Shown here: positions 1-64,000 of the stretch, piece by piece
How the letters are laid out: the number at the start of each line of letters is the position of its first letter
Position numbering within the stretch: position 1 is the first letter of the stretch
Notes under the pieces: model-generated
Database searches by the model: none
The model's input: the letters and a program-made list of their open reading frames with translations, nothing else
What the model was told of the DNA's origin: nothing
Program-made: the position numbers and the translations under genes
NCBI GenBank assembly: GCA_937893495.1
Contig: CALBIE010000391.1
Span: forward strand, 1,363-65,362
From: an uncultured Verrucomicrobiales bacterium
GTDB taxonomy: Bacteria; Verrucomicrobiota; Verrucomicrobiia; Limisphaerales; JAYPXF01
DNA length: 64,000 nt
Direction of reading: 5' to 3'

Positions 1-1218
1 GTCAAAATCCAACGCCCAGAAATTGCCGGTGATGTAGTCGCCAAACAAATAGCTGCCGTTGATCTGGGGCAGTCTGGTTCCGCGATACACGATACCGCCA
101 ACGATGGCTTTTCCAACGAACGGACCGGTCGTGCCCCACGGATGTTCGTGTATGGGTTCAATCGGATTGAATCCGGCGGGGGGATTACCGGCCAGCGGAT
201 GCGCAATCGTTCCTTCGCGGAACGACCAACCGTAATTGCCGCCCCGGATGATGAAATTGATCTCCTCGCGGGAAGTGTCCCCGGTGTCGCTGGCAAAGAT
301 CCAACCTGTCGGAGCGTCAATGTGAAACCGCCACGGATTGCGCAGACCGACTGCCCAGAACTCGGTTCGCACATTGGTGGCGTTGACCGGAAGGCCGTTG
401 AAACTCGTCGCGCCGACGAACGGATTGTCCGGCGGAATAGCGTAGTTCGTTGAAGAAGCCGGATGCGGATTCGGGGAAAGACTTCCCGGCCGTTTGTCCA
501 CATCGATTCGAAGAATGCCAGAAAAGAAATCGCGATCGATTCGTTGACTGTTCCCGAGCGCATCGGCCTGACCGCCTTCGTCACCGAGCGAGACATACAA
601 ATAACCATCGGGGCCGAATTGCAGATCCCCGCCATTATGATTGCCGGCGTCATCAAGCTGATTGATAAAAATGACCTCGGAGTTTGCGTCGGCAAGATTT
701 GGATCGGTGGACGAAATCTTGAATCTTGATAAACGATCGTGGCGAGAAATCGAGGGAGCGCTTGGGTTGGTGTAGGTCGTGTAGAAGACGAAGAAATATC
801 CATTGGTCGCGAACCCCGGATGAAACTCCAATCCGAGCAAACCTTCTTCGCCGTTGATGGTGGAACTGACTATGCCGGACAAATCGAGAAAAGTCGTTTT
901 CGTCGCGGCAGTCAGGTTGGTGAGGACGATGATGCGTCCCTTTTGTTCGACCACGAAGAGACGATTGGTCTCCGAAGGAGGCGATTCCACTCCGATGGGC
1001 AGGGAAAACGAGAGCGAAGGAAAAGCGTTGGTGCTCGTGAGTCCGAGAATCTGCGGATAGGCTGGCAGATTAAGCGTCGTATTATTCGTCCGAACGACCG
1101 GTCCAGCCAGGCACGGACTCCCCGGGGCACAGGACAGAAGCAGAAAAAGTGCGGCCGCAATTGATTGGCCGACACGACGCGGATCACCTGACCGCGAAAG
1201 AATGGCGGTTGTTGCAAT
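1..1218 (-). CDS. PQQ-dependent sugar dehydrogenase (soluble glucose/sorbosone dehydrogenase family), partial: C-terminus lies beyond window start; start codon unresolved
   Basis: Own translation of the minus-strand frame open from nt 1248 down to nt 1. It is absent from the ORF track because it has no stop inside the window. It reads RRVGQSIAAALFLLLSCAPG (lipoprotein-like signal) ... LFVVEQKGRIIVLTN ... GEEGLLGLEFHPGFATNGYFFVFYT ... NHNGGDLQFGPDGYLYVSLGDEGG ... FWAVGLRNPWRFHID ... INFIIRGGNYGWSFREG ... GGIVYRGTRLP..GSYLFGDY. No ATG/GTG/TTG lies in frame between the upstream stop (1249-1251) and the signal peptide; 1218 is an in-frame ATT. Confidence 0.75.
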   Translation of the reverse strand, partial: MATTAILSRSGDPRRVGQSIAAALFLLLSCAPGSPCLAGPVVRTNNTTLNLPAYPQILGLTSTNAFPSLSFSLPIGVESPPSETNRLFVVEQKGRIIVLTNLTAATKTTFLDLSGIVSSTINGEEGLLGLEFHPGFATNGYFFVFYTTYTNPSAPSISRHDRLSRFKISSTDPNLADANSEVIFINQLDDAGNHNGGDLQFGPDGYLYVSLGDEGGQADALGNSQRIDRDFFSGILRIDVDKRPGSLSPNPHPASSTNYAIPPDNPFVGATSFNGLPVNATNVRTEFWAVGLRNPWRFHIDAPTGWIFASDTGDTSREEINFIIRGGNYGWSFREGTIAHPLAGNPPAGFNPIEPIHEHPWGTTGPFVGKAIVGGIVYRGTRLPQINGSYLFGDYITGNFWALDFD

Positions 1219-1316
1219 CGACGGAAAATTCCTGAATGGACCGATGACTCAATGTGCGGAGTGAAAGGTGTTTTGTCAAAAAGCCAGTGACGGGAACTAC
1301 AGGGTCTCTCGCGGTT

Positions 1317-2618
1317 TCACCTGCTTCGTCGATAGGCTTCAGCCAGCAAAGTGACCGGATGGACGACGCGCAAGTGGATGCCTTCGTTCTTCGCCCCGTT
1401 GACAATCTGCAGCAGGCATCCCGGATTTCCCGTAGCAACAACGTTGGCGCCCGTGGATTTGATATGGCCCATCTTGCGCTCAAGTAACTCGTTGGCCATC
1501 TCCGGTTGAGTAATGTTGTAAACCCCCGCGCTGCCGCAGCACCAATTGCTCTCCGGCAGTTCGGTCAGGCTGAGGTTGGGAATCAACGTGAGAAGTTCGC
1601 GTGGTTGGCTGGTGACCTTCTGGCCGTGAGTAAGGTGGCAGGACTCGTGATAGGTGACGTTCAGGTCAGGTTGGTTGCTCTCGGGAATCTGCACTCCGAT
1701 GTCCGTCAGCCATTCGTGAATGTCCTTCACCTTGTGGTCCCATTCGTGAGCGAGCGACTCATAGTGAGGATCGTCTTTGAGTAGTGCCGCGTAGTGCTTA
1801 AGATGCGAGCCGCATCCCCCGGCGTTGGTGATGATGGCGTCGTAATTGGAGGGAGGAAACTGGTCGATGTTGCGCCGGGCAAGTTGCTGGGCGAGTTCCC
1901 ATTCTCCGTTGTGCCCGTGGAGCGAACCGCAGCAATGCTGCTCGGGTGGCGTGTGAACTTCGCAGCCGTTGTGAGCCAGTACATCGACCGTGTCCTTGTT
2001 GACGTCGCTGAAAATAAGATCCTGCGCGCAACCGACCAGCATGGCGACCCGATATCGTTTTGTTCCGGCAGCGGGCGTAATTTCGGAAATGAGTTCCGCA
2101 GAAAATTCGGGTTGAATATCCGGCGTCATGGCCTCCATTTCGCGCAGACGCCTGGGCATGAGATTCATGATGCCGCTATTGCGAATAAGCGCCTGGATAC
2201 CGAGCGCCTGATAGAGTCGCATGGCAACCCCCAGAACATGCAAGCGGCGCAAATCCATAAACAGCCAGCCGATGGTAAACTTGCGAATGACACTGCGTTG
2301 GGGATTATTCAGAACACCCTTCTGCTCTACTTCAGCGCGGGCATGCTCAAAAAGCTCAGCGTAATTCACGCCGGCCGGACAGGCGGTCATGCACGCGAGG
2401 CAACCGAGACAGAAATACATTTCCTCACCAAAAGTACGGGTGGCCTCAAGATCATCATCGGCGATTGCGCGCATCAGGGCGATTCGTCCGCGCGGACTCG
2501 AACGTTCGAGTTTGGTGGCGTCATAAGTCGGGCAAGTGGGCAGGCACAGGCCGCAGTGCATGCATTGCTGCACCACCGAATAATCCAAATCCTTCAAGTG
2601 CGAGACCGCTTGGCTCAT
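1317..2618 (-). CDS. (Fe-S)-binding oxidoreductase subunit, GlcF-like (glycolate oxidase iron-sulfur subunit family)
   Basis: 433-aa ORF with two CxxCxxCxxxCP ferredoxin motifs (CMHCGLCLPTCP, CLGCLACMTACP) followed by two CCG-type cysteine-rich segments (HCCGSLHG, WCCGSAGVY). No glcD/glcE partner is visible in the window. Confidence 0.85.
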   Translation of the reverse strand: MSQAVSHLKDLDYSVVQQCMHCGLCLPTCPTYDATKLERSSPRGRIALMRAIADDDLEATRTFGEEMYFCLGCLACMTACPAGVNYAELFEHARAEVEQKGVLNNPQRSVIRKFTIGWLFMDLRRLHVLGVAMRLYQALGIQALIRNSGIMNLMPRRLREMEAMTPDIQPEFSAELISEITPAAGTKRYRVAMLVGCAQDLIFSDVNKDTVDVLAHNGCEVHTPPEQHCCGSLHGHNGEWELAQQLARRNIDQFPPSNYDAIITNAGGCGSHLKHYAALLKDDPHYESLAHEWDHKVKDIHEWLTDIGVQIPESNQPDLNVTYHESCHLTHGQKVTSQPRELLTLIPNLSLTELPESNWCCGSAGVYNITQPEMANELLERKMGHIKSTGANVVATGNPGCLLQIVNGAKNEGIHLRVVHPVTLLAEAYRRSR

Positions 2619-2741
2619 GTGGCGAGGGTTCTACCCGCGCAGACGGCGATTGGCACGAAAAGAATCTCGCAGGCGATCGATGCCAATTCGATGGAAAGCG
2701 AAAAGCCGTCAAATTTTCTGGTTGTCCATCGCACCACCCGC

Positions 2742-3287
2742 TTACCCAGCCGCCGGCCAGAGCCAACCGAACACGGCTCCGACGATGGCCGCATAAGCAA
2801 TGGACTCGATGACATGCCCCACGATACGGCTGTGAAACCAAATCGCATGCTGGACGATGGCCGACAGAAACGCGATTAATCCGGCCGTCGAGAAGAAGCG
2901 GAACACCGCGCGGAATTCGGCACCCCGTTCCAGCGCCAGCGTGGACAGATAGGCGAGGAGAAAACTGACCACGAGAAAATAGACAAACGTCAATCCAAGA
3001 TTGCGCCCCATGTTGACTTTTGGATAGACGGTCATGACGCCACACGGTCCGGCTTCCCATTTCTTCTTGTAATCCTCGCTCTGCATTTCCTTCGGGTCGT
3101 TGCAGCCCGGGAACATGTAACTGCCGGTGGGAATATTCAGTTCGGCCGTGGACTTCAGGAAGTCGTCCTCCTGCGCAAGTTTTTTCCAATCATCACGGTG
3201 CAATTGCAGCACCATCCACGAAAGGAAGCTGGCGAAAAAGAGAGCGATGGCCGATACAACGACGGGAAGAATCAGGCTTGATAACAT
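2742..3287 (-). CDS. hypothetical integral membrane protein
   Basis: 181-aa ORF with several hydrophobic helices (LILPVVVSAIALFFASFLSWMVL, LGLTFVYFLVVSFLLAYLSTLAL, FRFFSTAGLIAFLSAIV, IESIAYAAIVGAVFGWLW). No recognisable catalytic motif. Confidence 0.7.
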   Translation of the reverse strand: MLSSLILPVVVSAIALFFASFLSWMVLQLHRDDWKKLAQEDDFLKSTAELNIPTGSYMFPGCNDPKEMQSEDYKKKWEAGPCGVMTVYPKVNMGRNLGLTFVYFLVVSFLLAYLSTLALERGAEFRAVFRFFSTAGLIAFLSAIVQHAIWFHSRIVGHVIESIAYAAIVGAVFGWLWPAAG

Positions 3288-3551
3288 AGGTTAGCAGGGG
3301 TTGAGGGTCGCGAGTCAATTGGGATTGATTCTTGAAGTAATCGACTCGATTGCCAGCAAAAATTTATGCTGATCAGATTGTAGTTTCGCAATCGACCCAC
3401 CTCGGTTACTTACCAATAAAGGCTGTTGTTGGCAGCATCGCAGAGTTGCCGGATTAGTCTCGCTGGCGTGACCGGCAAGATGGACCGGCGGACTTTAATC
3501 TTCGCGATCTGGATTTTCTGCGAGGATTCTGCTTATAGTTACTTTCGGAAT

Positions 3552-6500
3552 ATGAGAACCCGAATCGCAATGCTCCTTTTTGCCCTGTTGGGCGGGTTCT
3601 CCTTTCATGCTGTCGCAGCGGAGTTCGCCGATACCCCGCGTTACGGTCGCGATATTCGACCCATTCTGGCGGACAAATGTTTTCGCTGCCACGGACCGGA
3701 CGCGGCTTCACGAAAGGCGGAACTACGGCTCGACCGTCGGGAAGATGCCATCGCTCTGCGGGACGGACTTCGTGCCGTTTCGCCAGGCGACTCCGGCAGC
3801 AGCGAGTTACTCCATCGAATCACTCACAAGGACGAAGACGATCGCATGCCGCCACCGGACTCGGGTCTGGTTTTGAATTCGACGGAGATAGCGACGTTAC
3901 GCCAGTGGATCATTCAGGGAGCCCGTTATGAAAAGCACTGGTCACTGACGGTGCCGATTCGTCCGCCGTTACCGCTGGTCAAAAACGCAACCTGGCTGAG
4001 GAACGGCATCGACACTTTCATCCTGTCGCGATTGGAGAGGGAAAAAATCGGCGGACCTTCTCCCGTGGCAACGAAGGAAACGCTCATTCGTCGTCTCTCC
4101 CTCGATCTGACGGGATTGCCGCCGACCATTGAAGAGATTGACGCGTATCTCGGTGACCATTCATCCGGAGCCTACGAACGCGTGGTGGATCGCCTCCTGA
4201 ACTCGCCGCGCTTCGGGGAAAAGATGGCTGGACCCTGGCTGGATGCGGCCCGGTTTGCTGACTCCAACGGATACTTTACCGACATGGAGCGTACGATGTG
4301 GCCCTGGCGCGAATGGGTCATTCGAGCGTTCAACGACAACATGCCGTTCGACCAGTTCACCATTGAGCAACTCGCGGGAGATTTGCTTCCGGGCGCAACG
4401 TTGCAGCAGAAGATCGCCACTGGTTTCAATCGCAATCACATGGTAAACAATGAAACGGGAATCATTGCGGACGAGTTTCGAGTGGAGTATGTCGCTGATC
4501 GCGTAAAAACCACATCGACCGTCTGGATGGGATTGACCCTGGAATGCGCCCGTTGTCACGATCACAAATACGATCCGATTTCACAGGAGGATTACTACCG
4601 GTTCTTCGCGTTCTTCAACAATGTGCCGGAGAAAGGGCTGGATGGCGGACGAGGGAACGCGGCCCCCGTTCTCAACGTTGCTACCGCCGCGCAGACTGCA
4701 AGGTTGAAATCACTGGAGAAAAAGATCCAACTGGCCGAGCAGGAATTCAAATCGACGGAGGAACAGTTGCGCATTGCCCAGACGAAGTGGGAAGAGACCT
4801 GCCTGTCGAATTTGCCAAAGGCGACTGACGACGGACTCATCGCCCACTATGCGTTTGAAGGTGATCTCGTCGATTCGACCGGTGGTGGACGTGACGGCGC
4901 GAAGCAAGGGGAGGTCGGATTCAAGCCAGGCTATCTGGGAAACGCTGTGGAGCTGAGTGGCGGTTCAGCGATCGAGGTGGATGCCAATCTGCCGATTGGC
5001 AATGGGGAAGCCTTCTCGGCGGGTGCCTGGATTTATTCGACGGGTGGTGGCACGGCTTGCGTGATTTCGAAGATTGATGACGCCCATGGCCTGCGCGGAT
5101 TCGATCTGGTTCTGCGGAAAGGGAAGGCCGTGGTTCACCTGATTCACCAATGGAACGGGAACGCGATCGAAGTGGCGACTGTCGAATCGGTTTCGGGAAG
5201 ACAATGGCAACACCTCATGTTCACCTATGATGGATCGGGGCACGCCGCCGGCGTCTCAATTTATTTGAATGGGGACCGCCAGGCGCTGGAAATTCGACGC
5301 GATGCGTTGACGGGTTCGTTTGCCACAGCCGAACCTCTTCGAATCGGCCGTCGGCAAGCCAGCGCGTCGTTTCAAGGGCGGATCGATGACGCTCGAATTT
5401 ACCATCGCGCCTTGGGGGAAACGGAAGTGCGAAATCTCGCAAGTGGTCAGTTCCTGCGGGGCGCAATGGCGGTGTCGTCAGACAAGCGTGACAAGTTCTT
5501 GCAGCAGAAATTGCGAGACTACTTTGTCTCACAGCACGCGGAGAACATACAGCGACAAGCAGTCGCGGAACTGGCGCGACTTAAAGGAGAGGCAGCGGAT
5601 TATAAGGCCTCGTTGCCGATAATGATGGTCATGGCGGAAGAGCAAAAACCGCGGTCCTCATTCGTGCTCGAACGTGGCGAATACAATCGCCGGGGCAAGC
5701 TGGTTGAACCGGGTGTTCCCGCGAGTCTGTCGCCCCTGCCGGCCAACGAGCCGCCGAATCGCCTTGGTCTGGCCAGGTGGTTGATGGCTCCGGAGAATCC
5801 GCTGACCGCCCGGGTCATTGTTAATCGATACTGGAGCGAGATTTTCGGGCGCGGCATCGTCGCCACTTCGGAAGACTTCGGCAGTCAGGGTGACTGGCCG
5901 GAACATCCCGAGTTGCTGGACTGGCTGGCTTGCGAGTTTCGGGAGAACGGATGGAACGTCAAAGGATTGCTTCGACTCATCGTCACGTCGGCGATTTACC
6001 GGCAGACTTCGCGGTCCAATTCCGAACGCATCGCACTGGATCCGGACAACCGATTTCTGGCGCGCGGTCCGCGATTTCGGATGACCGCCGAAACCCTCCG
6101 GGACAACGCCCTTCGTCTCAGTGGTCTGTTGGCGGAAGTGATGGGAGGGCCGAGTGTGAAGCCGTATCAACCGGATGGCCTCTGGCGGGAGATGACCTAT
6201 GACAGCGGTCTCTCCTATCAACCCGATCTGGGAGCGTCACTCTACCGGCGCAGCCTTTACACCTATTGGAAACGTCAGTCGCCGCCACCGAACATGTTGC
6301 TCTTTGATGCACCCACCCGGGAAACGTGCACCGTGGCGCGCACCCGCACGAACACGCCACTACAGGCCCTCGCGCTGATGAACGATCCGACCTTTGTGGA
6401 AGCCGCTCGAAATCTGGCGGGACGAATGATGCGAGAGGCAGGTTCACAGGCTGCGGCCCGCATCCGGCATGGTTTTCGTATTGCCACGGGGCGACATCCT

Positions 6501-6701
6501 TCGGCTGACGAACTTGGTATTCTTGAGCGAATCCACGAGAAGCAATTACCTGCGTATCGAGCCAACCCGCAAGCCGCGCACGATTTGTTGAACGTGGGAA
6601 GTACCTCGTGCGATCCGAGTCTGGATACGGTTGAACTGGCTGCCTTGACGGCAGTCGCAAACCTGATTCTCAGTCTCGACGAAACGATCACGAAATTATG
6701 A
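3552..6701 (+). CDS. PSCyt/DUF1549/DUF1553 family protein with central LamG (concanavalin-like) insert
   Basis: Signal peptide after the Met at 3552 (MRTRIAMLLFALLGGFSFHAVAA). CxxCH motif CFRCHGPD (planctomycete cytochrome c-type domain). DUF1549-like segment (RRLSLDLTGLPPTIEEID). LamG-like insert (LIAHYAFEGDL...GRIDDARIYHRALGETEV). DUF1553-like C-terminus (ARVIVNRYWSEIFGRGIVATSEDFGSQGDWPEHPELLDWLA). The ORF-track TTG start at 3426 is judged an upstream extension. Confidence 0.9.
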   Translation: MRTRIAMLLFALLGGFSFHAVAAEFADTPRYGRDIRPILADKCFRCHGPDAASRKAELRLDRREDAIALRDGLRAVSPGDSGSSELLHRITHKDEDDRMPPPDSGLVLNSTEIATLRQWIIQGARYEKHWSLTVPIRPPLPLVKNATWLRNGIDTFILSRLEREKIGGPSPVATKETLIRRLSLDLTGLPPTIEEIDAYLGDHSSGAYERVVDRLLNSPRFGEKMAGPWLDAARFADSNGYFTDMERTMWPWREWVIRAFNDNMPFDQFTIEQLAGDLLPGATLQQKIATGFNRNHMVNNETGIIADEFRVEYVADRVKTTSTVWMGLTLECARCHDHKYDPISQEDYYRFFAFFNNVPEKGLDGGRGNAAPVLNVATAAQTARLKSLEKKIQLAEQEFKSTEEQLRIAQTKWEETCLSNLPKATDDGLIAHYAFEGDLVDSTGGGRDGAKQGEVGFKPGYLGNAVELSGGSAIEVDANLPIGNGEAFSAGAWIYSTGGGTACVISKIDDAHGLRGFDLVLRKGKAVVHLIHQWNGNAIEVATVESVSGRQWQHLMFTYDGSGHAAGVSIYLNGDRQALEIRRDALTGSFATAEPLRIGRRQASASFQGRIDDARIYHRALGETEVRNLASGQFLRGAMAVSSDKRDKFLQQKLRDYFVSQHAENIQRQAVAELARLKGEAADYKASLPIMMVMAEEQKPRSSFVLERGEYNRRGKLVEPGVPASLSPLPANEPPNRLGLARWLMAPENPLTARVIVNRYWSEIFGRGIVATSEDFGSQGDWPEHPELLDWLACEFRENGWNVKGLLRLIVTSAIYRQTSRSNSERIALDPDNRFLARGPRFRMTAETLRDNALRLSGLLAEVMGGPSVKPYQPDGLWREMTYDSGLSYQPDLGASLYRRSLYTYWKRQSPPPNMLLFDAPTRETCTVARTRTNTPLQALALMNDPTFVEAARNLAGRMMREAGSQAAARIRHGFRIATGRHPSADELGILERIHEKQLPAYRANPQAAHDLLNVGSTSCDPSLDTVELAALTAVANLILSLDETITKL

Positions 6702-8134
6702 ACATGCTGTCGCGACATGAATGGCGGGGAACCCGGAGGCAATTTCTCGGCCAGGGCGCCGGACTGGGCGTGGCGGCGCTCGCTTCGCTCATCAATCCGG
6801 GAGTCTTCGCCAATAGCGCGGCGGGCAGTGGTTCGGTCGTTCTGCCGCGCGCAAAAAGGATCATCTACCTGTTCATGCATGGTGGTCCGCCGCAGATGGA
6901 GTTGTTCGATCACAAACCGGGCCTGGATCAGAAGCGCGGAAGCGAATTGCCCGCCTCCGTGCGTGGCCGTCAACGCTTGACGGGGATGACGTCCGGTCAA
7001 AAAAACTTTCCCGTGGTTCCATCCAGCTTTCGCTTCGAACGGCATGGCCAATCCGGTGCCAGTATCAGTGAACTGATGCCCGGCCTGGCGGGCGTCGCTG
7101 ATGATCTCTGCTTCATCAAGTCCATGCACACCGAGGCGATCAATCACGATCCCGCCGTGACCTATTTGCAGACTGGCCATCAACAACCCGGCCGACCGAG
7201 CTTCGGTGCCTGGGCAAGCTATGGCTTGGGCAGCGAGAATCAGGATCTACCCGCGTTTGTGGTTCTTCTTTCCAATGGCAGCGCTTCGCGGCCGACCGAT
7301 CCGCTTCATGCGCGCCTATGGGGTTCCGGGTTTCTGCCTTCCAATCATCAGGGCGTTAAATTTCGATCCGGGAACGAGCCGGTACTCTACTTGTCGAATC
7401 CGCCCGGGATCGATGCCGCCAGCCGCCGCCGAATGATTGAAGGGCTGTCTGCTTTGAACCGAAAACATTTTCAGTCGTTCGGCGATCCGGAGATCATCAC
7501 GCGAACGTCACAGTTCGAATTGGCTTCGCGAATGCAGATGTCCGTGCCCGAGTTGACTGATTTATCGAAAGAATCTGACGACGTCTTCAATCTTTACGGG
7601 CCGGACGCAAAGAAGCCCGGTTCCTTTGCCCGGAACTGCATCCTCGCGCGCCGTCTCGCCGAACGCGGCGTGCGGTTCATCCAGCTTTACCATCGCGGTT
7701 GGGATCAGCACTACAATCTCCCCACCGACCTGCGACTCCAATGCCGCGATGTCGATCAACCCTGCGCCGCCCTCGTGCGCGATTTGAAACGACGTGGTCT
7801 GTTGGAAGACACGCTGATCGTCTGGGCGGGAGAGTTCGGACGAACGATTTACAGCCAGGGCAATCTGGAATCCAACAACTACGGTCGCGATCATCACGGC
7901 GGTTGTTTCACCATCTGGCTCGCCGGTGGCGGCATCAAACCGGGGATATCCTACGGCCTGACCGATGAATACTCGTTCAACGTCGCCGAGAATGGCGTGC
8001 ATGTGCATGACCTGAACGCGACGCTTCTCAACCGCCTGGGAATCGACCACGAAAAATTGACATTCAAGTACCAGGGCCGCAACTATCGCCTGACCGATGT
8101 GCACGGTAGTGTTGTGGACGGCTTGCTCGTGTGA
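6698..8134 (+). CDS. DUF1501 family (sulfatase-fold) protein with Tat-type signal
   Basis: 478-aa ORF with a twin-arginine leader (RRQFLGQGAGLGVAALA) and DUF1501 hallmarks (HGGPPQMELFDHKP, GEFGRT, GRDHH). ATG 6698 overlaps the TGA (6699-6701) of the upstream gene as ATGA, the classic DUF1553/DUF1501 pairing. Confidence 0.9.
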   Translation: MNMLSRHEWRGTRRQFLGQGAGLGVAALASLINPGVFANSAAGSGSVVLPRAKRIIYLFMHGGPPQMELFDHKPGLDQKRGSELPASVRGRQRLTGMTSGQKNFPVVPSSFRFERHGQSGASISELMPGLAGVADDLCFIKSMHTEAINHDPAVTYLQTGHQQPGRPSFGAWASYGLGSENQDLPAFVVLLSNGSASRPTDPLHARLWGSGFLPSNHQGVKFRSGNEPVLYLSNPPGIDAASRRRMIEGLSALNRKHFQSFGDPEIITRTSQFELASRMQMSVPELTDLSKESDDVFNLYGPDAKKPGSFARNCILARRLAERGVRFIQLYHRGWDQHYNLPTDLRLQCRDVDQPCAALVRDLKRRGLLEDTLIVWAGEFGRTIYSQGNLESNNYGRDHHGGCFTIWLAGGGIKPGISYGLTDEYSFNVAENGVHVHDLNATLLNRLGIDHEKLTFKYQGRNYRLTDVHGSVVDGLLV

Positions 8135-8286
8135 GGCGAGGCGCGTCAGGTTGCTTTCGAATGGCGTTGCCCCGCGCGGCGGTTGGAGTTGGAATAAAAT
8201 CTCCTTTCGATGGATTGGGGATTTGCTGTAAAAGGATGACGTTCGTTCACGGAAACAGAGCTTGAGTCACTCGGACGCTTTTTATC

Positions 8287-11200
8287 ATGGCCTGCATCTA
8301 TCTCGTTGTCATCGAGCCGCCGTCGGGCGGAAGGTTCGAGCATCACCTGAAGGTCGGTGATTACGTACTGGGTCGCGCGGAGGAGTCCGCCGATATCGTC
8401 GTGCATTCGCCTGAGGTGTCGCGCCGGCACGTGCGGTTTGGCCTGCGCGACTGGCATTGCACCGTCGAGGATTTGGGCAGCACATCGGGAACGATTCACA
8501 AGGGAGAACGGCTCACCAGTCAGCAGGTATTCTCCTGTCCGGTCGAGATTCAACTTGGAACGGTGCGGGTGCGTGTCGAGGCGTGCGATGTCAGCGGCAG
8601 CGCTACTCCGGGTGCCGATGCGGCCGGGCATTATTACAAGGGCCGCGCAATCGCCAAAGGCGGGATGGGTGAGGTGTTGGAAGCGAATGATCAGTTGCTG
8701 GGCCGCACTGTGGCGATGAAGATCATCCGGCAGGATATCGGCGATCCGGAAAGCGCGCGCATGCGTTTCGTCCGCGAGGCCACCGTGCTCGCCCGGTTGG
8801 AGCATCCAAGTATCGTGCCTATTTATGAAATGGGGAGGGACGGCATTGGGCAACTTTTCTACGCCATGAAGCTCGTTCACGGCGTGAACCTGAGTCACAT
8901 TCTCAAACAGATCAGGGCAGGAGACACCGATACAATTTCGGAATACCCGCTGGCCCGGTTGCTGAATATTTTCCGCAAGGTTTGCGACGCCGTTGCCTTC
9001 GCGCACACGCATCAGGTGATTCACCGGGATCTCAAGCCGGAGAACATCATGGTGGGGGCGTATGGTGAAGTGCTGGTGATGGATTGGGGTCTGGCGAAGA
9101 TTCTCGATGACGCGGCACAGCAGGCGGCTGAGCGAAACACCGTTGCGTTCAATCCGGAGGCGATGACAATGCCCGAAGGATTCCAGGAACTCAGCGAGAG
9201 TGAGATGGCCGGAATGACCGCGAACCTGACGGTCGATGGCGCGGTGATGGGCACGCCAAATTTCATGGCGCCGGAGCAGGCCGAGGGGCGCATTGCCGAT
9301 CTCGATGCGCGCACGGACATCTACGCGTTGGGCGGCATCCTCTACAACCTCCTCACGCTACGTACGCCGGTGCAGGGGAAGTCGTTGAAAAAGGTGTTGT
9401 CAGATGTGCGCAGCGGCAACATCACGCCGCCCACCATTTACAATTCGCGGACCGGAGAGGCCGCGAAGTCCTTGCCCGACTGGGACGGCACCGCGGCGGC
9501 AGGGGAAAGCACACCGATAAAGCTCGCACATCTGCCGGGCGGACGGGTGCCATCCGCACTTTCAGCCGTGGCGATGCACGCGCTGGCGACTCAACCGGAA
9601 AACCGTTATCCGTCCGTGATTGACCTCGCCGAAGACATCGACGCTTACACGGGTGGTTACGCCACTTCCGCCGAGGCCGTCGGCACCCTCGGCCTGATCC
9701 GGCTGTTCATTGCGCGAAATCGGGTTCTGTCGGCGGCAGCCGCGATTGTTGTGCTGGTGACTTTGGGATTCATGGGGAAGGTCGTGGAGAGCGAACGTCG
9801 GGCGCAGACCAGTGCCACGGAAGCCGCCGCCGAAGCCAAGACAGCCCGCGCGGCGGAGACGACGGCACGGGCGGCGGAGGCCGTGGCCAGGGCGGAAAAG
9901 GAAAACAGTCGCAGGGCATTGGGTCAGGCGCAGATTGCCTTGGCGGAAGCCGCTTCGCGCGATGGCGATATCATCGGTTTGTTTCGGCATCTGGAAGCCT
10001 GTCCGGCCGATCTGCGCGAGACCAACTGGCAGTATCTCAACGGCAAGCGAAACACCTGCCTGGGGCAGTTGTCGGCGCAGGGCAGAGTGACCGGCCGGGG
10101 TTTTGCCTTTCGTCCGCGCACGTCGGGGAGCCGCCCCGAATTCGCGTTCATCAATGGTCCGCGTGGAATTGGCAGGGAAGTCGTGTTTCACGAGTTCGCC
10201 ACGATGCGGTGGGTTCGAACCATAAACATCGGCAGGAAAACGGGGCTCATCGCGATATCGCCAGATGGCAGGACACTGGCAACAGGTGGCGACGGAGATC
10301 CCGTGAATCTTTTTGACATCGCCACGCAGGAACGGGCCAGAACCCTCAATCTGGAGTTCAATGGTTTCGACGAGATGAAGTTTTCGGCAGATGGCACCCG
10401 GCTGTTCTACAGGCGGCGGAGACCGGGAACTCTCTACTGCGCCGATGCAACCGATGGCCGGACCATCTGGAAGTACGACGCACCACTGGCTCAGTCTGCG
10501 GTGGACCCGCTGGGCCGCTACGTCGCCGTCCATCACATGGACGCTCTTCAGACGGTCAATTTGATCGACGTCAAGACAGGTAAACCGGTTCGCACGTTGG
10601 AGCCAGGGAACGACTTCCTCTGGCAACTGGCATTTTCCGATGACGGCTCGTTTCTGGCCGGTGGAGATTTTCAGGGGTATGCCTCGATCTGGGACCTGCA
10701 ATCGGGTCAGCTTCGCAGCCGTGTTCGAGCCGGTGGCGGCCGCCTCACGAGTCTCGCTTTCACCCGGCAGAATCACTTGATCACCCTGTGCAACGAGACA
10801 CAGAACAAGACGGATGAAACGCAGAAGCGATTGCGCCTCTGGATCGTGGCCGAAGGCACTGAAATCGATTCCCGGCTGGGTGTGCCGACGGACGCCGGAC
10901 TATTCCTTCTCGAACCGACGACGGGCCGTCTGGTTTGCGATGGTGCTCGCATGACGCTGTGGCAGTTTCCGCTGCAGCCTGCGGATATTACGATCTCGCA
11001 TTCGGGCGCCAGTGGTTACGTGGCCGCTTTTCTGGGTGATTATCATCTGCTCTGCCCCGGTGATCAACTGAGCGAATGGATGACGATGCGGGAACTGCCG
11101 GTCCACGGTGACCCACCCGTAGTGTGGCGTTCGCGAACCTTCCGGGACTCAAGGTCCTTTGCCGTCACACCCGATCAATCCGTTGCCGTGTTGGCAAGGG

Positions 11201-11946
11201 GAACCTCCATCGCCATGCTACGTCGAACCGGTACAAATCAACCGGTCATGGTTGAAGCACGCATCAAGCAGGCAGCGGTGGCGATCGGCGTTTCCCGCAG
11301 CGGCCGGCGGATTCTCATGGTCGATGGAAACCGGGTGCATCTCGCGGATCCGGAGCAGGTGGCACCCCTGAAAACGTACAAGACTCCAGGCAATGGGACG
11401 AGAATCGCCGGTAAATTTGCCGCTTTCATGAAGGATGATACACGGGTCGTGGCCGTGTTCAACGGCGCCATCAATACTGGACAATCGGAAAGCCTGACGT
11501 ACTGCTGGGATGTGAAATCCGGAGAGTTGGTTATCGGCATCACCAACTATTCCAGGATCACTGCCTTCGCGGTTTCGCCGGACGGAAAAGAATTCGCAAT
11601 CGGGACACAGGACAAACGGATCACCATCATGAATGCCGACTTGAAACCGGTCCGAAGTTTTCGCGCTCATGACCGGGCGGTTTCGGCGCTCATCTATCAT
11701 CCCACTCTGCCATTGATCGCCTCGGGTTCCTACGACCTCTCGATCAAATTCTGGAATGCCCGGACGGGTTTGTTGCTGGGCACCCTTCTCGGCCCGGAGA
11801 AACGACTGGATGCGCTCAGCTTCAGTGTGTCGGGCAATCGCCTGGCCTGCGCCGCGCCGGATGGAAAAACGCGAGTGTGGGATTTCGACTCCCCGCACTT
11901 TGGAAAAATGATCGCCGAGGAACGAGGCGAATTATCGAAACCGTAG
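8287..11946 (+). CDS. FHA domain - Ser/Thr protein kinase - TM - Ala-rich coiled segment - WD40 beta-propeller protein
   Basis: 1219-aa ORF. N-terminal FHA-like segment (VLGRAEESADIVVHSPEVSRRHVRF...EDLGSTSGT). Hanks kinase motifs (AMKII, HRDLKPENIMV, DWGLAK, GTPNFMAPE). Hydrophobic helix (VLSAAAAIVVLVTLGFMGKVV). Repetitive TARAAE-type Ala-rich stretch. Multiple WD-like repeats to the C-terminus (e.g. SGSYDLSIKFWN, DGKTRVWD). Confidence 0.9.
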   Translation: MACIYLVVIEPPSGGRFEHHLKVGDYVLGRAEESADIVVHSPEVSRRHVRFGLRDWHCTVEDLGSTSGTIHKGERLTSQQVFSCPVEIQLGTVRVRVEACDVSGSATPGADAAGHYYKGRAIAKGGMGEVLEANDQLLGRTVAMKIIRQDIGDPESARMRFVREATVLARLEHPSIVPIYEMGRDGIGQLFYAMKLVHGVNLSHILKQIRAGDTDTISEYPLARLLNIFRKVCDAVAFAHTHQVIHRDLKPENIMVGAYGEVLVMDWGLAKILDDAAQQAAERNTVAFNPEAMTMPEGFQELSESEMAGMTANLTVDGAVMGTPNFMAPEQAEGRIADLDARTDIYALGGILYNLLTLRTPVQGKSLKKVLSDVRSGNITPPTIYNSRTGEAAKSLPDWDGTAAAGESTPIKLAHLPGGRVPSALSAVAMHALATQPENRYPSVIDLAEDIDAYTGGYATSAEAVGTLGLIRLFIARNRVLSAAAAIVVLVTLGFMGKVVESERRAQTSATEAAAEAKTARAAETTARAAEAVARAEKENSRRALGQAQIALAEAASRDGDIIGLFRHLEACPADLRETNWQYLNGKRNTCLGQLSAQGRVTGRGFAFRPRTSGSRPEFAFINGPRGIGREVVFHEFATMRWVRTINIGRKTGLIAISPDGRTLATGGDGDPVNLFDIATQERARTLNLEFNGFDEMKFSADGTRLFYRRRRPGTLYCADATDGRTIWKYDAPLAQSAVDPLGRYVAVHHMDALQTVNLIDVKTGKPVRTLEPGNDFLWQLAFSDDGSFLAGGDFQGYASIWDLQSGQLRSRVRAGGGRLTSLAFTRQNHLITLCNETQNKTDETQKRLRLWIVAEGTEIDSRLGVPTDAGLFLLEPTTGRLVCDGARMTLWQFPLQPADITISHSGASGYVAAFLGDYHLLCPGDQLSEWMTMRELPVHGDPPVVWRSRTFRDSRSFAVTPDQSVAVLARGTSIAMLRRTGTNQPVMVEARIKQAAVAIGVSRSGRRILMVDGNRVHLADPEQVAPLKTYKTPGNGTRIAGKFAAFMKDDTRVVAVFNGAINTGQSESLTYCWDVKSGELVIGITNYSRITAFAVSPDGKEFAIGTQDKRITIMNADLKPVRSFRAHDRAVSALIYHPTLPLIASGSYDLSIKFWNARTGLLLGTLLGPEKRLDALSFSVSGNRLACAAPDGKTRVWDFDSPHFGKMIAEERGELSKP

Positions 11947-12415
11947 GCTGGAATGCGCATCCGCTTGGAGTCGATGAAGCGGGGCATTCATGCCGCAGAA
12001 CCAGCCGTCTTCGACCAGGGACAACGACCTTCCTCGGCATCCGATCGTCGCAGAGTCCCAGTGTCTTTAATTTTGAGTCAACAGGCAGTCAAAAAAGCGA
12101 TCAAAACCAATTCAACGTGGGCATCGTTGTTGATGCTGCGAATGAGATGATTCCTGTTTGGCCCAGTTTCCCGTTCGTGAATCTTTTCCCCCAGATTCCG
12201 GCTGACGAAGAGTGATGGTTCCATTGGCACGCAAATCACGATTTCACAAGGGGGACATCACCTGAATCATCGCGGACCAGTTGGCAATGCGGACGGCCTC
12301 TCTCACCCCGGTCTACGCTCAGTGATCTCCGTTGCCCGGGGCGGTGAAAGGCCCTATTTTAGGAACCGCCGTCGGCGTTGGTCCGATGTGGTTCGCAACG
12401 ACTTTGTGAAATCTG

Positions 12416-13165
12416 ATGTCGAAACCCTTCACACACATCTGTTTCGAATGCGCGAACGGCATTCCCTATGACAACGAAACCGCCGGGCGTGAAATAGGGT
12501 GTCCGTATTGCGGCAACCACATAAGGTTGGGCGAGTCGTCCGGTGCCGTCGCTGAAGAGGCCGAGGCCAGTCCATGGTCGCATTCGGACGAAGAGGACAT
12601 GAGCGATGATTCGCAGAGAAGGGGCGTGCGTGCGTTCGCAATTATTATAGCGATACTGTTGGTTGCAGGCGGTGGCTGGGCGAGCTGGTGGTTTGGGTTC
12701 CGCCAGGTGCCGGTCGAGCCCGGAATCAAGTTGGTTGAATCCACGGTTGAGTCGGGATCGGAGCAAAACAAATCTCCGCAGCCTGAATCTAAACCGCCGT
12801 CGGTTGCCACGGAGACGAACGCGCCGGCGACTACGAATGCACCGCCCCCGGTTGACTGGCGAACCTTCATCGGAACCTATCGCCGTAATCCTTCCGAGAA
12901 CAGTTCGCATACGGGAATAATCAGCTGGGTGGGACTGAGTGACAGCGGGAAGCCGATCCTGAAGTGGCGCAATCTCGCCGGAGCGGAATGGCCACTCTAC
13001 CCGACCCCCAAATCTTGGAAGGTTCGTACAGGAAAAGGAAACCCTCACCTGAATACGGCTCAAGGCAATCACTTCGTATTTCGCCCGGGCGAAGGAACGA
13101 ATCGAATCCCCGCCGGGTTTGAATTCAATCAGGGTTTCTTCATGCGCATCATCCTGGCGCGGTGA
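12416..13165 (+). CDS. mosaic-family protein: N-terminal zinc ribbon - acidic PW motif - single TM - C-terminal 'YRRNP' domain (module B)
   Basis: 249-aa ORF. CFEC...CPYC zinc ribbon, SPWSHSDEED, TM (VRAFAIIIAILLVAGGGWASWWFGF), C-terminal DWRTFIGTYRRNPSENSSHTG...KWRNLAGAEWPLYPTP...GFEFNQGFFMRI. The last segment is shared with the genes at 19156 and 22456. Confidence 0.85.
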   Translation: MSKPFTHICFECANGIPYDNETAGREIGCPYCGNHIRLGESSGAVAEEAEASPWSHSDEEDMSDDSQRRGVRAFAIIIAILLVAGGGWASWWFGFRQVPVEPGIKLVESTVESGSEQNKSPQPESKPPSVATETNAPATTNAPPPVDWRTFIGTYRRNPSENSSHTGIISWVGLSDSGKPILKWRNLAGAEWPLYPTPKSWKVRTGKGNPHLNTAQGNHFVFRPGEGTNRIPAGFEFNQGFFMRIILAR

Positions 13166-13476
13166 ACGGACGCTCGATGATGCGTGATTCTCACGGTGTG
13201 CCGACCCGGTACTCGTCGTCGGCCAGAATGGGCGACTGGAAATCCAGACTCATCGGTTGCGGCGATACTTGCCCAACGAATATCGATTCAGGCCAGTAGC
13301 GGATTTCGAGTCAGGCTCTGGGCATCAATGGGACACCCTTCAATTAATTGCACCACAGACACCCGGGCGAGCCACATTCCGGCGGACGGGCGCGGGAATC
13401 CGAACCGAGAATACCGGGCGCAGGTCTTCCGACATTCCGGACAACCGACCATTCTGGACGGAGCTGCGTTTTTTCA

Positions 13477-13503
13477 GAACGTGCTTCCAAAAATATTGTC
13501 TCA
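13477..13503 (+). promoter_or_regulatory. possible ECF-type promoter (GAACGT -35-like, 17-nt spacer, GTCTCA -10-like) upstream of the ECF sigma gene
   Basis: caGAACGTgcttccaaaaatattGTCTCAg lies about 40 nt upstream of ATG 13541. It resembles the generic ECF AAC...GTC/CGT layout. A second GAACGT (16504-16509) sits 33 nt upstream of the kinase gene at 16542. This is a pattern match only. Confidence 0.2.
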
Positions 13504-13540
13504 GAACGATACTCGCCGCTCAGGGAACTCTTCGATTGGA

Positions 13541-14281
13541 ATGAACGAACGAGACACCATCTCGCCGGGCCAACAAGCCTATTTTCAAACCACGCACTGG
13601 AGTGCTGTGCTGACGGCCGCTCGACCTTCCGAACCACGGGCATCGGCGGCGCTGGAGACGCTTTGTCGTAACTATTGGCTGCCGTTGTATCTCTACGTGC
13701 GCCGCAAGGGATTCAGCACCGAGGATGCTCAGGATTTGACCCAGGGATTTTTCGCCCATTTGCTCGGGACTGCCTGGTTGACCAAGGCTGATCGCGCCAA
13801 CGGCAAATTTCGATCATTCCTGTTGGTATCCCTGAACAATTTCCTGGCCAACGATTGGGATCATCGCAACGCAAAGAAGCGCGGCGGAGGCGCCAGCCAT
13901 CTGTCCATCGACGAGGAACTTGCTGAAAAACGCTTTCACAATGAACCCGCCTCCGGTGAAACGCCGGAGCATTTTTTTGATCGGCAATGGGCGGCGACCG
14001 TTCTGGAGCGCGCCATGACTCGACTTGCCGACGAAATGGCAGCATCCGGAAAGAAGCAGTACTTCGACAGACTTCGGGAGTTTATGGCCATCCGTGCGGC
14101 TCCTTCCGCCTACCACGAAATCGCCGGTGAACTCGACACAACACCAGCAGCGTTGGCGATGGCGGTCAGCCGGATGCGGAAGCGATATCGCGAGATAATC
14201 CGGTCGGAAGTGACCGATACCCTGGCTGAACCGGGCGACGCCGATCTTGAAATCAGGCATCTCCTGGAGGCGATTGCCTGA
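13541..14281 (+). CDS. ECF-type RNA polymerase sigma-70 factor (PVC-type, Ser/Thr-kinase-associated class)
   Basis: Met at 13541 chosen inside the 365-aa ORF. It reads MNERDTISPGQQAYFQTTHWSAVL...LCRNYWLPLYLYVRRKGFSTEDAQDLTQGFFAHLL (sigma region 2) and ...ELDTTPAALAMAVSRMRKRYREI (region 4 HTH). No adjacent classical anti-sigma gene; it is followed directly by an STK. Confidence 0.85.
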   Translation: MNERDTISPGQQAYFQTTHWSAVLTAARPSEPRASAALETLCRNYWLPLYLYVRRKGFSTEDAQDLTQGFFAHLLGTAWLTKADRANGKFRSFLLVSLNNFLANDWDHRNAKKRGGGASHLSIDEELAEKRFHNEPASGETPEHFFDRQWAATVLERAMTRLADEMAASGKKQYFDRLREFMAIRAAPSAYHEIAGELDTTPAALAMAVSRMRKRYREIIRSEVTDTLAEPGDADLEIRHLLEAIA

Positions 14282-14351
14282 CAGCAAGGTTTGGCTGTCG
14301 CTGAAACTTTGTTTTGTTCGTTAGAATGGGCCGGGAATTCTTTAGGAATGG

Positions 14352-15980
14352 GTGGAAGAAAACGTGTATCAACAATTCGTTTCGACGAACAGCCAATCAT
14401 TTTTCATGGGAACCGGGAACGTACCTGCAAAGCTTTGTCGAGAGTGTGGAGGGCCGATTCCCTCTCAGTCTGCTCTCGGCGATGTTTGCCCGGCCTGCCT
14501 GGCCGGCTCGTTGATGGGCGATCCAACCGAGTTGCCAGGTGGCGGTTCAGCGTGCAAATCCGCTCCGATATTCAGGCCTGGAATGGAGCAGGAAAGACTG
14601 ATCGGAAAGCGGTTCGGCAAGTACGAGATCATTGAGGAAATCGGACGCGGTGGAATGGGGGTCGTTTATCGCGCCCGGGAGGAGGAATTGAATCGCGACG
14701 TGGCGCTCAAGGTTTTCCCTTTGTCGGCCATGGACAATGCGGAAAGGCTGAATCGGTTTCAGAACGAGGCGCGTGCATTGGCGCGCGTTCGCCATCCGAA
14801 TATCGTGGGCATTCACGAAACGGGAGTGCTGGACAGTCACCGTTTCATCGCCATGGATTTCATCGCGGGCCACGATCTCGCGCGGCGTATTCGTGGGGGC
14901 CTTCCCTCCATCGAACAAAGCGCGCGCTGGATGAAGAGCATCGCCTCGGCGACGGCGACTCTGCATGAACACGGCATTATTCATCGCGATCTGAAACCCT
15001 CCAACGTCCTGATGGATATCGATGGGAAACCTGTGCTGACCGACTTCGGCATCGCCAAGATTGTCAGCGACGACTCCAGCCTGACGATGACGGGAAGCGT
15101 CTTCGGCACTCCCGCCTACATGTCGCCCGAACAGGCGATGGAAAGCCGCGACGTCGATGAGGCCTCCGATGTGTACAGCCTTGGCGCCATTCTATACGAA
15201 CTCCTGACCGGTCGGCCGCCGTTCAAGGCCGACAGCACGGTGGATCTCCTGCTCCTGGTCACCGACGCGGAACCGATTCCTCCCCGGAAACTCAACCCGG
15301 ATGTCCCGATGGCGCTGCAGCAGATCTGCCTGCGTTGTCTGGAGAAGAAACCCGCCCGGCGATATCCATCGGCCGCAGCGCTTGCATCCGATCTCGAGGC
15401 CTACCTGTTGGGAGATGCCCCCGATACGCTCACCACGCACTGGATCGACGGATTCCAACGCCGAACCCGCCGACAGCCCGGTCTCATCATCCGCTGCGTT
15501 GTGTTGACCGTCGTCGCCGGTGTTCTCCAACTGAAACAGGTTGCGGCTCCAGATCTCGCGACTCCGGCAATTCACTATTCGGTGTTGAGTATCATCGCCA
15601 TCTGGATCGCGTCCGCTTTTTTCTTCCAGCGACTGGCCACGGAAAAGCGATTTGCAGCCCAGGCCCGCCGCTGGTGGGGTGCCGCGGACGCCATCCTGTT
15701 CACCAACATTCTCGTTGTCGGCGAGCAGGCTTCCGGACCGGAGCTGATTGGATATCCGCTGCTGATTGCGGCCATTGGGCTCACCTTTGATACGGAAGCC
15801 GTAATCATCACGGGTGCGTCGAGCGTTCTTGCCTACCTGTATTACCTGTCATTCCAGGACTTGGAGCGTTCCACCGTCCACCTCCATCTTGTCTTTTTGA
15901 TTGGACTGATGGCACTGACCTTTTGCATCCATTTTCAAATCCGTCGTGTTCGAGCATTGAGCCGATACTACGAGAATTAA
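14352..15980 (+). CDS. Ser/Thr protein kinase with N-terminal Cys4 zinc-ribbon-like motif and C-terminal polytopic membrane domain
   Basis: 542-aa ORF (GTG start; alternative ATG at 14406). CRECGGPI...CPAC motif. Kinase motifs GRGGMGVVYRA, ALKV, HRDLKPSNVLM, DFGIAK, GTPAYMSPE. About 5-6 hydrophobic helices after residue 370. Confidence 0.9.
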   Translation: MEENVYQQFVSTNSQSFFMGTGNVPAKLCRECGGPIPSQSALGDVCPACLAGSLMGDPTELPGGGSACKSAPIFRPGMEQERLIGKRFGKYEIIEEIGRGGMGVVYRAREEELNRDVALKVFPLSAMDNAERLNRFQNEARALARVRHPNIVGIHETGVLDSHRFIAMDFIAGHDLARRIRGGLPSIEQSARWMKSIASATATLHEHGIIHRDLKPSNVLMDIDGKPVLTDFGIAKIVSDDSSLTMTGSVFGTPAYMSPEQAMESRDVDEASDVYSLGAILYELLTGRPPFKADSTVDLLLLVTDAEPIPPRKLNPDVPMALQQICLRCLEKKPARRYPSAAALASDLEAYLLGDAPDTLTTHWIDGFQRRTRRQPGLIIRCVVLTVVAGVLQLKQVAAPDLATPAIHYSVLSIIAIWIASAFFFQRLATEKRFAAQARRWWGAADAILFTNILVVGEQASGPELIGYPLLIAAIGLTFDTEAVIITGASSVLAYLYYLSFQDLERSTVHLHLVFLIGLMALTFCIHFQIRRVRALSRYYEN

Positions 15981-16035
15981 CGCCCGGACTGACCCGGCGC
16001 GTTGGAATCGTCGCCGGCTACTTTTGGTAGCGTGT

Positions 16036-16479
16036 ATGGACACTTTGTTGAACTTCCTTTCCCTGGTTTGGCCCTACCTGTTGGTGGGGGCGATACTCGC
16101 CCTTGTTGTGTCCGCCCGCCGCTCGATGGCGAGGCGCGGGCAGGATTTCCGGACGTTTGCCCGACGGGTTGTCACCTTCGATAATATCGGTGTGGCGCTT
16201 TTCGTCTGGGCGGCGGCAAGCGTGGTTCTCTGTGCGTCCTTGCAGAGCGTTTTGTCGAGCCAATCTGAGGCCCTGTTATTTATCTATGCTGACTTGATCC
16301 CAAGCCCCTTGTTTTTGATCCTGAATGGGATCGCATTGAAGCGAAACCTTTCCGGCCCAAAGGCGACCGGAAGCCATTGGAGCGTGAGGGTGATGCTGAT
16401 TCTTGGTTTTTTGTTTTGGGGCCTCGTGTTTTTGTTCTTCCTCGCAACGGGGTTTAGGCCAGGCATGCTTTTGATGTGA
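16036..16479 (+). CDS. small polytopic membrane protein
   Basis: ORF 16024..16479 (TTG); ATG at 16036 preferred. Four hydrophobic segments (LLNFLSLVWPYLLVGAILALVV, IGVALFVWAAASVVLCASL, LIPSPLFLILNGIAL, VMLILGFLFWGLVFLFFLA). Confidence 0.65.
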   Translation: MDTLLNFLSLVWPYLLVGAILALVVSARRSMARRGQDFRTFARRVVTFDNIGVALFVWAAASVVLCASLQSVLSSQSEALLFIYADLIPSPLFLILNGIALKRNLSGPKATGSHWSVRVMLILGFLFWGLVFLFFLATGFRPGMLLM

Positions 16480-16541
16480 TGGTGAGGATCTCGCTGCTGA
16501 TTTGAACGTACGCAATTCAAATTAACCCGTTAAACGAACGA

Positions 16542-19112
16542 ATGTCTGACGCAAAAGCATGCCCCCAGTGCGGGAGTGAAATGAGTCCGTCCGAACTCGA
16601 CGGGCTTTGTATGGCCTGCGTGGCGAAGATGGGCTTCAGCGAGGCGGAGATTGGAATCGATCCCCGGCCCGATGATGGTCCGGTGAAATCCGAGGTGCCC
16701 CGGAAAATCCGCTACTTTGGTGATTACGAAATTCGCAGTGAGGTTGCCAGGGGAGGGATGGGAGTTGTCTATCGTGCGCGGCAGATGACGCTGAACCGGG
16801 ATGTCGCGCTCAAAATGGTAATGGGTGGCGTTCTGGCATCTGAAACGGAGGTCCAACGTTTCCGCACCGAGGCGGAAGCGGCTGCCCGGCTCGATCATCC
16901 CAATATCGTGGCCATCTACGAATTCGGTGAGCATGAGGGTTGCCAATACTTCACGATGAAGTTCATCGAAGGCGGCAGCCTGGCTCAACGGATCGGGGAA
17001 TACACCGGCCATCAGCGCGCCGCTGCCGTGCTGATGGCCAAGGTTGCGAGGGCGATTCACTATGCTCACCAACACGGCGTGCTCCATCGTGATGTCAAGC
17101 CGGCCAACATCCTGCTCGACGAATACGGGGACCCGCACGTGACCGATTTCGGGCTGGCAAAGATCGTCGAGGACGAACGCAATCTGACCCTGAGCGGCGC
17201 CGTGATGGGGTCGCCGGCCTACATGGCGCCGGAACAGGCGGAAGGCAGCAGCAAACGGATCAGTGCCGGCACCGATGTCTATGGCCTCGGGGCAGTTCTT
17301 TACCACCTGCTGACTGGTTCCCCACCTTTCAAAGGGAAATCAGCGATGCAGGTGGTTGCCAAAGTGATTGATTCCGCACCGGCCTTGCCGTCCTCATTGA
17401 TGCCGAAATTGGATGAACAGCTCGAATCCATCTGTCTTCGCTGTCTGGAGAAGAATCCTGCGAGCCGGTATTCATCCGCGGCGGGACTGGCCGATGATCT
17501 GGAGCGATGGCTGCAAGGTGAACATCGGGAATCCTCGCGCGCGCCGTTCGCAGCTCGGTTGCGGAACAGGATTCGCCGAAATCCCGTCGTGGCCGGTTGC
17601 CTGGCTGTCGCGGTATTGGCTCTTGGGATGGTTGGATGGAAGTATCTTCCAACCGGCGGCTGGCTTGGGAAACGCGGGGAAATCTTAAAAGCCGGGGGCA
17701 TGGCTCCATCGAAACAAGTGAGTCCGTTTGTGGGAACGAACGCTCAACTTCGAGCCAGATGGACCAACAGCCTCGGAATGGTCTTTGTGCCTGTGCCGGG
17801 AACGGAAGTGCAGTTCTGCATCTGGGAGACCCGGTTTCAGGATCACGGAACGTTTGCGAAGCAGACGAGCCGGGCGGTGAAATTGCCTTCGCTCGAAGGC
17901 CCGACGTACCCGGCAGTGAATGTGTCGTGGGGCGAAGCAAAGGAATTTTGTCAATGGCTGACCGAGAAGGAACAAAAGGCCGGATTGCTCGCGAGCGATC
18001 AATTGTATCGGCTACCTACGGATGAAGAATGGAGCCGGGCGGTGGGCTTGACGAGTGAAAGCGGGTCAACGCCGGTGATGCGAATGGCCGCAGGAATCAA
18101 AGGTGTCTATCCCTGGGGAACGGGGTGGCCGCCGCCTCGGGGCGCAGGGAATTACGCGGAGAGTCTGAACATGGATGATTTCGAGCGCACCGCTCCCGTG
18201 GGCTCCTTTGATGGGAACGCTTACGGAATTCATGACCTGAGCGGCAATGTATGGGAGTGGTGCGAAGACAGTCCCGGCGACAGCGGTCGCAACCGCCGTG
18301 TGCTGCGCGGTGGATCCTGGAACTGCGACCGTCCCGCCGATCTGTTGTCCTCCGGCCGCTTCATCAAGGAGGTGCCGTCGACGCCCTACGATCACATTGG
18401 GTTTCGAGTTGTGCTGGCAATCTTTGATTCGGAACTCGAAAGAAACCTCCGTCGGACGTCTCAGTCGGCCGTGGAGGACGGAAGCGTCCGGGCAATCGTC
18501 CCCGGCGGTCTGGCATCGTGCCGGCAGTTGCTGAAGAAACAGGGCGGTGACGAAAACAAGTTGTACGTCCACGGCGGAATACTTTGTTACGACGAAATCG
18601 ACGGACTTAATCTCGATCCGTTGAAGGGGGTTCCCTTGAATTCGCTCCACTTTGTCGGATCCCCGACAGCTGATCTGAAACCAGTGGTGGGGATGCCGTT
18701 GTATAATCTCAATCTGCATTCCAGTCCGAATCTCACCGATTTGTCCCCAATCCGCGCGTTGCAATTGCGAAAGCTCACGCTTGATGGGTGTACGAGTATT
18801 CGTGATTTTTCCGTGCTGTCAGAATTGAATCTTGAGTCGCTTGACCTGAAGGGGACCGCCATTGCTGATATTTCAATCGTCATAGGAAAGAACCTGAAGT
18901 ACCTCCGGCTTGAGGAATGTCGCCAGATCAAAAGTCTGCTGCCGCTGAAAGGACACAACTCGATCGAGACATTGATCGTTCCGATGAACGCGCCCGACAT
19001 GGAAGCATTACGAGGTCTGCCAAAGCTCAAGATGATTGGTTTCACTGAAGAAGGCTTGAAGGCGCCCAAGGATTTCTGGGCGGAATACGATTCGAAGAAA
19101 AAAGACCGTTAG
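16542..19112 (+). CDS. Ser/Thr protein kinase - TM - FGE/SUMF1-type (formylglycine-generating-enzyme-like) domain - LRR-like module 1
   Basis: 856-aa ORF. CPQCG...CMAC N-terminus. Kinase motifs (ARGGMGVVYRA, ALKMV, HRDVKPANILL, DFGLAK, GSPAYMAPE). TM (VVAGCLAVAVLALGMVGW). SUMF1 motifs (NSLGMVFVPVPG, VSWGEAKEFCQWLT, YRLPTDEEW, GNVWEWCED, RVLRGGSW, GFRVVL). C-terminal LRR-like repeats ending FWAEYDSKKKDR, paralogous to the tail of the 23754 gene. Confidence 0.9.
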   Translation: MSDAKACPQCGSEMSPSELDGLCMACVAKMGFSEAEIGIDPRPDDGPVKSEVPRKIRYFGDYEIRSEVARGGMGVVYRARQMTLNRDVALKMVMGGVLASETEVQRFRTEAEAAARLDHPNIVAIYEFGEHEGCQYFTMKFIEGGSLAQRIGEYTGHQRAAAVLMAKVARAIHYAHQHGVLHRDVKPANILLDEYGDPHVTDFGLAKIVEDERNLTLSGAVMGSPAYMAPEQAEGSSKRISAGTDVYGLGAVLYHLLTGSPPFKGKSAMQVVAKVIDSAPALPSSLMPKLDEQLESICLRCLEKNPASRYSSAAGLADDLERWLQGEHRESSRAPFAARLRNRIRRNPVVAGCLAVAVLALGMVGWKYLPTGGWLGKRGEILKAGGMAPSKQVSPFVGTNAQLRARWTNSLGMVFVPVPGTEVQFCIWETRFQDHGTFAKQTSRAVKLPSLEGPTYPAVNVSWGEAKEFCQWLTEKEQKAGLLASDQLYRLPTDEEWSRAVGLTSESGSTPVMRMAAGIKGVYPWGTGWPPPRGAGNYAESLNMDDFERTAPVGSFDGNAYGIHDLSGNVWEWCEDSPGDSGRNRRVLRGGSWNCDRPADLLSSGRFIKEVPSTPYDHIGFRVVLAIFDSELERNLRRTSQSAVEDGSVRAIVPGGLASCRQLLKKQGGDENKLYVHGGILCYDEIDGLNLDPLKGVPLNSLHFVGSPTADLKPVVGMPLYNLNLHSSPNLTDLSPIRALQLRKLTLDGCTSIRDFSVLSELNLESLDLKGTAIADISIVIGKNLKYLRLEECRQIKSLLPLKGHNSIETLIVPMNAPDMEALRGLPKLKMIGFTEEGLKAPKDFWAEYDSKKKDR

Positions 19113-19120
19113 AATACCGG

Positions 19121-19155
19121 CTGAATGCTTTTGTAGTAGGGGAACAACGAAGAAC
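19121..19155 (+). promoter_or_regulatory. conserved leader module (CTGAATGCTTTTG + purine-rich RBS region) preceding an ATGGCCAAAC start
   Basis: ctgaatgcttttgtagtaggggaacaacgaagaacATGGCCAAACC. Nearly the same string precedes ATG 22456, a shorter version precedes ATG 26560, and TGAATGC alone precedes ATG 23754. Confidence 0.35.
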
Positions 19156-22100
19156 ATGGCCAAACCACAGTCCAAAAACTTTTTCACCATGAGGCAAACA
19201 TATTGCGCCACCGAGCGGGTCGATAACCACCGCAATGCTCCAATCGTTCGAATCACGCTCGCAGTGACTGTGTTCATGACCGCCTGCACTGCGGAACCAC
19301 TTCCGCCCGCCAGGAGCAAGCAACTCTGTTACTCGATCGTACAGGATATTGATCGCGCCATGCGCGAATGGGCCCGGCGCTCGAAACCGAAGATTGGTCA
19401 GAAAATTGATTTGGAAGTACTGGCGCCCTTTCGCAGGCGAGGTCTGCCGGTAGTCTGTCCGATTGGAGGGGAAATCACCGTGAGTGAATATGGCGATCTT
19501 CCGGTCTGTAGCCTGCCGGAACATCAGCACAGACCATGGCGCAGCCTGCCGCCACAAATCGCCATCAAGCATCGTATCGGTGAATTGGAATCGAAAGACA
19601 GCAAACAGATTCTCCGGGCATTCAACCAGATCGAGCGCTCCGCCTATGCGAACACCAACGGGGCGGTCTTGTTACCGCACATGCTTGATGCGCTCGACGC
19701 AATGGCGCCAACCATCGAGGACGTGGAACGATACATCGTCAAATACCCGCGGGAAATCATGGGTTCGATGAATCCGGTTAACACAATGACGAAGTTTTCA
19801 AGTAACTCTGTTCCCATTCTGCTCTCTGCTGTGACGACTCGTACTCGTTCCAATCTGACGCGCCGTGTTTGCTTCGAGGCGTTGACCAGAATGAAGTTCC
19901 CCGGCCACAAGGATGTCATAATTGCCGGCTTAACCAACGACGTGCCGCTGGTCAACGTATTGGCGATGCAAACCTTGAGGCGTCACCCGGATTACGTTGA
20001 AGCGGCCGGGGATTTGGTTTCGAACAGCATGAAGCAGGTTTTACACAAACTGCATCCGGATGATGTGCAATGGGCGATCATCCCATTCGGCTATTTGAAG
20101 CTCGAAGTCGGGCAATTCGTTCCGGATTTGGGCAGGATTATTTTTGCCGAACCGGATCCGTCCGTTGAAACCAAGAATCAGACGCGCATTTCCTCCGGCG
20201 CGAGTCTTTTCGCCCGGGCCAAGCCGGACGCCAAACGTGCAATTGGTGCGATGGCAGCACAGTATTTTCGATCGAACTCAGCTCATCAACGCAGGGCTGC
20301 CGCAAGCGTCTTAAGGATTATCGGCGGCGAGGCAAAGGAATGGCGCAACCTTCTCGTTTCGGGCGTCGACGACGACGACGAGCAGGTGCGTCTCAATTCC
20401 TTTCAGGCGCTCAGGAACCTCGACGAGGAACCGGACACTTGGCTGGCATTGAATCAACGGAAGCTGGCCGACAACAGTCATTCGATCCGAAGACTCGCTT
20501 CGCAACATCTTGCGCAGATCGTCGTCACGGATTCCCAGCGGATACTGCCAATTGTTCTGAAACTCCTCTCGGACACCAACCACCTGGTGCGCATTGGAGC
20601 CTTGGAAACCCTTGGAATGATGCGTCCGCCCGCTGGCAGTGCCCTCCCGTCAGTGGCAAGTGCGTTGAACGACAAGCACCCGCTCGTCCGGTCCTCAGCA
20701 GTTGCAACCTTGGGGAAGTACGGTGATGCCGCCCGCACCAGTATTCCGGAACTTCTGTCCCGGTTCAAAGCCCCGGATGAAACGGCCAAGGCAACCTTCC
20801 TGACAGCGCTCGGTCAAATAGACCCTGAGAATGCTTCTGTCATCGAAGCCGGCATGGCTGGTCTGGAATCTGACAGCAAAGCCACTGTGATCGCAGCGGC
20901 AGGCGTTCTGAGCCGCACGAAGGCCTATCTTGCCCCTCACGTTGATCGACTTTTGCACCTGATGAAGGACCGGCAGAAGCGCACTGACGGCAAGATTCCA
21001 TACCTGCTCCAAAAAGTGGGGCCGGAGGCACTGCCGAAACTGATCTCGGCGCATCAGCAAGGCCCGGAGAACCTGAGTTGGGTTGTCATCAATGTCGTTG
21101 GTTCGCTTCGTGGGCATGATGTGGAAGTCCCACCAGAAGTGGCAAATCAACTCGCGCCGTTGTTCACAGAATGGTTTGAGTTCAATACCAAAGTGGCTGT
21201 TTTTCCTCCGGATGCAGTCAGACCGCGCATTGCTGCGGCTTTTCCGGCATTGGGTAGGATTGCGGCGTCTGAGATGGCGTATCTTCTGAGCATTCAAAAA
21301 TCCAAATCGGGAGCCAGTGCCTTCTCTAATCGATACGACCAGGATCTCCTCCGGAGAGCATTCAAGAAACTGACCGAAAAGTATCCTGATGTTAAGCTGG
21401 TGGATCTTGCGGCGAAAACAAGAGTTCCGGTTGAATGGAAAAAGTTTCTCGGCACGTATCGGCGCAATCCGTATGAGAACACCTGGCACGAAGGTGTTCT
21501 CAGTTGGGTCGGGATGAATGCAAAAGGATTGCCCGTGCTGAAATGGCGCAATATGGCCGGCATAGAATGGGAGCTTCTGCCTGAGCCGAATTCATGGAGA
21601 ATGAAAACCGGCACGGGAAATCCGTACCAGTCGAAAGGCTATCCCGCTGCCCTGGAATTCCGGTTCCGACCACAAACCGATCAAAATCGGCCACCGCACG
21701 GATTCCAGTTCAACCAGGATTATTTTGTACGAATTGATCCTATGGTCATGCGTTTCTTGGGGCTGTTGGGGAAGACTGCAGGGCGACCAACCAACACGCA
21801 ACCGCAACCGAAGAAAGCTCCCCCGTCTCCCAGTCCATCAAAGGAGCAGTTGGAACGAATCTGTTTTCAGAGTCTCAATTCCATCGACCGTGCAATCGTG
21901 AAATGGGCGACAAGCAACAAGATCAAACCTGAATCGCCGATCGACCGGCGTGCGCTGCTCTCCCACCTCTCTCGCTCCCTCATGCCCAAGTGCCCGTCGG
22001 GTGGCGCCTATGAAACCACCGTGGCAGGCGAAGTGCCGACCTGTTCTGTTCACGGCAGTTCCACACCGAACCGAAAGCGTTCGCCCATCAAATTATTGGA

Positions 22101-22350
22101 CATGTGTATCGCCAACATGAAACAGATTGACGGTGCCACGCAGCAGTGGGCTTTGGAAAACAAGAAACTTTCGGGCTCTGCGGTTGATCGGAAGCAAATG
22201 CTATTCTATCTCAAGAACGGACAAATGCCGGTTTGTCCCTCTTCCGGTACGTATGTCCTTGCAAACATCAATGCCAGTCCATCGTGTTCGGTTCATGGGA
22301 GCCTGGGCACGGCAATGAAGGTCTCCAAACAACAGGGGAATCTTCCATAG
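19156..22350 (+). CDS. mosaic-family protein: MAKP start - pilin-like Cys module - HEAT repeats - module B - two more Cys modules
   Basis: 1064-aa ORF. It starts MAKPQSKNFF and has a hydrophobic/lipoprotein-like segment (ITLAVTVFMTAC). HEAT-like repeats (EQVRLNSFQALRNL, HLVRIGALETLGMM, HPLVRSSAVATLGKYGD). Module B (EWKKFLGTYRRNPYENTWHEG...GFQFNQDYFVRI). Three copies of the C..(N)..(Q)ID.A...WA...K...CP.GG.Y......P.CS.(H)G module. Confidence 0.9.
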   Translation: MAKPQSKNFFTMRQTYCATERVDNHRNAPIVRITLAVTVFMTACTAEPLPPARSKQLCYSIVQDIDRAMREWARRSKPKIGQKIDLEVLAPFRRRGLPVVCPIGGEITVSEYGDLPVCSLPEHQHRPWRSLPPQIAIKHRIGELESKDSKQILRAFNQIERSAYANTNGAVLLPHMLDALDAMAPTIEDVERYIVKYPREIMGSMNPVNTMTKFSSNSVPILLSAVTTRTRSNLTRRVCFEALTRMKFPGHKDVIIAGLTNDVPLVNVLAMQTLRRHPDYVEAAGDLVSNSMKQVLHKLHPDDVQWAIIPFGYLKLEVGQFVPDLGRIIFAEPDPSVETKNQTRISSGASLFARAKPDAKRAIGAMAAQYFRSNSAHQRRAAASVLRIIGGEAKEWRNLLVSGVDDDDEQVRLNSFQALRNLDEEPDTWLALNQRKLADNSHSIRRLASQHLAQIVVTDSQRILPIVLKLLSDTNHLVRIGALETLGMMRPPAGSALPSVASALNDKHPLVRSSAVATLGKYGDAARTSIPELLSRFKAPDETAKATFLTALGQIDPENASVIEAGMAGLESDSKATVIAAAGVLSRTKAYLAPHVDRLLHLMKDRQKRTDGKIPYLLQKVGPEALPKLISAHQQGPENLSWVVINVVGSLRGHDVEVPPEVANQLAPLFTEWFEFNTKVAVFPPDAVRPRIAAAFPALGRIAASEMAYLLSIQKSKSGASAFSNRYDQDLLRRAFKKLTEKYPDVKLVDLAAKTRVPVEWKKFLGTYRRNPYENTWHEGVLSWVGMNAKGLPVLKWRNMAGIEWELLPEPNSWRMKTGTGNPYQSKGYPAALEFRFRPQTDQNRPPHGFQFNQDYFVRIDPMVMRFLGLLGKTAGRPTNTQPQPKKAPPSPSPSKEQLERICFQSLNSIDRAIVKWATSNKIKPESPIDRRALLSHLSRSLMPKCPSGGAYETTVAGEVPTCSVHGSSTPNRKRSPIKLLDMCIANMKQIDGATQQWALENKKLSGSAVDRKQMLFYLKNGQMPVCPSSGTYVLANINASPSCSVHGSLGTAMKVSKQQGNLP

Positions 22351-22421
22351 TTCGTGGAGTGTGTCGGGAAATGTTGTGCCGGTTACGAATTCATGAAAAA
22401 TAAGATCTGTTGGAACTTCGC

Positions 22422-22455
22422 CTGAATGCTTTTGTTGAAAAGGAACAGCAAAGCC
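22422..22455 (+). promoter_or_regulatory. conserved leader module (second copy)
   Basis: ctgaatgcttttgttgaaaaggaacagcaaagccATGGCCAAACA aligns along its whole length with 19121-19165. Confidence 0.35.
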
Positions 22456-23592
22456 ATGGCCAAACAGTTGAAACATTCCTGCCACCATTGTGGGAACGTC
22501 ATTCCCCACGACGATGACGTGGTGGGGAACGAAGTGACTTGTCCCCACTGTGCGAACACCACCGTTCTGGGAAATGACTATTCGGGCCATATGGGGAACG
22601 CAAATTCCAATCCATGGGATGAAGATCCGTGGGAAAAGCAGATGGAAGAAGTCGCGAAAGAAGAAACCCAAGATCGCGAGCAACTGGTGGTCAGGAAGTG
22701 GAGCGACAGCGTGGTTGGCACGGTGTGGGGCGGGGTTTGTTTCCTGCCGATCATTGTTCTTCTGCTTTGGGGATTCGCGAGTGAGGAATATGGCCACACG
22801 CTCAAGGAATTCAGCGAGAAAGTCGTTCCCCCGGGCACCAATGGCCTTCCGGGCATCATCGGGTTCCTGTTTATTCTGCTCCCCACGGTGGTGGTGGGGA
22901 CTGTGCGTATCGTTCTGGCCCTCTGCTACAATCCATTTACCTATCTGATTTTTTGCAGTTGCCTGGGATTCGGCGCGTTGGCCGGTTGGTTCGTTGCAAC
23001 CGTTTGGAATCCTCGGGTTGAGCTTCTGCGTGGGTTCGCCACGGTATTGCTCGGCTTCACGCTTTCGTTCGGGTTCGTCCAAATGGTACTGGCCGAAAAG
23101 TGGAGGAACTTCAGCGCGAGCAAGATATCCGGACAGAGGAACCTCAAGGTACCTCAAAAGCCGGCTCCGAACGAATTGCCAAAGTCGACTCCCGGCGCGC
23201 CACCCGGTGTGCCCACCAAGGTCGCCCCGCAGAAGAAGCAGGCTGCAAAACCAGCGACCGCCATCGATTGGCGTGTCTTTATCGGAACGTACCGTCGCAA
23301 TCCCTACGAAAACACGTGGCATGTGGGAACCATCACCTATGTCGGCATGAGCGGCAGTGGAAAACCGATGCTGAAATGGCGAAATCAGGCAGGCATGGAA
23401 TGGCCACTCTATCCCACACCGGATACATGGAATGTTCGCACCGGCAAGGGAAATCCTTATCTGAACACGGACCAGGGCAATCATTTCGAATTCCGCCCGG
23501 GCCAGCATTCCAACAGCCCACCGGTTGGGTTTCAGTTCAACCAGGATTTTTTTCAACGACTCGTCGTGCCCGCCCAGGGGGGAGCGAGATAG
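22456..23592 (+). CDS. mosaic-family protein: zinc ribbon - NPWDED motif - about 4 TM - module B
   Basis: Met at 22456 (MAKQLKHSCHHCGNVIPHDDDVVGNEVTCPHC) preferred over the ORF-track start at 22426. NPWDEDPW motif, four hydrophobic helices, C-terminal DWRVFIGTYRRNPYENTWHVG...KWRNQAGMEWPLYPTP...GFQFNQDFFQRL. Confidence 0.9.
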   Translation: MAKQLKHSCHHCGNVIPHDDDVVGNEVTCPHCANTTVLGNDYSGHMGNANSNPWDEDPWEKQMEEVAKEETQDREQLVVRKWSDSVVGTVWGGVCFLPIIVLLLWGFASEEYGHTLKEFSEKVVPPGTNGLPGIIGFLFILLPTVVVGTVRIVLALCYNPFTYLIFCSCLGFGALAGWFVATVWNPRVELLRGFATVLLGFTLSFGFVQMVLAEKWRNFSASKISGQRNLKVPQKPAPNELPKSTPGAPPGVPTKVAPQKKQAAKPATAIDWRVFIGTYRRNPYENTWHVGTITYVGMSGSGKPMLKWRNQAGMEWPLYPTPDTWNVRTGKGNPYLNTDQGNHFEFRPGQHSNSPPVGFQFNQDFFQRLVVPAQGGAR

Positions 23593-23753
23593 TTGGGCAA
23601 CTCGATCCTGTGTATAGTCTCAATCAAGGCGGGAGACATCGGGGACCATGATGATGCAGAAACCAGAATCGATTGTGAAAAGCACGCCTATGCGAATAGT
23701 CTTCTGGTCACCACCGAGCGCTTGAATGCCCAACCATCACCAAAAGAAAGCTG

Positions 23754-26519
23754 ATGCCTGATTCAATACCCCAAACCTGTCCAAAATGCGGCCGGCCGCT
23801 TTCGGTTATCGGTGCCGGCACGGCAAAGTTTTTCGTTTGTGCTCCCTGCAATGTCACGCTTTCGCCCGATGACCAGGATTCGGAGCCCTCGACTGCACCG
23901 ATTGTGCTGGGCACCGATACGTCGCCGACCATTCCGCCAAACGGAGCATTCTGCTTCCCGTCTCTTACGCGCTGGGCGGCACTGGCAGTTGCGATGATCC
24001 TCGGACTCGCATGGATCTTATGGATTGGCATGCAGTTGAGCAGATTCTCTTCTCAAGGCGCCGGAATCGGGATTTTCGGTCCACCTTTTACCTTGTTGAT
24101 TTTGTCGGGAAAGGCAGCGCAATGGAGTATCGCCGGCTTTTTGATGGTGTTCGTCGCTCAACGCGTAAAACAACCAAAGGATTTGCTGCACCGAGTCCAT
24201 CTGGCGGCGTTATTGAGTGTCGCCGCGTTGGTGGCCAATCAGTCAGGCCTTTCGCTTCCGCTTGGGTTTCCTAGCCAAACCCTTCGTTATGCCGAGTCGG
24301 CAGGTTTCATCGCCTTTCTCCTGACGTTCGGGCTGCAGAAGGTCGATCCGGTCGCCAAGCGGCGGCCCCGCGTGCAACATCTGGCGATCTGGACGGCCGC
24401 GTTCATAGCCTTGGCATCTGTCGTTGGTTTCGCTGGATTGCCGGGATTTGTGTTGAGCGGTGCGTTCCTGTTGGCCCAAGGGCTGCAGGTCGTTTTCTTC
24501 TTCAGTTGCTTTAGGGAGCGACTCTCGATTCCCACCGCCATTCCTGAAGTGGGAGGTGATGCAGCGGCTGCACCGAAACCATCCTGGGGCCGGCAGGCAC
24601 TCGTCACCTCCATTTTTACCGGTGGAAGTATCCTTTGCTATGTTACCGCCTTGGCCAGCCCCGCCCTTGAAGGAGATGGCAGTCGAAGCGTGACGGGCCT
24701 CACCTGCCTTCTCTTTGGATGGATGAGTCTGGGCGACAACCAGGCATGGTTTGCGAATTTTTGCCTGTTCCCCGCTCTTTTCCTCTTAATGGCGCGAGGC
24801 TTGAGTGAACCACCCGCGAAGCGGCAAACCTGTCCCTCGTATTTTTTGGTCGTCATCCTCGCGGGATTGGCACTCGCCCTGTCGCTTGGAGCATTGGACA
24901 TGAAGGGTTTCGCCGTGCCCGTCGGTTGGGGGGGGCAGAGCAGCAATAAATGGCCGATAACGTCCATCGGACCCGGTTGTTATCTGTGGATCGCAAGCAT
25001 CCTTTTCATCGGAATGGGGGCTGTTGTTCTGATTCTAAGGGACCTATTGAATCTCAAGTCGACGGGCAGGCGAAGTTTGCTGGTGCTCGGCGGCGTCTCT
25101 GCAGTGGCGCTGTCTGTGGCGAGCCTCGCCAAATATGAAAAATCCTTACTGACAAAAAACCGCTATCGCAATGTTCCGTCGCAGCCCCAGGGTCGATCAG
25201 CCGCCCAAGGCGGAGTGAGTCGCCGACCGAGCCCGACTGCTTCTTTCACCGGCAAAATCCCAACACTCTCTGTTGCTCAATTCACCAATGCGTTTCTGCC
25301 CACGAACGGACTCGTGGCGTGGTTTCCTTTCAACAGTACCGTTCTGGACGAGAGTGGAAACGATCTTCATGCGACCAATCATGGCGCCCGATTCGTGGCC
25401 GATCGCTTTGGCATCGCGGAGCGGGCATTGAGGTTTGATGGAAAACAATATGTCGATTGTGGCACGAACCGCATTTTCGAACTGGGTGAACAGGGCACGC
25501 TGGCCTGTTGGATGCTTTCGTTCCAACCAACCGGCCCGCTCATTGGCAAAGATCCATTCCGGTATCACGACGACGTCCAGCTCGGCATCGATCCCCACGA
25601 TCGCGCCCGGGGCAAAATTGCCTTGGCAATGAGTCCGAAGCGCGAGGAAAAGATACACGTCGCCACCGGGCCAACTGCCACGCCCGGTCGCTGGTATCAC
25701 GTGCTTGGCCAATGGGACAAAAACGGTTATCGCCTGTTCATCAATGGGAAGCAGGTCGCCTCGGGTTCTGGAGCCCACAGTGTTCATGCTGCCGGCCATC
25801 CGTTGTTAATCGGCCGCTTTCAGACCAACCGATTCTTTCGCGGAATCATTGACGATGTCGCCATCTACGATCGTGCGCTGAGCGGCGATGAAGTGGAATC
25901 ACTTCATCGCTATTCTGAATTGGCCCTATGGCGGCACTCGCTAATGGAACATGGAATTGATTCGACGAAGTTGTCCTTCAACGGATCAAAATTGGAATTC
26001 GGCCTTGTTGATGGCCATGATTTACGCCCATTAACGGGAATCCCGCTCAATAGACTCTATTTCGTCGGGTCGCCGGTCACGAATCTGACCCCACTCGTTG
26101 GCATGCCGCTTGAGCACATCAATCTGCATGCGAGCCCGAAATTGAAGGACTTGTCCCCCCTCAGTGAACTGCCACTCAATTCCCTGATTCTCGATCGATG
26201 CACAGGCATTCTGGATTTGTCCCCTCTCAAGAACTTGAAGTTACGAGAACTTGATTTGAACGACATGCTGATCGCCGATCTTGCCCCTATCGGACAAATG
26301 AAGGTGACCTTCCTTCGGCTCGAAAACTGCCGCCAGATCGCAACCCTCAAACCGTTGCTGGGAAACACATCAATCGAAACCTTGGTCGTCCACACCGATG
26401 TTCCCGACATCGAAGTGATCCGATCTCTCCCCAATCTGAAGAAAGTCGGATTCACCTCAGCCAAACTGAAAACGCCGGAACAATTCTGGGAAGAATACGA
26501 TTTGAAGAAAAAACATTAG
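23754..26519 (+). CDS. mosaic-family protein: zinc ribbon - large polytopic membrane domain - LamG domain - LRR-like module 1
   Basis: 921-aa ORF. CPKCGRPL...CAPC, then roughly 10 or more hydrophobic helices. LamG (LVAWFPFNSTVLDESGNDLHATNHGARFVADRFG...GIIDDVAIYDRALSGDEVESL). C-terminal LRR-like repeats ending FWEEYDLKKKH. Confidence 0.9.
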   Translation: MPDSIPQTCPKCGRPLSVIGAGTAKFFVCAPCNVTLSPDDQDSEPSTAPIVLGTDTSPTIPPNGAFCFPSLTRWAALAVAMILGLAWILWIGMQLSRFSSQGAGIGIFGPPFTLLILSGKAAQWSIAGFLMVFVAQRVKQPKDLLHRVHLAALLSVAALVANQSGLSLPLGFPSQTLRYAESAGFIAFLLTFGLQKVDPVAKRRPRVQHLAIWTAAFIALASVVGFAGLPGFVLSGAFLLAQGLQVVFFFSCFRERLSIPTAIPEVGGDAAAAPKPSWGRQALVTSIFTGGSILCYVTALASPALEGDGSRSVTGLTCLLFGWMSLGDNQAWFANFCLFPALFLLMARGLSEPPAKRQTCPSYFLVVILAGLALALSLGALDMKGFAVPVGWGGQSSNKWPITSIGPGCYLWIASILFIGMGAVVLILRDLLNLKSTGRRSLLVLGGVSAVALSVASLAKYEKSLLTKNRYRNVPSQPQGRSAAQGGVSRRPSPTASFTGKIPTLSVAQFTNAFLPTNGLVAWFPFNSTVLDESGNDLHATNHGARFVADRFGIAERALRFDGKQYVDCGTNRIFELGEQGTLACWMLSFQPTGPLIGKDPFRYHDDVQLGIDPHDRARGKIALAMSPKREEKIHVATGPTATPGRWYHVLGQWDKNGYRLFINGKQVASGSGAHSVHAAGHPLLIGRFQTNRFFRGIIDDVAIYDRALSGDEVESLHRYSELALWRHSLMEHGIDSTKLSFNGSKLEFGLVDGHDLRPLTGIPLNRLYFVGSPVTNLTPLVGMPLEHINLHASPKLKDLSPLSELPLNSLILDRCTGILDLSPLKNLKLRELDLNDMLIADLAPIGQMKVTFLRLENCRQIATLKPLLGNTSIETLVVHTDVPDIEVIRSLPNLKKVGFTSAKLKTPEQFWEEYDLKKKH

Positions 26520-26528
26520 AGCCGACCG

Positions 26529-26559
26529 TCAATGCTTTTGAAGGTTGGAAAGGTGAAAT
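26529..26559 (+). promoter_or_regulatory. conserved leader module (third, diverged copy)
   Basis: tcaatgcttttgaaggttggaaaggtgaaatATGGCAAAGCC starts 9 nt after the stop of the LRR1-ending gene. The layout matches that at 19112/19121. Confidence 0.3.
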
Positions 26560-27993
26560 ATGGCAAAGCCGGTTACACACATTTGTCACGGGTGCGGGAA
26601 TGGCATTCCGCACGATGCTGAAGCAACAGGTAAGACTGTTTCGTGTCCGTATTGTGCAGTAGCGACCGAACTGGGAAAAATCTACCCGACATCTGAAATG
26701 TCCCGTGCGAATCCATGGGACGAGAGCGAGGAAGCCTCCCCGGAACAAACAGCTGAGATAACGGCACAAGGTTACCAATCCCCCCCTCCCCTTCCAAGGA
26801 AAGATGCCGATTCCACCGCTGACGTCGGCGAATCTGAGCAATCAATTCGTGGCCGCTCGGTGCGCAAGCGCGAACAGCCCGTAAAGGCTAACACTGAAGG
26901 AGGATCCTTGTTATTTCTTAGAGGATTCTTGTTAACGCTTTTGGGCATGGCTGCTGGGTTCGCTCTGGGTTTTAACTACCAAGATTCGATAAGCCCTGCT
27001 GTTACTAATCCGAGCACCGGGGAGCTGAACCCCGTCTTAATGGCCTTCAACGTGTTTGTGGGGTGTTGCGGAGCGGCTATCGGAGGAGTCATTGGGATTT
27101 TGTCACACTTGGTTTTGAAAGAATTTACAAAGCAGGATAAGGCGGGAGGCGGTATTGCCATCAGCCTATCCGAGATAATCGTCATTGCCGTCATGATCGC
27201 GGGCGTAATCTTTTCCACGCAGTTCGAATTCAAGGGACGTAGCGGCGCCAATCCGGTCAAGGTGGCAAAACTCGAACACGTCGTTTCAACGAATGAGACC
27301 AAGCCGAACAAGCCGGTGGTATCTCAAACGAATACCGACCCGACCAATCCGGAACTGGTCAGGTGGCAAAACAAAATGACCAAAGAAGGTCTCGAGAAGG
27401 TGAACCAGCTGCCAATTCCAATTCAATTGGCCTTGAAGGGGCGGGCCACCAAGGATGGGCAGGGAAACATTTCGATGAGTTTCCGGGAGTCCAAGATCGA
27501 CGACCTTTCAGGGATCAATGCCCTGCCCGTGACCGAACTCGATTTGGACTTGACCGGCATCCGGAACCTGAAGCCCTTGGAGGGCCTAAAGCTCCGGGTC
27601 CTGAAGCTTTACAATACCAGGGTGACCGACCTTCGCCCACTTTCGGACATGCCCTTGAATGTCCTGTTCATTAACAGCCCCGTCGCCGACCTGGAACCGC
27701 TGCGCGGAATGCCCTTGACAAACATGGCGGTCGTTTCGTCTGCAGTTGTGGATATCAGACCGTTGGCAGGAATGAAATTGAACAAGCTGTGGATTGCGAG
27801 CGATCGACTTGTGAGTCTTGCCTCCTTGAAGGGACAGCCGATCGAGAATCTCGAACTGGGTTGCCCGTCGATTTCGGATCTGTCGCCTCTGCTGGAATGC
27901 AGGCAGCTAAAGCGGTTGACGATTCACCCCAACCTGAACAAACGCGCCGGGATCCTCCTCCGTCATCCGTCATTGACCAACATTGTGAATTAG
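26560..27993 (+). CDS. mosaic-family protein: zinc ribbon - NPWDE - S/T-rich juxtamembrane motif - 3 TM - LRR-like module 2
   Basis: 477-aa ORF. MAKPVTHICHGCGNGIPHDAEATGKTVSCPYC; NPWDESEE; PRKDADSTADVGESEQSIRGRSV; three hydrophobic helices. C-terminal LRR-like repeats ending HPSLTNIVN, paralogous to the tail of the 28074 gene. Confidence 0.9.
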   Translation: MAKPVTHICHGCGNGIPHDAEATGKTVSCPYCAVATELGKIYPTSEMSRANPWDESEEASPEQTAEITAQGYQSPPPLPRKDADSTADVGESEQSIRGRSVRKREQPVKANTEGGSLLFLRGFLLTLLGMAAGFALGFNYQDSISPAVTNPSTGELNPVLMAFNVFVGCCGAAIGGVIGILSHLVLKEFTKQDKAGGGIAISLSEIIVIAVMIAGVIFSTQFEFKGRSGANPVKVAKLEHVVSTNETKPNKPVVSQTNTDPTNPELVRWQNKMTKEGLEKVNQLPIPIQLALKGRATKDGQGNISMSFRESKIDDLSGINALPVTELDLDLTGIRNLKPLEGLKLRVLKLYNTRVTDLRPLSDMPLNVLFINSPVADLEPLRGMPLTNMAVVSSAVVDIRPLAGMKLNKLWIASDRLVSLASLKGQPIENLELGCPSISDLSPLLECRQLKRLTIHPNLNKRAGILLRHPSLTNIVN

Positions 27994-28073
27994 TAAGCAC
28001 ACGGACGATTGGGAAAAGGCCCCATACGTCGAAAAGTTCCAGACAAAGTATCACTCTCAACATCATCGACCGA

Positions 28074-30644
28074 ATGATTAAGTTGCTACCTCTACTTGGC
28101 CTCGTTTTCTATATCGTGGCGGTTTCCCGTGCAGTCCCTTGTGCAAAAGAACGAGGTCTCAAGCCTCTCCACATCTGGCTGGCCGCCATCCCGCTATGGT
28201 TTTTCAATCAGGTAATTGCGGGTCCGCTGATCTTGGTTCCAATCCTAAGACTTCTAGGACCCCTTGCAGGTCTGTTCTATCACTCGCAGTTTTGGCAGGG
28301 GCTATTGGTTTTCTTGCTGATCCGGATCTTTCGCCGCCCTCGGAAAGAGGCCGATTCCAGCACTGACGTCGGCGAATCTGAGCAGTCAGTTCGTGGCCGC
28401 TCGGTATTCGTTCAGATGTCGAGAGGCGTCTTGTTGGGCGGGGCCGCTGGAGTAGTGGTGATATTGATCGCCGTCTCGCAGATGTTCGGTGCTGATGCGG
28501 GCGGGTTTATGATTGTCTTCGGAGGACCCCTGCTCGTGTTGGCAATCATCGGCGCTTCAGCGTACTTGGCAATCGGACGGTTCACGAACGGAAGCAGACG
28601 GTCTCGTCGCCCGGCGACCGGGTTGCGATGGATCGCCGCACTGTTGCTGGTATTTGGAATCGCCTACGCCGCGTCGCTATTCAATCGGCCCAGAGCGAAT
28701 CTGCCCAAACCCGTGGCCAGTGCAAACGCCGAACGAAGCCAGTGCCTGAAACATCTCAAAGAAATCGTGCTTGCCTTCAAGATATTCGCGGAGAAAAACG
28801 ATGGTCGGTTCCCCTTTGAATTCGAAGGCCCACCGGGAACAAAACCGTTTGTCAAACGTGATTCCAACGGCGACGAAATCGATCCCTTCCGCCATTTCTT
28901 GACGCTGAGCAACCAACTCGGTTCAACCAGGCTACTCACCTGTCCCAGTGACAAATCACGGAAAATGGCGGCCGATTGGACCTCGTTCCGTTTGGCTAAC
29001 ATCACCTACAAACTCCGAACCGGTCCGCAGGTCAACGGGATGCAGAATAACCAGAACGTGCTGATGTGGTGCCCGATTCACTTTACCCGCGCCTATTGTG
29101 ACAGTTCGGTCGGGCTGGGAAATCAGAGGCAGTTACTTGAAGCCATCGAGGCCGGAAAGAAGGCAAGTGTCAAACCACGCCCGGTGGATCGATCGCCAAA
29201 CAAATCGAAGGCTCTCGCTTCCAATTCTCCGCCCTTCCAAGAGCGATCCGACAATCCCGCCACGCCGAATCGGGTCACAAAGCGAAAGGCGAGGGCGAAT
29301 CCCCGGCCTACTCCAGAGCCACTCTGGCAGGGGAAAATTCCGACCATTCCAGTCCAACAGTTTACCAACGCTTACGCTCCAACGAACGGTCTCGTCGCGT
29401 GGTATCCCTTCAACGGCAATGTGCAGGATGAGAGCGGGAACGAACGCCATGCAACCAATCGTGGCGCGCGGTTCGTGCCAGATCGTTTTGGCGTGTCCGA
29501 TGGGGCGCTGAGATTTGACGGGAAACAATTTGTTGATTGCGGGACCAACAGCGTTTTCGAGTTGGGTAAACAGGGCAGCCTGGGATGCTGGATGTTACCG
29601 TTTGAAAGAACCGGCCCCTTGGTCGGCAAGGATTCCCTAAAGTTTCACGACGACATCCAGTTGGGAGTCAATCCCCACAACAAGGCCCGCGGGAAAATCG
29701 CGATGGCAATGAGCCCGAAGGAGGGCGAGCAAATCCGCCTTGCAACGGGCCCGGAAATCACGCCGGGCAAGTGGTATCACGTGCTGGGCCAATGGGACAC
29801 CAACGGCTTTCGCCTGTTTGTCAATGGGAAGCAAGTCGCCGAAAATACCGGTGACTATCGGGTTCATGCCGCTGGACACCCGCTGCTCATTGGGCGCTTT
29901 CAGACCAGTGAATACTTCAAAGGAATCATCGACGATGTTGCCATCTATAATCGGGCGCTGAGCGGCAACGAAGTGGAATCGCTTCATCGCTATTCCGAGT
30001 TGGCCCACTGCCAGAGCAGGCTGGAAAAGCAAGGTCTCGATCAGGTGAATCAATTGCCGACAAAGCTGCAATTGGCATTGATGGGCCGGGTATCCAAGGA
30101 CGCAGGCGGGAATCTGTCCATGAGTTTCAAGGATTCGAAAATACGCGACCTCTCCGGCCTCAACGGACTGCCGTTGACACGCCTCAATCTGGATGGAACC
30201 GGTGTTGCCGACTTGACTCCGCTGACGGGGTTGCGACTTCGTGAACTCAAACTCTGGGGAACACAGGTGACCAATCTGCAGGCGCTTTCGAAGATGCCAA
30301 TCAATGTCCTTTTCGTCGCCAGTCCGGTTGTTGACCTGGAACCCCTTCGGCACTGCCCGTTGGAGAATTTGTGGATTCTTTCGAAGAACCTCGCGGACAT
30401 CAGCCCGTTGACGGGAATGGAGTTGAACAATTTGTGGATTGGGAGCGACCGACTGGAGGATATTTCCGCATTGAAGGGACAGCCGATCGAGATACTCCGG
30501 TTGGACGGGTGTCCGTCCATTGCGGACTTTTCGCCTTTACTGGAGTGCAAGCGGCTGAAGCGCCTGAAGATTCATCCGAAACTGACCAACCAAATCGAAT
30601 TCCTCCGCGCGCATCCGCCATTGACCGACATTGTCAACCAATAG
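28074..30644 (+). CDS. mosaic-family protein: polytopic TM with S/T-rich motif - pilin-like segment - LamG domain - LRR-like module 2
   Basis: Met at 28074 (MIKLLPLLGLVFYIVAV) chosen, because the ORF-track start at 27789 overlaps the preceding gene out of frame. PRKEADSSTDVGESEQSVRGRSV; SQCLKHLKEIVLAFKIFAEKNDGRFP (pseudopilin/DUF1559-like); LamG about three-quarters identical by eye to that of the 23754 gene; LRR-like tail ending HPPLTDIVNQ. Confidence 0.9.
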   Translation: MIKLLPLLGLVFYIVAVSRAVPCAKERGLKPLHIWLAAIPLWFFNQVIAGPLILVPILRLLGPLAGLFYHSQFWQGLLVFLLIRIFRRPRKEADSSTDVGESEQSVRGRSVFVQMSRGVLLGGAAGVVVILIAVSQMFGADAGGFMIVFGGPLLVLAIIGASAYLAIGRFTNGSRRSRRPATGLRWIAALLLVFGIAYAASLFNRPRANLPKPVASANAERSQCLKHLKEIVLAFKIFAEKNDGRFPFEFEGPPGTKPFVKRDSNGDEIDPFRHFLTLSNQLGSTRLLTCPSDKSRKMAADWTSFRLANITYKLRTGPQVNGMQNNQNVLMWCPIHFTRAYCDSSVGLGNQRQLLEAIEAGKKASVKPRPVDRSPNKSKALASNSPPFQERSDNPATPNRVTKRKARANPRPTPEPLWQGKIPTIPVQQFTNAYAPTNGLVAWYPFNGNVQDESGNERHATNRGARFVPDRFGVSDGALRFDGKQFVDCGTNSVFELGKQGSLGCWMLPFERTGPLVGKDSLKFHDDIQLGVNPHNKARGKIAMAMSPKEGEQIRLATGPEITPGKWYHVLGQWDTNGFRLFVNGKQVAENTGDYRVHAAGHPLLIGRFQTSEYFKGIIDDVAIYNRALSGNEVESLHRYSELAHCQSRLEKQGLDQVNQLPTKLQLALMGRVSKDAGGNLSMSFKDSKIRDLSGLNGLPLTRLNLDGTGVADLTPLTGLRLRELKLWGTQVTNLQALSKMPINVLFVASPVVDLEPLRHCPLENLWILSKNLADISPLTGMELNNLWIGSDRLEDISALKGQPIEILRLDGCPSIADFSPLLECKRLKRLKIHPKLTNQIEFLRAHPPLTDIVNQ

Positions 30645-30704
30645 CAGAAGAAGGCCAACGCAAGCGGCGATGGCGAACAACTTGGTTTTCTTGAGTAGTT
30701 TCAT
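30645..30704 (-). pseudogene. orphan 5' gene fragment encoding a lipoprotein-type signal peptide
   Basis: Minus-strand ATG at 30704 gives MKLLKKTKLFAIAACVGLLL. After these 20 codons the frame runs antisense into the 3' end of the 28074..30644 gene and terminates after 56 codons. Confidence 0.3.
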
Positions 30705-30714
30705 ATGTATGTTT

Positions 30715-32397
30715 TTAGTTTCGGTTGGTTTTTTTCAGTTTATTGTATACGAGAAAGAAAAAGGAGATCCCAAACAAATTGAACAGGATCATCAACGGCA
30801 TCCCCCATGTTGATTTCTTGCTCAATTCATTTTTGACCAGCGCGTGCTGCTCAATCAATGACTTCAGAATGTTTGGCGCCGTTGCTCGGGTTGGCCAACT
30901 ATTGCTCTCGATGACATAGCTTTGTCCTCCACGAGGCAAATAACGATAATCTCGAACGTGTGTTTGTCCGGTGATTTTTGGCAGAATCAAGGATGCGTCC
31001 GGTAATTCGTGGATAATCTTGTTTGTCACCGTGCCCCAAATACGCATTTCCAGATACGTGGGAACATTGGTCGGCGTTACTGCCCACAAATTCAATCCGT
31101 AGTGACTCGAGGTAAATTTGTCCGGTATCAACGCCCGGCCTTCCTTGGTGATATTCTCGGCAAGGATCTCTGTTGCCACCAAGCCGTGGGCTTCTTCGGC
31201 ATTGGGGATCGGAAAATCAACCAAAGTCTTCTTGTCCGCCGCCCACGTCTTGTGGTCCTTGGGATACAGTAAGCGAATTCTAACTTTATCAGCGACGTTG
31301 GTGGTCTTAACCCAAAACAGCAAACCCACATCGCCTGGCAAAATGCCTCGGACTTGATTGGTTGTTGGGTGCGCCCGAAAGTAGTCAAATCCGGTGAATG
31401 CGTACCAAAGCGCCTGCTCAAACTGCGTCGTTGCAAGTGGATAGTCACGCTCATTGATCCGGCCGAGTTCCGTAAACTTTTCAAGATTGGTTCTCCCGCT
31501 TTCCTTCGCCAGTCTCTCGACGACCTCGAGCGAAAAACTGTAGTACTGAAATGAATCTTGGCCGTCGAATCCGACCGCGGTGTATCGGCTCCCCTTGTCT
31601 CGAAATTTACTCCCAATCGGATCGGTCGTCTTGATCCACCATTGACGATCTTCCGTTGAAACACGGACGGAAAAGAGAATATTTCTCGAGGTTCGCGGTT
31701 TGCCTTGCCTGGTGTAGCTGGTGATTTTCATTACTCCTTGCGATTCAACCAATTTGGCCGAAACGCTGGTTTGCATAAGCCCCCCAAAGCCAAGGAGGTA
31801 AAGAGCGAGCATGAAAAACAACGCTCCGGACTTTTCATGAAGACCTCCAGCGATGGTTCGTTGTCGCGTCGATGATAGTTGTTTCGGTAATTTCGTGGAT
31901 TGGTGAAATCCTCTGGCACCAATGGCACGGCCGGTAGTCCAATCCCCGATTACAGCGATTTCCGAATCTCTATGGGAGAGAATTGATCTCATCGCGTTAC
32001 AAAAGAGACGTTTGATTTCGACGTATTTCTCCAGCTTCCTTGGGATTAGCTCCTTGAGCCATATTGCACTAACATCTCCAATGTAGTTCTCGTTCGTCAA
32101 GTTGAAAGAGTGATCGTAACCGTTCACGGTGTCAGGAATACGGCGTAGAATACCGAGCCCATAAATCCTTTTTGTCGGGTGTGGCATCACATTTTCGTTG
32201 GTTACGCCGGATGGGAACGGCCACGGCTTAGAAGAGACGCTGCACAGCGCAGCTTTTTTTTTTGGCGGCATATCGCGCCCAGAAACATTCCCTGAGGCAG
32301 GGGTTTTGCAGGCGAGATACCACGGGCGTCCGTGCTCGTGTGGTGTCCGATTCGATACAACTTCGCCGGAGCGAAGGCAAAGTTCGGGCGGATACAA
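30715..32397 (-). CDS. hypothetical protein with internal and C-terminal hydrophobic helices, in an AT-richer patch; start codon uncertain
   Basis: 560-aa ORF with no recognisable motif. Alternative starts are at 32271 (MPPKKKAAL, immediately followed by an A10 tract) and further downstream (MLALYLLGFGGLMQTSVSA, signal-like). C-terminal helix WGMPLMILFNLFGISFFFLVY + KLKK. Composition is visibly AT-richer than the flanks. Confidence 0.6.
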   Translation of the reverse strand: MYPPELCLRSGEVVSNRTPHEHGRPWYLACKTPASGNVSGRDMPPKKKAALCSVSSKPWPFPSGVTNENVMPHPTKRIYGLGILRRIPDTVNGYDHSFNLTNENYIGDVSAIWLKELIPRKLEKYVEIKRLFCNAMRSILSHRDSEIAVIGDWTTGRAIGARGFHQSTKLPKQLSSTRQRTIAGGLHEKSGALFFMLALYLLGFGGLMQTSVSAKLVESQGVMKITSYTRQGKPRTSRNILFSVRVSTEDRQWWIKTTDPIGSKFRDKGSRYTAVGFDGQDSFQYYSFSLEVVERLAKESGRTNLEKFTELGRINERDYPLATTQFEQALWYAFTGFDYFRAHPTTNQVRGILPGDVGLLFWVKTTNVADKVRIRLLYPKDHKTWAADKKTLVDFPIPNAEEAHGLVATEILAENITKEGRALIPDKFTSSHYGLNLWAVTPTNVPTYLEMRIWGTVTNKIIHELPDASLILPKITGQTHVRDYRYLPRGGQSYVIESNSWPTRATAPNILKSLIEQHALVKNELSKKSTWGMPLMILFNLFGISFFFLVYNKLKKTNRN

Positions 32398-32716
32398 TTA
32401 ACAGAAAAAGGCCCGTTAGAATCCGCACCGGATTCTTTAGTAGTGGGGTAAAGCAAAGATGGATCAATCACGAGGAATTCACGCTCATCGCATTGCCACG
32501 GTTGATGTTTGGCAAAAGGCAATCGATTCGACCAAGGACGTCCCAACGTGCATAATTGGCAGCGTGCCAAGGAAATCATCACCCGTTACCACCCCCTCAC
32601 CAGGCTCTATCAAATTGAGCCGATCCGCGCGACCACGTGGCTGACAGTATGATTAGAAGGAGTCCCGAGCCGATAAGCGGTTCGGATTTCCCGGATATGG
32701 AAGACGACCGAAACCC

Positions 32717-35329
32717 ATGGAAGGATTGAAACAAACTCTCCCGGTGACTTATCTCCTGTTTACATGGAGAGGCAGGATCTCCCGATCGGAGTATTGGCAT
32801 GCCGTGGTCCTTGTCTCGTGCTCGCTCTACATCCTTTTTCACGGCATCGAGTTTCTCTTTGGCGCGGGCGCAACCTGGATTCTCTACCCGCTGTATTTCT
32901 GGAGTATGGCGGCGACTTCGAGCAAGCGGTTGCATGATTCGGGGCGCTCAGGTTACTGGCTGGCCTGGTCATTGATTCCAGTTTTCGGGCCGCTCTATCT
33001 GGTCTGGCTTTTGTTCTTGAGGGGTGGAATACAGGCCGCGAACGAATACGGTGCCGCGCCTGGATCCGCGGATGATTACCTGAAGAACGATTCGGGCCAA
33101 CCGGTGTCGCGGGCAGATTCCGAACAACGGATCATTAACGATGTCACTCAACTCAATCCGGTGGTGGTAAAAAAAGTCCTGCGACCCGAGTCGGTTGACG
33201 AGATCTGCAGTATCATCCGGGAAAGCGTCGGACCCATCTCGGTGGGTGGTGGCCGCTTCAGCATGGGCGGGCAGACTGCCAGCCCGGAAAGTATCCATCT
33301 GGACCTCCGCGGTCTGAACAAAGTGCTCGATTTTTCCATGGAGGACCGGTGGATCAAGGTCGAGGCCGGGATTCGCTGGTGCGATATCCAGCGGCATATC
33401 GATCCGCATGATCTCAGTGTGAAGATCATGCAATCGTACGCCAACTTCACCGTCGGTGGCTCCCTGAGTGTCAATTCCCATGGCCGTTACATGGGCCTTG
33501 GGCCGCTGATCTTGTCCGTCCGTTCCATCGATGTCGTGCTCCCGGACGGTTCACTGATTCACGCCTCGCAGACGGAAAACTCAGAAATCTTCTTTGGCGC
33601 GATTGGAGGTTACAACGGGATTGGCATCATCGTGGTGGCGGAGCTGGATCTGGAGGTCAATACGCCGGTTCGCCGGGTTCACCGCAAGATGCCCATCGCC
33701 CGTTACGTGGACGATTTCCTCGCGAACGTCAGGCCCAGTCAAACCGCCGTGTTTCATAATGCCGATATCTATCCGCCCGACTATGCCCGCGCCCGGTCGG
33801 TGACCTGGGAAAAGACGACGGAAACACCGACAGTGCCGACCAGGCTGATGCCGCTGAGGCAGTCGTATCCGTTTCATCGGTATTTGCTCTGGGCCTTCAG
33901 TGAGACCCCGCTGGGCCGGTGGCGCCGGGAATTCGTCATTGAGCCGCTTCTTTATCTGGGGAAAAGAATCCACTGGCGAAACTACGAAGCCGGTTACGAC
34001 GTGGCGGAGCTTGAGCCGGGCTCAAGAGCCAACAGCACCTACGTGCTGTTGGAGTACTTCGTGCCAATCGGCAAATTCATGGAGTTTGCAGTCAGGTTGG
34101 CGGAGATCTTCAAGCGCCACCGCGTCATGGTCATGAATATCTCCATTCGTCATGCGAACGCCGATCCTGGAACCCTCCTCGCGTGGGCCCGGGAAGAGGT
34201 CTTCGCCTTCGTCGTTTATTACAAACAAGGAGTGACTGAGGTGGACAGAATCCGGGTCGGTGTGTGGAACCGGGAACTGATCGACGCAGTGATCTCAGTG
34301 GGAGGCACCTACTATCTTCCTTATCAACCGCACGCGACCAGCGAGCAGTTTCATAGGGCCTATCCCGGCGCGAAGAAACTCTTCGACCTGAAAGCCAGAC
34401 TGGATCCGGACAACCGATTCCGTAACGCCATCTGGGACAAGTATTATCAACCAACACGCAACGAAACCATGAGCACAACACCATCCGAATTCAAAACCGT
34501 TTTCAACGACACCTCAATGAAGGACGGCTTCTACCGGTTCCTTCAGGTCGTTTTTCACCTCTATCCCGAGGATCGCTTTCATCACCTGATCGCCGAAACG
34601 TGCAAGAGCGGCAACGGCGACAGCGACATCTACAATTCGGTTCAGGAGCGGTTGCCCGAGATTAAGACTTTCCTCTCCGAATTGACCTACGCTTTACCGG
34701 CATTGAGGAAACAGAAGCGGGAAATGACCAGACAAACCCTAAAGCTTCTGGGGGATCGGAAGCAGATCAACGGTTACCTCGAAATCGGTTCCACCGGACG
34801 CTATATCAGTGACCTGCGAAAGCACGTGCGGGTGTCTGGTGAAATCTTCCTCATCAACGATGTGGCTCCGGACAATTCCATTGGAGAGATATTCGAACGC
34901 GGTCAAATCTCGCGTCTCGGCACTTTTCTGGATCTCGCCGAATACGCGCCCATCGATGCCGGGGGGATTCCCGACGCGAGTATCGATCTGGCCACCTGCT
35001 TCATCGGCTTTCATCATTGCCCGGAGGAGAAACTTGAAGCCTTTGTGAAATCCATCGCCCGCGCGCTCCGGCCCGGCGGTTCACTGATTGTCCGTGACCA
35101 CAATGTCAAGTCAAAGGACATGGCCACGTTTGTCTCGTTGGTTCACACGGTTTTCAACCTGGGTCTGGGGATCCCGTGGGATACCAACTCGAAGGAATAC
35201 CGAAGTTTTCGATCCATCGACGACTGGTGCAAATACATCTGTGGACTCGGATTCACCGATTCCGGGGAGCGGCTTTATCAGGAGAACGATCCCTCGGATA
35301 ACGCACTGGTCATCCTCACAAAAAACTGA
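32717..35329 (+). CDS. three-domain fusion: DUF805 membrane domain - FAD-binding PCMH-type oxidoreductase - class I SAM-methyltransferase-like domain
   Basis: 870-aa ORF. DUF805 signature (WRGRISRSEYWHAVV...SSKRLHDSGRSGYWL...NEYGAAP). FAD_binding_4-like segment (VVKKVLRPESVDEICSIIRESVGPISVGGGRFSMGGQ...GGYNGIGIIV). C-terminal Rossmann-like segment (YLEIGSTGRYISDL...LRPGGSLIVRDHN). Confidence 0.85.
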   Translation: MEGLKQTLPVTYLLFTWRGRISRSEYWHAVVLVSCSLYILFHGIEFLFGAGATWILYPLYFWSMAATSSKRLHDSGRSGYWLAWSLIPVFGPLYLVWLLFLRGGIQAANEYGAAPGSADDYLKNDSGQPVSRADSEQRIINDVTQLNPVVVKKVLRPESVDEICSIIRESVGPISVGGGRFSMGGQTASPESIHLDLRGLNKVLDFSMEDRWIKVEAGIRWCDIQRHIDPHDLSVKIMQSYANFTVGGSLSVNSHGRYMGLGPLILSVRSIDVVLPDGSLIHASQTENSEIFFGAIGGYNGIGIIVVAELDLEVNTPVRRVHRKMPIARYVDDFLANVRPSQTAVFHNADIYPPDYARARSVTWEKTTETPTVPTRLMPLRQSYPFHRYLLWAFSETPLGRWRREFVIEPLLYLGKRIHWRNYEAGYDVAELEPGSRANSTYVLLEYFVPIGKFMEFAVRLAEIFKRHRVMVMNISIRHANADPGTLLAWAREEVFAFVVYYKQGVTEVDRIRVGVWNRELIDAVISVGGTYYLPYQPHATSEQFHRAYPGAKKLFDLKARLDPDNRFRNAIWDKYYQPTRNETMSTTPSEFKTVFNDTSMKDGFYRFLQVVFHLYPEDRFHHLIAETCKSGNGDSDIYNSVQERLPEIKTFLSELTYALPALRKQKREMTRQTLKLLGDRKQINGYLEIGSTGRYISDLRKHVRVSGEIFLINDVAPDNSIGEIFERGQISRLGTFLDLAEYAPIDAGGIPDASIDLATCFIGFHHCPEEKLEAFVKSIARALRPGGSLIVRDHNVKSKDMATFVSLVHTVFNLGLGIPWDTNSKEYRSFRSIDDWCKYICGLGFTDSGERLYQENDPSDNALVILTKN

Positions 35330-35341
35330 AACGCACCATCA

Positions 35342-36460
35342 ATGAGCCGACTCCACAAACTGACCTACTGCTCAGTCGCCATCGCGGCCGCGATGTTTAT
35401 GGGAGTGGGGCGAACTCCTTCAACGCGTATCGTTGCGAACATTGCGAACGTTCCGGCGGACACCGGCAAACATCCGGCACCGGCGACACCGCGAATCCCG
35501 ATCACGCCGCAGGAACATGTGCGCGCCGCAGACCAGACATTTCTGACCTACCCGGAATGGTTTCTCGTTTACGGACCCGCGGAGCAGGCGGAGTTCTTCG
35601 GGAAACAGACCGCAACAAAGTTTCCGTTCATGACCCATGTGGAACAGATTTGGGGCAGCTACGCCGCGGTTTACGATCAGGTGAAAGGCAGGTATCCCTT
35701 CAACAGCGAATACCACACGATGATCATGGTCATCGCGACCAGTTCGACCATCGAATTCTCCCTTAAAGCGGCGTACGAAACGATGATCGGACGCCTGACC
35801 GACACGGCCGATGACGAGCGGATGACGGCGGAGGATGTGTTCAATGCTCGCTTTTCGACCGATTACGTCGAATTTCTGGGTGCGGCACCGTGGTACGAGT
35901 ACAGCTTCACTGCAAAGCTGAAGCAACTATGGACCCAGATTCCACTGATTGGCCGGAACCCGCTCCGAAAACTGGAACGGCGCTATTATCTCACCACGGA
36001 ACTGATCGCGAAAAGCGCCTACGGCTGGTTGATCGGGCTCGGTACCCGTTCGGCGTATGCGGCCCCCATCCTGAAGACCGCCGTCGTCGTCGATCAACTG
36101 CCTGCGGAAATCCTCGCTGCCCTGCCGGACATCGAGATTCTGCGACTGAGTGAGGATGGTTCGCCAGTTGTCCTGTTACCACGTTATGCGGCCTTCAAGC
36201 CGAACCTACAGAAGCTGGCGGCCCGGGGAATTGCGTTCAAGGAGATTGCCGGAAACAACACCGACATTCTGATTACTTTGATCACTCCCCGATCGTGGTC
36301 GTCCTCATCGGAATTGTTCGGAGTCATTTTCACCCAGCCGCTGCCGACGCGAGCGGACCGGCAACGCGTTGCGGTGGTAACCCCGATTGCCAGCCTGGAC
36401 AAGGCATTGCGGCATCTTTCGAACCAACCCATCACGATCGAACATATCTACGATTTTTAA
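35342..36460 (+). CDS. conserved hypothetical protein (signal/anchor at N-terminus)
   Basis: 372-aa ORF, 12 nt after the previous stop and 20 nt before the next ORF, so likely in the same operon. No motif recognised. Confidence 0.75.
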   Translation: MSRLHKLTYCSVAIAAAMFMGVGRTPSTRIVANIANVPADTGKHPAPATPRIPITPQEHVRAADQTFLTYPEWFLVYGPAEQAEFFGKQTATKFPFMTHVEQIWGSYAAVYDQVKGRYPFNSEYHTMIMVIATSSTIEFSLKAAYETMIGRLTDTADDERMTAEDVFNARFSTDYVEFLGAAPWYEYSFTAKLKQLWTQIPLIGRNPLRKLERRYYLTTELIAKSAYGWLIGLGTRSAYAAPILKTAVVVDQLPAEILAALPDIEILRLSEDGSPVVLLPRYAAFKPNLQKLAARGIAFKEIAGNNTDILITLITPRSWSSSSELFGVIFTQPLPTRADRQRVAVVTPIASLDKALRHLSNQPITIEHIYDF

Positions 36461-36486
36461 GGGAGTGAAATACTGAAAATTTGACA

Positions 36487-39400
36487 ATGGTAAAAAGCAA
36501 CGATTCCCACCCACAGGAACGGACGACAGCCGTATTCGACGCCCCTGAACACCCCCACTGGCGGCGGGGATTCTGGAGTCTGTTCGTCACCCAGTTTCAG
36601 GGGGCGTTCAGTGACAACCTGTTCAAGTTCATGGTGGTTTTTTTCATCACCGGAACACTGGCCGAGGCCTCCCGAGATACCTACATCACGATTACGCTGG
36701 CCGTGTTCTCGCTGCCGTTCATCCTGTTTTCCATGGCCGCGGGTTACCTGGCGGATCGGTATCCCAAACGGTCTGTGGTGATTGGCACGAAAGCATTCGA
36801 GGTCGTGGTCATGACTCTTGGCACAATCGGCCTTTGGACACAGAGCATTCCTTTTTTGATCAGCGTCATTTTTCTGATGAGCGTTCAAAGCACGTTTTTC
36901 AGTCCCTCCAAATACGGACTGTTGCCGGAGATGCTGCCGGAATACAAACTGTCCTGGGGTAACGGTATTCTGAGCCTGGGATCATTCTTCGCGATCATCA
37001 GTGGCGGTGTCCTGGCGGGTGTCCTGTCCGCCCGATTGGGGGATGACCGCTGGCAGGCGGGGTTTCTGTTGATCGGTCTGGCGCTGGTCGGTCTAACTTC
37101 GAGTCTGGGGATTCTCAAACTCAAGCCGGCGGATCCGAACAAGCAGTTCCGCATCAATTTCCTCACGGAAATCTGGATCAACATCGGCAAGATCCGCGGT
37201 GATCGTGTTCTGCTGCTGGCAATCGCCGGGTCCACCTATTTCTGGTTCGTGGGCGCGCTGTTCGGCGAGCCCACCATACTGATCTACGGCAAGGACGTGC
37301 TCAATCTTTCGGACGAAGGCGTGAGCCTGCTGCGCGCGTGCCTGGCAATTGGAATTGGTGTCGGCAGTGCCGTGGCGGGAATTCTATCCGGTAAAAAGAT
37401 AGAATACGGGCTCGTTCCGCTGGGCGCATTTGGATTGGCGACGTCCGCCGCCTTGCTGTCGATACCGGGACTGAACTTTCCGATGGTCGGAGCCTTGATG
37501 GGGTTGCTGGGATTCTCCGGCGGATTTTACATCGTTCCTTTGCTTGCCCTGGTTCAACACCGGCCACGGTCCGAGGAGAAGGGTTCCATCATTGCCACCA
37601 ACGGGTGGCTGACCTCGTTGGGCGTGTTGTTCGCATCGGGCGCGTTCTGGTTCCTGCGAACCGTTTTGGATCTGTCGCCCGCGCAAATCTTTCTTGTCGG
37701 CGCCATCGTGACCTTCGCGGCAACCATCTACGCCGTCCGACTCATGCCGGATTCGGTGGTACGGCTGGTCATCTGGATGCTGACCCATACCTTTTATCGG
37801 GTGAAAGTGTTGGGTCGTGAGAATATTCCCCTCAAAGGGGGCGCCTTGTTTGTCTCCAATCACCTCTCGCTTTCCGACGCATTTTTCCTCATCGCCTCCA
37901 CGGATCGTCACATCCGTTTCATCATGTTTCAGGGGTTGTACGAGACGTGGTGGATCAAGCCCTTCGCCCGAATGTTGCGCGTGATTCCCATCTCGTCGGA
38001 ACTTCGGCCAAGGGAGATGATCAAGTCGCTTCAGGCGGCATCCGAATGGATCAAATCCGGAAATGTCGTCTGCATCTTTGCCGAAGGACAGATCACGCGC
38101 ATCGGGCAAATGCTCCCGTTCCGCAAAGGCATGCAGAAGATCATGAAGGGTGTTGATGCGCCGATCGTTCCGGTGAATCTCGACGGTGTTTGGGGCAGCA
38201 TTTTCAGTTTCGAAAAAGAGAAATTCTACTGGAAGCTTCCGCGCGAAATTCCTTATCCGGTGACCGTCAGCTATGGGAAGCCGTTGGCGGGAAATGCCCA
38301 GCCGTTCGAAGTGCGGCAGGCGGTGTTGGAGCTGGGTGCCCTTGCCTGGGAGGAGCGTAAGCCGCGCATGCGCACGATGCATCGTTCGTTCGTCGAGACC
38401 GCCCGCGCCAATCGTTCCCGCTTTGCCATGGTGGATGCCGGATCGTCTCGACTGACGTTTGGCACGGCGCTGACCCGCGCAATCTTTGTCGGGAGCCGGC
38501 TGCGCCCGGTTTGGAAGGGCCAGGAAAAGGTGGGCATCCTGTTGCCGCCATCGGTTCCAGGCGCGTTGGTGAACTTCGCGGCGCTGCTGATGGGGAAGGT
38601 TCCCGTCAATCTGAACTACACGCTTTCGGACGATGCGCTGGCTTCGTGCATCAAGCAGTGCGGAATTCAAAACGTCCTGACGTCCGCGAAGTTTCTCAGC
38701 CAACTAAAGGTGAAGGTGCCGGTGGAAACCTTGACGCTCGAAGAGATTGTCGCCAATCCGCGCCCTGTCGAAAAACTCAGCGCATTGTTGCGTTCCTGGC
38801 TTTATCCCGTGAGTTGGATCGAGAAGTCCATCGGACGTGAACGGGCCGTCAGCCTTGACGATCTGGCCACGATCATTTTCTCGAGTGGAAGCACCGGGGA
38901 ACCGAAGGGCGTCATGCTCACCCATTACAACGTGATGTCAAACGTCCAGCAACTGGGCCAGTTGTTTGCCTTCAACAGCCGCGATTCGTTTCTCGGAATA
39001 CTCCCGTTTTTCCATTCCTTCGGATTCATGGGTACGCTGGGTGTACCCGCGGGACTGGGCGTCGGGGTTGCCTATCACGCCAACCCCGTCGATTCAAAAA
39101 CGATTGGTGAACTGGTCCGTTCGAACGCGGTGACGTTTCTTCTGGCAACTCCGACCTTTCTGCAGCTTTACATGCGCGGCTGTCAGCCCGAACAGTTCGG
39201 CAGCGTGCACTTCGCCATGGTCGGTGCGGAAAAATTGCCCGAACGCCTGGCGACGGCGTTTGAAGACAAGTTCGGCATTCGTCCGATGGAGGCGTACGGT
39301 TGCACCGAGTGTTCACCAGCGGTCGCGGTCAATGGTCGCGATTTCCGGTCCGCTGGATTTCGTCAGGTGGGCGGGAAACGCGGCACCATCGGTCATCCCG

Positions 39401-39942
39401 TACCCGGTATGAGTGTGCGCATTGTTGATCCGGAAACGGGGGAACCACAGCCCACCGGCAGCCCCGGACTGATGCTCGTGCGCGGCCCCAATGTGATGAA
39501 GGGCTATCTCGGCCAACCCGAAAAAACGGCGGAAGTTCTCAAGGACGGTTGGTACACGACGGGAGACATCGCGGCTGTCGATGAAGATGGCTTTATTGTC
39601 ATCACGGATCGGCTCAGTCGCTTCAGCAAGATCGGCGGAGAGATGGTTCCTCATATCAAGGTGGAGGAGAAACTGCATGAGTGCGCAGGCGCGACCGAAC
39701 AAACCTTTGCGGTAACCGGGCTTCCCGATGAAAAGAAGGGCGAGAAACTAATCGTGCTGCACACCCTCGCCGAGGAAGCCCTTGCCGCCACATTGGAGAA
39801 GCTGGGTGGCACCGAGCTTCCGAACCTTTGGAAACCGCGGAAGGACCAGTTCTTCAAAGTGGACAAACTTCCTTATCTTGGAACAGGAAAGCTGGACCTG
39901 CGGGCCATCCGGGAAATGGCGAAAGATCTCGCGCAGGCATGA
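36487..39942 (+). CDS. triple fusion: MFS lysophospholipid transporter (LplT-like) - PlsC-type acyltransferase - AMP-binding acyl-ACP/acyl-CoA synthetase (Aas-like)
   Basis: ATG 36487 (the ORF-track TTG is at 36481). About 12 TM helices in the first ~420 aa. Acyltransferase HX4D motif (VSNHLSLSDAF) and FAEGQITR. AMP-binding motifs (IIFSSGSTGEPKGVMLTHYN, TGD, GGEMV..IKVEE). Confidence 0.9.
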   Translation: MVKSNDSHPQERTTAVFDAPEHPHWRRGFWSLFVTQFQGAFSDNLFKFMVVFFITGTLAEASRDTYITITLAVFSLPFILFSMAAGYLADRYPKRSVVIGTKAFEVVVMTLGTIGLWTQSIPFLISVIFLMSVQSTFFSPSKYGLLPEMLPEYKLSWGNGILSLGSFFAIISGGVLAGVLSARLGDDRWQAGFLLIGLALVGLTSSLGILKLKPADPNKQFRINFLTEIWINIGKIRGDRVLLLAIAGSTYFWFVGALFGEPTILIYGKDVLNLSDEGVSLLRACLAIGIGVGSAVAGILSGKKIEYGLVPLGAFGLATSAALLSIPGLNFPMVGALMGLLGFSGGFYIVPLLALVQHRPRSEEKGSIIATNGWLTSLGVLFASGAFWFLRTVLDLSPAQIFLVGAIVTFAATIYAVRLMPDSVVRLVIWMLTHTFYRVKVLGRENIPLKGGALFVSNHLSLSDAFFLIASTDRHIRFIMFQGLYETWWIKPFARMLRVIPISSELRPREMIKSLQAASEWIKSGNVVCIFAEGQITRIGQMLPFRKGMQKIMKGVDAPIVPVNLDGVWGSIFSFEKEKFYWKLPREIPYPVTVSYGKPLAGNAQPFEVRQAVLELGALAWEERKPRMRTMHRSFVETARANRSRFAMVDAGSSRLTFGTALTRAIFVGSRLRPVWKGQEKVGILLPPSVPGALVNFAALLMGKVPVNLNYTLSDDALASCIKQCGIQNVLTSAKFLSQLKVKVPVETLTLEEIVANPRPVEKLSALLRSWLYPVSWIEKSIGRERAVSLDDLATIIFSSGSTGEPKGVMLTHYNVMSNVQQLGQLFAFNSRDSFLGILPFFHSFGFMGTLGVPAGLGVGVAYHANPVDSKTIGELVRSNAVTFLLATPTFLQLYMRGCQPEQFGSVHFAMVGAEKLPERLATAFEDKFGIRPMEAYGCTECSPAVAVNGRDFRSAGFRQVGGKRGTIGHPVPGMSVRIVDPETGEPQPTGSPGLMLVRGPNVMKGYLGQPEKTAEVLKDGWYTTGDIAAVDEDGFIVITDRLSRFSKIGGEMVPHIKVEEKLHECAGATEQTFAVTGLPDEKKGEKLIVLHTLAEEALAATLEKLGGTELPNLWKPRKDQFFKVDKLPYLGTGKLDLRAIREMAKDLAQA

Positions 39943-40054
39943 CCCAATATCAGGCTGGAAGGTTGCCTGGCAGTCCTGAAAACGTGTCGCTCCAGCGCAG
40001 TATGTCTCGTTAAAGCGGGGCGCTGAATTGATCCGGAATCGGGCCCGGCAAATT

Positions 40055-41215
40055 TCATTTCGACAACTCCCGAGGGAGGCTTCCGTCTTCGGTTTTCTCT
40101 CCAGCCAGCAACCACGACAGGTTGAATCGTGCCACCGTTGAACCGCCCTCCGGTCCTCCCTCGAAGTTTAGATAAATCCAACCTTCACTCGGCGTTCCGG
40201 GCCGGCCGGCGTTCAAAGACGAGTACGCGCCGGGTCCGTCATAAACGAGGCGTTTGATCGGCCAGGTTTCGCCGCAGTCGAAACTGGCCCATACCGTGGC
40301 GCGTTCACGCTTCGGGTTCGGCGTGTCGATGTTGCTGAAAATCAGGATGTCTCTGCCCGCGATTGGCAGGCGCACTAATCCGCCCATACACCCATACGAG
40401 CGATGCTGATGACCGTCCGGAAGAATGTCCACGATGCGGAAGCCCGTCCACGTTTCGCCGCCGTCATGACTTATCGCCGATCGGCGACGCGTGTTCTTCG
40501 GTCGTTCCTGCCAGTGGACGCGCGAGTTGTAATAGACGTCTCCACTGCTCAATTCGGCGACAGCGGCCTCACCTGTTCCATTCTCAGGAAACGGATCGCT
40601 GGTGTGCCACGTCTTGCCGTGATCGTCGCTGTAGATGGAGCTGGTGTAATGATTCGGCCATTCGGAGCGATCGTTTTTCTTTCCGTAATAGCGGGATGGC
40701 CGCAAGAGACGACCCTTGTGTTTGCCATGCAGCAGCGTGATTCCGTGCTCGTTCATGTGCATCGAAGGCAGGTTGCCACGGCTGTCCGGATGAACAACCG
40801 GCTTCTCGGGTTGCCAGGTCCTGCCGTCATCGCTGCTGCGATAAACCGTGAGCGCCGCCGGCGGATGGTGGTCTTCAACAAACGCGAGAATGTCGCCAGT
40901 CGTTTCATCGACCGTCGTTCCCCCACCCTGAAAACCGGGGTCGGCAATGGTGATCTCCTCACTCCATGTCTTCCCGCCATCCTCACTGCGACGGGCGCGA
41001 ACCCGTTTGTTGCCCCATGTCACCAGCACCGTGCCTTTCGTCGTCACGACGATATTGGGGAAGCGTTCGCCCTTGAACACCTGCTGCATCTCCATGCGGG
41101 GTTCTCCAAGAAATGAGGCAACCGGGGCTTCAGAGGAATTGCAATGGGCGCACCCCTGCAGGAACGTCAGCGCCACCAATGGAAGAATTACACGCGAAGC
41201 AATCTTGCGAATCAT
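40055..41215 (-). CDS. BNR-repeat exo-alpha-sialidase-like lipoprotein (GH33-like beta-propeller)
   Basis: 386-aa ORF with a lipobox (LTFLQGC) and five SxDxGxTW-type BNR repeats (SEDGGKTWS, SSDDGRTWQ, SDDHGKTWH, SHDGGETWT, FDCGETWP). Confidence 0.85.
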   Translation of the reverse strand: MIRKIASRVILPLVALTFLQGCAHCNSSEAPVASFLGEPRMEMQQVFKGERFPNIVVTTKGTVLVTWGNKRVRARRSEDGGKTWSEEITIADPGFQGGGTTVDETTGDILAFVEDHHPPAALTVYRSSDDGRTWQPEKPVVHPDSRGNLPSMHMNEHGITLLHGKHKGRLLRPSRYYGKKNDRSEWPNHYTSSIYSDDHGKTWHTSDPFPENGTGEAAVAELSSGDVYYNSRVHWQERPKNTRRRSAISHDGGETWTGFRIVDILPDGHQHRSYGCMGGLVRLPIAGRDILIFSNIDTPNPKRERATVWASFDCGETWPIKRLVYDGPGAYSSLNAGRPGTPSEGWIYLNFEGGPEGGSTVARFNLSWLLAGEKTEDGSLPRELSK

Positions 41216-41270
41216 CAGGCGATTATGTCAGGCGAATCCCGATTCAGGCGACGGAATAATTTCAGGCGAA
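41216..41270. repeat. four direct copies of the octamer TCAGGCGA in 55 bp, immediately upstream of the sialidase start codon
   Basis: Copies at 41216, 41229, 41245 and 41263: caTCAGGCGAtta tgTCAGGCGAatc atTCAGGCGAcgg ttTCAGGCGAaga. Confidence 0.6.
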
Positions 41271-41281
41271 GACCGGCACGA

Positions 41282-44029
41282 TCACTTTTCCAATAACCGA
41301 CGTAGTTCCGCAAGCCTAGTGCCGTTGGCATGAAGGTAATCCTGCTGGGCGCGATAGGCGGCGGCGCGTTCGTTCTGTAGTTTTTTGTATGCCGGATTGT
41401 CGCGCAGTTTCTGGTTCTCGGCTTTCCGCGACTGGTTGATGTCCTCGTCGCTTACGAACGCCTGCGGGTAGGCTGATTCGAGCTTCCTTTGGGCGGCTTC
41501 GCTGGTCGCCACCAGCTTCTGGTAGCCGGCAGAATCCCGATGCTTCCGCCGAAGTCGCTCCAATTCCGCCTTGCGCTGGCTGTCCGGGAGGTCCGCGACC
41601 GCAGGATTCTGTTCGATGAGAAACTGGTCCAGTGCGCGATTGGCGCGATGCGTCGCGTGCAGGAGTTCTTTGTATGCCGGGTTTTCCTGGTTGAGTTTCT
41701 TGCGCAGTTCCAAGGCCGCTTTCTTGAGCTCCTTGTGCGAACTGAAGGCGGCGGGGAAGCGTTGCTTCTTCAGTTCGTCGAGGTCATCGGCCTTCTTGAT
41801 AAGGGCGCGGTATTCCGGATGGCGTTGATAGAGCCACTCATGGGCGTTGACCTTCTGAATGCTGTACTCCTCCTCCAGCGACTTTTTGACCGGGTGTTTG
41901 CCCGCGACGGATTTGATGTGCTCCAGATTGGCGGACTGCCCGCGATGCTTGCGAACCGTGAAAATCTGGATGTTGTCAAAGGCGGCCGGTCGGTCATCCA
42001 CCTGAAACGCGAAGTAGGTCCGTTCCTTGTCGAGAATGGGATGGGTGGCGTAGGCCAGGTGTTCGTGGTCGAGGTGGGCGACCAGTTGGTTGCCGATGAA
42101 CTCGACGGTCATCGTGTACCAGCGATCGGGATCGAAATCGTAGGCGCATTCGCCATGCCGGTAAGAGAAGTAAGGCCCGCTCTCATCCTTGGCGGTCTGG
42201 ACATAAAAGTGATCCGGGCGGATGTGGATGACGGCGTTGTAGTGCCCGTGACTGCCGGTCACGAGCCGGATGTCCTTCGACTTCTGCAGTTGGAAGTCGA
42301 AGCGGATGAGCGCTTCGACGTACTCGGCATCACGGAGATGGATGCGGGTGTTTTCGGATCCGGTTGCAATCCGTTGCAGGTTTCCCTTCGCGGCCGACCA
42401 ATCACCGTTGTACCAAAAGCGCTCACTGGCTTTGCCGGAAAAATGTTCGGCGAAGTAGAGCTGGCGGGGTTCGGTCAAAAGTGGGGCTGATGGAGTTCGG
42501 GCGGAAACATTCCGCCTCCAACCCGCGAGCTTCGCCTTTAGCACACTGACTTTCGCGGGATTTTTGCCGGACAAATCCGATCGTTCGGACGGATCGTCGG
42601 CCAGATGGTAGAGTTCGGTTTTGCCGGTGTCGAATCGCTCGATCAACTTCCAGTCGTCTTTGAGAATGGCTCCACCACTAAAGCCGCCAAGGAAGTGTGG
42701 CGAATCCAAAGGATAGTGCCAATAGAGGGCGTCGCGCTTGATCACTTGAGTCGCTTGTTTCCAGTTTGCGAGCATAGACACACCGTCCACGGGTTGCTCG
42801 CCTGGATAGCCAGATGGAAAACTGGTAGCAGCGGACGTGAGTCCGCTCTGATCGTTCGGGGCCCCGTTGGAAGTTTGAGCCGACTCACGTCGGCTGCTAC
42901 TGGACTGGGTGTTCTGAGCCACTCCCGCCGCGTCAAGCAGTGTGGGGAAAAAATCTGTGTTCACCGTGGGTTCATCACTGACGCCACCAGCACGAATGGT
43001 CTGCGGCCACTGCACGATCAGGGGCACCCGAACGCCGCCCTCATACAGTTCGCTCTTGCCTCCCCGCAACGGGGCGTTGGAGGTCACATTGGTCTCGCCG
43101 CCGTTGTCGCTGGTGAAGATGAAGATCGTGTTCTCCAGCAGTTTCAGATCGGCGAGCTTCGCGCGGATCTTGCCAATGCCGTCGTCGATGCCTTCGAGCA
43201 TGGCCGCAAGATGCGGATTGTGATCGGCGGCCCAGTGATGGCCGGAATCGCCTTTGCCGAGTCCCGCGTCCTCGCAAAGGTAGCAATTCGCCCGACCCGA
43301 TGGTACGGGCGCATGTTTCTTCCGATACTTCGCCACGAGGTCCGGACGGCCGTTGAGAATGGTGTGCGGCGCGTAGTGGGCAAGGTAGAGGAAGAACGGT
43401 TTGTCCTTGTTCCGGTCGATAAACTCAACCGCCTCCAGATTCAGGCGATCAGTCAGGTTCTCGTCTGCGCCAAGCCGGTTGTTGGTGATGTCCAGCCACC
43501 GGATGGGTTGATCGCGAAAGACATACGGCCACGTGTTGGCGCCATTGCCGACGCCTTTCACCTCGCTGCCGAAGTTCCAGTCGAAGCCATGTTCCGTCGG
43601 ACGAGTTTCATCCTCGGCCCCCTGAAACCTGTATCCCGTCAGATGCCACTTGCCGATCATACCGGTGGCATAGCCGTTCTTCTTCAACACCTCTGGAAGC
43701 GTCACCAGATCGGTGGACAATCGATTCGCCGAATTTGGACGGAGATAATCGAGAATGCCCAGTCGCGCCGGATGTTGGCCGGTCAACAACGCCGCACGAT
43801 ACGGCGAGCAGACCGGGGCCGCAGCGTAGGCTTGGGTGAAGAGCGTGCCTTCCTTCGCCATCCGGTCGAGGTTGGGTGTTTCATTGAACCTGTTGCCGTA
43901 GCAACCCAGTTCGGCCCAGCCGAGATCATCGGCGAGGACAAAGACGATGTTGGGTTTTGCGGCCGAACTGGCGTTCAGAGCGAACAGCAGACAGCCGGAG
44001 AACAGTAGCGTTGTCAGATGGTTCGTCAT
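41282..44029 (-). CDS. sulfatase (canonical CSPYR FGly motif) with C-terminal LamG/DUF1080-like domain and helical-repeat tail
   Basis: 915-aa ORF. KPNIVFVLADDLGWAELGCYGN, AAAPVCSPYRAALLTGQ, GKWHL. After about residue 500 there is a jelly-roll-like segment (WYNGDWSAAKGNLQ...AFDNIQIF), then repeated NPAYKELL / PEYRALIKK / SAGYQKLV / NPAYKKLQ helical motifs. Confidence 0.9.
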   Translation of the reverse strand: MTNHLTTLLFSGCLLFALNASSAAKPNIVFVLADDLGWAELGCYGNRFNETPNLDRMAKEGTLFTQAYAAAPVCSPYRAALLTGQHPARLGILDYLRPNSANRLSTDLVTLPEVLKKNGYATGMIGKWHLTGYRFQGAEDETRPTEHGFDWNFGSEVKGVGNGANTWPYVFRDQPIRWLDITNNRLGADENLTDRLNLEAVEFIDRNKDKPFFLYLAHYAPHTILNGRPDLVAKYRKKHAPVPSGRANCYLCEDAGLGKGDSGHHWAADHNPHLAAMLEGIDDGIGKIRAKLADLKLLENTIFIFTSDNGGETNVTSNAPLRGGKSELYEGGVRVPLIVQWPQTIRAGGVSDEPTVNTDFFPTLLDAAGVAQNTQSSSSRRESAQTSNGAPNDQSGLTSAATSFPSGYPGEQPVDGVSMLANWKQATQVIKRDALYWHYPLDSPHFLGGFSGGAILKDDWKLIERFDTGKTELYHLADDPSERSDLSGKNPAKVSVLKAKLAGWRRNVSARTPSAPLLTEPRQLYFAEHFSGKASERFWYNGDWSAAKGNLQRIATGSENTRIHLRDAEYVEALIRFDFQLQKSKDIRLVTGSHGHYNAVIHIRPDHFYVQTAKDESGPYFSYRHGECAYDFDPDRWYTMTVEFIGNQLVAHLDHEHLAYATHPILDKERTYFAFQVDDRPAAFDNIQIFTVRKHRGQSANLEHIKSVAGKHPVKKSLEEEYSIQKVNAHEWLYQRHPEYRALIKKADDLDELKKQRFPAAFSSHKELKKAALELRKKLNQENPAYKELLHATHRANRALDQFLIEQNPAVADLPDSQRKAELERLRRKHRDSAGYQKLVATSEAAQRKLESAYPQAFVSDEDINQSRKAENQKLRDNPAYKKLQNERAAAYRAQQDYLHANGTRLAELRRLLEK

Positions 44030-44065
44030 GCGAAAATGCAGTGGAGGGATTGGGACATGGTTCGA

Positions 44066-44148
44066 GCGTCCCTTCAGGACGCCGTAGCTATTGAAATCCT
44101 TGCCCCGGACTGAAGTCCGGGGCTTTTACGGGTGATGCCTTCAGCATC
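44066..44148 (+). repeat. REP unit 1 (three hairpins, orientation A)
   Basis: GCGTCCcttcaGGACGC ... CCCCGGACtgaaGTCCGGGG ... GATGCcttcaGCATC. Confidence 0.85.
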
Positions 44149-44162
44149 CGATTTACGCGTAG

Positions 44163-44300
44163 AGGTATTGTTATCGCCGGGCAGTTCGGACCTGCCGAGA
44201 TCCTCGGTGAGGACAAAGACGATGTTGGGTTTGCGCTCAGACGTTGCGGTTAATGCGCAGACGATTACGACAACGAAAGCGGCAATGCTTCGTAAAGATG
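44163..44300 (-). pseudogene. 5' remnant of a sulfatase gene trapped between two inverted REP units
   Basis: The minus strand encodes SIAAFVVVIVCALTATSERKPNIVFVLTEDLGRSELPGDNN, then breaks off into REP sequence. A stretch of about 40 nt (ccgagatcctcggtgaggacaaagacgatgttgggtt) is nearly identical to the 5' end of the adjacent sulfatase (43918-43955). Confidence 0.6.
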
Positions 44301-44328
44301 GCCACGAACAACCGAAGCCGATGCTGAA

Positions 44329-44412
44329 AGCATCTCCGATAACAGCCCCGGACTTCAGTCCGGGGTCATCCGCGCCCAAATGAAACGCGTCCTGAAGGGA
44401 CGTCCGATCACG
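44329..44412 (-). repeat. REP unit 2 (orientation B)
   Basis: GATGCtgaaaGCATC ... CCCCGGACttcaGTCCGGGG ... GCGTCCtgaagGGACGt; inverse of units 1 and 3. Confidence 0.85.
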
Positions 44413-44416
44413 CCGT

Positions 44417-44878
44417 TCAATCCCAAACATATCGTTCATCATAATCAACCTGATAGGCTTTCAGAAACTTCCGGAATTCAACTTGAAATGAAACTTTCCG
44501 ATGATGTTCCTGCTGTTTCCGAATGTATTCAACGACCTGGTCCGTGTCTTTCGGGCTGATACTGAACCAACCATAACCGGCCTGCCAATTGAAATGGCCG
44601 TGGATCATATTGTTGTCGTTGATCCATTTGGATGATCCGCCCTTCAATTCCTTCATGAAGTCCACGTCCGTGGTGGTCTTGGAGGATTTGATCAAAAGGT
44701 GTACATGGTCAGGCATGCCGTTGATGGCGATTAACCCAGCGCCGCGTTCTCGCACCATGCCGGTCATGTAGGAATGAATCCGATCTGCGATGTCGGTCCC
44801 GATCATCGGTTTACGGTTCTTCGTGGAGAACACGATGTGGGCGAAATTACAGTGGAGAGATTGAGGCATCGGGGGCAA
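44417..44878 (-). CDS. REP-associated tyrosine transposase (RAYT; IS200/IS605 TnpA-like Y1 HUH transposase)
   Basis: 153-aa ORF. AHIVFSTKNRKP, HUH motif PDHVHLLI, C-terminal catalytic-Tyr region VVEYIRKQQEHH. Flanked by inverted REP units 2 and 3. Confidence 0.85.
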   Translation of the reverse strand: MPPMPQSLHCNFAHIVFSTKNRKPMIGTDIADRIHSYMTGMVRERGAGLIAINGMPDHVHLLIKSSKTTTDVDFMKELKGGSSKWINDNNMIHGHFNWQAGYGWFSISPKDTDQVVEYIRKQQEHHRKVSFQVEFRKFLKAYQVDYDERYVWD

Positions 44879-44882
44879 TCGG

Positions 44883-44965
44883 GCGTCCCTTCAGGACGCC
44901 ATTGTTATCGTTTTCCTTCCCCCAGACTGAAGTCCGGGGCTTTTAGGGATGATGCTTTCAGCATC
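44883..44965 (+). repeat. REP unit 3 (orientation A)
   Basis: GCGTCCcttcaGGACGC ... CCCCaGACtgaaGTCCGGGG ... GATGCtttcaGCATC. Confidence 0.85.
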
Positions 44966-45003
44966 GATTTCGTGCGTCTCTCAGTTGGGCTCAGTTTCGG
45001 ACA

Positions 45004-46743
45004 TCACTTGTCCGCCTTCGGAGCGTTCTTTTTCTTGACCGGTTTCTTGGACTTGGGGGCAACCACGTTTCCCTTTTTGTCGATCCCGAGTTCATCAACG
45101 ACTTCTTGCTTTGAACTTTCGCGCCAAGATGAATTCTTCATCTGACCTTTGCAGATGGCTGTCTTCGCGGTGTGCTCGCGTTTCGCCGCCTTCAAACCCG
45201 TTTCCAGCTTGGCACGCTGCTTCTCGATGTCCGGCGGATTCTTCGCCTTGAGAGCCTCAAGGTCGCGCTGGAATCGTTCCTCCTTTTTCGCTAATCCTTC
45301 GTCCAGCCACTCCAGGTATGCAGCATAGACTTCCGACACGGCACCACCGTCCACTTTGTTGACATACTGCTGCCGGAGATGGTCCATCTCGGAAATTCTT
45401 TCCGGCATCTCGGCAGCGAGGTCATGCTCTTCCTTGTAATCCTTCGCCACGTTGAACAGTTTCATTTCGCCGGAGTTCAAATGTCTCATCAGCTTGTAGT
45501 CCCCGATACGAATTACGCTGATCGGCGGGTGGTAGTGGCAGGGGTAATGAAAGATCAGCCCGGGTGCGCCACGCGCAACGGTGCCCCCGTTTCCCCGTTC
45601 AAACACATCGCGGAGACTCCCTCCGTCCACGCCCGTCGGCAGCGGAGCCCGGCTGCCGGACAGATCGTGCAGTGTTGGCAGCAGATCCCATTGCACGACG
45701 GGAACGTTACACTGCGATCCCGGTTTGATTCCCGGACCGTACACCACGAACGGAACACGAAGCCCGCCCTCGAACATCGAACGCTTGCCTTCCTGCAACG
45801 GGCCGTTGAATCGATTGCCAGTCTCGTCACGGCGGCCGCGACCGCCTCCGTTGTCGGATGTGAAGATGACGTAGGTGTTGTCGAGTTCCTTTGAGTCCTT
45901 GAGCGCGTCGAGGATGGCTCCAAGACTCGCGTCGGTTTCTTCGACCATCGCCGCATACTGCCATTCCGGGAAATGCTTTTTGTATTCCTTGTCCTTCGGG
46001 CCGAGATCCGGATTTCCCGCGGCGACCCAGCGACGTCGACAACGCTCGATCGCTTCCGGAGAGGCCTGATAGGGAATGTGCACGGCGTAATGCGAGACCA
46101 TTAGGTAGAACGGTTGCTTTCCGGCGTGCTTCTTCACGAATTCAACTGACCGCCGCGTCAGATCGACGATCCGCTTGGGATTGTCGTCCGGAATCGAAAC
46201 CTTTCCCTTCACGTCGATGTAAGAGCCATGACCATTCCCATTGGGACCCCTGTCAAATTCGTCCGTGTCGTCGTAGCCGGCGTGGTCCATCCGACGAACT
46301 CCCATCCCCTTGCCGAAATGAGCCGTCACGTAGTTTTTGTCGGCGGCTTTGAGCACGGCGGCCATCGAGACTTCGTCGTCCCAACCGTCCGGTCGCTGCT
46401 TCTTGGAGAGCACGTCGAAGACGTTGCGGTACTGCATCCGCGCCGACGTCTTTCCAAACTGAATGCTGATTCGTGAGCCGGTGCAGGTCGGGGTCGGCGC
46501 GTAGCCAGAGCTGAATCGCACACCCTGCTTCGACAGTCGCTCCAGCGCCGGCGTCTGATAGAAATCGCTCTTCGAAAACGGTTCGTCATCCAACATGCGA
46601 ACCGAACTGTCCGCCCAGCCAAGGTCGTCCACGTAGAAGATGACGAAATTGGGGGGCGAATCGGCGGCCTTGAGGCTTGGCGCGAGACACAAGCAGATCA
46701 GCACCTCAATCGCGGATTGAAGGTAACAACGTAATATGCTCAT
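45004..46743 (-). CDS. sulfatase-family enzyme with non-canonical CTGSR active-site motif and Lys-rich C-terminal tail
   Basis: 579-aa ORF. PPNFVIFYVDDLGWAD, PTPTCTGSRISIQFGK (Cys codon at 46483-46485), HFGKG, FTSDNGG. The tail is KKGNVVAPKSKKPVKKKNAPKADK. Confidence 0.85.
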   Translation of the reverse strand: MSILRCYLQSAIEVLICLCLAPSLKAADSPPNFVIFYVDDLGWADSSVRMLDDEPFSKSDFYQTPALERLSKQGVRFSSGYAPTPTCTGSRISIQFGKTSARMQYRNVFDVLSKKQRPDGWDDEVSMAAVLKAADKNYVTAHFGKGMGVRRMDHAGYDDTDEFDRGPNGNGHGSYIDVKGKVSIPDDNPKRIVDLTRRSVEFVKKHAGKQPFYLMVSHYAVHIPYQASPEAIERCRRRWVAAGNPDLGPKDKEYKKHFPEWQYAAMVEETDASLGAILDALKDSKELDNTYVIFTSDNGGGRGRRDETGNRFNGPLQEGKRSMFEGGLRVPFVVYGPGIKPGSQCNVPVVQWDLLPTLHDLSGSRAPLPTGVDGGSLRDVFERGNGGTVARGAPGLIFHYPCHYHPPISVIRIGDYKLMRHLNSGEMKLFNVAKDYKEEHDLAAEMPERISEMDHLRQQYVNKVDGGAVSEVYAAYLEWLDEGLAKKEERFQRDLEALKAKNPPDIEKQRAKLETGLKAAKREHTAKTAICKGQMKNSSWRESSKQEVVDELGIDKKGNVVAPKSKKPVKKKNAPKADK

Positions 46744-46750
46744 GAATCTG

Positions 46751-46830
46751 GTTTGATGGATTATTATAGTGTGTGACTGACGCCGAAGGAGTTTGATGGA
46801 TTATTATAGTGTGTGACTGACGCCGAAGGA
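46751..46830. repeat. perfect 2 x 40-bp tandem duplication directly upstream of the sulfatase start codon; each unit carries TATAAT on the gene strand
   Basis: gtttgatggattattatagtgtgtgactgacgccgaagga occurs at 46751-46790 and again at 46791-46830. The reverse complement contains cacTATAATaatcc. Confidence 0.9.
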
Positions 46831-47063
46831 TGATGAGCCCGGCAACCACGCTTTTGCAACGGTTCTGGAGGGCAGGAAAACTGGTCGATGAGTTCATGAA
46901 AGGCTAGGGCGATGGATGCAGGATGCTGCTCGGACGTGATGAGGACAAGCCGCATTCGAAGATCAGCCGTTCGATTTCTGGAGGAATTCGGTCAGGCCCA
47001 GGCTTCAACTCAGCCAATTCCGCGGTGTTTCAGTATCGGACAGCGCAATCGGCCACTTGCGAC

Positions 47064-47147
47064 GATGCTGAAAGCATCATCCGAAATAGCCCCGGACTTC
47101 AGTCCGGGGTCACCTGCGCCCGCAGGACACGCGTCCTGAAGGGACGC
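47064..47147 (-). repeat. REP unit 4 (orientation B)
   Basis: GATGCtgaaaGCATC ... CCCCGGACttcaGTCCGGGG ... GCGTCCtgaagGGACGC. Confidence 0.85.
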
Positions 47148-47171
47148 CCGAACACACCGCTCAGTCTCGAA

Positions 47172-47255
47172 ATTGTTGTCGTTAATCCATTTGGATGATT
47201 CGCTCTTCAATTCCTACATGAAGTCCAGGGCTGTTATCGGTGATGCTTTCAGCAT
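47172..47255 (-). pseudogene. 58-bp internal fragment of a second RAYT gene plus a lone REP hairpin (decayed REP/RAYT unit)
   Basis: 47172-47229 (attgttgtcgttaatccatttggatgattcgctcttcaattcctacatgaagtcca) is about 90% identical by eye to 44608-44665 inside the intact RAYT gene (region ...DFMKELKGGSSKWINDNN). GATGCtttcaGCATC lies at 47241-47255. Confidence 0.7.
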
Positions 47256-47280
47256 CCGTTTCATTCGTCCGCGAATCGGG

Positions 47281-48186
47281 TTATCGCAATGAGACGGAGA
47301 TTGAACAAACAGGGGCACCATCGGCGAATCGAAATGCCGCATACCCGGGACTCGATGGCTTGATTTCCACGGGATCAACGCCACCAAATCTCGGTTTGGA
47401 GCCCAGCTTCTTCTCTTCCAACCATGGCTCGAGCGTGACGCGGAGCGGGCAATTCTCCACGGTGACTTGTTTGGTTACCTCGTTCCCGCTTTCCGACCGT
47501 TCGATGCGTACCCGGGTCCAGGCCGTTTCTTTCTGATCAGCCAGCCGAATTGGTATCTCGAGTTCCATCCATTTCCAGCCGGTCGGCATGGCATCGCGAA
47601 CGCGAAAGGTGTTGTCCGGAATCGAATAGGAAATCCCTGCCAATCCCTCCAGGAACAACAAAATCTTCCCGGCGTTGAAGTTGGAATACTGATCCCCGAA
47701 CAAAGTCAGATCCCGTTTGTAGGCTTCGGGCGCGACCGGAATGTCCCACTCCTGATGGTAGTTGTAATGGAACAGATGATTGACCGTGAGCTCCGACGCG
47801 GTCTTCGCCAGGCCTTGACGAAACATCCCACCGAGCGTGAAGTAGGCGGTGTCGGGCGTATAGCCAAAGGAATGATCGACCGGGGTCGCGAAGGCCTTCA
47901 TCGATTGCTTCGCCATCGCCAACGGAAAAAACTCGCCGTAGAAACCGTTTTCCCGATCCAGGGCCCAGATTGCCACCATGCGCTCGGCGTATTCGCGCGG
48001 AAAATACCGCGATTGCATGGCCCAAAAAAGGTTGGTCGTCAGCATGCCATTCTTTGGCCCGGCAAAGTAGTTTTTGTCGCCGTTCACCTCCCAACGTTGA
48101 TCGAACATCAAGCGGATGTGCTTGGGATCACGGCGTATGATTGTCTGCCAAGTCCAAGAATCAGAAACAATTGAATGACCCGCGAA
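47281..48186 (-). pseudogene. 5'-truncated glycoside-hydrolase-like gene (C-terminal part of an (alpha/alpha)6-barrel-type enzyme, tentative)
   Basis: The ORF-track entry is 47281..48111, but the frame stays open upstream to a TAG near 48187 (CFAGHSIVSDSWTWQTIIRRDPKHIRLMFDQRW...) with no plausible start or N-terminal domain. The family call is weak (FYGEFFPLAMAK, NAGKILLFLEGLAGI). Confidence 0.45.
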
Positions 48187-48223
48187 GCACTACGACTCAC
48201 TAGCTTGGAATCTTTGTGGAACC

Positions 48224-48283
48224 ATGCCAACACCCGGAGAACACAAAACCGTCCAAGCCCGGATCCTCGAATACGCCGAGGCC
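48224..48283 (+). pseudogene. 20-codon remnant resembling the N-terminus of a type I restriction enzyme R subunit
   Basis: MPTPGEHKTVQARILEYAEAI then runs straight into direct-repeat copy 1. The xHxTVQxxILxYAxxIGW-type N-terminus is recalled from HsdR-family proteins, from memory only. Confidence 0.3.
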
Positions 48284-48504
48284 ATCCGCCTTCGCCGACA
48301 TCCGTCGCTTTCCAAACTATGGAGGTCAAGAGGCTGCGGTGGGACAAGTCGGCATTTCCTACGGGGTAAGCTGGAAAACGGTGCGGCGAAAGTTCCTTGA
48401 TTGGAAATTGGAGGAACCACGGATTTCACGGATGGGCACGGATAAGAAGGCCGTGGTCAGTCATCCTTGCGAATCCGTGGCATCCGTGGTCGATACTCCG
48501 GGCC
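48281..48504 (+). repeat. 224-bp direct repeat, copy 1 (left flank of fic)
   Basis: Aligns without gaps to 49975-50198, with about 20 mismatches by eye. Contains internal inverted motifs CCACGGATTTCACGGATG / AATCCGTGGCATCCGTGG. Confidence 0.9.
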
Positions 48505-48714
48505 AACGAGGAATTTCACGCCTGGCTCCGCGGCGACAAGACCACCCCCTCCGAAAGCTCTTCGGAAAGTTCTTCACTAGGATGTTCACTTTTGTGAGTA
48601 TTTTCAAACAGATAATCTAATAATATGCTATTTTTAAACAGTTTACAGAATTTAAACATCTCCGTTAAGGTTTTCACTGTGAAACCGAAAGAAGCCTACA
48701 AAGGCATTGCGGCG

Positions 48715-49899
48715 ATGGAGCCGATGCTCCCGGATTTGCAGTCCAGGGAACTGGCGGAGCTGAGCCAAAATGTGACCCTGGCCATCGGTGAACTCAGCGC
48801 TCACCTGCCTTCGGCCGTGGTTCGGCGGCAGGTCAGTCAACTGGTGCAGCGGATGAATTGCTACTACAGCAACCTCATCGAAGGCCACAAAACGCTCCCC
48901 CGTGATATCGAGCAGGCCGAAAGGCAGCAGTTGACCGAGGGTCCGCAGGAGGAACGCGACAAACAACTCCTGGCGGAGGCGCACATCCAAACCGAAGCCG
49001 CGATGATCAAGCGTCTTGAATCGCAGGAAGGGGTGGACGTCTTTTCCTCTGATTTCATTTGCTGGATTCACCGGACATTCTACGAACGGTTGCCCGAGTC
49101 CATGCGCGAGGCGAAGACCCTTGCGGGCGCGAGCTATCAGATCGAACCGGGGCAACTGCGGGAATTCATGGTGGACGTCGGCAGACACACGCCTCCGGAT
49201 CATTCCGTGCTCCCCCAATTTCTCGACCGGTTTCGGAAGGCCTACAGTGAGCCGTCAATCCTCGCCACCCAGCAACTCGTTGCCATTGCGGCGGCGCATC
49301 ACCGCCTTGCCTGGATTCACCCTTTCGGCGATGGCAACGGACGGGTGCTCCGCCTTCATTCCCACGCCCTGCTGCACCGTCAGAATCTGCATGGTCACGG
49401 ACTTTGCACTCTTTCCCGTGGACTCGCCCGCAACCGGCAAAGCTATTTCAACCATCTGCAGGCCGCGGACCGTGGGCGGGAGAACGACTTTGACGGCCGG
49501 GGAAATCTCAGCGCCAAACAGCTATCCGCGTTCTGCCGGTTTTTCCTCAAAACGTTGCTCGATCAGGCGCAGTTCATGAACGGCTTGCTGAACCTGGCCG
49601 ATTTTCGCACCCGGATCGAAAGACACTTTCAGTTCCAAGCCTTGGATCTGAAGCAGGATCAAGAGGCGATCAGCGCCATCGTTACCACGCTGGCCTACGA
49701 GGGTGAGATGCAGCGGGAACGCGTGAAAACCATAACCGGCAAGGGCACCACGACTGCCGCCCGGATTATCAAACTGGGCCTTGCGGAAGGCTATTTCTCC
49801 TCTCCTTCTCCGAAAGGCGTGCTTCAATTCGCCCTGCCGGAGAAAGCGTGGGAGTCCTATTTTCCCCAACTGTTTATCGATCTGGAGATAGACGAGTAA
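48715..49899 (+). CDS. Fic family protein (AMPylase-type Fic motif, N-terminal inhibitory S-x-x-x-E-G helix)
   Basis: Fic motif HPFGDGNGRVLR. Putative auto-inhibitory motif SNLIEG upstream. Met at 48715 preferred over the ORF-track start at 48625, which lies in an AT-rich leader. Confidence 0.85.
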   Translation: MEPMLPDLQSRELAELSQNVTLAIGELSAHLPSAVVRRQVSQLVQRMNCYYSNLIEGHKTLPRDIEQAERQQLTEGPQEERDKQLLAEAHIQTEAAMIKRLESQEGVDVFSSDFICWIHRTFYERLPESMREAKTLAGASYQIEPGQLREFMVDVGRHTPPDHSVLPQFLDRFRKAYSEPSILATQQLVAIAAAHHRLAWIHPFGDGNGRVLRLHSHALLHRQNLHGHGLCTLSRGLARNRQSYFNHLQAADRGRENDFDGRGNLSAKQLSAFCRFFLKTLLDQAQFMNGLLNLADFRTRIERHFQFQALDLKQDQEAISAIVTTLAYEGEMQRERVKTITGKGTTTAARIIKLGLAEGYFSSPSPKGVLQFALPEKAWESYFPQLFIDLEIDE

Positions 49900-49974
49900 T
49901 GCGACTCCTTCCCCTTCAAAGGACACCACAACGCCCGACAAGTTCCACCGCCCATGTCCTTCAACGACATCGCC

Positions 49975-50198
49975 GCCATCCGCCTTCGCCGCCATCCGTC
50001 GCTTTCCAAGCTATGGAGGTCAAGAGACTGCGGCGGGACAAGTCGGCATTTCCTACGGGGTGAGATGGAACACCGTGCGGCGAAGGTTCTTTGATTGGAA
50101 ATTGGAGGAACCACGGATTTCACGGATGGGCACAAATAAGTAGGCCGAGGTCAGTCATCCGTGTGAATCCGTGTCATCCGTGGTCGAAACTCCGGGCC
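49975..50198 (+). repeat. 224-bp direct repeat, copy 2 (right flank of fic)
   Basis: See copy 1. Confidence 0.9.
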
Positions 50199-50205
50199 GC
50201 CTTGG

Positions 50206-50330
50206 TCACTTCAGCAATCCGCGCAGGTCGGCGACGGTCTCCAGCATCAAGTCGGGGCGGACGCCGGATTGGGCGATGTGGTCTTCGCGGTGTCCAACGT
50301 ATCCGTTCGAAACAATTGCCGGATTCAAAC
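50206..50330 (-). pseudogene. possible C-terminal remnant of a HAD-type hydrolase gene
   Basis: Only the last ~40 codons of minus-strand ORF 50206..50505 look protein-like (NPAIVSNGYVGHREDHIAQSGVRPDLMLETVADLRGLLK). Upstream, the frame is Arg/Ala-rich junk overlapping a long hairpin. Confidence 0.25.
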
Positions 50331-50344
50331 ACAGCCCCCGCGCT

Positions 50345-50465
50345 GGAGCGCGACTGTGTCGGAGGCCAGCCGCAGCATGTGCGGTCGTCGAGTTGTGTCG
50401 TGCGTTCCAACGCGCTCGCCCGGAGGAGGCTGCTGCGACTGGCCTTTCAGGCACAGTCGCGCTCC
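50345..50465. other. 121-nt extended hairpin (14-bp perfect outer stem + 14-bp inner stem with one mismatch)
   Basis: GGAGCGCGACTGTG (50345-58) pairs with CACAGTCGCGCTCC (50452-65). GGCCAGCCGCAGCA (50364-77) pairs with the complement inside GCTGCTGCGACTGGCC (50429-44). It lies about 110 nt upstream of the DUF1553 gene start. Confidence 0.6.
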
Positions 50466-50575
50466 AAGGCAGTGCGTGGGTGCGCCCTTGCCCCCGGCCC
50501 GACATCTCGTATAGTTCGCGGATAACTCTGAATCGCCCGGCCTGTTGTCAGGTCTGAATACACCACACCAGTCAC

Positions 50576-53563
50576 GTGAAATCTTTCGCCGCCATCCTGA
50601 TTGTCAGTGCACAACTCGCCGTTGCAGCGCAAGTGCCGGCGGATGCCGGATCGCATTGGGCGTTTCAGCCGGTCGCCAATCCAACGGTTCCCGGGCTGCC
50701 CGATTCAGATTGGGTGCGTTCTCCCATTGATGCCTTTGTCCTGCAAAAACTACGCGGTGCGAAACTCGCTCCTTCACCCGAAGCGGATCGGCGCACTTTG
50801 ATTCGCCGGGTTTATTACACGCTGACCGGGCTGCCGCCGTCGCCCGAGGAGGTCACCCGCTTTGTCGCCGATACCGATCTACACGCCTATGAACGGTTGG
50901 TCAATGCGTTGCTTGAGTCGCCGCATTACGGCGAGCACTGGGGGCGGCATTGGCTGGACGTGGCGCGTTACGCGGACACCAAGGGCTACGTGTATGCCCG
51001 CGAGGAACGATTCTGGACGCATGCCTGGGCGTATCGGGATTGGGTCGTCAATGCACTCAATGATGATTTGCCGTACAATCGCTTCCTGCTGCTGCAACTC
51101 GCGGCGGACCAGGTCAAAGACCGGAAGAACGACGACCTCGCGGCGATGGGGTTCCTCACTTTGGGGCGGCGTTTCCTTGGAGTGCAACGCGAGATCATCG
51201 ACGACCGCATCGACGTGGTCACGCGCGGGACGATGGCCTTGACCGTGAGTTGCGCGCGTTGCCACGACCACAAATACGATCCGATTCCGACAGCCGATTA
51301 CTATTCGCTCTACGGTATCTTTGCCAGCAGCGCGGAGCGCAAGACGGCGTTGGGTGCCAAACCGGCGGGTGACGAAGCCTTTCAGACGGAACTGCGCAAA
51401 CGCCAGGAGAAGCTGACGACCACGGTCGCGACCCGTCGCCGGGAATCATCGGACCGCACCCGTCGGCGTATCGCCGAATATCTGAACGCACAGACCGAAC
51501 TGCAAAAGTATCCAGCGGATGGTTTTGACCAGGTGTTTTCGAAGGACGATTTGCTGCCGGCGTTTGTGCGGCGCTGGGAGACGTATCTGCATGAGTCGAG
51601 GCAGAAGCGTGACCCTGTTTTTGTGCTGTGGCATGCCTATGCTGCATTGCCGGAGAAATCCTTCCGGGAAGACGCGGTTGCGGTTACGCGACGACTGGCC
51701 GAAGCTGCGGAGGGAAGCATCAATCCCATCGTGGCGGCGGCATTCAAGGAATCGCCGGAATCGTTCGAGCAGGTTGTTGAGCGGTATGGAAAGTCGTTTG
51801 GCGAGATCGAAACCCGGTGGCAGTCGCTGATAAAAACAGCGAAGAATGAAAAGCAGTCCCCGCCCGAAACACTTCCCGAATCGAGCGCGGAAGCGTTGCG
51901 GCGCATATTGCACGGGCCGGGTGCGCCGTGCGAGGTTCCGGACCTACCGATTGTTCACAGCGAAACGTTTTTTGATTCGGGATCATTGACAGCACTCTGG
52001 AAACTTCAGGGCGAGGTGGATCGGTGGATCGTGAATTCGAAGATCGCCGCGCCGTTCGCGTTGACGATGGTGGACCGGCCGCAACCCGTCGCCAGCCGCG
52101 TGTTTCTGCGCGGCAATCCGCTGACGCAGGGCGAGGAGACGCCGCGGCATTTCCTGTCCCTTTTCGGCACCGAAAGTCGCAAGCCATTTCAACATGGCAG
52201 CGGGCGGATGGAGCTTGCGCGGGCGATTGTCGATCCCACCAATCCGTTGACCGCCCGCGTCGCGGTCAATCGCGTGTGGATGCATCACTTTGGCGAAGGG
52301 CTGGTGACCACGCCCAGTGATTTCGGTCTGCGCGCCGGCGCGCCTTCTCATCCGGAATTGCTGGATTGGCTCACCACCCGATTCATCGCCGAAGGCTGGA
52401 GCTTCAAGAAACTACATCGACTGATTCTACTCTCCGCAACGTTCCGCCAATCTGCGGCCGGGCCGCGGGATGAATCGGTTCGCGCACAGGCGATACAGTT
52501 CGATCCGGACAACCGCTTGCTGTGGCGGGTGAACCAGCATCGGCTGACGTTCGAGGAATTTCGCGACACGATGTTTGCTTCGGCGGGTGAGCTCGACCGG
52601 GGCGCTGGCGGGAAGCCGGCGGACATGTTCAAGCCGCCGTTTCTCAAGCGGCGCGCGCTCTACGGGCTGGTGGATCGTCAATACCTGCCGGGCACTTTGC
52701 GCGTGTTCGATTTCGCGAATCCCGATCTGCATATCCCGCAACGCAGCGAAACCACCGTGCCGCAACAGGCGTTGTTTTTCATGAACCATCCGCTGGTGCT
52801 CGAACGCGCACGCGCCCTGGCAAAGGCGGGCGGCGAATCCGCGTTGCCAAAGGAAAAAACTCGCGCCCTGTTTCAACGGGCGTTTCAGCGGGATCCGACT
52901 GACGCCGAAGTGGCTGAGTCACTGGATCTGATTCGAGCCGCCGCCGCGACGCCGACCTCCAAGCCACCCGTCACGGCGAAGGATTGGCAATACGGCTATG
53001 GGACGTTCGACGAGATGGCCGAACGTGTGACAGGATTCACCGCGCTTCCGCATTTCACCGGCGCAGCGTGGCAGGGCGGCCCGAGTTGGCCGGACGCCAA
53101 GCTGGGCTGGGTACAACTCACCGCCACAGGCGGGCATCCGGGCAACGATTTGAAACACGCCGCAGTTCGCCGCTGGACTGCACCTCGCAAGATGGCGATC
53201 GAGATTCAATCGCGACTGGTTCACGAACCGAAGGCCGGTGATGGCATCCGGGCGTTCATCGTGAGTTCACGCACCGGAAAACTGAAGGCCGAGACGATTC
53301 ATCAGAAGACGGTCACGATGAACGTATTGTCGCTTGAAGTGGAAAAGGGCGAGACGATCGATTTCGTGGTGGACATCGGCAAGGTGCTGAACAGCGATCA
53401 GTACCTGTGGAGCGCAAAGGTGTTGGAAGCGGCGAAGCGGGAAGGCCGTCTGGCGTGGAATTCGCAGGACGATTTTCCGAAGAACGAGATCAATCGGCTG
53501 ACCGGCTGGGAACAACTCGCCCAGGCGCTGCTGTGCTCGAACGAGTTTTTGTTTGTGGATTGA
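50576..53563 (+). CDS. DUF1549/DUF1553 family protein (no cytochrome-like domain)
   Basis: 995-aa ORF with a GTG start and signal peptide (KSFAAILIVSAQLAVAAQ). RRVYYTLTGLPPSPEEV, CARCHDHKYDPI, ARVAVNRVWMHHFGEGLVTTPSDFG..G..PSHPELLDWL. Confidence 0.9.
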   Translation: MKSFAAILIVSAQLAVAAQVPADAGSHWAFQPVANPTVPGLPDSDWVRSPIDAFVLQKLRGAKLAPSPEADRRTLIRRVYYTLTGLPPSPEEVTRFVADTDLHAYERLVNALLESPHYGEHWGRHWLDVARYADTKGYVYAREERFWTHAWAYRDWVVNALNDDLPYNRFLLLQLAADQVKDRKNDDLAAMGFLTLGRRFLGVQREIIDDRIDVVTRGTMALTVSCARCHDHKYDPIPTADYYSLYGIFASSAERKTALGAKPAGDEAFQTELRKRQEKLTTTVATRRRESSDRTRRRIAEYLNAQTELQKYPADGFDQVFSKDDLLPAFVRRWETYLHESRQKRDPVFVLWHAYAALPEKSFREDAVAVTRRLAEAAEGSINPIVAAAFKESPESFEQVVERYGKSFGEIETRWQSLIKTAKNEKQSPPETLPESSAEALRRILHGPGAPCEVPDLPIVHSETFFDSGSLTALWKLQGEVDRWIVNSKIAAPFALTMVDRPQPVASRVFLRGNPLTQGEETPRHFLSLFGTESRKPFQHGSGRMELARAIVDPTNPLTARVAVNRVWMHHFGEGLVTTPSDFGLRAGAPSHPELLDWLTTRFIAEGWSFKKLHRLILLSATFRQSAAGPRDESVRAQAIQFDPDNRLLWRVNQHRLTFEEFRDTMFASAGELDRGAGGKPADMFKPPFLKRRALYGLVDRQYLPGTLRVFDFANPDLHIPQRSETTVPQQALFFMNHPLVLERARALAKAGGESALPKEKTRALFQRAFQRDPTDAEVAESLDLIRAAAATPTSKPPVTAKDWQYGYGTFDEMAERVTGFTALPHFTGAAWQGGPSWPDAKLGWVQLTATGGHPGNDLKHAAVRRWTAPRKMAIEIQSRLVHEPKAGDGIRAFIVSSRTGKLKAETIHQKTVTMNVLSLEVEKGETIDFVVDIGKVLNSDQYLWSAKVLEAAKREGRLAWNSQDDFPKNEINRLTGWEQLAQALLCSNEFLFVD

Positions 53564-53673
53564 GATGATGATGGCGCAAACGAAATTCCGCCAGGTCTTG
53601 GAGTGCCCCGACACGGGGATGTCGGGGTTTTCGGGTGTGGTTGATGGGTTCAAATCGAAGCCCGAACCAAACA

Positions 53674-53821
53674 GGGGAGCGCGCCCGCCTCGGGCGCTGT
53701 TTTCCGCGCCCTCGCGGAAAACCCGGTCGCACCGAAATGATTTGAAAGTTTTTGTCAGTATCGCGCGCAAGATGCTGGCCGCGAGGCGCGGCCAGCCACA
53801 CCCGAGGCGGGTGTGCTCCCC
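53674..53821 (+). mobile_element. four-hairpin MITE-like element, copy D (diverged stems, same architecture and termini)
   Basis: GGGGAGCGCGCCCGcctCGGGCGC .. TTTTCCGCGccctCGCGGAAAA .. CTGGCCGCGaggCGCGGCCAG .. ACACCCGaggCGGGTGTGCTCCCC. Confidence 0.7.
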
Positions 53822-54031
53822 AGGTCCGAAGTTCGGTCTCAAACGTCTGGAGATGTCGGAGCGTAAGCGCGGGCCACGGACGTCCGTGAGGCGCTGGGTT
53901 TTCCCTTTCGAACGACTTGGACAGTTGGATGCCACAAGGAAAGCGGCGCAGCAGCGCACGCACTCCGAGACGCTCGCGCGTTTTCCGATGCACCCGGTTC
54001 AGATTGAGTGCGCGAAACTGATTGATTAACA

Positions 54032-55468
54032 ATGAAGCCAAATCATCTCAATGAACTCTGGCAACTGCCCCTCACCCGCAGGGATGTCCTTCGCCGCTCC
54101 GCGCTCGGGATTGGTTCGCTCGGGCTGTTCGGTGCGTTGGGAGATGATCAACGACTTTCCGCCGCGAGTACGTCCAAACCGGGACCGTTGACCCCGCATG
54201 GCACGCACTTCCCGGGCCGGGCAAAACGTGTCATTCATTTCTTCCTCAACGGCGGACCGTCACATGTCGATACCTTCGATCCAAAGCCGGCCCTCGCAAA
54301 ACATGCCGGCAAGACGCTGAGCAATACGTTGACCACCGAACGCAAGACCGGCGCGGCGTTTCCGTCGCCGTTTGAATTTCGGCCGTATGGACAGAGCGGA
54401 ATCGAGGTCAGTGATTGTTTTCCACTCACCGCCCAACACATCGACGACATTGCGGTGATTCGTTCGATGTATGCTCAAGTGCCCAATCACGAACCGTCCC
54501 TCATGCTGATGAACTGCGGCGATTCCGTGCAGGCGCGACCGAGCGTCGGCGCGTGGCTGCTGTATGGACTGGGCACGGAGAATCAGAATCTTCCCGGCTT
54601 CATCGCCATGTGTCCCGGTGGCCTGCCGATCAAGGACAACGAAAACTGGCAGTCGGCGTTTCTGCCCGGCGCGTTTCAGGGAACCTACGTCGATTCGAAA
54701 CATCAGGAATTCAGCAAACTGATCGAGAACATCGAGCATCCGCAGATTTCGCGCACGGATCAGCGACGCCAGTTGGATCTGATTGCCCGCTGGAACGCCC
54801 GACATCGCGCCGTCCGGCTGGATGACCGCCTCGACGCCCGCATCCAATCGTATGAACTGGCCTTCCGCATGCAGCACGAGGCGACGGATGCCTTTGATAT
54901 CTCGCGCGAACCGAAGCTGGTCCGCGAGTTGTATGGCAATGGTGTTCATGGCCGGCAGACGCTCATCGCGCGGCGCCTGCTCGAACGCGGCGTGCGTTAT
55001 GTGCAGTTGTGGCATGGCGCGGGTCAGCCATGGGACAACCACGACAAGATTGCGGAGAACCATGGCCGTTTGGCGAAGGAACTCGATCAACCCATCGCCG
55101 CATTATTGGCTGACTTGAAGCAACGCGGAATGTTGGACGACACATTGGTGATTTGGGGCGGCGAGTTTGGCCGGACACCGACGGTCGAATTATCCGGTGC
55201 AGGCACGTCAAAACTCGGGCGGGATCACAATCATTACGGTTTCACTGTGTGGATGGCCGGCGGCGGCATCAAGGGCGGCACGGTTCACGGCGCGACGGAC
55301 GAATTCGGCTTCAAGGCCGCGGTGGATCCCACGAGTGTGCATGACCTGCACGCGACGATTCTCCACACGCTTGGACTGAATCACGAGCGACTCACTTACC
55401 GATACGCCGGCCGCGACTTCCGCCTGACGGATGTCCACGGGCATGTGCTGCACGACATTCTGGCGTAG
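54032..55468 (+). CDS. DUF1501 family (sulfatase-fold) protein with Tat-type signal
   Basis: 478-aa ORF. TRRDVLRRSALGIGSLGLFGAL, NGGPSHVDTFDPKP, GEFGRTP, GRDHN. Paralogue of 6698..8134. Confidence 0.9.
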   Translation: MKPNHLNELWQLPLTRRDVLRRSALGIGSLGLFGALGDDQRLSAASTSKPGPLTPHGTHFPGRAKRVIHFFLNGGPSHVDTFDPKPALAKHAGKTLSNTLTTERKTGAAFPSPFEFRPYGQSGIEVSDCFPLTAQHIDDIAVIRSMYAQVPNHEPSLMLMNCGDSVQARPSVGAWLLYGLGTENQNLPGFIAMCPGGLPIKDNENWQSAFLPGAFQGTYVDSKHQEFSKLIENIEHPQISRTDQRRQLDLIARWNARHRAVRLDDRLDARIQSYELAFRMQHEATDAFDISREPKLVRELYGNGVHGRQTLIARRLLERGVRYVQLWHGAGQPWDNHDKIAENHGRLAKELDQPIAALLADLKQRGMLDDTLVIWGGEFGRTPTVELSGAGTSKLGRDHNHYGFTVWMAGGGIKGGTVHGATDEFGFKAAVDPTSVHDLHATILHTLGLNHERLTYRYAGRDFRLTDVHGHVLHDILA

Positions 55469-55493
55469 GCAAGCGGTTCCCGTTCTTCAAATT

Positions 55494-55649
55494 GGGGAGC
55501 ACAGCCGGCCCGGCTGTCCATTCCGGCGGCTCGCCGGAATGATTGGTGCGCAAAATTCTCACGTTATCACTCGAAAGGGTTCCGCCGCACAAACGTGCGA
55601 CGTTTTCGGCGCGACGTCGAAAACAACCCACGAGACGCGGGCGCTCCCC
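55494..55649 (+). mobile_element. four-hairpin MITE-like element, copy C
   Basis: GGGGAGCACAGCCGGccCGGCTGT cc ATTCCGGCGgctCGCCGGAAT ... GTTTTCGgcgcgacgtCGAAAAC ... GCGCTCCCC. The right half is more degenerate than in copies A and B. Confidence 0.7.
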
Positions 55650-55727
55650 CGACTTGATGAACACCGCTCGTCTTTGGAACTCGAAGATCGGGATTGGCAC
55701 GTCGCAGAATCGCTGCATCATTCGGAC

Positions 55728-58265
55728 ATGCGACGACGAATGATTCTTTCCGCTTTGATTGCCTCGGTGCTTGGCCTGCTGTGCCTTGATTCTGCCGCGC
55801 AAACCACCAGGGCGAAGAAAAACAAAAGAAAGAAGGACAAGTCCGGGATCATCAATCCCGGGCGAATCGCGCCCGGCGGAGTCATCGCGCCAGTAGCGTC
55901 GCTGAATGGCTCCGGGCACGAGGATTTCTCCGCCATGTGCCTGGGTGCCGATGGCCAGCCGGTCGTTGCATACGTTCATTTCGACGGCAAGGCCGACTCG
56001 TTGAAGGTGGCTCATCTGATGAACGGCGCATTTGCCGAACTTGAAACGCTTTCCGAGGCCGGCAACATCTATCAACCAAACCTTGCCCGCGACGGGAAAA
56101 ACCAAATCTGGTGCGTCTGGTCTGAACTCGTTGCCGGGCGTTGGAATCTCATCGCGCAACGAATCAAGTCCGGCAAACGCGTCGTCGTTGCGGCCGGCTC
56201 CGGCAACAACGTCTTCGCGGATGCGAAGACGGATCGCAAAGGCCGCGTGTGGGTGGCCTGGCAGCGGTTTCACAACGGCTTCAGCGACATCGTCGCCCGC
56301 CATTACGATCCGAAGAACGATCGGTGGTCGAAGGAAATCGCAGTCGCAAACGACAAGGCCGGTGAATGGGAACCGCGGCTTGCGTTCGGCGCGCGCGATG
56401 AGGCGCTCATCGTTTTCGACAGTTATCGCCGCAGCGACTACGACGTGTATCTCGCGCGCGTGCCGCCGGCCGGCAAGGTGAGTGTTTCGCCCATTGCCGC
56501 GACTTCGCGTTATGAGGCTCGCGCCGATGCGGAGACCTCACCCGATGGAAAAACTCTGTGGGTCGCTTACGAGGATGGCACCGAACGGTGGGGCAAAGAC
56601 CTTGGTTCCGAATGGCGCAAGAGCGGCGGTGGATTGAACTACGATCGGCGAATCAAGGTGGTGCGCGTTAATCTGGATACTGATGCCATCGAAAAGGTTT
56701 CCGACATTACTCCGCTGATTCCCGACGTGGTGAGCCAGCGGCAGGGTCCGGGTTCCGGGGCCGTTAATCTGCCGGAGATTGCCGTGGATGGTGAAGGCCG
56801 TCCGTGGGTGTTTTTCCGCTATTGCCAGGAACGCGGCAGCGGCTTCTGGCAGATTGCTGCGACGCGATTCGACGGAAAGGAATGGGCGAAGGCGCGCACA
56901 CTGGCTGACAGCGAGTTTTGTCAGGACCGACGGACGTCGGTGGCGCTCAACAAGGCCGGGCAGCTCTTCGCCGCGTGGCCGAGTGATCAGCGTCGGAACA
57001 AGCAGCAGGGCAACACCGGCGTTTATCTCGCACGCATCGACACCGCGGAGAAGCTCGCATCGGCCGGCGCGGTGCCGTGGGACATCGCGGGCATTCCGGA
57101 ATCACCGTTGAAGGCACCCAACGACACGCCCGAAAGGAATCGCAACGAGCATCACGAATGGAAGATCAACGGCGAGACCTACACACTGTTCTGGGGCGAT
57201 GTGCATCGCCACACGGATTTTTCGAACTGCCGCACCACGGATGACGGCTGTATCGTGGAACATTTCCGTTACGCCATCGACTCCGGCGGGCTCGATTACC
57301 TTGCCACGTCCGATCACACGGAAGTCGGCAAGACGCTTTCGCCCTACGAATGGTGGCAGTCGCAGAAGTTGGCGGACATTTTTCAGAACCCCGGGTTCTT
57401 CCTTTCGCTCTACGCCTACGAGCGGGAGCAGAAGTGGCCTTACGGGCATCGCAACATCGTCTTTCCCGAACGCGGCGGGCCGGTCATCTACATCAAGCGC
57501 GGCAACTACGAGAAATCACCATGGGCCACACCGTTGCCGAATCAAGACGGGGTGCGTGATGGTGAGATCCCGCCGTGGCAGCTTTGGGAACTCCTCCGCA
57601 CGCATGGGAAGCGGGCGGTGACCATCGAACACACTTCGGCCGGCGGCATGGGCACAGACTGGACGGTCTATGACAAGATTGATCACAAGTTCGAAAACAT
57701 CATCGAGCTGTTTCAGGGCTCCCGCGAAAGCTACGAGGGCGTCGGTGCCCCGCAGCCGCGTGTCGTCACAACAACCGGCAAGAGCCAGTTCGGCAAGTTC
57801 AACGCCGGGGTCTGGCAGAACGCACTGCGCCTCGGCCATCGCCTCGGCGCTTACGCCAGCTCGGACCATCGGTCTGTCCACATCTCGTATGGCGGGGTGT
57901 ATGTGAAGAAATTCAGCCGGCACGGCATCCTCGACGCGATGGACAATCGCCTGACCGTCGCCGCGACGGACAAGATTTTCATGGAATTCTCCTGCAACGG
58001 CCAGCCGCTCGGCAGCGTGATGAGCAGCAAGACGAATCCAAAGTTGTCGTGGCTGGTTGAGGGCACGGCACCGATTGAACGCATCACGCTCATCCGCAAC
58101 GAGAAGGACTACAAGGTCTTCGAGCCGAACAGCAAGACCGCCGCGCAGACCTGGGTGGACGAGAATCCGTTGAAGGGCGAGAATCGTTACTACCTCCGCA
58201 TCGAACAGGTGGACGGAAACATGGGCTGGACCTCGCCGGTGTGGGTGGATTTCACGGGCGAGTAA
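55728..58265 (+). CDS. secreted protein with N-terminal repeat (propeller-like) region and PHP/DUF3604-like metal-dependent hydrolase domain (tentative)
   Basis: Met at 55728 (MRRRMILSALIASVLGLLCLDSAAQ) chosen, because the ORF-track start at 55431 reads through MITE copy C. The motif WGDVHRHTDFSNC...DYLATSDHTE resembles the His-rich metal site of PHP/CehA-type hydrolases. Confidence 0.8.
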   Translation: MRRRMILSALIASVLGLLCLDSAAQTTRAKKNKRKKDKSGIINPGRIAPGGVIAPVASLNGSGHEDFSAMCLGADGQPVVAYVHFDGKADSLKVAHLMNGAFAELETLSEAGNIYQPNLARDGKNQIWCVWSELVAGRWNLIAQRIKSGKRVVVAAGSGNNVFADAKTDRKGRVWVAWQRFHNGFSDIVARHYDPKNDRWSKEIAVANDKAGEWEPRLAFGARDEALIVFDSYRRSDYDVYLARVPPAGKVSVSPIAATSRYEARADAETSPDGKTLWVAYEDGTERWGKDLGSEWRKSGGGLNYDRRIKVVRVNLDTDAIEKVSDITPLIPDVVSQRQGPGSGAVNLPEIAVDGEGRPWVFFRYCQERGSGFWQIAATRFDGKEWAKARTLADSEFCQDRRTSVALNKAGQLFAAWPSDQRRNKQQGNTGVYLARIDTAEKLASAGAVPWDIAGIPESPLKAPNDTPERNRNEHHEWKINGETYTLFWGDVHRHTDFSNCRTTDDGCIVEHFRYAIDSGGLDYLATSDHTEVGKTLSPYEWWQSQKLADIFQNPGFFLSLYAYEREQKWPYGHRNIVFPERGGPVIYIKRGNYEKSPWATPLPNQDGVRDGEIPPWQLWELLRTHGKRAVTIEHTSAGGMGTDWTVYDKIDHKFENIIELFQGSRESYEGVGAPQPRVVTTTGKSQFGKFNAGVWQNALRLGHRLGAYASSDHRSVHISYGGVYVKKFSRHGILDAMDNRLTVAATDKIFMEFSCNGQPLGSVMSSKTNPKLSWLVEGTAPIERITLIRNEKDYKVFEPNSKTAAQTWVDENPLKGENRYYLRIEQVDGNMGWTSPVWVDFTGE

Positions 58266-58266
58266 A

Positions 58267-58423
58267 GGGGACCACAGTCGGCCCGACTGTCCATTCCGGC
58301 GGCTCGCCGGAATGATCGTTGCGCGCGGATATCCAGGTGCCAATCGGATTGGAACAGCAACACGATCTCCCAACTTTTTTTGGCGAGCCGCCAAAAACAA
58401 CACGCGGGCCGCGTGTGCTCCCC
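58267..58423 (+). mobile_element. four-hairpin MITE-like element, copy A (fills the whole gap between two convergent stop codons)
   Basis: GGGGACCACAGTCGGccCGACTGT cc ATTCCGGCGgctCGCCGGAAT ... TTTTTGGCGagCCGCCAAAAA ca ACACGCGGgcCGCGTGTGCTCCCC. Stop codons lie at 58263-65 (+) and 58425-27 (-). Confidence 0.8.
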
Positions 58424-58424
58424 A

Positions 58425-59213
58425 TCACCAAAGCGTGTAGCCACCATCAATGACCAACGCCGCGCCGGTCATGTAGCGTGAGGCAGAGCTGGCCAGGTAA
58501 ACGGCCAACGGGCCCAAATCCTCCGGTTCACCGAACTTGCCCATCGGTATTTCCGCCTCGAACTTTTTGATCACGTCCGGGTTCTCCCGCGCCCACCGTT
58601 GGTTCGGTTCAGTCATGAATCCGCCCGGGCAGATGGCGTTGACCGTGATGCCGTGCGGCGCCCAATCGGCCGCGACCGTCCGGGTGAACTGGATGACAGC
58701 GGCCTTCGATGTCTCGTAACTCCTTCCGCCGATTCCGCGATTGGCAATCATGCCGGAGATGGATGCGATGTTGATGATGCGCCCACCGTTGCCTCGTTCA
58801 ATCATGGCCTTGCCGATCAGTTTCGTGCAGAGAAATGTGCTGGTGAGGTTCAGGTCCATGATTCGTTGCCATTCCGCCAACGGCAAATCCTCGGTCGGAA
58901 CGTTGATCAACCGCCCACCGACGTTGTTGATGAGGATGTCGATTGGTCCGTGTTGCTCAAGCGCTGCGCGGCACATGGATTCACACTCGCCGGGGTTACC
59001 CGCGTCGGCCTGAATCGTGACGGCTTGTCGTCCCAGTTTTTCAATATCACCGGCAGTGGCGGCGAGCGATTCGGCATCGCGACCGACGAGGATGGCATCA
59101 GCACCGGCATCCGCGATGGCGAGCGCCATTTCGCGCCCGAGCCCGCGACTGCCGCCGGTGATGAGCATCCGTTTGCCGGCGAGGGAAAAGCGTTTGAAGA
59201 TGGAGTTGGGCAT
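58425..59213 (-). CDS. SDR family oxidoreductase (gluconate 5-dehydrogenase / KduD-like)
   Basis: 262-aa ORF. TGGSRGLG cofactor motif, NNVG, and the catalytic region YETSKAAV. Confidence 0.9.
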   Translation of the reverse strand: MPNSIFKRFSLAGKRMLITGGSRGLGREMALAIADAGADAILVGRDAESLAATAGDIEKLGRQAVTIQADAGNPGECESMCRAALEQHGPIDILINNVGGRLINVPTEDLPLAEWQRIMDLNLTSTFLCTKLIGKAMIERGNGGRIINIASISGMIANRGIGGRSYETSKAAVIQFTRTVAADWAPHGITVNAICPGGFMTEPNQRWARENPDVIKKFEAEIPMGKFGEPEDLGPLAVYLASSASRYMTGAALVIDGGYTLW

Positions 59214-59233
59214 ATTCTAAATGTCATTGGGTT

Positions 59234-59389
59234 GGGGAGCACAGCCGGCCCGGCTGTCCCTTCCGGCGGCCCGCCGGAAGGATCTTGATGCGCGGAAGCT
59301 CAGATGCCAATCGGAACGGAACAGCAGCACGACCGCCCAACTGTTTTTGGCGAGCCGCCAAAAACAACACGCGGGCCGCGTGTGCTCCC
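59234..59389 (+). mobile_element. four-hairpin MITE-like element, copy B
   Basis: GGGGAGCACAGCCGGccCGGCTGT cc CTTCCGGCGgcCCGCCGGAAG ... TTTTTGGCGagCCGCCAAAAA ca ACACGCGGgcCGCGTGTGCTCCC. Lies between the SDR start and the stop of the CN-hydrolase gene. Confidence 0.8.
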
Positions 59390-59395
59390 GTTCCG

Positions 59396-60769
59396 TCATT
59401 TCTCCACCACCCACTCCGGACGTGCGCGGTTGATGCGGGCCTTGAAATCGCCGAGGCCGTGCCAGTGGTTTCGCTGGTTCAGGTCCACTTCCGCCACAAT
59501 GACTTCGCCCCATTCCTTCGCCTGCTGAATCATCTCGCCCTCGTGATTGAAGACGGCGGTCTTGATCCAGTTCTGGTTGTGATCGGTGTAGGTGCTGCTG
59601 ACCAGATAGACGTGATTTTCGCACGCGCGCGCCGCGGCCAGCGCCGGATTGCATCCCCAGACCGGATGGGCAATCACTTCGGCGCCGTTGATGGTCAACT
59701 GCCGGGCGACCTCGGGAAAGAAGGCGTCGTAACATACCATCATGCCGACTTTGCCGAAGCGTGTTTCAAAAACCGGATACTCATTGCCCGGCGTCACGCC
59801 CCCATCCGCTTCGCCACGCGGCAGGCAGGTCTTGCGGTACTTTCCGGCAACGTTGCCATCCGGGCCGATGAGGACGGCGACGTTGTAGATGAGATGGTCC
59901 GCCTTCTCCAGCAGACCGACGACGATGTAGAGATTGTGCTGCTTCGCCAACCTGCCGAAGTACTTCGTCGATGGACCGGGAATGGTTTCCGCACACTCTG
60001 CATAGGATTTTCCCGTGCCATAGACCGTGATGGTTTCGCCCAATACGACGAGGTCGGCCTTCTTCGCGGCGGCTTGCTTGATGAACGGTTCGTACAGCCG
60101 GCAGTTGGCCTCTGGTGTTTTCTCCTTGCTGTTCGGCTTGAAGTGAACCGAGGCCAGTCGGACGATGCGCTTTGGCGGCGGGTCAACCGCTTCGAACTTG
60201 ACATCGTTCCAGCGCACTTCGCCAGTCGGAGGCGCCCAGCGAAAGATGAGTTCGATCACCGCTTTCGTCGCCTTCTTCGGTGCCTTGTACGTATCCAAAA
60301 CCTCTGCCCATCCATCCGCGCCCGCTGGTTGTTCGAGCGGGTAATCGGGACGCGCCGTCGAGACTCCGGAGCGGCCATACTTCGGATTGGTCGGATTGTC
60401 ATTCGGGACCAACCTGCCCTTGTCGTCCTGCCAGGTGATTTTCGCCAGGGCGCTGCGCCGGGCAACCGGGACATTCGTCGTCCGCCGCAGCGCGTGAAAG
60501 CGATAATGTTTCCCACCCTTGATGGAATATGTCTTCGTCCACGCGCCCTGCAATCCTTCGCGGTTGCCCATGCGAATGATGAAACTCGGCCGTCCTTCCG
60601 GGCCGTCCTTGGCGACGTAGTCAAACTTCGGTCGTATTTCCTCGCGCGGCGCGGTGGTCGTCCAACCGTGCGGGGCATTGATAGCCGGTTGGGAAGCAAA
60701 TAGCTGGCCTGCGGCGGACCCGAAAACGACGATGCCCAGAATCATCGTTCGGAATTGAAGGGCTTTCAT
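59396..60769 (-). CDS. carbon-nitrogen hydrolase (nitrilase superfamily) with N-terminal extra domain and signal peptide
   Basis: 457-aa ORF. Signal MKALQFRTMILGIVVFGSAAGQLFA. E-K-C triad contexts (VVLGET, GKYRKTCLP, MMVCYDAFFPE). Confidence 0.85.
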   Translation of the reverse strand: MKALQFRTMILGIVVFGSAAGQLFASQPAINAPHGWTTTAPREEIRPKFDYVAKDGPEGRPSFIIRMGNREGLQGAWTKTYSIKGGKHYRFHALRRTTNVPVARRSALAKITWQDDKGRLVPNDNPTNPKYGRSGVSTARPDYPLEQPAGADGWAEVLDTYKAPKKATKAVIELIFRWAPPTGEVRWNDVKFEAVDPPPKRIVRLASVHFKPNSKEKTPEANCRLYEPFIKQAAAKKADLVVLGETITVYGTGKSYAECAETIPGPSTKYFGRLAKQHNLYIVVGLLEKADHLIYNVAVLIGPDGNVAGKYRKTCLPRGEADGGVTPGNEYPVFETRFGKVGMMVCYDAFFPEVARQLTINGAEVIAHPVWGCNPALAAARACENHVYLVSSTYTDHNQNWIKTAVFNHEGEMIQQAKEWGEVIVAEVDLNQRNHWHGLGDFKARINRARPEWVVEK

Positions 60770-60922
60770 GGTCAGCCCACGTTAGGCGTACGCATCACCG
60801 GTGACAAGCTTGAGCGTTGTCGTCGGCGCAATGACTGTTTTTCAGTGATTCGCGAAAAGATCAGATTCTTGTAAGAAACCACCCGGACATCGCTACCAGT
60901 ATAAGCGAAACAACACGTAAAG

Positions 60923-61435
60923 ATGGACGAACACGAACAAACCCAAATATTCGACGACTGGCTGGAGCGCCATCCGGGCCTGCTGTTCAAGGTGGTCCGG
61001 GCCTATGCGTTCAATCCTCACGATCAGGAGGATCTATTTCAGGAGATCGCCCGCCAGGTGTGGAACTCCATACCGAACTTCCGCAGCGATTCCGCCGAGA
61101 CCACCTGGCTCTATCGGGTCGCGCTCAACTCGGCCATCGCCTGGACCCGCAAGGAGATCCGGCATCGAACGGGTCGTCAGCAGTTCGATGAGATCGCGCA
61201 CACCTTGACCCAGACGGAAATGTTTCGCGATGAACGTCTGACCTGGCTTTACGAGCAGATCGCGCAACTGGACGAAATCGATCGCTCACTGACGCTGCTG
61301 ATGCTCGACGGGTTCAGCTACAAGGACATGGCCGCCATGCTCGGCATCACCGAGAGCAACGTCGGAGTAAAAATCAACCGCATCAAAAAGCACCTCACCA
61401 ATCAACTGAACGAAAGACAACGAAATGAACCTTGA
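60923..61435 (+). CDS. ECF-type RNA polymerase sigma factor
   Basis: 170-aa ORF. Region 2 (DQEDLFQEIARQVWNSIPNF...TWLYRVALNSAIAWTRK) and region 4 (LLMLDGFSYKDMAAMLGITESNVGVKINRIKKHL). Confidence 0.9.
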   Translation: MDEHEQTQIFDDWLERHPGLLFKVVRAYAFNPHDQEDLFQEIARQVWNSIPNFRSDSAETTWLYRVALNSAIAWTRKEIRHRTGRQQFDEIAHTLTQTEMFRDERLTWLYEQIAQLDEIDRSLTLLMLDGFSYKDMAAMLGITESNVGVKINRIKKHLTNQLNERQRNEP

Positions 61436-62036
61436 AGATCTTACCATCATCTGGAACTCGCAGGATCAGGAACCCATCTACCTGATCGATCGCGCCACTC
61501 TCCATGCCAGCGTCAAACGCAAGGGAGAACGGATCGAACGGCTGACCAGCCTCTTCGAAAAAACGATGATTGGCGTCACGTTCGCAATGGGAGTGATTCT
61601 TCCGATCGACGCCTGGCGCGAAGGCGACGGTGCCCATCAATACGTCGCTGGAGCACTTTGCGTCATCGTGGCGGCGCTGGCCACAAAATGGCGACGAGAG
61701 CGCCGGAAGGATGAGCTACGATTCGATGATTCAGTGCTCGGCATCACTGAACGGGCACTCTCGCAGATTGACTACCAGGTGCGCCGGCTGAAAACCTTCC
61801 TGTGGTGCTTTCATCTTCCCATCGCCATTACGGCCGGAATCGGGTTGTCGCTTTACAGCAACACCCGCATCACGTGGATCTGGGCCGGCGTGATCGCGCT
61901 CTGCTGCCTCAGCTACTGGGGAACCCACCGTGACATCCGGACATGCCTGTTGCCCAAGCGGCGAGAACTGGATTCGTTACGGGAAAAACTGACTAACGCG
62001 GAGAGCGGCGACGCGGATCGAGCTGGTGATCGTTGA
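61425..62036 (+). CDS. putative membrane anti-sigma factor / membrane protein coupled to the ECF sigma gene
   Basis: 203-aa ORF overlapping the sigma gene by 11 nt, with about 4 hydrophobic helices. No diagnostic motif; the call rests on position only. Confidence 0.6.
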   Translation: MNLEDLTIIWNSQDQEPIYLIDRATLHASVKRKGERIERLTSLFEKTMIGVTFAMGVILPIDAWREGDGAHQYVAGALCVIVAALATKWRRERRKDELRFDDSVLGITERALSQIDYQVRRLKTFLWCFHLPIAITAGIGLSLYSNTRITWIWAGVIALCCLSYWGTHRDIRTCLLPKRRELDSLREKLTNAESGDADRAGDR

Positions 62037-62195
62037 ACCCAGTTTTCCTCGACACCCATTGCGACAGTATTCAACGATGCTTGAACTACCATGAACCTGA
62101 AATATCGGTAGCTGTTCCCCCAGGCATTCATGATGACTAATCCGGCAATGGGCACCGAACCCAAACAAGAAACACGCAAACCAGAAAAGAAATCC

Positions 62196-62345
62196 ATGAC
62201 CACTCCATCCGTTTCCCTTGGCTATGTCATCCTCTACGTGAAAGACGTTGCCGCCAGCCTCACATTTTACGAGGAAGTGTTCGGTCTCAAGCGCCGCTTC
62301 TTTCACGACAACAACGGCAAGGCGGATGATCACGAAACCCGGTGA
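62196..62345 (+). pseudogene. N-terminal fragment of a VOC/glyoxalase-family gene
   Basis: MTTPSVSLGYVILYVKDVAASLTFYEEVFGLKRRFFHDN... stops after about 49 codons. VOC proteins are normally around 120-130 aa. Confidence 0.45.
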
Positions 62346-62451
62346 GTTCACGTTCTACCGCCGGAGGAGGAATTGAGATGGCAAAATGGTACTGGCAGGA
62401 TTTCGCAACGGTCGGTGTCCCCGACTTGTGCGGTTTCGCAATTCAGCGGAC

Positions 62452-62775
62452 ATGATAGGGTATAGAGTGAAGTCCACCGACGCAGAACTACTGCGGAGCT
62501 ACGCCGAAGATGGCTCCGAAGCCGCTTTTACCGAATTGGTCGAACGCCATGTCGATCTCGTTTATGGCGCGGCGGTGAGGCAGGCATGGGGTGATCTCAC
62601 GCTGGCCGAAGATCTGACCCAGGCGGTCTTCACCGCCATGGCCCGCCAGGCGGGCACGCTGATCCGGCATCCAGTCCTGAGCGGGTGGCTCTACAAGTAT
62701 GTGCGATACCTGGCCGCCAATCATCACCGCGCCGATCAGCGCCGACAACGTCGTGAACAGGCCACGATAAAATGA
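62452..62775 (+). CDS. ECF sigma factor, region-2-only ORF (5' half of a split sigma gene)
   Basis: MIGYRVKSTDAELLRSYAEDGSEAAFTELVERHVDLVYGAAVRQ...AEDLTQAVFTAMARQ...ANHHRADQRRQRREQATIK then stop. The TGA (62773-75) overlaps the ATG (62772-74) of the next ORF. Confidence 0.7.
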   Translation: MIGYRVKSTDAELLRSYAEDGSEAAFTELVERHVDLVYGAAVRQAWGDLTLAEDLTQAVFTAMARQAGTLIRHPVLSGWLYKYVRYLAANHHRADQRRQRREQATIK

Positions 62776-64000
62776 ACACTCCAGATTCTTCCGCCGAGGC
62801 CGATCCACTGTGGGAGGAGGTCAAACCCGTCCTGGACGATGCCATGCACGGGCTCGACGACAAGGACCGCAATGCCGTGGTGCTGCGCTTCTACGAAAGC
62901 CAGAGCCTGCGGGAGGTCGGCGTCGCACTGGGTCTTTCTGAGAACGCGGCGAGGATGCGGGTCGGCCGCGCCCTGACCAAACTTAGAAATCTCCTCGCCC
63001 AACGCGGTGTCAGCTCCTCGACCTCAGGTCTGGCCAAAGCCCTGGGCGTGAGTGCCACTTTCAGCGCACCGGCGGGAATGGCCGCAACCGTGGCCACCAA
63101 GGCCCTGGCAGCCACCGCCTGTGTGACCACCACAACAACAACCCTCGCTACCATCATGAGCATGACAAAAGTAAAAATAGGTCTGGCCGCAACCGTTGTG
63201 ACGGCCGGATTGGGAGTAACCGCGTTGCAGGAATCGCGGGTTCGCGAGTTGAGCAAGGAAAACGCCGAGCTACAAACCAAGGTGACAGAGCTGTCTCCTC
63301 TCCGCGCGGAGATTGAACGGTTAAAGGGCGAGAAAACCGGTTCGGCTCCGGCGGAAGAATTCCAAAAGGAGCGCCTCGAATCCGAGCTTGAAATTGCCAG
63401 CTTGCGGGGACGTCTGACCATGGCGATGACGAAACTGCGGGAGTTGGACACGCCCCCGGCCAAATCGCCAGATCCGAAGTCGAAGGCAGAAGCGGAGGTG
63501 CCCCAAATGACCGCGATCATGCGCGCCAGCGTCCGCACCGCGGTCGAACAGCAGACCCTTGGGAAACTGCCTCGCCTGACCGAGCGGCTCGCGCTTTCGC
63601 CGGAGCAGGAGAAGGCGGCGCAAGTCATCCTGAAACGTCACTTCGATTGGAGCTTGGAAATGGCGACCAACATGCTGGCTGGCAAATTGACGCAGGAAGA
63701 TATCCGCGCGAAGGCAGAGGAAGGGGTCCGCGCGAAGAAGGTGGGAAATCCGATGGCCGAAATCCAGGCCTTGCTGACGCCCGAACAGAAGGTGGCATAT
63801 GAGGAATACCAGCAGGAGGAGAAGGTTTCCATGGCGCGACTGTCCGCCAACGGCGAACTGCTCGAGATGCAAACCCCGCTCGGGCTCACACAGGAGCAGC
63901 AGGATCAGGTTTTCGATGCCCTGTATTATCAGAGAATGACGAATTCAACACCGCCTCGCGGCGTTCAACCAGCCTCAACAATGCAGTGGATGTTGGACCA
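62772..64000 (+). CDS. ECF sigma region 4 fused to TM helix, coiled coil and LTXXQ-like repeats; partial (runs off window end)
   Basis: Own translation; not in the ORF track because there is no stop in the window. MNTPDSSAEADPLWEEVKPVLDDAMHGLDDKDRNAVVLRFYESQSLREVGVALGLSENAARMRVGRALTKLRNLL (region 4), then VKIGLAATVVTAGLGVTAL (TM), a coiled-coil segment (ELSKENAELQTKVTELSPLRAEIERLKGE), and LALSPEQ / LLTPEQ / LGLTQEQ motifs. Confidence 0.75.
   Translation, partial: MNTPDSSAEADPLWEEVKPVLDDAMHGLDDKDRNAVVLRFYESQSLREVGVALGLSENAARMRVGRALTKLRNLLAQRGVSSSTSGLAKALGVSATFSAPAGMAATVATKALAATACVTTTTTTLATIMSMTKVKIGLAATVVTAGLGVTALQESRVRELSKENAELQTKVTELSPLRAEIERLKGEKTGSAPAEEFQKERLESELEIASLRGRLTMAMTKLRELDTPPAKSPDPKSKAEAEVPQMTAIMRASVRTAVEQQTLGKLPRLTERLALSPEQEKAAQVILKRHFDWSLEMATNMLAGKLTQEDIRAKAEEGVRAKKVGNPMAEIQALLTPEQKVAYEEYQQEEKVSMARLSANGELLEMQTPLGLTQEQQDQVFDALYYQRMTNSTPPRGVQPASTMQWMLD

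Follow-up and report, generated by a model that had tools for sequence, protein, structure and literature searches.

An ECF-type sigma factor, Cys4-ribbon kinases and an array of mosaic membrane proteins in an uncultured Verrucomicrobiales bacterium

We analysed a 64-kb stretch of DNA, hereafter the window, from an uncultured Verrucomicrobiales bacterium. Our focus was a block of 11 co-directional genes (g1 to g11; positions 8287 to 30644, + strand). The reading that we favour, with reasonable rather than high confidence, is that a conserved signalling cassette of two parts lies within the block, and that mosaic membrane proteins have expanded around it in this lineage. Judged by sequence comparison, the conserved core is the ECF sigma factor g3 together with the Cys4-ribbon Ser/Thr kinases g4 and g6. 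Nothing shows the block as a whole to be a conserved new system.

Gene content of the block

All 11 open reading frames (ORFs) are present at the coordinates given here. Together with the Pfam domains, they agree with the architectures listed in a preliminary description of the window, some details of which are corrected below. The first gene, g1 (8287..11946), encodes FHA, Ser/Thr kinase and WD40 β-propeller domains, all above Pfam cut-offs, and hydropathy indicates a single transmembrane (TM) segment at approximately residues 477–502. HRD and DWG motifs are present in the sequence and there is no N-terminal Cys4 ribbon. After a gap of 470 nt, g2 (12416..13165) encodes a zinc ribbon (ZnRibbon; 12416–12595), one TM segment, a Pro/Ser-rich linker and module B (12851–13162). 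No Pfam family matched g2. A gap of ~375 nt separates g2 from the start of the sigma factor gene, g3 (13541..14281). The reading frame of g3 extends upstream to 13184, and in the public annotation the gene begins at 13328. Comparison with relatives indicates that the start is most likely 13541, not 13184; this would give a similarly sized protein of 246 aa.

The next gene, g4 (14406..15980), encodes a Cys4 zinc ribbon, a Ser/Thr kinase and a polytopic membrane domain, as identified by a ribbon profile, Pfam and hydropathy (~5 hydrophobic segments), respectively. The public call for g4 is 465 aa long and cuts off the ribbon. A small protein with four hydrophobic segments is encoded by g5 (16036..16479), for which a family-profile search returned no match. 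In g6 (16542..19112), a Cys4 zinc ribbon and Ser/Thr kinase are followed by one TM segment, an FGE-sulfatase-like domain and leucine-rich repeats of type LRR1 (18522–19103); Pfam identifies the Pkinase and FGE-sulfatase families. The product of g7 (19156..22350) has a signal-anchor or lipoprotein-like N-terminus, a CysModule (19324–19515), HEAT repeats matched by Pfam, module B (21430–21735) and two further CysModules (21859–22059 and 22096–22308).

Four genes complete the block. The g8 product (22456..23592) comprises a ZnRibbon (22456–22617), four hydrophobic segments, a Lys/Pro-rich linker and module B (23263–23568). That of g9 (23754..26519) has a generic Cys4 ribbon, ~11 hydrophobic segments, a LamG domain (25254–25925) and LRR1 (25926–26516). 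In g10 (26560..27993), a ZnRibbon (26560–26733) and an acidic S/T motif (26787–26861) precede three TM segments and LRR2 (27355–27990). Finally, g11 (28074..30644; ORF open from 27789) encodes two or three TM segments, the S/T motif (28331–28405), three TM segments, a Cys-containing region, LamG (29334–30005) and LRR2 (30000–30638). Laminin_G_3 is the Pfam match for LamG in both g9 (E 2e-21) and g11.

The G+C content drops from ~0.58–0.60 to 0.50–0.55 over the 3' half of the block. Scans of the 64-kb window with Rfam and for tRNA genes found nothing. From g3 to g11, neighbouring genes are 40–160 nt apart. The block has no excess of terminator-like sites (29 compared with 22.9 ± 4.8 in shuffles), and a scan for sigma-70 promoters gave counts no different from shuffled sequence. 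No shared promoter motif was found within the block, and a repeat containing GAAC that lies upstream of g3 shows no enrichment across the window. Upstream of 77 genes of the sigma family no k-mer occurred in more than 14; hence, this set yielded no shared or autoregulatory promoter motif.

The sigma factor and its kinases

Direct NCBIfam matches to g3 are weak (TIGR02937 scores 18.8 bits, with a cut-off of 42.9), and the protein is placed among the ECF (group 4) sigma-70 factors through its homologues. It is 45–69% identical to more than 4600 proteins of ~248 aa. Many of these are annotated as ECF sigma factors and contain PF04542, PF08281 or PF07638. As far as sequence similarity can define it, the family is very large and spans Verrucomicrobiota, Planctomycetota and Acidobacteriota. 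Its alignment contains FxTTHWS, DAQDLTQ and KRGGG motifs. Region 2.2 of g3 reads E-D-A-Q-D-L-T-Q. In an alignment of 25 sequences the second Asp of this region is invariant; the position of the first is mostly D, with some E or N.

A genome scan identified at least 593 relatives of g3, of which the best 80 loci, from the same three phyla, were kept. A kinase is encoded somewhere in 73 of these best 80 loci, and in 65 of them a kinase domain begins on the same strand less than 1 kb downstream. Hence, the association between Ser/Thr kinases and the ECF sigma factor, part of the preliminary description, is genuine and strongly conserved. Nearly all sigma-adjacent kinases (63/65) share an N-terminal ribbon of the form CxxCG-x(9-10)-GLCPxC. 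A profile of these ribbons matched g6 (34 bits) and g4 (20 bits) but neither g1 nor the ZnRibbon proteins. Shared ancestry of ZnRibbon and the Cys4 ribbon of the kinases was considered and rejected, as far as profiles can detect it; the two are separate families. It is a possibility, though an unlikely one, that the kinase ribbon is a sigma-docking element belonging to an uncharacterised mode of ECF regulation in the PVC group and Acidobacteriota.

All three kinases in the block are of Hanks type. Pkinase matches have E-values of 5.6e-33 (g1), 3.6e-53 (g4) and 2.6e-50 (g6), and the expected motifs are present: VAMK or VALK, HRDLKP or HRDVKP, and DWG, DFG and DFG in g1, g4 and g6, respectively. 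In the locus of the nearest sigma relative (L089; 69% identical to g3) the gene order is sigma factor, small four-TM protein, Cys4 kinase. The kinase of this locus is 55% identical to g6 and 40% identical to g4. On these identities, g6 is likelier than g4 to be the orthologous partner of the sigma factor. The small protein at the place equivalent to g5 is YiaAB-like and is not homologous to g5.

No comparable conservation extends to the rest of the block. ZnRibbon, module B, LRR1, LRR2, the HEAT protein, g5 and the S/T motif were found in none of the best 80 of the at least 593 sigma loci. Only one foreign protein with the ZnRibbon-4TM-B arrangement was identified (P0127), an orthologue of g8 with the same architecture. 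On its 6-kb contig, no sigma factor or kinase gene is a neighbour and the genes alongside are unrelated. The closest relatives are represented by short contigs (2.9 and 6 kb), so the lack of neighbours resembling g7 to g11 is only weakly sampled there. The co-occurrence data do not support the proposal that the ensemble is a system.

Shared modules and homologous gene junctions

Sharing of modules was measured by all-against-all blastp, and by tblastn against the whole window. The shared modules are true homologues (E 1e-11 to 1e-142). Module B is 69% identical between g2 and g8, 53% between g2 and g7 and 54% between g7 and g8. For LamG the identity is 73% (g9 and g11), for LRR1 51% (g6 and g9) and for LRR2 60% (g10 and g11). 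The S/T motifs of g10 and g11 are 83% identical over 23 aa; at the nucleotide level they share 87% identity over 75 nt, well above the adjoining sequence. LRR_4 scores slightly under the Pfam cut-off, and NCBIfam internalin models back the LRR call (E down to 3.6e-9). Copies of the modules outside the block are absent from the 64-kb window, save for a weak LamG match in a PSCyt/PSD1 gene (3426–6701). In a cluster look-up, the 90% clusters had one or two members each.

Every module had been said to occur in at least two contexts. This applies to B, LamG, LRR1, LRR2, the S/T motif and ZnRibbon, but not to CysModule, the three copies of which are all in g7. Similarly, ZnRibbon had been assigned to g2, g8, g9 and g10. 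Those of g2, g8 and g10 are related (37–46% identity), while the generic Cys4 ribbon of g9 is missed by a ZnRibbon profile built from the other three. Since g6 and g9 have LRR1 in common, kinase ectodomains and non-kinase proteins use the same module set.

Recombination at module borders, as first proposed, agrees with the pattern of identity. Between residues 520 and 729, g11 is 63–80% identical to g9. Past residue 760 it is 17–47% identical to g9 and 53–67% identical to g10. On the evidence of such sharp breakpoints at domain borders, the modules are truly recombined.

The junctions between genes retain a record of duplication. At g6|g7 (19094..19158, + strand), identified as repeat D9 and by alignment, a non-coding leader, TGAATGCTTTTGTAG (19122–19136), runs into the start ATGGCCAAACC. 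The same leader is found at g7|g8 (22395..22458, + strand; leader 22423–22437), after a decayed relic of the LRR1 3' end, and at g9|g10 (26500..26562, + strand; leader 26529–26543), after the 3' end of LRR1. In local alignments, the g6|g7 junction scored z = 20 with g7|g8 and z = 17.5 with g9|g10. The 15-nt leader motif has three exact copies, compared with 0.87 expected. Hence, homology of the three junctions takes in both the non-coding leader and the MAK(P/Q) start, which shows that the array grew by tandem segmental duplication, with later domain replacement and loss.

Module B is a rare all-beta domain without a Pfam model. It is found mostly in secreted proteins, usually after signal peptides and often in tandem copies; one relative pairs it with a kinase domain. 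The AlphaFold model has eight strands (pLDDT 93.9). Its best Foldseek matches are lipocalins, none of them significant (TM 0.46–0.47, E 0.08–0.5), and the lipocalin-like family PF16369 matches 2 of 101 B-carrying proteins. Hydropathy reproduces a discrepancy in TM number already pointed out for B-carrying proteins (one versus about four), with one TM segment in g2 and four hydrophobic segments in g8. The predicted topologies therefore conflict: module B would face the cell interior in g8 and the exterior in g2 and g7. The three copies of B in the window had no relative among 185,579 species representatives. A metagenome scan with a B alignment recovered the same organism only (L087, which is g2) and one spurious match, to the antisense strand of an FGE gene. 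A broader B alignment, too divergent for locus scanning, retrieved 6 proteins from a 5.8-billion-protein index, a small number due to the word-based search of that index; a ZnRibbon profile returned no match from it.

The CysModule model (pLDDT 79) has a long N-terminal helix, and its best Foldseek match is the type IV pilin PilA1 (E 3.7, TM 0.48). Neither CysModule nor the Cys-containing region of g11 matched Pfam, NCBIfam or PDB sequences, and no prepilin motif of the GFTLIE type is visible in either. The pilin-like part previously assigned to g11 is not confirmed by these searches.

Function of the block and comparison with known systems

In the reading that we favour, the kinases would sense extracytoplasmic or membrane signals via their variable C-terminal halves: the FGE-like and LRR parts of g6, and the polytopic domain of g4. 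They may then activate the sigma factor by phosphorylation, as experiments have established for PknT with EcfP and for PknS with EcfK, both of them ECF43 pairs. The sigma factor, in turn, probably drives the closely spaced and co-directional genes g4 to g11. Their products would include envelope-anchored, putative ligand-binding proteins bearing the putative beta-barrel B, LamG or LRR. More probably, the membrane proteins are outputs or accessories of the cassette rather than anti-sigma-like inputs.

A less probable but credible alternative is that there is no functional coupling. Here, the block would be a paralogue-rich region of tandem duplication, its membrane proteins independent of the sigma factor and kinases, and co-directionality and spacing would be by-products. 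Junction homology, which shows tandem segmental duplication, suits this explanation, as do the G+C drop across the 3' half and the lack of conservation of non-core genes with the sigma factor. Signalling proteins of PVC bacteria are also known to expand in individual lineages and to take on new domain architectures (PMC11032199, PMC8567305). However, co-transcription is favoured by the short gaps between g3 and g11 and by the lack of any excess of terminator-like sites, and LRR1 is common to the kinase g6 and the non-kinase protein g9.

The preliminary description had favoured a coherent, multi-input sensor array. Its ZnRibbon-TM-ectodomain proteins were taken to be combinatorial co-receptors, or factors resembling anti-sigma factors, that pass signals on to the kinases and the ECF sigma factor. 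This is unlikely. Several features do fit, including the common layout of a cytoplasmic zinc ribbon, TM segments and a binding-fold ectodomain without an enzymatic output domain. The acidic, S/T-rich juxtamembrane motif of g10 and g11, the FHA-bearing kinase g1 within the block, and the tight spacing of co-directional genes are also in keeping with an array. Against this stand the absence of ZnRibbon, B, LRR1, LRR2 and the S/T motif from the best 80 sigma loci, and the unrelated neighbours of the g8 orthologue.

The likeness to anti-sigma factors also weakens on inspection. Zinc-binding anti-sigma (ZAS) proteins such as RsrA, RshA and ChrR do share a Cys-rich, zinc-binding cytoplasmic N-terminus, to which the membrane-bound forms add a TM segment and then an extracytoplasmic domain. 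However, they carry H-x3-C-x2-C in a helical anti-sigma domain of ~80 aa. ZnRibbon lacks that motif; its ~35 aa form a CxxC-x16-CxxC ribbon that opens with H-x-C-x2-C and has C-P-x-C after the 16-residue spacer. Searching Pfam with ZnRibbon at E up to 5 gave matches to generic zinc-ribbon families alone, all under their cut-offs, and none to an anti-sigma family. Genes for anti-sigma factors are usually at position +1, co-transcribed and conserved with the sigma gene, whereas g2 is upstream and across the gap of ~375 nt. A canonical sigma factor gene with an overlapping downstream membrane protein gene is present at 60923–62036 in the same window. Furthermore, kinase-linked ECF groups typically have no anti-sigma factor (PMC7826278). 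Together with the co-occurrence data, these observations count against the anti-sigma likeness.

A bolder version of the array is more doubtful again. It would make the ZnRibbon-TM-ectodomain proteins a new class of non-catalytic co-receptor, docking on FHA- or Cys4-bearing kinases via the zinc ribbon and acidic S/T motif. One ECF sigma factor would then integrate many extracellular ligands through recombination-exchangeable B, LamG and LRR domains. That the block is an island of anti-phage defence, based on Ser/Thr kinases of PD-T4-6, MADS6 or PglW type, can be dismissed as highly improbable: the kinase domains match the PADLOC PD-T4-6 and mad6 models (E down to 1e-87) and, below cut-offs, the NCBIfam MADS6 and PglW models, but the matches span the generic kinase domain only, NCBIfam scores are far under curated cut-offs (e.g. 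183 versus 460 bits), g4 and g6 are sigma-linked Cys4-type kinases, and among the non-kinase genes PADLOC matched g7 alone, through a generic model of HEAT/ARM repeats.

A combinatorial array of sensors that is conserved would, if true, mean a new logic by which bacteria integrate signals. What the evidence favours is more ordinary. The block is a clear worked example of how PVC receptor-like proteins diversify, by tandem segmental duplication and domain swapping, beside a standard cassette. The sigma-kinase family itself is very large and experimentally untouched.

A route from kinase to ECF sigma factor is in itself of an already described kind, known from groups ECF43, ECF59–62 and ECF217. 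Direct phosphorylation has been demonstrated for ECF43 sigma factors (PMC13147305, PMC8999054). The hallmark of that group is a sigma gene adjoining the gene for a transmembrane Ser/Thr kinase, with no anti-sigma factor (PMC13147305). As for g3, the sigma gene is next to the kinase gene in the pairs EcfP/PknT of Vibrio parahaemolyticus and EcfK/PknS of Xanthomonas citri. However, in region 2.2 of ECF43 proteins the acidic DxxD is swapped for QTTA or STTA, with a phospho-Thr (PMC13147305, PMC8999054), whereas g3 and its relatives retain DAQD. Hence, g3 is not an ECF43 protein in this respect, and the ECF43 mechanism, where phospho-Thr makes up for the lost charge, cannot simply be transferred. 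EcfK is also smaller than g3-type sigma factors (22.5 kDa including its His tag), and the paper on PknS mentions no N-terminal Cys4 ribbon (PMC13147305). Since the g3 family keeps an acidic region 2.2, and its kinases nearly always start with a zinc ribbon, the ECF43 phospho-switch may not apply.

The planctomycete groups ECF59, ECF61, ECF62 and ECF217 (Casas-Pastor et al. 2021; Jogler et al. 2012) belong to the same superphylum and have a conserved neighbourhood kinase. They lack an anti-sigma factor, and control by phosphorylation is predicted for them; the papers considered here cite no experimentally studied member. With a Ser/Thr kinase conserved in its immediate neighbourhood, the g3 family is likewise kinase-associated. 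Kinase expansions are also familiar from PVC bacteria. In Gemmataceae and 'Ca. Uabimicrobium', kinases are fused to WD40, FHA, TPR and other repeats, and duplication with recombination is given as the source of species-specific clades (PMC11032199). The block differs from these expansions in two ways. Shuffling reaches non-kinase membrane proteins clustered in one array, and duplication is recorded directly by homologous gene junctions.

Modules shared within the block

The eleven + strand open reading frames, g1–g11, are present in the window with the layout first described. Pfam assigns FHA, Pkinase and WD40 domains to g1, Pkinase to g4, Pkinase and FGE-sulfatase to g6, HEAT repeats to g7 and Laminin_G_3 to g9 and g11. 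LRR_4 scores lie just below the Pfam cut-off; the leucine-rich repeats of g9, g10 and g11 are backed by NCBIfam internalin models. Module identities come from all-against-all blastp and from tblastn searches of the full 64-kb window with each module. Copies of B are 69% (g2/g8), 53% (g2/g7) and 54% (g7/g8) identical. Identity is 73% for LamG (g9/g11), 51% for LRR1 (g6/g9), 60% for LRR2 (g10/g11), 83% over 23 aa for the S/T motif (g10/g11) and 37–46% for ZnRibbon (g2, g8, g10). The block holds every module copy of the window, except a weak LamG match, related to the g9/g11 LamG, in the first, upstream PSCyt/PSD1 gene.

The preliminary description placed every module in at least two contexts. 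This holds for B, LamG, LRR1, LRR2, the S/T motif and ZnRibbon; CysModule repeats within g7 only. The g9 ribbon had also been counted as a ZnRibbon, but profile comparison detected no relation to those of g2, g8 and g10. Profile searches detected none between the latter and the kinase Cys4 ribbons. Family-profile, PDB-sequence and structure comparisons did not confirm the label "pilin-like".

Mosaicism among g9, g10 and g11 is sharp. The g11 product is 63–80% identical to g9 at residues 520–729 and 17–47% past residue 760, where identity to g10 is 53–67%. Furthermore, junctions g6|g7, g7|g8 and g9|g10 are homologous (local alignment z-scores of 17–20). They consist of an LRR1 end, a stop codon, a non-coding leader (TGAATGCTTTTG...GGAA) and an ATGGC(C/A)AA(A/G)C start; at g7|g8 the LRR1 end is only a decayed relic. 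This accounts for the "MAKP" with which the ribbonless g7 begins. Both the g11 breakpoints and the junctions uphold the proposal that modules were shuffled by recombination. The junction alignments show that a unit of one LRR1-ending gene and one ZnRibbon gene was duplicated repeatedly, after which domains were lost and replaced.

A 15-nt leader motif, T(G/C)AATGCTTTTG(T/A)(A/T)G, is present in exactly three copies, where chance predicts 0.87 (19122–19136, 22423–22437 and 26529–26543), 17–20 nt upstream of the g7, g8 and g10 start codons. This non-coding motif and the coding modules are conserved to a similar degree. It may therefore act in regulation or translation. The acidic S/T motif, RK(D/E)ADS(T/S)(A/T)DVGESEQS(I/V)RGRSV, lies directly before a three-TM segment in both g10 (26787–26861) and g11 (28331–28405). 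Its nucleotide identity, 87%, is well above that of the flanks; gene conversion or strong constraint would each suffice to account for this.

The surroundings are typical of PVC bacteria: two PSCyt/PSD1–DUF1501 pairs (3426–8134 and 50576–55468), sulfatases (two genes, 41282–46743) and BNR proteins. A Fic-domain gene occupies 48625–49899. An unannotated minus-strand gene (560 aa) lies at 30715–32397. G+C content is 0.50–0.52 over g10, g11 and this gene (26000–32000), compared with 0.55–0.61 in most of the remaining window. The same contig was found in several metagenome assemblies, and its proteins fall in 90% clusters of one or two members. An anti-phage defence-system reading of the block was rejected by a defence-model search.

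Module B and ZnRibbon

Module B (+ strand; 12851–13162 in g2, 21430–21735 in g7, 23263–23568 in g8) was modelled by AlphaFold as an eight-stranded all-beta domain (pLDDT 93.9). Foldseek returned no significant structural neighbour; the best were lipocalins (TM ~0.47). The family is rare and has no Pfam model. Exhaustively searching 1.84 billion representative proteins with an HMM gave 227 matches; relatives are numbered P0124–P0270. Elsewhere, B usually follows a signal peptide, often as tandem copies, in secreted proteins. Its partners there are TonB_C, F5/8 type C, lipases, peptidases, LamG, LRR and, in one protein, Pkinase. Protein P0165 joins B, via a TM segment, to a kinase-like N-terminus. 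Given this placement and these varied partners, B looks like a mobile extracytoplasmic binding module.

Just one of the 227 matches, P0127, has the ZnRibbon-4TM-B architecture of g8. For g2 (one TM) and g7 (signal anchor), hydropathy predicts that B is outside the cell; for g8 and P0127, with their Lys-rich linker and four hydrophobic segments, it predicts that B is inside. These predictions conflict, in line with the difference in TM counts already flagged. On its 6-kb contig, P0127 sits between a protein without recognised family and an HrpB-type helicase gene, and the opposite strand encodes a membrane protein; there is no sigma or kinase. No further close relatives turned up when genomes and metagenomes were scanned with B. 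ZnRibbon itself reads CxxC-x16-CxxC, then NPW(D/S)E. Its Pfam matches are sub-threshold, generic zinc ribbons and no anti-sigma family.

Sigma factor g3 and its Cys4 kinases

The ECF sigma g3 has over 4600 homologues of ~248 aa, many with sigma-70 region 2, region 4 or Sigma70_ECF domains. Their alignment contains an N-terminal FxTTHWS, DAQDLTQ in region 2.2, a long linker with KRGGG and a conserved region 4. The g3 start is most likely at 13541; public calls for the contig lengthen the protein to 317 aa (ORF 13184–14281), compared with the family's ~248 aa. The closest relatives are in Verrucomicrobiota MAGs. Scanning one genome per species identified at least 593 relatives in Verrucomicrobiota, Planctomycetota and Acidobacteriota, and the best 80 loci were analysed.

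Kinase domains occur in 73 of these best 80 loci; in 65 they begin within 1 kb of the sigma gene, downstream and on its strand. Within loci L007–L086, 63 of those 65 kinases carry an N-terminal CxxCG...GLCPxC zinc ribbon. In the block, its profile matches only g6 (34 bits; 16542–16640, + strand) and g4 (20 bits; 14406–14500, + strand). Public calls start g4 at Met78 (465 aa; ORF 14352–15980) and g6 at Met14 (843 aa; ORF 16542–19112), cutting off or breaking the ribbon. At L089, the closest sigma (69% identical) precedes a small YiaAB-like 4-TM protein and a Cys4 kinase. The latter shares 55% identity with g6 and 40% with g4. Hence, g6 is the likely ancestral partner and g4 a later paralogue. 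The YiaAB-like gene (L089 1056–1568) sits where g5 does in the window; the two proteins are not homologous.

By tblastn and profiles, the best 80 sigma loci contain no ZnRibbon, B, LRR1, LRR2, HEAT region, g5, g4 membrane domain, FHA or S/T motif, bar one weak generic match. This is a verrucomicrobial protein (L075, ~3100–6600) with a zinc ribbon (23 bits against ZnRibbon), one TM and ankyrin repeats, 7 kb upstream of a sigma–kinase pair. Hence, PVC bacteria may use ribbon-anchored membrane proteins more widely. Predicted co-occurrence of ZnRibbon and B with ECF and kinase genes was seen in none of the 80, nor beside P0127. Thus, of the combinatorial array originally proposed, the conserved sigma–kinase core and the recombined modules stand; the ensemble as a conserved system is not supported. 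Judged from these searches, the array around the core is a lineage-specific mosaic expansion.

Proposed signalling and known systems

Beyond the observed architecture, homologies, duplication history and conserved sigma–kinase adjacency, a signalling route can be proposed. Signals would be sensed by the variable C-terminal half of each of the kinases g6 and g4, which would then regulate g3 by phosphorylating it. In turn, g3 probably drives the closely spaced g4–g11, whose gaps are 40–160 nt and which show no enrichment of terminator-like sites. No promoter motif was definable upstream of family genes or in the block.

The ZnRibbon proteins had been likened to anti-sigma factors, but a role as envelope outputs or accessories is more probable; they match no anti-sigma family in Pfam and are missing from the best 80 sigma loci. 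That these membrane proteins act as co-receptors is improbable. A reference for the usual sigma/anti-sigma arrangement lies at 60923–62036, where a canonical 170-aa ECF sigma (regions 2 and 4) overlaps a downstream gene whose product, a 203-aa membrane protein, has no family match.

Anti-sigma factors are typically missing from kinase-linked ECF groups (PMC7826278). The N-terminal kinase ribbon, which could be a sigma-docking element, is unmentioned in the literature cited here on these sigmas. Activation by phosphorylation has been demonstrated experimentally for ECF43 (PMC13147305, PMC8999054), and ECF59–62 and ECF217 are predicted planctomycete counterparts (PMC7826278). Unlike ECF43, g3 retains the acidic DxxD motif and hence does not share the defining ECF43 feature. 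The core is a kinase-linked ECF sigma, a kind already described (PMC7826278, PMC13147305, PMC8999054).

What the first reader, a model, noticed from the sequence alone, without database searches (positions are those of the whole stretch)
12854..13162. Unrecognised ~100-aa 'GTYRRNPYENTWH' domain (module B) present three times in three architectures
The three copies are at 12854-13162, 21433-21735 and 23266-23568. They align without gaps by eye:
- DWRTFIGTYRRNPSENSSHTGIISWVGLSDSGKPILKWRNLAGAEWPLYPTPKSWKVRTGKGNPHLNTAQGNHFVFRPG...GFEFNQGFFMRI
- EWKKFLGTYRRNPYENTWHEGVLSWVGMNAKGLPVLKWRNMAGIEWELLPEPNSWRMKTGTGNPY...FRFRPQ...GFQFNQDYFVRI
- DWRVFIGTYRRNPYENTWHVGTITYVGMSGSGKPMLKWRNQAGMEWPLYPTPDTWNVRTGKGNPYLNTDQGNHFEFRPG...GFQFNQDFFQRL

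The invariant aromatic and charged positions (W, GTYRRNP, H.G, KWRN.AG.EW, P.P..W, TG.GNPY, F.FRP, GF.FNQ.(Y/F)F) suggest a compact beta-rich binding domain. I cannot assign it to any family from memory.
Basis: seen in the sequence. Interest (0 to 1): 0.65.

Follow-up and report, generated by a model that had tools for sequence, protein, structure and literature searches.

The report
Unmodelled lipocalin-like beta-barrel domain family
The three ~100-residue repeats are real copies of a rare, previously uncatalogued protein domain that is predicted to fold into a small lipocalin-like beta-barrel and probably acts as a binding 'head' on membrane and secreted proteins, often beside sigma-factor/kinase signalling genes; it is a modest new domain family and not a new kind of system.

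Summary
Exactly three copies of a ~100-aa module lie at 12854-13162, 21433-21735 and 23266-23568. They are 52-69% identical, their synonymous sites are saturated, and they are under purifying selection.

No Pfam, NCBIfam, PADLOC or PDB-sequence model hits the module. An exhaustive HMMER search of 1.84 billion representatives found 217 clusters. With a family HMM, 144 of the top 150 were confirmed.

Labelled members come from Planctomycetota, Verrucomicrobiota and Acidobacteriota MAGs and from two protists. Sources call them 'hypothetical', or name them after a partner domain.

AlphaFold2 models of a window copy and of a distant member reach pLDDT 95-96. Both show eight consecutive beta-strands after a short helix. 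Foldseek's best matches are the C-terminal lipocalin-like domain of the cyclases SurE and Ulm16 (TM 0.63-0.68), followed by classical lipocalins. None reaches E<=1e-3.

Family members mostly carry signal peptides. The module is usually C-terminal and often tandem, and it is fused to lectin, LamG, TonB_C, lipase or kinase-TM parts. In 4 of 12 neighbourhoods it sits beside an ECF sigma factor plus Ser/Thr kinase pair.

Best reading: a new sequence family of lipocalin-like binding modules. The ligand is unknown.

The parts
12854..13162 (+). Module B copy 1, the C-terminal domain of the 249-aa protein
   Evidence: Translation; HMM hit 81-197 bits; member P0002 of the family
21433..21735 (+). Module B copy 2, internal domain (aa 760-860) of the 1064-aa protein
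   Evidence: Translation; HMM hit; P0003
23266..23568 (+). Module B copy 3, the C-terminal domain of the 388/378-aa protein. This copy was modelled: pLDDT 95.1, 8 strands
   Evidence: P0001
12416..13165 (+). Host protein A (249 aa): Zn ribbon (12437-12514), one TM segment (12626-12700), Pro/Thr/Glu-rich linker, module B. It lies just upstream of the ECF-like sigma gene
   Evidence: the same gene is called on public contigs
19156..22350 (+). Host protein B (1064 aa): lipobox-like signal (19243-19287, FMTAC), Cys-module (19327-19524), HEAT repeats (about aa 376-582), module B, then two more Cys-modules (21862-22059, 22105-22302)
   Evidence: Pfam HEAT_2 4.9e-20; hydropathy and lipobox; Cys-module alignment
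22426..23592 (+). Host protein C (388 aa, probably 378 aa from the ATG at 22456): Zn ribbon (22477-22554), four hydrophobic segments (22702-23097), Lys/Pro-rich linker, module B
   Evidence: orthologue P0008/P0153 has the same layout
13328..14281 (+). Divergent ECF-like sigma factor gene. The public call is 317 aa, the ORF opens at 13184, and the conserved part starts near 13541. It belongs to the sigma/kinase cassette next to which module-B genes recur
   Evidence: Sub-threshold NCBIfam ECF hits at E 1e-6 to 1e-3; no Pfam hit; 24-26% identical to the sigma factors of L010 and L013
14352..15980 (+). Ser/Thr protein kinase with an N-terminal Zn ribbon and C-terminal TM segments
   Evidence: Pkinase 3.6e-53; hydropathy
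16542..19112 (+). Ser/Thr kinase, TM segment, FGE-sulfatase domain, LRR module. It lies immediately upstream of host protein B (43-bp gap)
   Evidence: Pkinase 2.6e-50 and FGE-sulfatase 2.4e-30; regions shared with the kinases of L010 and L013
26560..27993 (+). Sister chassis protein: the same Zn ribbon (26581-26658), three TM segments, then an LRR module in the slot that module B fills in A and C
   Evidence: BLASTP 46% identity over the first ~60-70 aa to A and C, E 1e-14; hydropathy

Best explanation
Module B is an independently folding ~95-105-residue domain. It belongs to a rare, so far unmodelled sequence family that adopts a compact lipocalin-like fold: a short N-terminal helix followed by an eight-stranded antiparallel up-and-down beta-barrel, without the C-terminal helix of classical lipocalins. 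It most likely works as a ligand- or substrate-recognition head. Across the family it is usually exported, sits at the extreme C-terminus, is often repeated in tandem, and is attached to lectin-like, LamG, TonB_C, lipase, esterase or peptidase parts, or to a Ser/Thr kinase through a TM segment. In this window it is mounted twice on a 'cytoplasmic Zn ribbon - TM - flexible linker' chassis and once inside a HEAT-repeat lipoprotein. All three genes lie in an island built around an ECF-like sigma factor and Ser/Thr kinases. I infer that the three paralogues recognise related envelope or environmental ligands. I also infer that they either feed into that kinase-dependent sigma pathway or are its output. 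What is shown: domain reality, family membership, absence from the libraries, the predicted fold, the family-wide architectures, and the recurring sigma/kinase neighbourhood. What is inferred: binding function, ligand class, compartment for protein C, and any link to signalling.
For: Homology and constraint. The family is real: 217 clusters at E<=1e-3 among 1.84 billion representatives, 144 of the top 150 reconfirmed with a 106-segment HMM, and a clear consensus G.YrR.PveN.WH.G.I...L.WTN.AGvSW.L.Pd....L.Tg.dNPY...F.....GF.F...Y.r. No library model. Fold: two AlphaFold2 models (window copy 3, and a member about 40% identical to it) have pLDDT 95.1 and 95.9, pTM 0.87 and 0.86, and the same order of helix plus 8 strands. 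Foldseek best matches are the SurE (6ksv/6ksu) and Ulm16 (8fek) lipocalin-like domains at TMq 0.63-0.68, rmsd 3.0-3.5 A, prob 0.99-1.0, followed by about 25 lipocalins at TMq 0.5-0.6. PMC11735501 describes that SurE domain as a lipocalin-like eight-strand domain bordering the substrate cleft. Conserved residues fall at i, i+2, i+4 on each strand, as expected for one conserved barrel face. Location and use: most members start with a signal peptide or lipobox; the module ends the protein in 93 of 144; 40 of 144 have 2-4 tandem copies. Partner domains include fn3, F5/8-C, LamG, TonB_C, RicinB, GDSL lipase, Lipase_3, Peptidase_C1, GH85_C and BamE, and P0044 is Pkinase-TM-module. In the window the module fills the same C-terminal slot that an LRR module fills on a sister Zn-ribbon/TM protein. 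An ECF sigma plus STK pair lies next to the module gene in 4 of 12 independent neighbourhoods (window, L010, L013, L015). The sigma factors and the STK-FGE-sulfatase kinases are related between loci.
Against: No Foldseek match reaches E<=1e-3 (best 0.039), and I could not inspect coordinates to confirm that the barrel closes or has a cavity. A 93-105-residue barrel may have little or no calyx. No ligand, partner or phenotype is known for any member. Protein C and its orthologue have four hydrophobic segments and a positively charged flank after the last one. With a cytoplasmic Zn ribbon, that would put their module in the cytoplasm, unlike protein A. Some members, including the Chromera and Diplonema proteins and an EF-hand fusion, have no signal peptide. 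Eight of 12 neighbourhoods lack the sigma/kinase pair, and the orthologue of protein C sits between unrelated genes. PVC genomes are rich in ECF sigma factors and kinases, so some adjacency arises by chance. No shared promoter motif was found.
Confidence: 0.6

Rival explanations
1. Module B is specifically a carbohydrate-binding module. It would target secreted enzymes and receptors to a glycan, for example the sulfated polysaccharides that planctomycetes degrade, using the conserved Trp/Tyr/His/Asn/Arg residues.
For: Partner domains lean towards glycan recognition and hydrolysis: F5/8 type C, NedA-like galactose-binding, RicinB lectin, LamG, GH85_C, and a GH97 neighbour. The module is C-terminal and tandem, like many CBMs. 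The conserved positions are aromatic and polar. The genomic setting is rich in sulfatases and in FGE-sulfatase-domain kinases.
Against: No CBM or lectin Pfam model hits any of the 60 members. The structural neighbours are lipocalin-like barrels, not beta-sandwich or beta-trefoil CBMs. Lipase, esterase and peptidase partners do not point to glycans.
Confidence: 0.2
2. Module B is a protein-protein interaction or co-receptor domain of kinase-dependent ECF sigma pathways. It would dock onto the extracytoplasmic FGE-sulfatase/LRR part of the neighbouring Ser/Thr kinase and modulate sigma-factor phosphorylation.
For: A sigma plus STK pair adjoins the module gene in 4 of 12 loci, with related sigma factors and STK-FGE-sulfatase kinases. 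P0044 is a kinase-TM-module fusion. Protein A lies directly upstream of the sigma gene and has the 'Zn finger - TM - outside domain' layout typical of anti-sigma factors. Kinase-associated ECF groups lack known anti-sigma factors, so their inputs are open (PMC7826278).
Against: Most family members are plain secreted proteins with enzyme or lectin partners in unrelated neighbourhoods. The orthologue of protein C is not next to signalling genes. The Zn ribbon is C-x2-C...C-x2-C, and no anti-sigma (zf-HC2 or RskA-type) model hits it.
Confidence: 0.15
3. Module B is a small enzyme or cofactor-binding barrel. Some lipocalin-fold proteins are of this kind. The near-invariant His, Asn, Tyr and Arg would form an active or cofactor site.
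For: H21 and several polar residues are >=90% conserved: N18, N42, T61, N-P-Y. The conserved face of the strands includes Arg, Asn, Thr and Tyr. Structural neighbours include catalytic or ligand-carrying lipocalins such as L-PGDS, nitrophorin and sandercyanin.
Against: Tandem repetition of 2-4 copies and use as a C-terminal appendage on bona fide hydrolases are typical of binding modules, not of catalytic domains. There is no similarity to any enzyme family.
Confidence: 0.05
4. The domain is already catalogued elsewhere (a recent InterPro/CDD entry, an ECOD family or an AlphaFold-DB structural cluster), so it is new only with respect to the libraries available here.
For: Only Pfam-A (2025 copy), NCBIfam 20, PADLOC, PDB and BFVD could be searched. 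No AlphaFold DB library and no HHpred were available. One member is in UniProt (A0A0G4IFC0, Chromera velia) and several are in NCBI nr.
Against: Every source name seen is 'hypothetical/uncharacterized protein' or derives from a partner domain. The precomputed Pfam fields for the hits are empty. A full-text search for three member accessions found no paper.
Confidence: 0.15

Closest known systems
C-terminal lipocalin-like domain of PBP-type thioesterases/cyclases (SurE 6KSU/6KSV, Ulm16 8FEK); the related D-aminopeptidase entry 1EI5 also matched
   Same: These are the best structural matches: TMq 0.63-0.68, rmsd 3.0-3.5 A over about 90 residues, Foldseek prob 0.99-1.0. 1EI5 was rank 4 for the window copy. 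Like module B, the SurE/Ulm16 domain is small (about 90-100 aa), has eight antiparallel strands, is C-terminal, and is an accessory domain that shapes a substrate-binding cleft and is not itself catalytic (PMC11735501).
   Different: There is no detectable sequence similarity: the family profile does not find SurE in the PDB, and Foldseek E is only 0.04-0.3. Module B was not seen fused to a beta-lactamase/PBP hydrolase domain. It occurs in tandem arrays, on membrane anchors and with quite different partners.
Classical lipocalins / calycin superfamily (bacterial Blc, ApoD, siderocalin, L-PGDS, beta-lactoglobulin)
   Same: Both have a predicted eight-stranded up-and-down barrel preceded by a short helix. 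TMq is 0.51-0.60 with prob 0.8-0.98 to many lipocalins. A G-x-aromatic motif opens strand A and a conserved Arg closes the last strand. This is reminiscent of lipocalin SCR1 (G-x-W) and SCR3 (Arg), but that comparison rests on my own knowledge and the equivalence was not tested.
   Different: Module B is about 95-105 residues against 150-190. It has no C-terminal alpha-helix. It has G-x-Y where lipocalins have G-x-W. No Pfam lipocalin or calycin model hits it. It is used as a repeated module inside multidomain proteins and not as a stand-alone carrier.
Extracytoplasmic sensor or anti-sigma-like 'Zn finger - TM - periplasmic domain' proteins next to ECF sigma genes, and kinase-associated ECF groups (ECF43, ECF59-62)
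   Same: Proteins A and C have a cytoplasmic Cys4 ribbon, TM segment(s), a linker and an outer domain. Protein A abuts an ECF-like sigma gene that is followed by Ser/Thr kinases. This is the gene arrangement described for kinase-associated ECF groups (PMC7826278), and it recurs with module-B genes in L010, L013 and L015.
   Different: No anti-sigma domain model hits. The ribbon is not the H-x3-C-x2-C ZAS motif. The ECF group of the sigma factor was not determined. Most family members have nothing to do with sigma factors.

Membership tests
Lipocalin-like / calycin fold (structural superfamily) | Eight-stranded antiparallel up-and-down beta-barrel | tested here: met
   Two AF2 models (pLDDT 95.1 and 95.9) give 8 consecutive strands joined by short hairpins. 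Foldseek gives TMq 0.51-0.68 to lipocalin-like domains and lipocalins. Caveats: these are predictions only, no hit has E<=1e-3, and barrel closure was not inspected.
Lipocalin-like / calycin fold (structural superfamily) | Short (3-10) helix immediately before strand A | tested here: met
   DSSP assigns a helix at residues 4-7 before strand A (9-13) in both models.
Kernel lipocalins (Pfam Lipocalin and related calycin-clan families) | Sequence match to a lipocalin/calycin family model, with the SCR1 G-x-W motif | tested here: not met
   No Pfam hit at E<=1 for the 3 copies or for 60 diverse members. The motif is G-x-Y, with Tyr >=90% conserved.
Kernel lipocalins (Pfam Lipocalin and related calycin-clan families) | C-terminal alpha-helix packed on the barrel; size of about 150-190 residues | tested here: not met
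   The models end with strand H. The domain is 93-105 aa, and in 93 of 144 family members the protein ends within 15 residues of it.
PBP-type thioesterase / D-aminopeptidase lipocalin-like C-terminal domain | Fusion to an N-terminal beta-lactamase/PBP-fold hydrolase domain | tested here: not met
   None of the three window proteins has one. It is not among the 25 partner families shown (of 51 found) in 89 homologues, nor in the 10 scanned singly.
PBP-type thioesterase / D-aminopeptidase lipocalin-like C-terminal domain | Detectable sequence homology to SurE, Ulm16 or DAP | tested here: not met
   Profile searches of all PDB sequences at E<=10 returned only chance hits: Cas7-11, ferredoxin-NADP reductase and cyclin E1.
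Anti-sigma factors of ECF sigma factors (ZAS/zf-HC2, RskA-type) | N-terminal anti-sigma domain (H-x3-C-x2-C zinc motif or an ASD model hit) with a TM segment and an extracytoplasmic domain, encoded next to the sigma gene | tested here: inconclusive
   The layout and the adjacency are met for protein A. However, no ASD or zf-HC2 model hits, and the ribbon is C-x2-C...C-P-x-C. Binding to sigma cannot be tested with these tools.
Kinase-associated ECF sigma cassettes (ECF43, ECF59-62 type) | ECF sigma gene with an adjacent Ser/Thr kinase and no canonical anti-sigma factor | tested here: inconclusive
   A sigma-like gene is followed by two STK genes, but the sigma factor only reaches sub-threshold ECF scores and its ECF group was not assigned. 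The literature criterion comes from PMC7826278.
Carbohydrate-binding modules / lectin domains | Match to a CBM or lectin family model, or a CBM-type fold | tested here: not met
   There are no such Pfam hits on the module itself. Lectin domains occur only as separate partners. The structural neighbours are lipocalin-like.

The most novel reading that the evidence does not exclude
Module B is the missing extracytoplasmic input (or a dedicated co-receptor) of kinase-dependent ECF sigma pathways in Planctomycetota. It would be a lipocalin-like ligand-capturing head that either is fused to the Ser/Thr kinase (as in P0044) or is encoded beside an 'ECF sigma - STK-FGE-sulfatase' pair and signals through it. 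This would give the first defined sensory module for the planctomycetal kinase-associated ECF groups.
Probability: 0.12. Interest if true: 0.6.

Novelty: new member of a known kind. Interest (0 to 1): 0.4.

Why it matters
The finding defines a domain family that current annotation pipelines leave blank. There are about 200 clusters at 50% identity, spread over Planctomycetota, Verrucomicrobiota, Acidobacteriota and at least two protists, and members are labelled hypothetical or named only after a partner domain. With clear boundaries, a signature and a confident predicted fold, the family could be turned into a Pfam/InterPro entry. The recurrent placement beside ECF-sigma/Ser-Thr-kinase pairs, together with one kinase fusion, gives a concrete and testable handle on what planctomycetal kinase-dependent sigma pathways sense. 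That question is currently open. Apart from that, this is one more small binding-type barrel and not a new biological principle.

Tried and rejected
(1) The word-indexed searches of the 5.8-billion-protein set failed with the 3-copy profile (no hit) and with the full 388-aa protein (self hits only). With the 60-member profile the same index gave 4 hits. Only the index-free HMMER search found the family.

(2) The pattern scan of GTDB genomes gave one hit (L001). It lies antisense inside an acyl-CoA synthetase gene and is a chance match.

(3) The metagenome pattern scan gave only a short contig carrying the 249-aa protein's sequence again (L008) and a chance hit antisense in an FGE-sulfatase gene (L009).

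(4) Six of the top 150 HMMER hits (P0018, P0063, P0080, P0137, P0144, P0147) match only through many short stretches. The family HMM rejects them, so they are not counted as members.

(5) A defence-system reading was rejected. PADLOC hits only the HEAT repeats.

(6) Foldseek against viral structures gave nothing significant.

(7) A search for a shared bipartite ECF-type promoter motif upstream of module-B and sigma genes found nothing beyond shuffled controls.

(8) A conserved operon for the Zn-ribbon-4TM-module protein was rejected. Its orthologue sits between a MYG1-type exonuclease gene and an HrpB helicase gene.

(9) A literature search for three member accessions found no paper.
Full report
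**1. Observation**

- Copy 1 is the C-terminus of a 249-aa protein (12416-13165).
- Copy 2 is residues 760-860 of a 1064-aa protein (19156-22350).
- Copy 3 is the C-terminus of a 388-aa ORF (22426-23592). This ORF probably starts at the ATG at 22456, as in the public gene call of 378 aa.

The copies are 52-69% identical in protein and 69-74% in DNA. Pairwise tblastn E-values are 1e-35 to 1e-49, and 48 columns are invariant. Synonymous sites are saturated (pS 0.64-0.86) while pN is 0.17-0.31. These are old paralogues under purifying selection. Neither the 3-sequence HMM nor the broad family HMM finds a fourth copy in any frame. One correction: copy 2 needs a two-residue indel.

**2. Not in the libraries**

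Pfam-A (2025 copy), NCBIfam 20 and PADLOC give no hit on the module, either in the isolated copies or in the host proteins. The host proteins show only HEAT repeats and weak Zn-ribbon noise. PDB sequence profiles built from 3 and then 60 sequences return only chance matches. Scanning 60 diverse family members one by one against Pfam gives no consistent family. The best singletons are at E 0.003-0.02.

**3. A real but rare family**

The word-indexed search found nothing. The index-free HMMER search of 1.84 billion representatives then found 217 clusters at E<=1e-3, of which 31 are at E<=1e-10. A family HMM built from 106 full-length segments reconfirms 144 of the top 150. The six rejected hits match only through short repeated stretches.

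The consensus is G.YrR.PveN.WH.G.I-(variable loop)-L.WTN.AGvSW.L.Pd....L.Tg.dNPY-(loop)-F.l...-(loop)-v.GF.F.ge.Y.r. Positions G, Y, N, H, W, N, A, W, L, T, P, Y, F, G, F and F are >=90% conserved.

Source labels are 'hypothetical/uncharacterized' or borrowed from a partner domain ('TonB family protein', 'pseudopilin PulG'). Named organisms are:
- Planctomycetales and Planctomycetota MAGs
- Verrucomicrobiota MAGs
- Candidatus Acidoferrales
- the protists Chromera velia (UniRef A0A0G4IFC0) and Diplonema ambulator

The window itself matches ENA metagenome assemblies. It carries PSCyt1/PSCyt2/PSD1 plus DUF1501 gene pairs typical of Planctomycetota/Verrucomicrobiota. The window's own subfamily (GTYRRNP...KWRN) is very rare. 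There is one further orthologue cluster (P0008/P0153), and nothing else turned up in the genome or metagenome pattern scans.

**4. Fold**

AlphaFold2 on copy 3 with the 60-sequence alignment gives pLDDT 95.1 and pTM 0.87. The model has a four-residue helix followed by eight strands joined by short turns. A compact member about 40% identical (P0005 residues 616-705) gives pLDDT 95.9 and pTM 0.86 with the same element order.

Foldseek against the PDB finds nothing at E<=1e-3, but the ranking is coherent:
- For the window copy: Japanin, the D-aminopeptidase entry 1EI5, Blc (TMq 0.51), PliC, OmCI and nitrophorins.
- For the compact member: the SurE chains (6KSV/6KSU; TMq 0.63-0.68, rmsd 3.1-3.5 A, prob 1.0) and Ulm16 (8FEK; 0.63). 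[quoted passage not shown] About 25 classical lipocalins follow at TMq 0.5-0.6.

[quoted passage not shown] BFVD gives no significant hit.

Conserved residues sit at i, i+2, i+4 on each strand: L-W-N, W-L-P, F-x-F and Y-x-R. This is the pattern expected for one conserved barrel face.

I conclude that module B is a new sequence family with a lipocalin-like mini-barrel fold. It lacks the C-terminal helix and the G-x-W motif of kernel lipocalins, having G-x-Y instead, and it shows no sequence link to any calycin-clan model.

**5. How the family is used**

- Of 129 members that start with Met, about half have an N-terminal hydrophobic segment above my threshold. Many of the rest have visibly signal-peptide-like N-termini, and 11 have a lipobox-like motif.
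- The module is at the extreme C-terminus in 93 of 144 members, and 40 of 144 carry 2-4 tandem copies.
- Partner domains are fn3, F5/8 type C, NedA-like galactose-binding, LamG, TonB_C, RicinB, BspA-type LRR, GDSL lipase, Lipase_3, papain-like peptidase, GH85_C, Ig-like, CarboxypepD_reg and BamE. P0044 has the arrangement Pkinase - TM - module.
- A minority appear cytosolic or eukaryotic: an EF-hand fusion (P0049) and an MGC... N-terminus in the Chromera protein.
- The three window copies contain no cysteine, so the fold does not depend on an oxidising compartment.

**6. The window's architectures**

Protein A consists of a Cys4 ribbon (C-x2-C-x18-C-P-x-C), one TM segment with RRGVR on its N-terminal side, an acidic Pro/Thr-rich linker and the module. 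This predicts N-in, C-out.

Protein C consists of the same ribbon, four hydrophobic segments, a Lys/Pro-rich linker and the module. Its orthologue P0008 has the same four segments. With an even number of TM segments and a positive flank after the last one, the module would lie on the cytoplasmic side. This conflicts with protein A, and I could not resolve it.

Protein B has a lipobox-like signal (FMTAC), a 67-aa Cys-module, HEAT repeats, the module and two more Cys-modules.

All-against-all BLASTP shows that shuffling is general in this island:
- The Zn ribbon is shared by proteins A and C and by the 477-aa protein at 26560.
- A C-terminal LRR module is shared by four proteins.
- LamG is shared by three proteins.
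- The kinase domain is shared by three proteins.

On the 477-aa protein, an LRR module occupies the slot that module B occupies in A and C, after three TM segments. Two unrelated binding-type modules being interchangeable on one chassis is the best in-window argument that module B is a recognition head.

**7. Neighbourhood**

In the window the gene order is:
1. FHA-kinase-WD40
2. protein A
3. ECF-like sigma factor (only sub-threshold NCBIfam ECF hits; no Pfam hit)
4. Ser/Thr kinase (STK)
5. STK-FGE-sulfatase-LRR
6. protein B
7. protein C
8. Zn-ribbon-TM-LamG-LRR

Among 12 independent neighbourhoods of family members, an ECF sigma plus STK pair adjoins the module gene in four:
- the window
- L010: sigma, STK-FGE-sulfatase, then P0015
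- L013: a sigma operon divergent from P0021, followed by STK-FGE-sulfatase
- L015: an STK-sigma operon divergent from P0005

The other eight lack the pair.

The L010 and L013 sigma factors are 46% identical to each other and 24-26% identical to the window's sigma. Their kinases share the FGE-sulfatase region with the window's 856-aa kinase, and L010's also shares part of the LRR region. The L015 sigma factor belongs to a different ECF family.

The literature describes kinase-associated ECF groups (ECF43, and ECF59-62 from planctomycetes) that lack anti-sigma factors and are thought to be controlled by sigma phosphorylation (PMC7826278).

A search for a shared bipartite promoter motif found nothing above shuffled controls. 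The association is suggestive, but PVC genomes are dense in such genes and I could not compute a proper background.

**8. Mechanism and verdict**

Several things are shown: a conserved, independently folding domain; its absence from the libraries; a lipocalin-like predicted fold; a mostly exported, C-terminal, tandem, mix-and-match pattern of use; and partial linkage to sigma/kinase cassettes.

What is inferred is that the module binds a ligand or substrate, of unknown class, and presents it to or anchors its host protein. In this island it may serve as input to, or output of, a kinase-dependent ECF pathway.

The rivals are a CBM-like glycan binder, a kinase co-receptor, a small enzyme, or a domain already catalogued in resources I could not search. 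They are scored separately.

Novelty is at the level of a new family within a known fold class. Interest is moderate.

Noticed in passing
window 12437-12514, 22477-22554, 26581-26658: An N-terminal Cys4 zinc-ribbon module (M-[AS]-K-P-x-x-H-x-C-x2-C-x18-C-P-x-C, followed by an acidic 'NPW(D/S)E' stretch) is shared by the 249-aa, 388-aa and 477-aa proteins at 32-46% identity (E 1e-11 to 1e-14). It is also present in the orthologue P0008. No Pfam or NCBIfam family passes its threshold. It looks like a second unmodelled module, this one cytoplasmic.
   Followed up: partly
window 19327-19524, 21862-22059, 22105-22302: A ~67-aa three-cysteine module (C..(L/I)..ID.A...WA...17-23 residues...L...P.CP.(G/S)G.Y.......P.CS.(H/P)) occurs three times in the 1064-aa protein, once before the HEAT repeats and twice after module B. 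There is no Pfam hit, only a weak sub-threshold NCBIfam hit (NMCC_0638 lipoprotein family, E 0.003).
   Followed up: partly
window 16542-19112, 23754-26519, 26560-27993, 27789-30644: A ~200-aa C-terminal leucine-rich-repeat module ending in '...FWEEYD.KKK' is shared by four otherwise different proteins at 29-60% identity: kinase-FGE-sulfatase, two Zn-ribbon/multi-TM-LamG proteins, and Zn-ribbon-3TM. LamG is likewise shared by 3426-6701, 23754-26519 and 27789-30644. The island is a mosaic of shuffled modules.
   Followed up: partly
window 13184-14281: The sigma-factor-like gene next to protein A gets no Pfam hit at E<=0.1 and only sub-threshold NCBIfam ECF hits (best E 1.2e-6, 28 bits against a cut-off of 206). 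It is a very divergent ECF-like sigma factor followed by two Ser/Thr kinase genes. Its start is uncertain: the ORF opens at 13184, the public call starts at 13328, and the conserved part starts near 13541.
   Followed up: partly
window 22702-23097 (protein C) versus 12626-12700 (protein A): Protein C and its orthologue P0008 have four hydrophobic segments (with a conserved 'NPFTYL' between the second and third) and a positively charged flank after the last. That would place their module B on the cytoplasmic side. Protein A, with one TM segment, should place its module outside. The same domain apparently on opposite sides of the membrane is unexplained.
   Followed up: partly
P0038 (Chromera velia, UniRef A0A0G4IFC0), P0062 (Diplonema ambulator), P0049 (EF-hand fusion): The family also occurs in eukaryotic protists, in proteins without signal peptides. 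One has an 'MGCASS' N-terminus and one an EF-hand pair. This suggests either ancient presence or transfer between bacteria and protists.
   Followed up: no
window 3426-8134 and 50576-55468: Two paralogous PSCyt/PSD1-type plus DUF1501 gene pairs are present (3426-6701 has PSCyt1-PSCyt2-LamG-PSD1), at 35-38% identity between pairs. Such pairs are a hallmark of Planctomycetota/Verrucomicrobiota genomes, and they support that origin for the window.
   Followed up: partly
window 26560-27993 / 27789-30644: These two long ORFs overlap by 205 nt in different frames. They share a 60%-identical C-terminal LRR module and an 83%-identical 23-aa stretch. The real start of the second gene is probably well downstream of 27789.
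   Followed up: no
L018 7001-10081 (P0017): One family member carries four 98-aa copies of the module spaced exactly 121 aa apart, each with the same HMM score. This indicates a very recent internal tandem amplification. The gene lies upstream of a Peptidase_C14 (caspase-like)/MORN gene.
   Followed up: no

Follow-up and report, generated by a model that had tools for sequence, protein, structure and literature searches.

Three genes within the window (the whole 64,000-nucleotide stretch of DNA that was analyzed), namely g12416, g22456 and g26560, begin with a homologous 65-residue module, hereinafter the head. It consists of a Cys4 zinc ribbon of the form C-x2-C-x16-C-x2-C, followed by an acidic linker that is predicted to be disordered and carries an invariant Pro-Trp, and leads into membrane helices. 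On balance, we favor the reading that the head is a lineage-restricted cytoplasmic docking handle comparable to the zinc fingers of ZitP and GltJ, which has been copied by duplication and shuffling, is not specific to the local ECF sigma factor, kinases or FHA domain, and is not an anti-sigma factor. Such a head would serve in the cytoplasm as a handle for protein–protein docking, with the ribbon and the Pro-Trp-acidic peptide binding a cytoplasmic partner; alternatively, as in GltJ, the ribbon might stay bound to its own linker pending displacement by a partner. In either mode, the variable membrane and outer domains would become coupled to something inside the cell. A preliminary description of this DNA had likewise posited a conserved cytoplasmic docking head on variable bodies: the variability of the bodies stands and docking is plausible by analogy with ZitP and GltJ, while the partners it named are unsupported.

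Conservation and distribution of the head

The nearly identical Cys4 openings that the preliminary description reported for the three genes are confirmed, the translations reproducing the quoted N-termini exactly. The three heads share 42–44% pairwise identity over 65 columns, and an HMM built from them recovers each copy with E about 1e-34 to 1e-37, while the next-best match in the genome lies at about 3e-7 or 5e-8 in two separate profile searches. This gap establishes the heads as homologous and rules out chance resemblance. Eight heads drawn from six distinct clusters all agree at M1, K3, H7, C9, C12, N14, I16, G24, C29, C32, L38, G39, P52 and W53; the four invariant Cys residues predict that the ribbon binds zinc. 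The acidic Trp motif noted downstream of the ribbon is likewise present in all three heads, 19–21 residues past the last Cys (S52–D61 in g12416, N52–W59 in g22456 and N51–E58 in g26560), though in g12416 it has diverged to SPWSH. By hydropathy scan the head is followed by one TM helix in g12416, four in g22456 and three in g26560 (Table 1). For g22456 the mechanical ORF list opens at the ATG at 22426; we prefer the start at 22456 because the former falls inside a conserved upstream DNA element and all homologues begin with M-[AS]-K. The gene at 23754 does bear a different Cys4 ribbon, as had been described, with its cysteines at C9, C12, C29 and C32 and without sequence similarity to the head. 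The full-length g12416 protein matches no Pfam family at E≤0.01.

Table 1. Coordinates of the head-bearing genes, their relatives and neighbors in the window
Feature	Position	Strand	Remarks
g12416, 249 aa	12416..13165	+	head, one TM helix (about residues 72–94), C-terminal module B (residues 145–249)
g12416 zinc ribbon (predicted)	12416..12535	+	residues 1–40; C9, C12, C29, C32
g12416 acidic Trp motif SPWSHSDEED	12569..12598	+	residues 52–61; P and W invariant
Divergent ECF-type sigma factor	13541..14281	+	375 nt downstream of g12416; neighbor, not demonstrated partner
Ser/Thr kinase paired with the sigma factor	14352..15980	+	neighbor, not demonstrated partner
Upstream element TGAATGCTTTTG before g19156	19122..19133	+	ends 22 nt ahead of the ATG
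MAKP start of HEAT-repeat gene g19156	19156..19167	+	collinear with 26367–26589
Upstream element TGAATGCTTTTG before g22456	22423..22434	+	exact copy
g22456, 378 aa	22456..23592	+	head, four TM helices, Pro-rich linker, module B
g22456 zinc ribbon (predicted)	22456..22575	+	residues 1–40; AF2 strands, pLDDT 76–85
g22456 acidic Trp motif NPWDEDPW	22609..22632	+	residues 52–59; low-confidence, probably disordered linker, pLDDT about 40–50
Upstream element TCAATGCTTTTG before g26560	26529..26540	+	one mismatch to TGAATGCTTTTG
g26560, 477 aa	26560..27993	+	head, acidic/Pro linker, three TM helices, type 2 LRR tail
g26560 zinc ribbon (predicted)	26560..26679	+	residues 1–40
g26560 acidic Trp motif NPWDESEE	26710..26733	+	residues 51–58
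Linker remnant in g27789	28338..28406	+	ORF residues 184–206; 83% identical to g26560 residues 79–101

The module falls outside every Pfam and NCBIfam model, and scans at E≤10 return only sub-threshold matches to generic zinc ribbons, such as RNAP subunit P, LysW, TackOD1, TMEM55 and Brz. The best match in a PDB sequence search, archaeal RNAP subunit P/Rpo12 (E 0.009), was set aside as generic ribbon similarity that carries no evidence of function. A search of 1.84 billion representative proteins turns up the complete head solely in the present genes and in four further clusters (P0008–P0011), all of which retain NPW[AD][DEQ], with TM helices behind it. Within the host genome the full head is confined to the window. 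It was not found in 40 relatives, where only positions about 4–44 match (E 1e-9 to 1e-3), nor in a scan of contigs of GTDB species representatives with the head alignment. A word-based homologue search with residues 1–65 of g26560 retrieved only two orthologues, each 95% identical.

The ribbon core has a very different distribution. About 23 further ORFs of the host genome bear it at their N-terminus, and the bodies behind these looser ribbons, as read by eye from the sequences, include MoxR-type AAA ATPases and MotA/ExbB-like, PQQ, WD40 and LamG proteins. The top 45 library matches comprise 18 single ribbons, N-terminal in every case (18/18), and 27 tandem arrays; such arrays reach up to 18 copies. 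Seven of ten looser ribbons yield sub-threshold matches to PF13717, those of the genome scoring 15–23 bits, below its cut-off of 30.3. As judged from these profile and library matches, the ribbon core is a member of a very common and promiscuous ribbon family, whereas the full head is rare and lineage-restricted. More generally, N-terminal zinc ribbons cap a large number of proteins, membrane-bound as well as cytoplasmic, in planctomycetes and related bacteria. The host genome also contains PSCyt, PSD1 and DUF1501 genes, and FtsZ was not found in it, a gene content that would suggest a planctomycete.

Duplication and module shuffling in the block

The bodies behind the head combine 1, 3 or 4 TM helices with either module B, of roughly 100 residues, or an LRR tail. 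A map of the paralogues across the 22-kb block shows recombined modules, and the block would represent a tandem paralogue family that evolves by duplication and module swapping, the pieces apparently recombined being heads, TM blocks, module B, LamG domains and two types of LRR tail. As read from these sequence relationships, the three copies of the head arose by local duplication combined with the shuffling of modules. The same combination of head and TM block recurs in a sister strain, joined to a different LRR tail, the tails having been swapped after residue about 236. The gene g27789 is a paralogue from which the head has been lost, and it retains a remnant of the g26560 linker (Table 1).

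The duplicated unit spans a gene boundary. The HEAT-repeat gene g19156 had been described as keeping only the MAKP start, and indeed its product begins with MAKP and then diverges from the head. The DNA at 18960–19185 is collinear with that at 26367–26589 through an LRR tail, the stop codon, the intergenic spacer and the ATG-GCN-AAR-CC that follows. Because the collinearity runs up to the fourth codon, we regard the MAKP start of g19156 as a true relic of the head-bearing duplication unit. Upstream of g19156, g22456 and g26560 lies a shared element (TGAATGCTTTTG, with one mismatch in g26560), which we considered and rejected as a genome-wide regulon motif: the 8-Mb genome holds three exact copies of TGAATGCTTTTG, two of them in the window. 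Its placement indicates instead that the element is inherited along with the duplication unit. ATGCTTTTG is also found upstream of g16542.

Predicted fold and comparison with known zinc-ribbon systems

In the AF2 model of g22456, built on an MSA of six sequences, the ribbon comprises strands at residues 5–8, 15–18, 26–28 and 35–37 and a short helix at 20–22, i.e., a β-β-(α)-β-β layout. Residues 1–40 are modeled with pLDDT 76–85 and the linker with about 40–55. The full-length model has low confidence (mean pLDDT 57.5) and confirms the four helices. The best PDB match of the head in Foldseek is the zinc finger (ZnR) of ZitP (2nb9; probability 0.91, rmsd 1.6 Å over 37 columns), at an E-value of 0.33 that is not significant, and this weak structural match, like the shallow MSA, counts against the docking-handle explanation. 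The N-terminal zinc fingers of thioredoxin-2 are also among the fold matches. The model suggests that the head ribbon shares its fold class with the ZnR found at the cytoplasmic N-termini of ZitP and GltJ. In ribbons of the ZitP/MJ0042 type (PF13719 or PF13717), the fold is a β-β-α-β-β "crab claw" that places the four Cys at its two hairpin turns.

ZitP of Caulobacter crescentus combines a ZnR, a TM helix and a periplasmic DUF3426 domain, and its ZnR binds the polar scaffold PopZ (PMC5182065, PMC5182063). The head resembles it in several respects: an N-terminal Cys4 ribbon, about 40 residues long and predicted to adopt a β-β-α-β-β arrangement; a flexible linker that leads to one or more TM helices and then a non-cytoplasmic domain, as indicated by the hydropathy scan and the AF2 helices; and the portable, modular nature of the ribbon, which can be separated from the body. 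However, the bodies here are LRR or module B as opposed to DUF3426. The Cys spacing of ZitP and GltJ is C-x2-C-x19-C-x2-C (C5, C8, C28 and C31; PMC5182065, PMC11135422) versus x16 in the head (C9, C12, C29 and C32). Likewise, Trp W35 of the ZitP ribbon has no equivalent in the head: no head has a Trp within residues 1–40, and the invariant Trp sits in the linker. At the family level, PF13719 (zinc_ribbon_5) does not match the head at E≤10, and PF13717 (Zn_ribbon_4) matches only the second head, over residues 27–33 (E 0.21, 12 bits versus a cut-off of 30.3). The difference in Cys spacing and the absence of above-threshold matches to these two families also weigh against the docking-handle explanation. 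PopZ (PF10691, C-terminal domain; DUF2497) was not found in the 88%-complete host genome by a search in which the Caulobacter positive control worked.

GltJ (AgmX) of Myxococcus xanthus is a membrane protein that carries a ZnR, then a linker of 95 residues and a GYF domain; a motif in its linker binds MglA-GTP, while the ZnR binds both the linker and MglB (PMC11135422). An adjacent ZnR accompanies the GYF domain in about 44% of the bacterial proteins that have one, and those with the ZnR N-terminal to the GYF domain occur mainly in myxobacteria and planctomycetes (PMC11135422). The head shares with GltJ the succession of a ZnR and a disordered linker with a conserved peptide motif (P52 and W53 amid acidic residues, pLDDT about 40–55), its position on a membrane-associated, receptor-like protein and a type of ribbon protein reported as common in planctomycetes, in that case as ZnR-GYF. 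In contrast, none of the three head proteins has a GYF or GYF_2 domain (Pfam, E≤0.01), and the linker motif of the head, NPW with acidic residues, is unrelated to that of GltJ.

LysW (PF21344; PDB 3wwl and 5eio) offers a third comparison, in that a flexible acidic tail follows a small Cys4 ribbon. It turns up repeatedly among the near-matches of the head in both fold and sequence, all below threshold (PF21344 at E 0.09 and 0.69, 10–13 bits against a cut-off of 27). LysW differs from the head in being a soluble protein of about 54 residues that functions in lysine/arginine biosynthesis with the end of its tail covalently loaded, whereas the tail of the head runs into TM helices and its genes have no biosynthetic context. 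LysW serves as a helpful model of an acidic arm docking onto the surfaces of its partners.

To our knowledge, ZitP and GltJ are the only bacterial N-terminal ribbons with known partners. The head subfamily makes a small and clean test case, with a 40-residue ribbon, a linker with two invariant residues (Pro-Trp) and natural "experiments" in which the body has been swapped or the head lost. A partner of the head, if found, would help explain the role of such widespread handles in bacteria whose cell plans are unusual. What the locus contributes is a subfamily missing from the catalogues, together with a case of module shuffling still in progress, and not a system of a new kind.

Alternative readings and membrane topology

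The head might lack a dedicated partner and act as a generic N-terminal cap, i.e., a fast-folding zinc knot that holds the N-terminus on the cytoplasmic side or lends the protein stability, or as a redox- or zinc-sensitive switch; the Pro-Trp motif would then make contact with the membrane interface or with loops of the same protein. The extreme promiscuity of the ribbon across ATPases, propellers, channels and long tandem arrays speaks for this possibility, as do the thioredoxin-2 zinc fingers among the fold matches and the frequency of Trp beside acidic residues at membrane interfaces. The loss of the head in g27789, which works, if at all, without it, is a further point against the docking-handle explanation. 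However, K3, H7, N14, L38 and G39, which are surface residues other than Cys, are invariant across clusters less than 55% identical, and this suggests a specific binding surface. Further, the invariant Pro-Trp lies 15–60 residues ahead of the first TM helix within a variable linker, a placement more in keeping with a peptide ligand than with an interface anchor, and both ZitP and GltJ, where studied, have partners. Consequently, we consider a partnerless cap unlikely.

The preliminary description had instead suggested the ECF sigma factor at 13541, one of the three kinases or the FHA domain of the locus as the common docking partner; on such a reading, the outer domains would all feed one kinase/sigma pathway. 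All three head genes do lie in one co-directional block with the sigma factor, three kinases (genes 8287, 14352 and 16542) and the FHA domain (gene 8287), and g12416 ends 375 nt upstream of the sigma gene. Moreover, in another MAG, P0011 comes after a remnant of an FGE-sulfatase domain resembling that of the kinase gene g16542. Yet, the three heads being tandem paralogues, finding them together amounts to a single event and not three. Relatives provide 12 regions with 13 paralogous sigma genes, each of which has a kinase no more than 1.5 kb away; ribbon or head genes accompany none of them (0/13; fetched flanks of about 2–8 kb on each side). Similarly, none of the 23 looser ribbon genes of the host genome shares a contig with a sigma gene, and a kinase is found on the contig of just one of them, at a distance of 6 kb; as background, 3.7% of the genes in the genome lie within 5 kb of a kinase and 2.1% within 5 kb of a sigma gene. 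Sigma and kinase genes are also missing from the contexts of P0009, P0005 and P0010, the neighbors of head genes on other contigs (four short contigs only) being for the most part unrelated genes: a MYG1-like protein with HrpB, BNR proteins, and WD40/PQQ proteins. As no Thr is invariant in the head alignment, the head is also unlike a phospho-Thr ligand of an FHA domain. Thus, nothing in these contexts links the ribbon or the head specifically to sigma factors or kinases, and the proposed local partners are not borne out; we regard this reading as distinctly improbable. The ubiquity without a link to ECF or Ser/Thr kinase genes that the preliminary description had said would refute its proposal is found for the ribbon core, but not for the full head, which is rare.

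A related and still more doubtful proposal is that the head forms a GltJ-like intramolecular switch that couples the recombining outer domains (two LRR types and module B) to one cytoplasmic hub, which could be the adjacent block of FHA-kinase-WD40, kinase and ECF sigma genes. Were this the case, the locus would constitute a modular "receptor cassette" system whose genes exchange ectodomains and keep the signaling handle constant.

The combination of a zinc domain, one TM helix and an outer domain in a gene adjoining that of an ECF sigma factor resembles classical anti-sigma factors, and g12416 could be cast as a zinc-dependent membrane anti-sigma factor whose ribbon sequesters the adjacent sigma factor while module B senses a periplasmic signal. 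Like the ZAS proteins (zf-HC2; RsrA, ChrR), it has an N-terminal, presumably cytoplasmic zinc site on a membrane protein, and His7 just ahead of the first Cys pair gives H-x-C-x2-C. However, the ZAS motif is H-x3-C-x2-C and its domain is helical, whereas the head is predicted to be a β ribbon with four Cys, and neither zf-HC2 (PF13490) nor any other anti-sigma family matches it at E≤10. The paralogous sigma loci have kinases and lack the ribbon gene within about 2–8 kb on either side, and the same head type occurs on g22456 and g26560, far from sigma genes. ECF groups linked to kinases usually lack anti-sigma factors (PMC7826278). We therefore reject an anti-sigma identity on fold, motif and the missing co-occurrence with sigma loci, and hold it to be very unlikely.

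The docking-handle explanation places the head probably in the cytoplasm, since the same ribbon type occurs on MoxR-like ATPases and in tandem arrays devoid of TM helices, and K/R residues cluster ahead of the first TM helix in g12416, g22456 and g26560. Cys4 zinc sites are, moreover, typical of the reducing cytoplasm. Two observations conflict with this placement. P0011 has no K/R ahead of its TM helix and KQR behind it, such that the positive-inside rule favors an N-out orientation. Furthermore, with one TM helix in g12416 and four in g22456, module B would fall on opposite sides of the membrane, implying that at least one topology assignment is wrong or that module B works on both sides. 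The converse, that the head is translocated as an acidic N-tail without a signal peptide and acts outside the cytoplasm with its Cys as disulfides, draws on P0011 and on the strongly acidic net charge of the heads (−5 to −11), but the cytoplasmic bearers of the ribbon, the K/R clusters and the Cys4 site itself make it extremely improbable.

Eukaryotic DPW/NPF motifs bind adaptor proteins, and g19156 has a weak match to Adaptin_N (E 0.0013). The corresponding idea, that NPW/DPW of the head is an adaptin-type ligand for this HEAT-repeat protein, is disfavored because the lipoprotein-like signal of g19156, as read by eye, would put the HEAT repeats outside the cytoplasm.

A zinc-ribbon head shared by three paralogous genes

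Three genes of the window, g12416, g22456 and g26560 (named by their start coordinates), open with an N-terminal module of about 65 residues, hereinafter the head, in which a Cys4 ribbon with the pattern C9-x2-C12-x16-C29-x2-C32 is followed by an acidic Pro-Trp linker. Residues 1–65 of the three proteins display 42–44% identity, and in the window's own genome a head profile scores the three copies at E 1e-34 to 1e-37, with the next-best match at ~3e-7 in one profile search and 5e-8 in another. The Pro-Trp with its acidic flanks lies 19–21 residues beyond C32 in all three, as SPWSHSDEED (g12416), NPWDEDPW (g22456) and NPWDESEE (g26560). The preliminary description had reported near-identical Cys4 heads each trailed by an acidic Trp motif, a HEAT protein gene, g19156, that keeps the MAKP start alone, and a different Cys4 ribbon in g23754. 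All these factual statements hold: the translations match, the sequence of g19156 diverges after MAKP, and the ribbon of g23754 is unrelated to that of the head. Across eight aligned heads M1, K3, H7, C9, C12, N14, I16, G24, C29, C32, L38, G39, P52 and W53 are invariant (8/8).

Coordinates of the head-bearing genes of the window and of two further ribbon-bearing ORFs of the same assembly
Feature	Location	Strand	Length	Remarks
g12416	12416-13165	+	249 aa	head-bearing; translation as in the preliminary description
g22456	22456-23592	+	378 aa	head-bearing; translation as in the preliminary description
g26560	26560-27993	+	477 aa	head-bearing; translation as in the preliminary description
MoxR-like ATPase	contig C861, ~13292-14446	-		N-terminal zinc ribbon; body read by eye
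MoxR-like ATPase	contig C177, 10764-12041	+		N-terminal zinc ribbon; body read by eye

Scans of the heads against Pfam and NCBIfam return only generic zinc-ribbon matches below threshold, with no curated family covering the head, and the best sequence match in the PDB is the archaeal RNA polymerase subunit P (E 0.009). An AlphaFold2 model of the head, built from an alignment of six heads, has a pLDDT of 76–85 over residues 1–40, with short strands at 5–8, 15–18, 26–28 and 35–37 and a helical turn at 20–22. The stretch bearing the PW motif is probably disordered, given its pLDDT of ~40–55, with the same result in the full-length model. In a Foldseek search against the PDB the zinc finger of ZitP (2nb9) ranks first, at a non-significant E of 0.33 (probability 0.91, rmsd 1.6 Å over 37 columns), followed by archaeal ribosomal and RNAP ribbons, LysW and TMEM55B, none of them statistically significant. 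The predicted fold class is clear, namely a two-hairpin and presumably zinc-binding ribbon, while these matches do not fix its nearest specific relative.

A narrow subfamily of a widespread ribbon

The full head is confined to g12416, g22456 and g26560 within the window's own assembly (8 Mb, 900 contigs, 88% complete). Iterative profile searching with the ribbon core adds ~23 ORFs, each with a looser C-x2-C-x16-18-CP-x-C ribbon at its N-terminus; the bodies behind it, read by eye, look like those of two MoxR-type AAA ATPases, one MotA/ExbB-like and one LamG protein, and PQQ and WD40 propellers, among others. As the MoxR-like ATPases carry the same kind of ribbon as membrane proteins, the ribbon appears in this genome to be a cytoplasmic, promiscuous cap.

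Across 40 relatives, matches are confined to the ribbon core (positions ~4–44; E 1e-9 to 1e-3), and the head search recovered no full-head relatives among GTDB species representatives. In 1.84 billion representatives, searched exhaustively with HMMER, there are 304 matches at E<=1e-3. Apart from those of the window itself, just four clusters, P0008, P0009, P0010 and P0011, span the whole head. All four keep NPW[AD][DEQ] and have TM helices next, the charge bias of P0011 favouring an N-out orientation. A more distant set of N-terminal ribbons (MS.DLKH.CHECGG...) lacks the PW motif, and the remaining matches are mostly tandem arrays of 2–18 ribbons. Traced by profile genome-wide and in relatives, as the preliminary description had envisaged, the full head is rare and the ribbon core very common; four full-head clusters against a widespread core therefore indicate, as far as sequence searches go, a rare, narrow subfamily within a very common ribbon.

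The head as a candidate docking handle

The preliminary description read the head as a likely docking module for a common partner, such as the ECF sigma factor, a kinase or the FHA domain. The general idea appears reasonable in light of ZitP and GltJ, two experimentally studied proteins with a layout like that of the head-bearing proteins. ZitP of Caulobacter combines an N-terminal zinc finger (ZnR) with a TM helix and a DUF3426 domain, the ZnR being a portable module of 43 residues that binds PopZ (PMC5182065). In GltJ of Myxococcus a flexible linker joins a ZnR to a GYF domain, and the protein acts as a switch: MglA-GTP is bound by a motif in the linker, while the ZnR binds this same linker and afterwards MglB (PMC11135422). 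About 44% of bacterial GYF-domain proteins have an adjacent ZnR, which is N-terminal to GYF mainly in myxobacteria and planctomycetes, and the GltJ authors suggested variable ligands for ZnR/GYF modules (PMC11135422). By analogy with these two, we propose that the head is a cytoplasmic docking handle, in which the ribbon surface (K3, H7, N14, L38, G39) and the PW-acidic peptide would contact a partner or, in a possible switch, each other. Sequences and models bear out the homology, the conservation pattern, the predicted fold, the disordered linker, the TM helices behind it and the shuffling, whereas zinc binding, a cytoplasmic site, docking and switching are inferred. Its partner must be another than those bound by ZitP and GltJ, because PopZ (DUF2497) was not found in the window's own genome (88% complete), nor the GYF domain in the head proteins. 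The head would be an uncatalogued variant of an already known, ZitP/GltJ-like type of handle. FtsZ was likewise not found in this 88% complete genome, which holds PSCyt1/PSCyt2/PSD1 and DUF1501 genes, sulfatases and 40 kinase ORFs. Together with the best match of a DUF1501 protein, 75% identical and from a 'Planctomycetaceae' MAG, these traits suggest, but do not prove, that the organism belongs to Planctomycetota.

The analysis gives no support for tying the head specifically to the sigma factor, a kinase or the FHA domain. The local heads do lie near signalling genes; however, being tandem paralogues, the three copies count as one event, not three. The sigma factor (13541-14281, probable start 13541) is one of a multi-copy family, of which its own genome has seven copies and one relative up to 33; it has no Pfam match at E<=0.01 and weak NCBIfam matches. 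In 12 regions from relatives, with 13 sigma genes and ~2–8 kb of flank on each side, every sigma gene has a same-strand Ser/Thr kinase within 1.5 kb (13/13) and none a ribbon or head gene within these flanks (0/13), consistent with kinase-linked ECF groups, which typically lack anti-sigma factors (PMC7826278). Among the looser ribbon genes of the own genome, 0/23 share a contig with a sigma gene and 1/23 with a kinase, 6 kb away; for comparison, 3.7% of genes lie within 5 kb of a kinase gene and 2.1% within 5 kb of a sigma gene. Elsewhere, cluster P0009 is flanked by a MYG1-like gene and hrpB, P0005 ahead of a BNR protein gene, P0010 behind PQQ and WD40 protein genes, and P0011, at a contig end, behind an FGE-sulfatase domain remnant resembling that of the kinase gene g16542. 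The aligned heads have no invariant Thr, though a ligand of the FHA domain would need one. A ZAS anti-sigma domain is rejected, as the head lacks the ZAS motif and its predicted fold is not that of ZAS.

Module shuffling around the heads

The block 8287-30644 is a mosaic of paralogous modules: a ~100-aa module B is common to g12416, g22456 and g19156 (19156-22350), LRR tail 1 to g16542 and g23754, LRR tail 2 to g26560 and g27789, and LamG to g23754 and g27789. Module B comes after one TM helix in g12416 and, in g19156, after what by eye resembles a lipoprotein signal, and would be outside the cytoplasm in both; it would face the cytoplasm in g22456, P0009 and their relatives, in view of four TM helices and a strongly basic flank behind TM4. 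The predicted topologies would therefore place it on opposite sides of the membrane in different genes.

At the DNA level, 18960-19185 and 26367-26589 are collinear from the end of LRR tail 1 across stop codon and spacer into the first four codons (ATG GCN AAR CC). The duplicated unit thus crosses gene boundaries, which accounts for the isolated MAKP with which g19156 opens. Located ~20–35 nt upstream of g19156, g22456 and g26560, the element TGAATGCTTTTG occurs as an exact copy just three times genome-wide, and so was inherited with the duplication and is ruled out as a regulon signal. In the sister-strain contig (L015:3-2103) the two LRR tail types are exchanged relative to window 23754-27993: its head + 3-TM gene shares 95% identity with g26560 as far as ~residue 236, beyond which LRR tail 1 takes the place of tail 2, and the gene upstream ends in an LRR tail 2 87% identical to that of g26560. 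The ORF of g27789 (27789-30644) overlaps the end of g26560 by ~200 nt, its real start being probably near 28074 (MIKLLP...). It has a hydrophobic N-terminal block in place of the ribbon, and retains a 23-residue linker remnant ('DVGESEQS(I/V)RGRSV') 83% identical to g26560 residues 79–101. The boundary-crossing unit, inherited upstream element, tail exchange and head-less g27789 together show that the block is still undergoing duplication and module swapping.

Further elements recur in the block. ATGCTTTTG, the core of the upstream element, has another copy ~90 nt upstream of g16542 (window ~16440-16460) and may serve the block as a common promoter or leader. Some Cys4 element stands at the start of six of the ten proteins of the block, including those of two Ser/Thr kinases, g14352 (C29-x2-C32-x13-C46-x2-C49, CRECGG...GDVCPAC, window 14436-14498) and g16542 (C7-x2-C10-x12-C23-x2-C26, CPQCG...GLCMAC, window 16560-16619), both unrelated to the head in sequence. 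Besides module B, g19156 has three Cys-containing modules (residues ~55–125, 900–965 and 980–1050) with the pattern …(I/L)D.A…W…(K/N)K…CP.GG.Y…P.CS(V/L)(H/P)….
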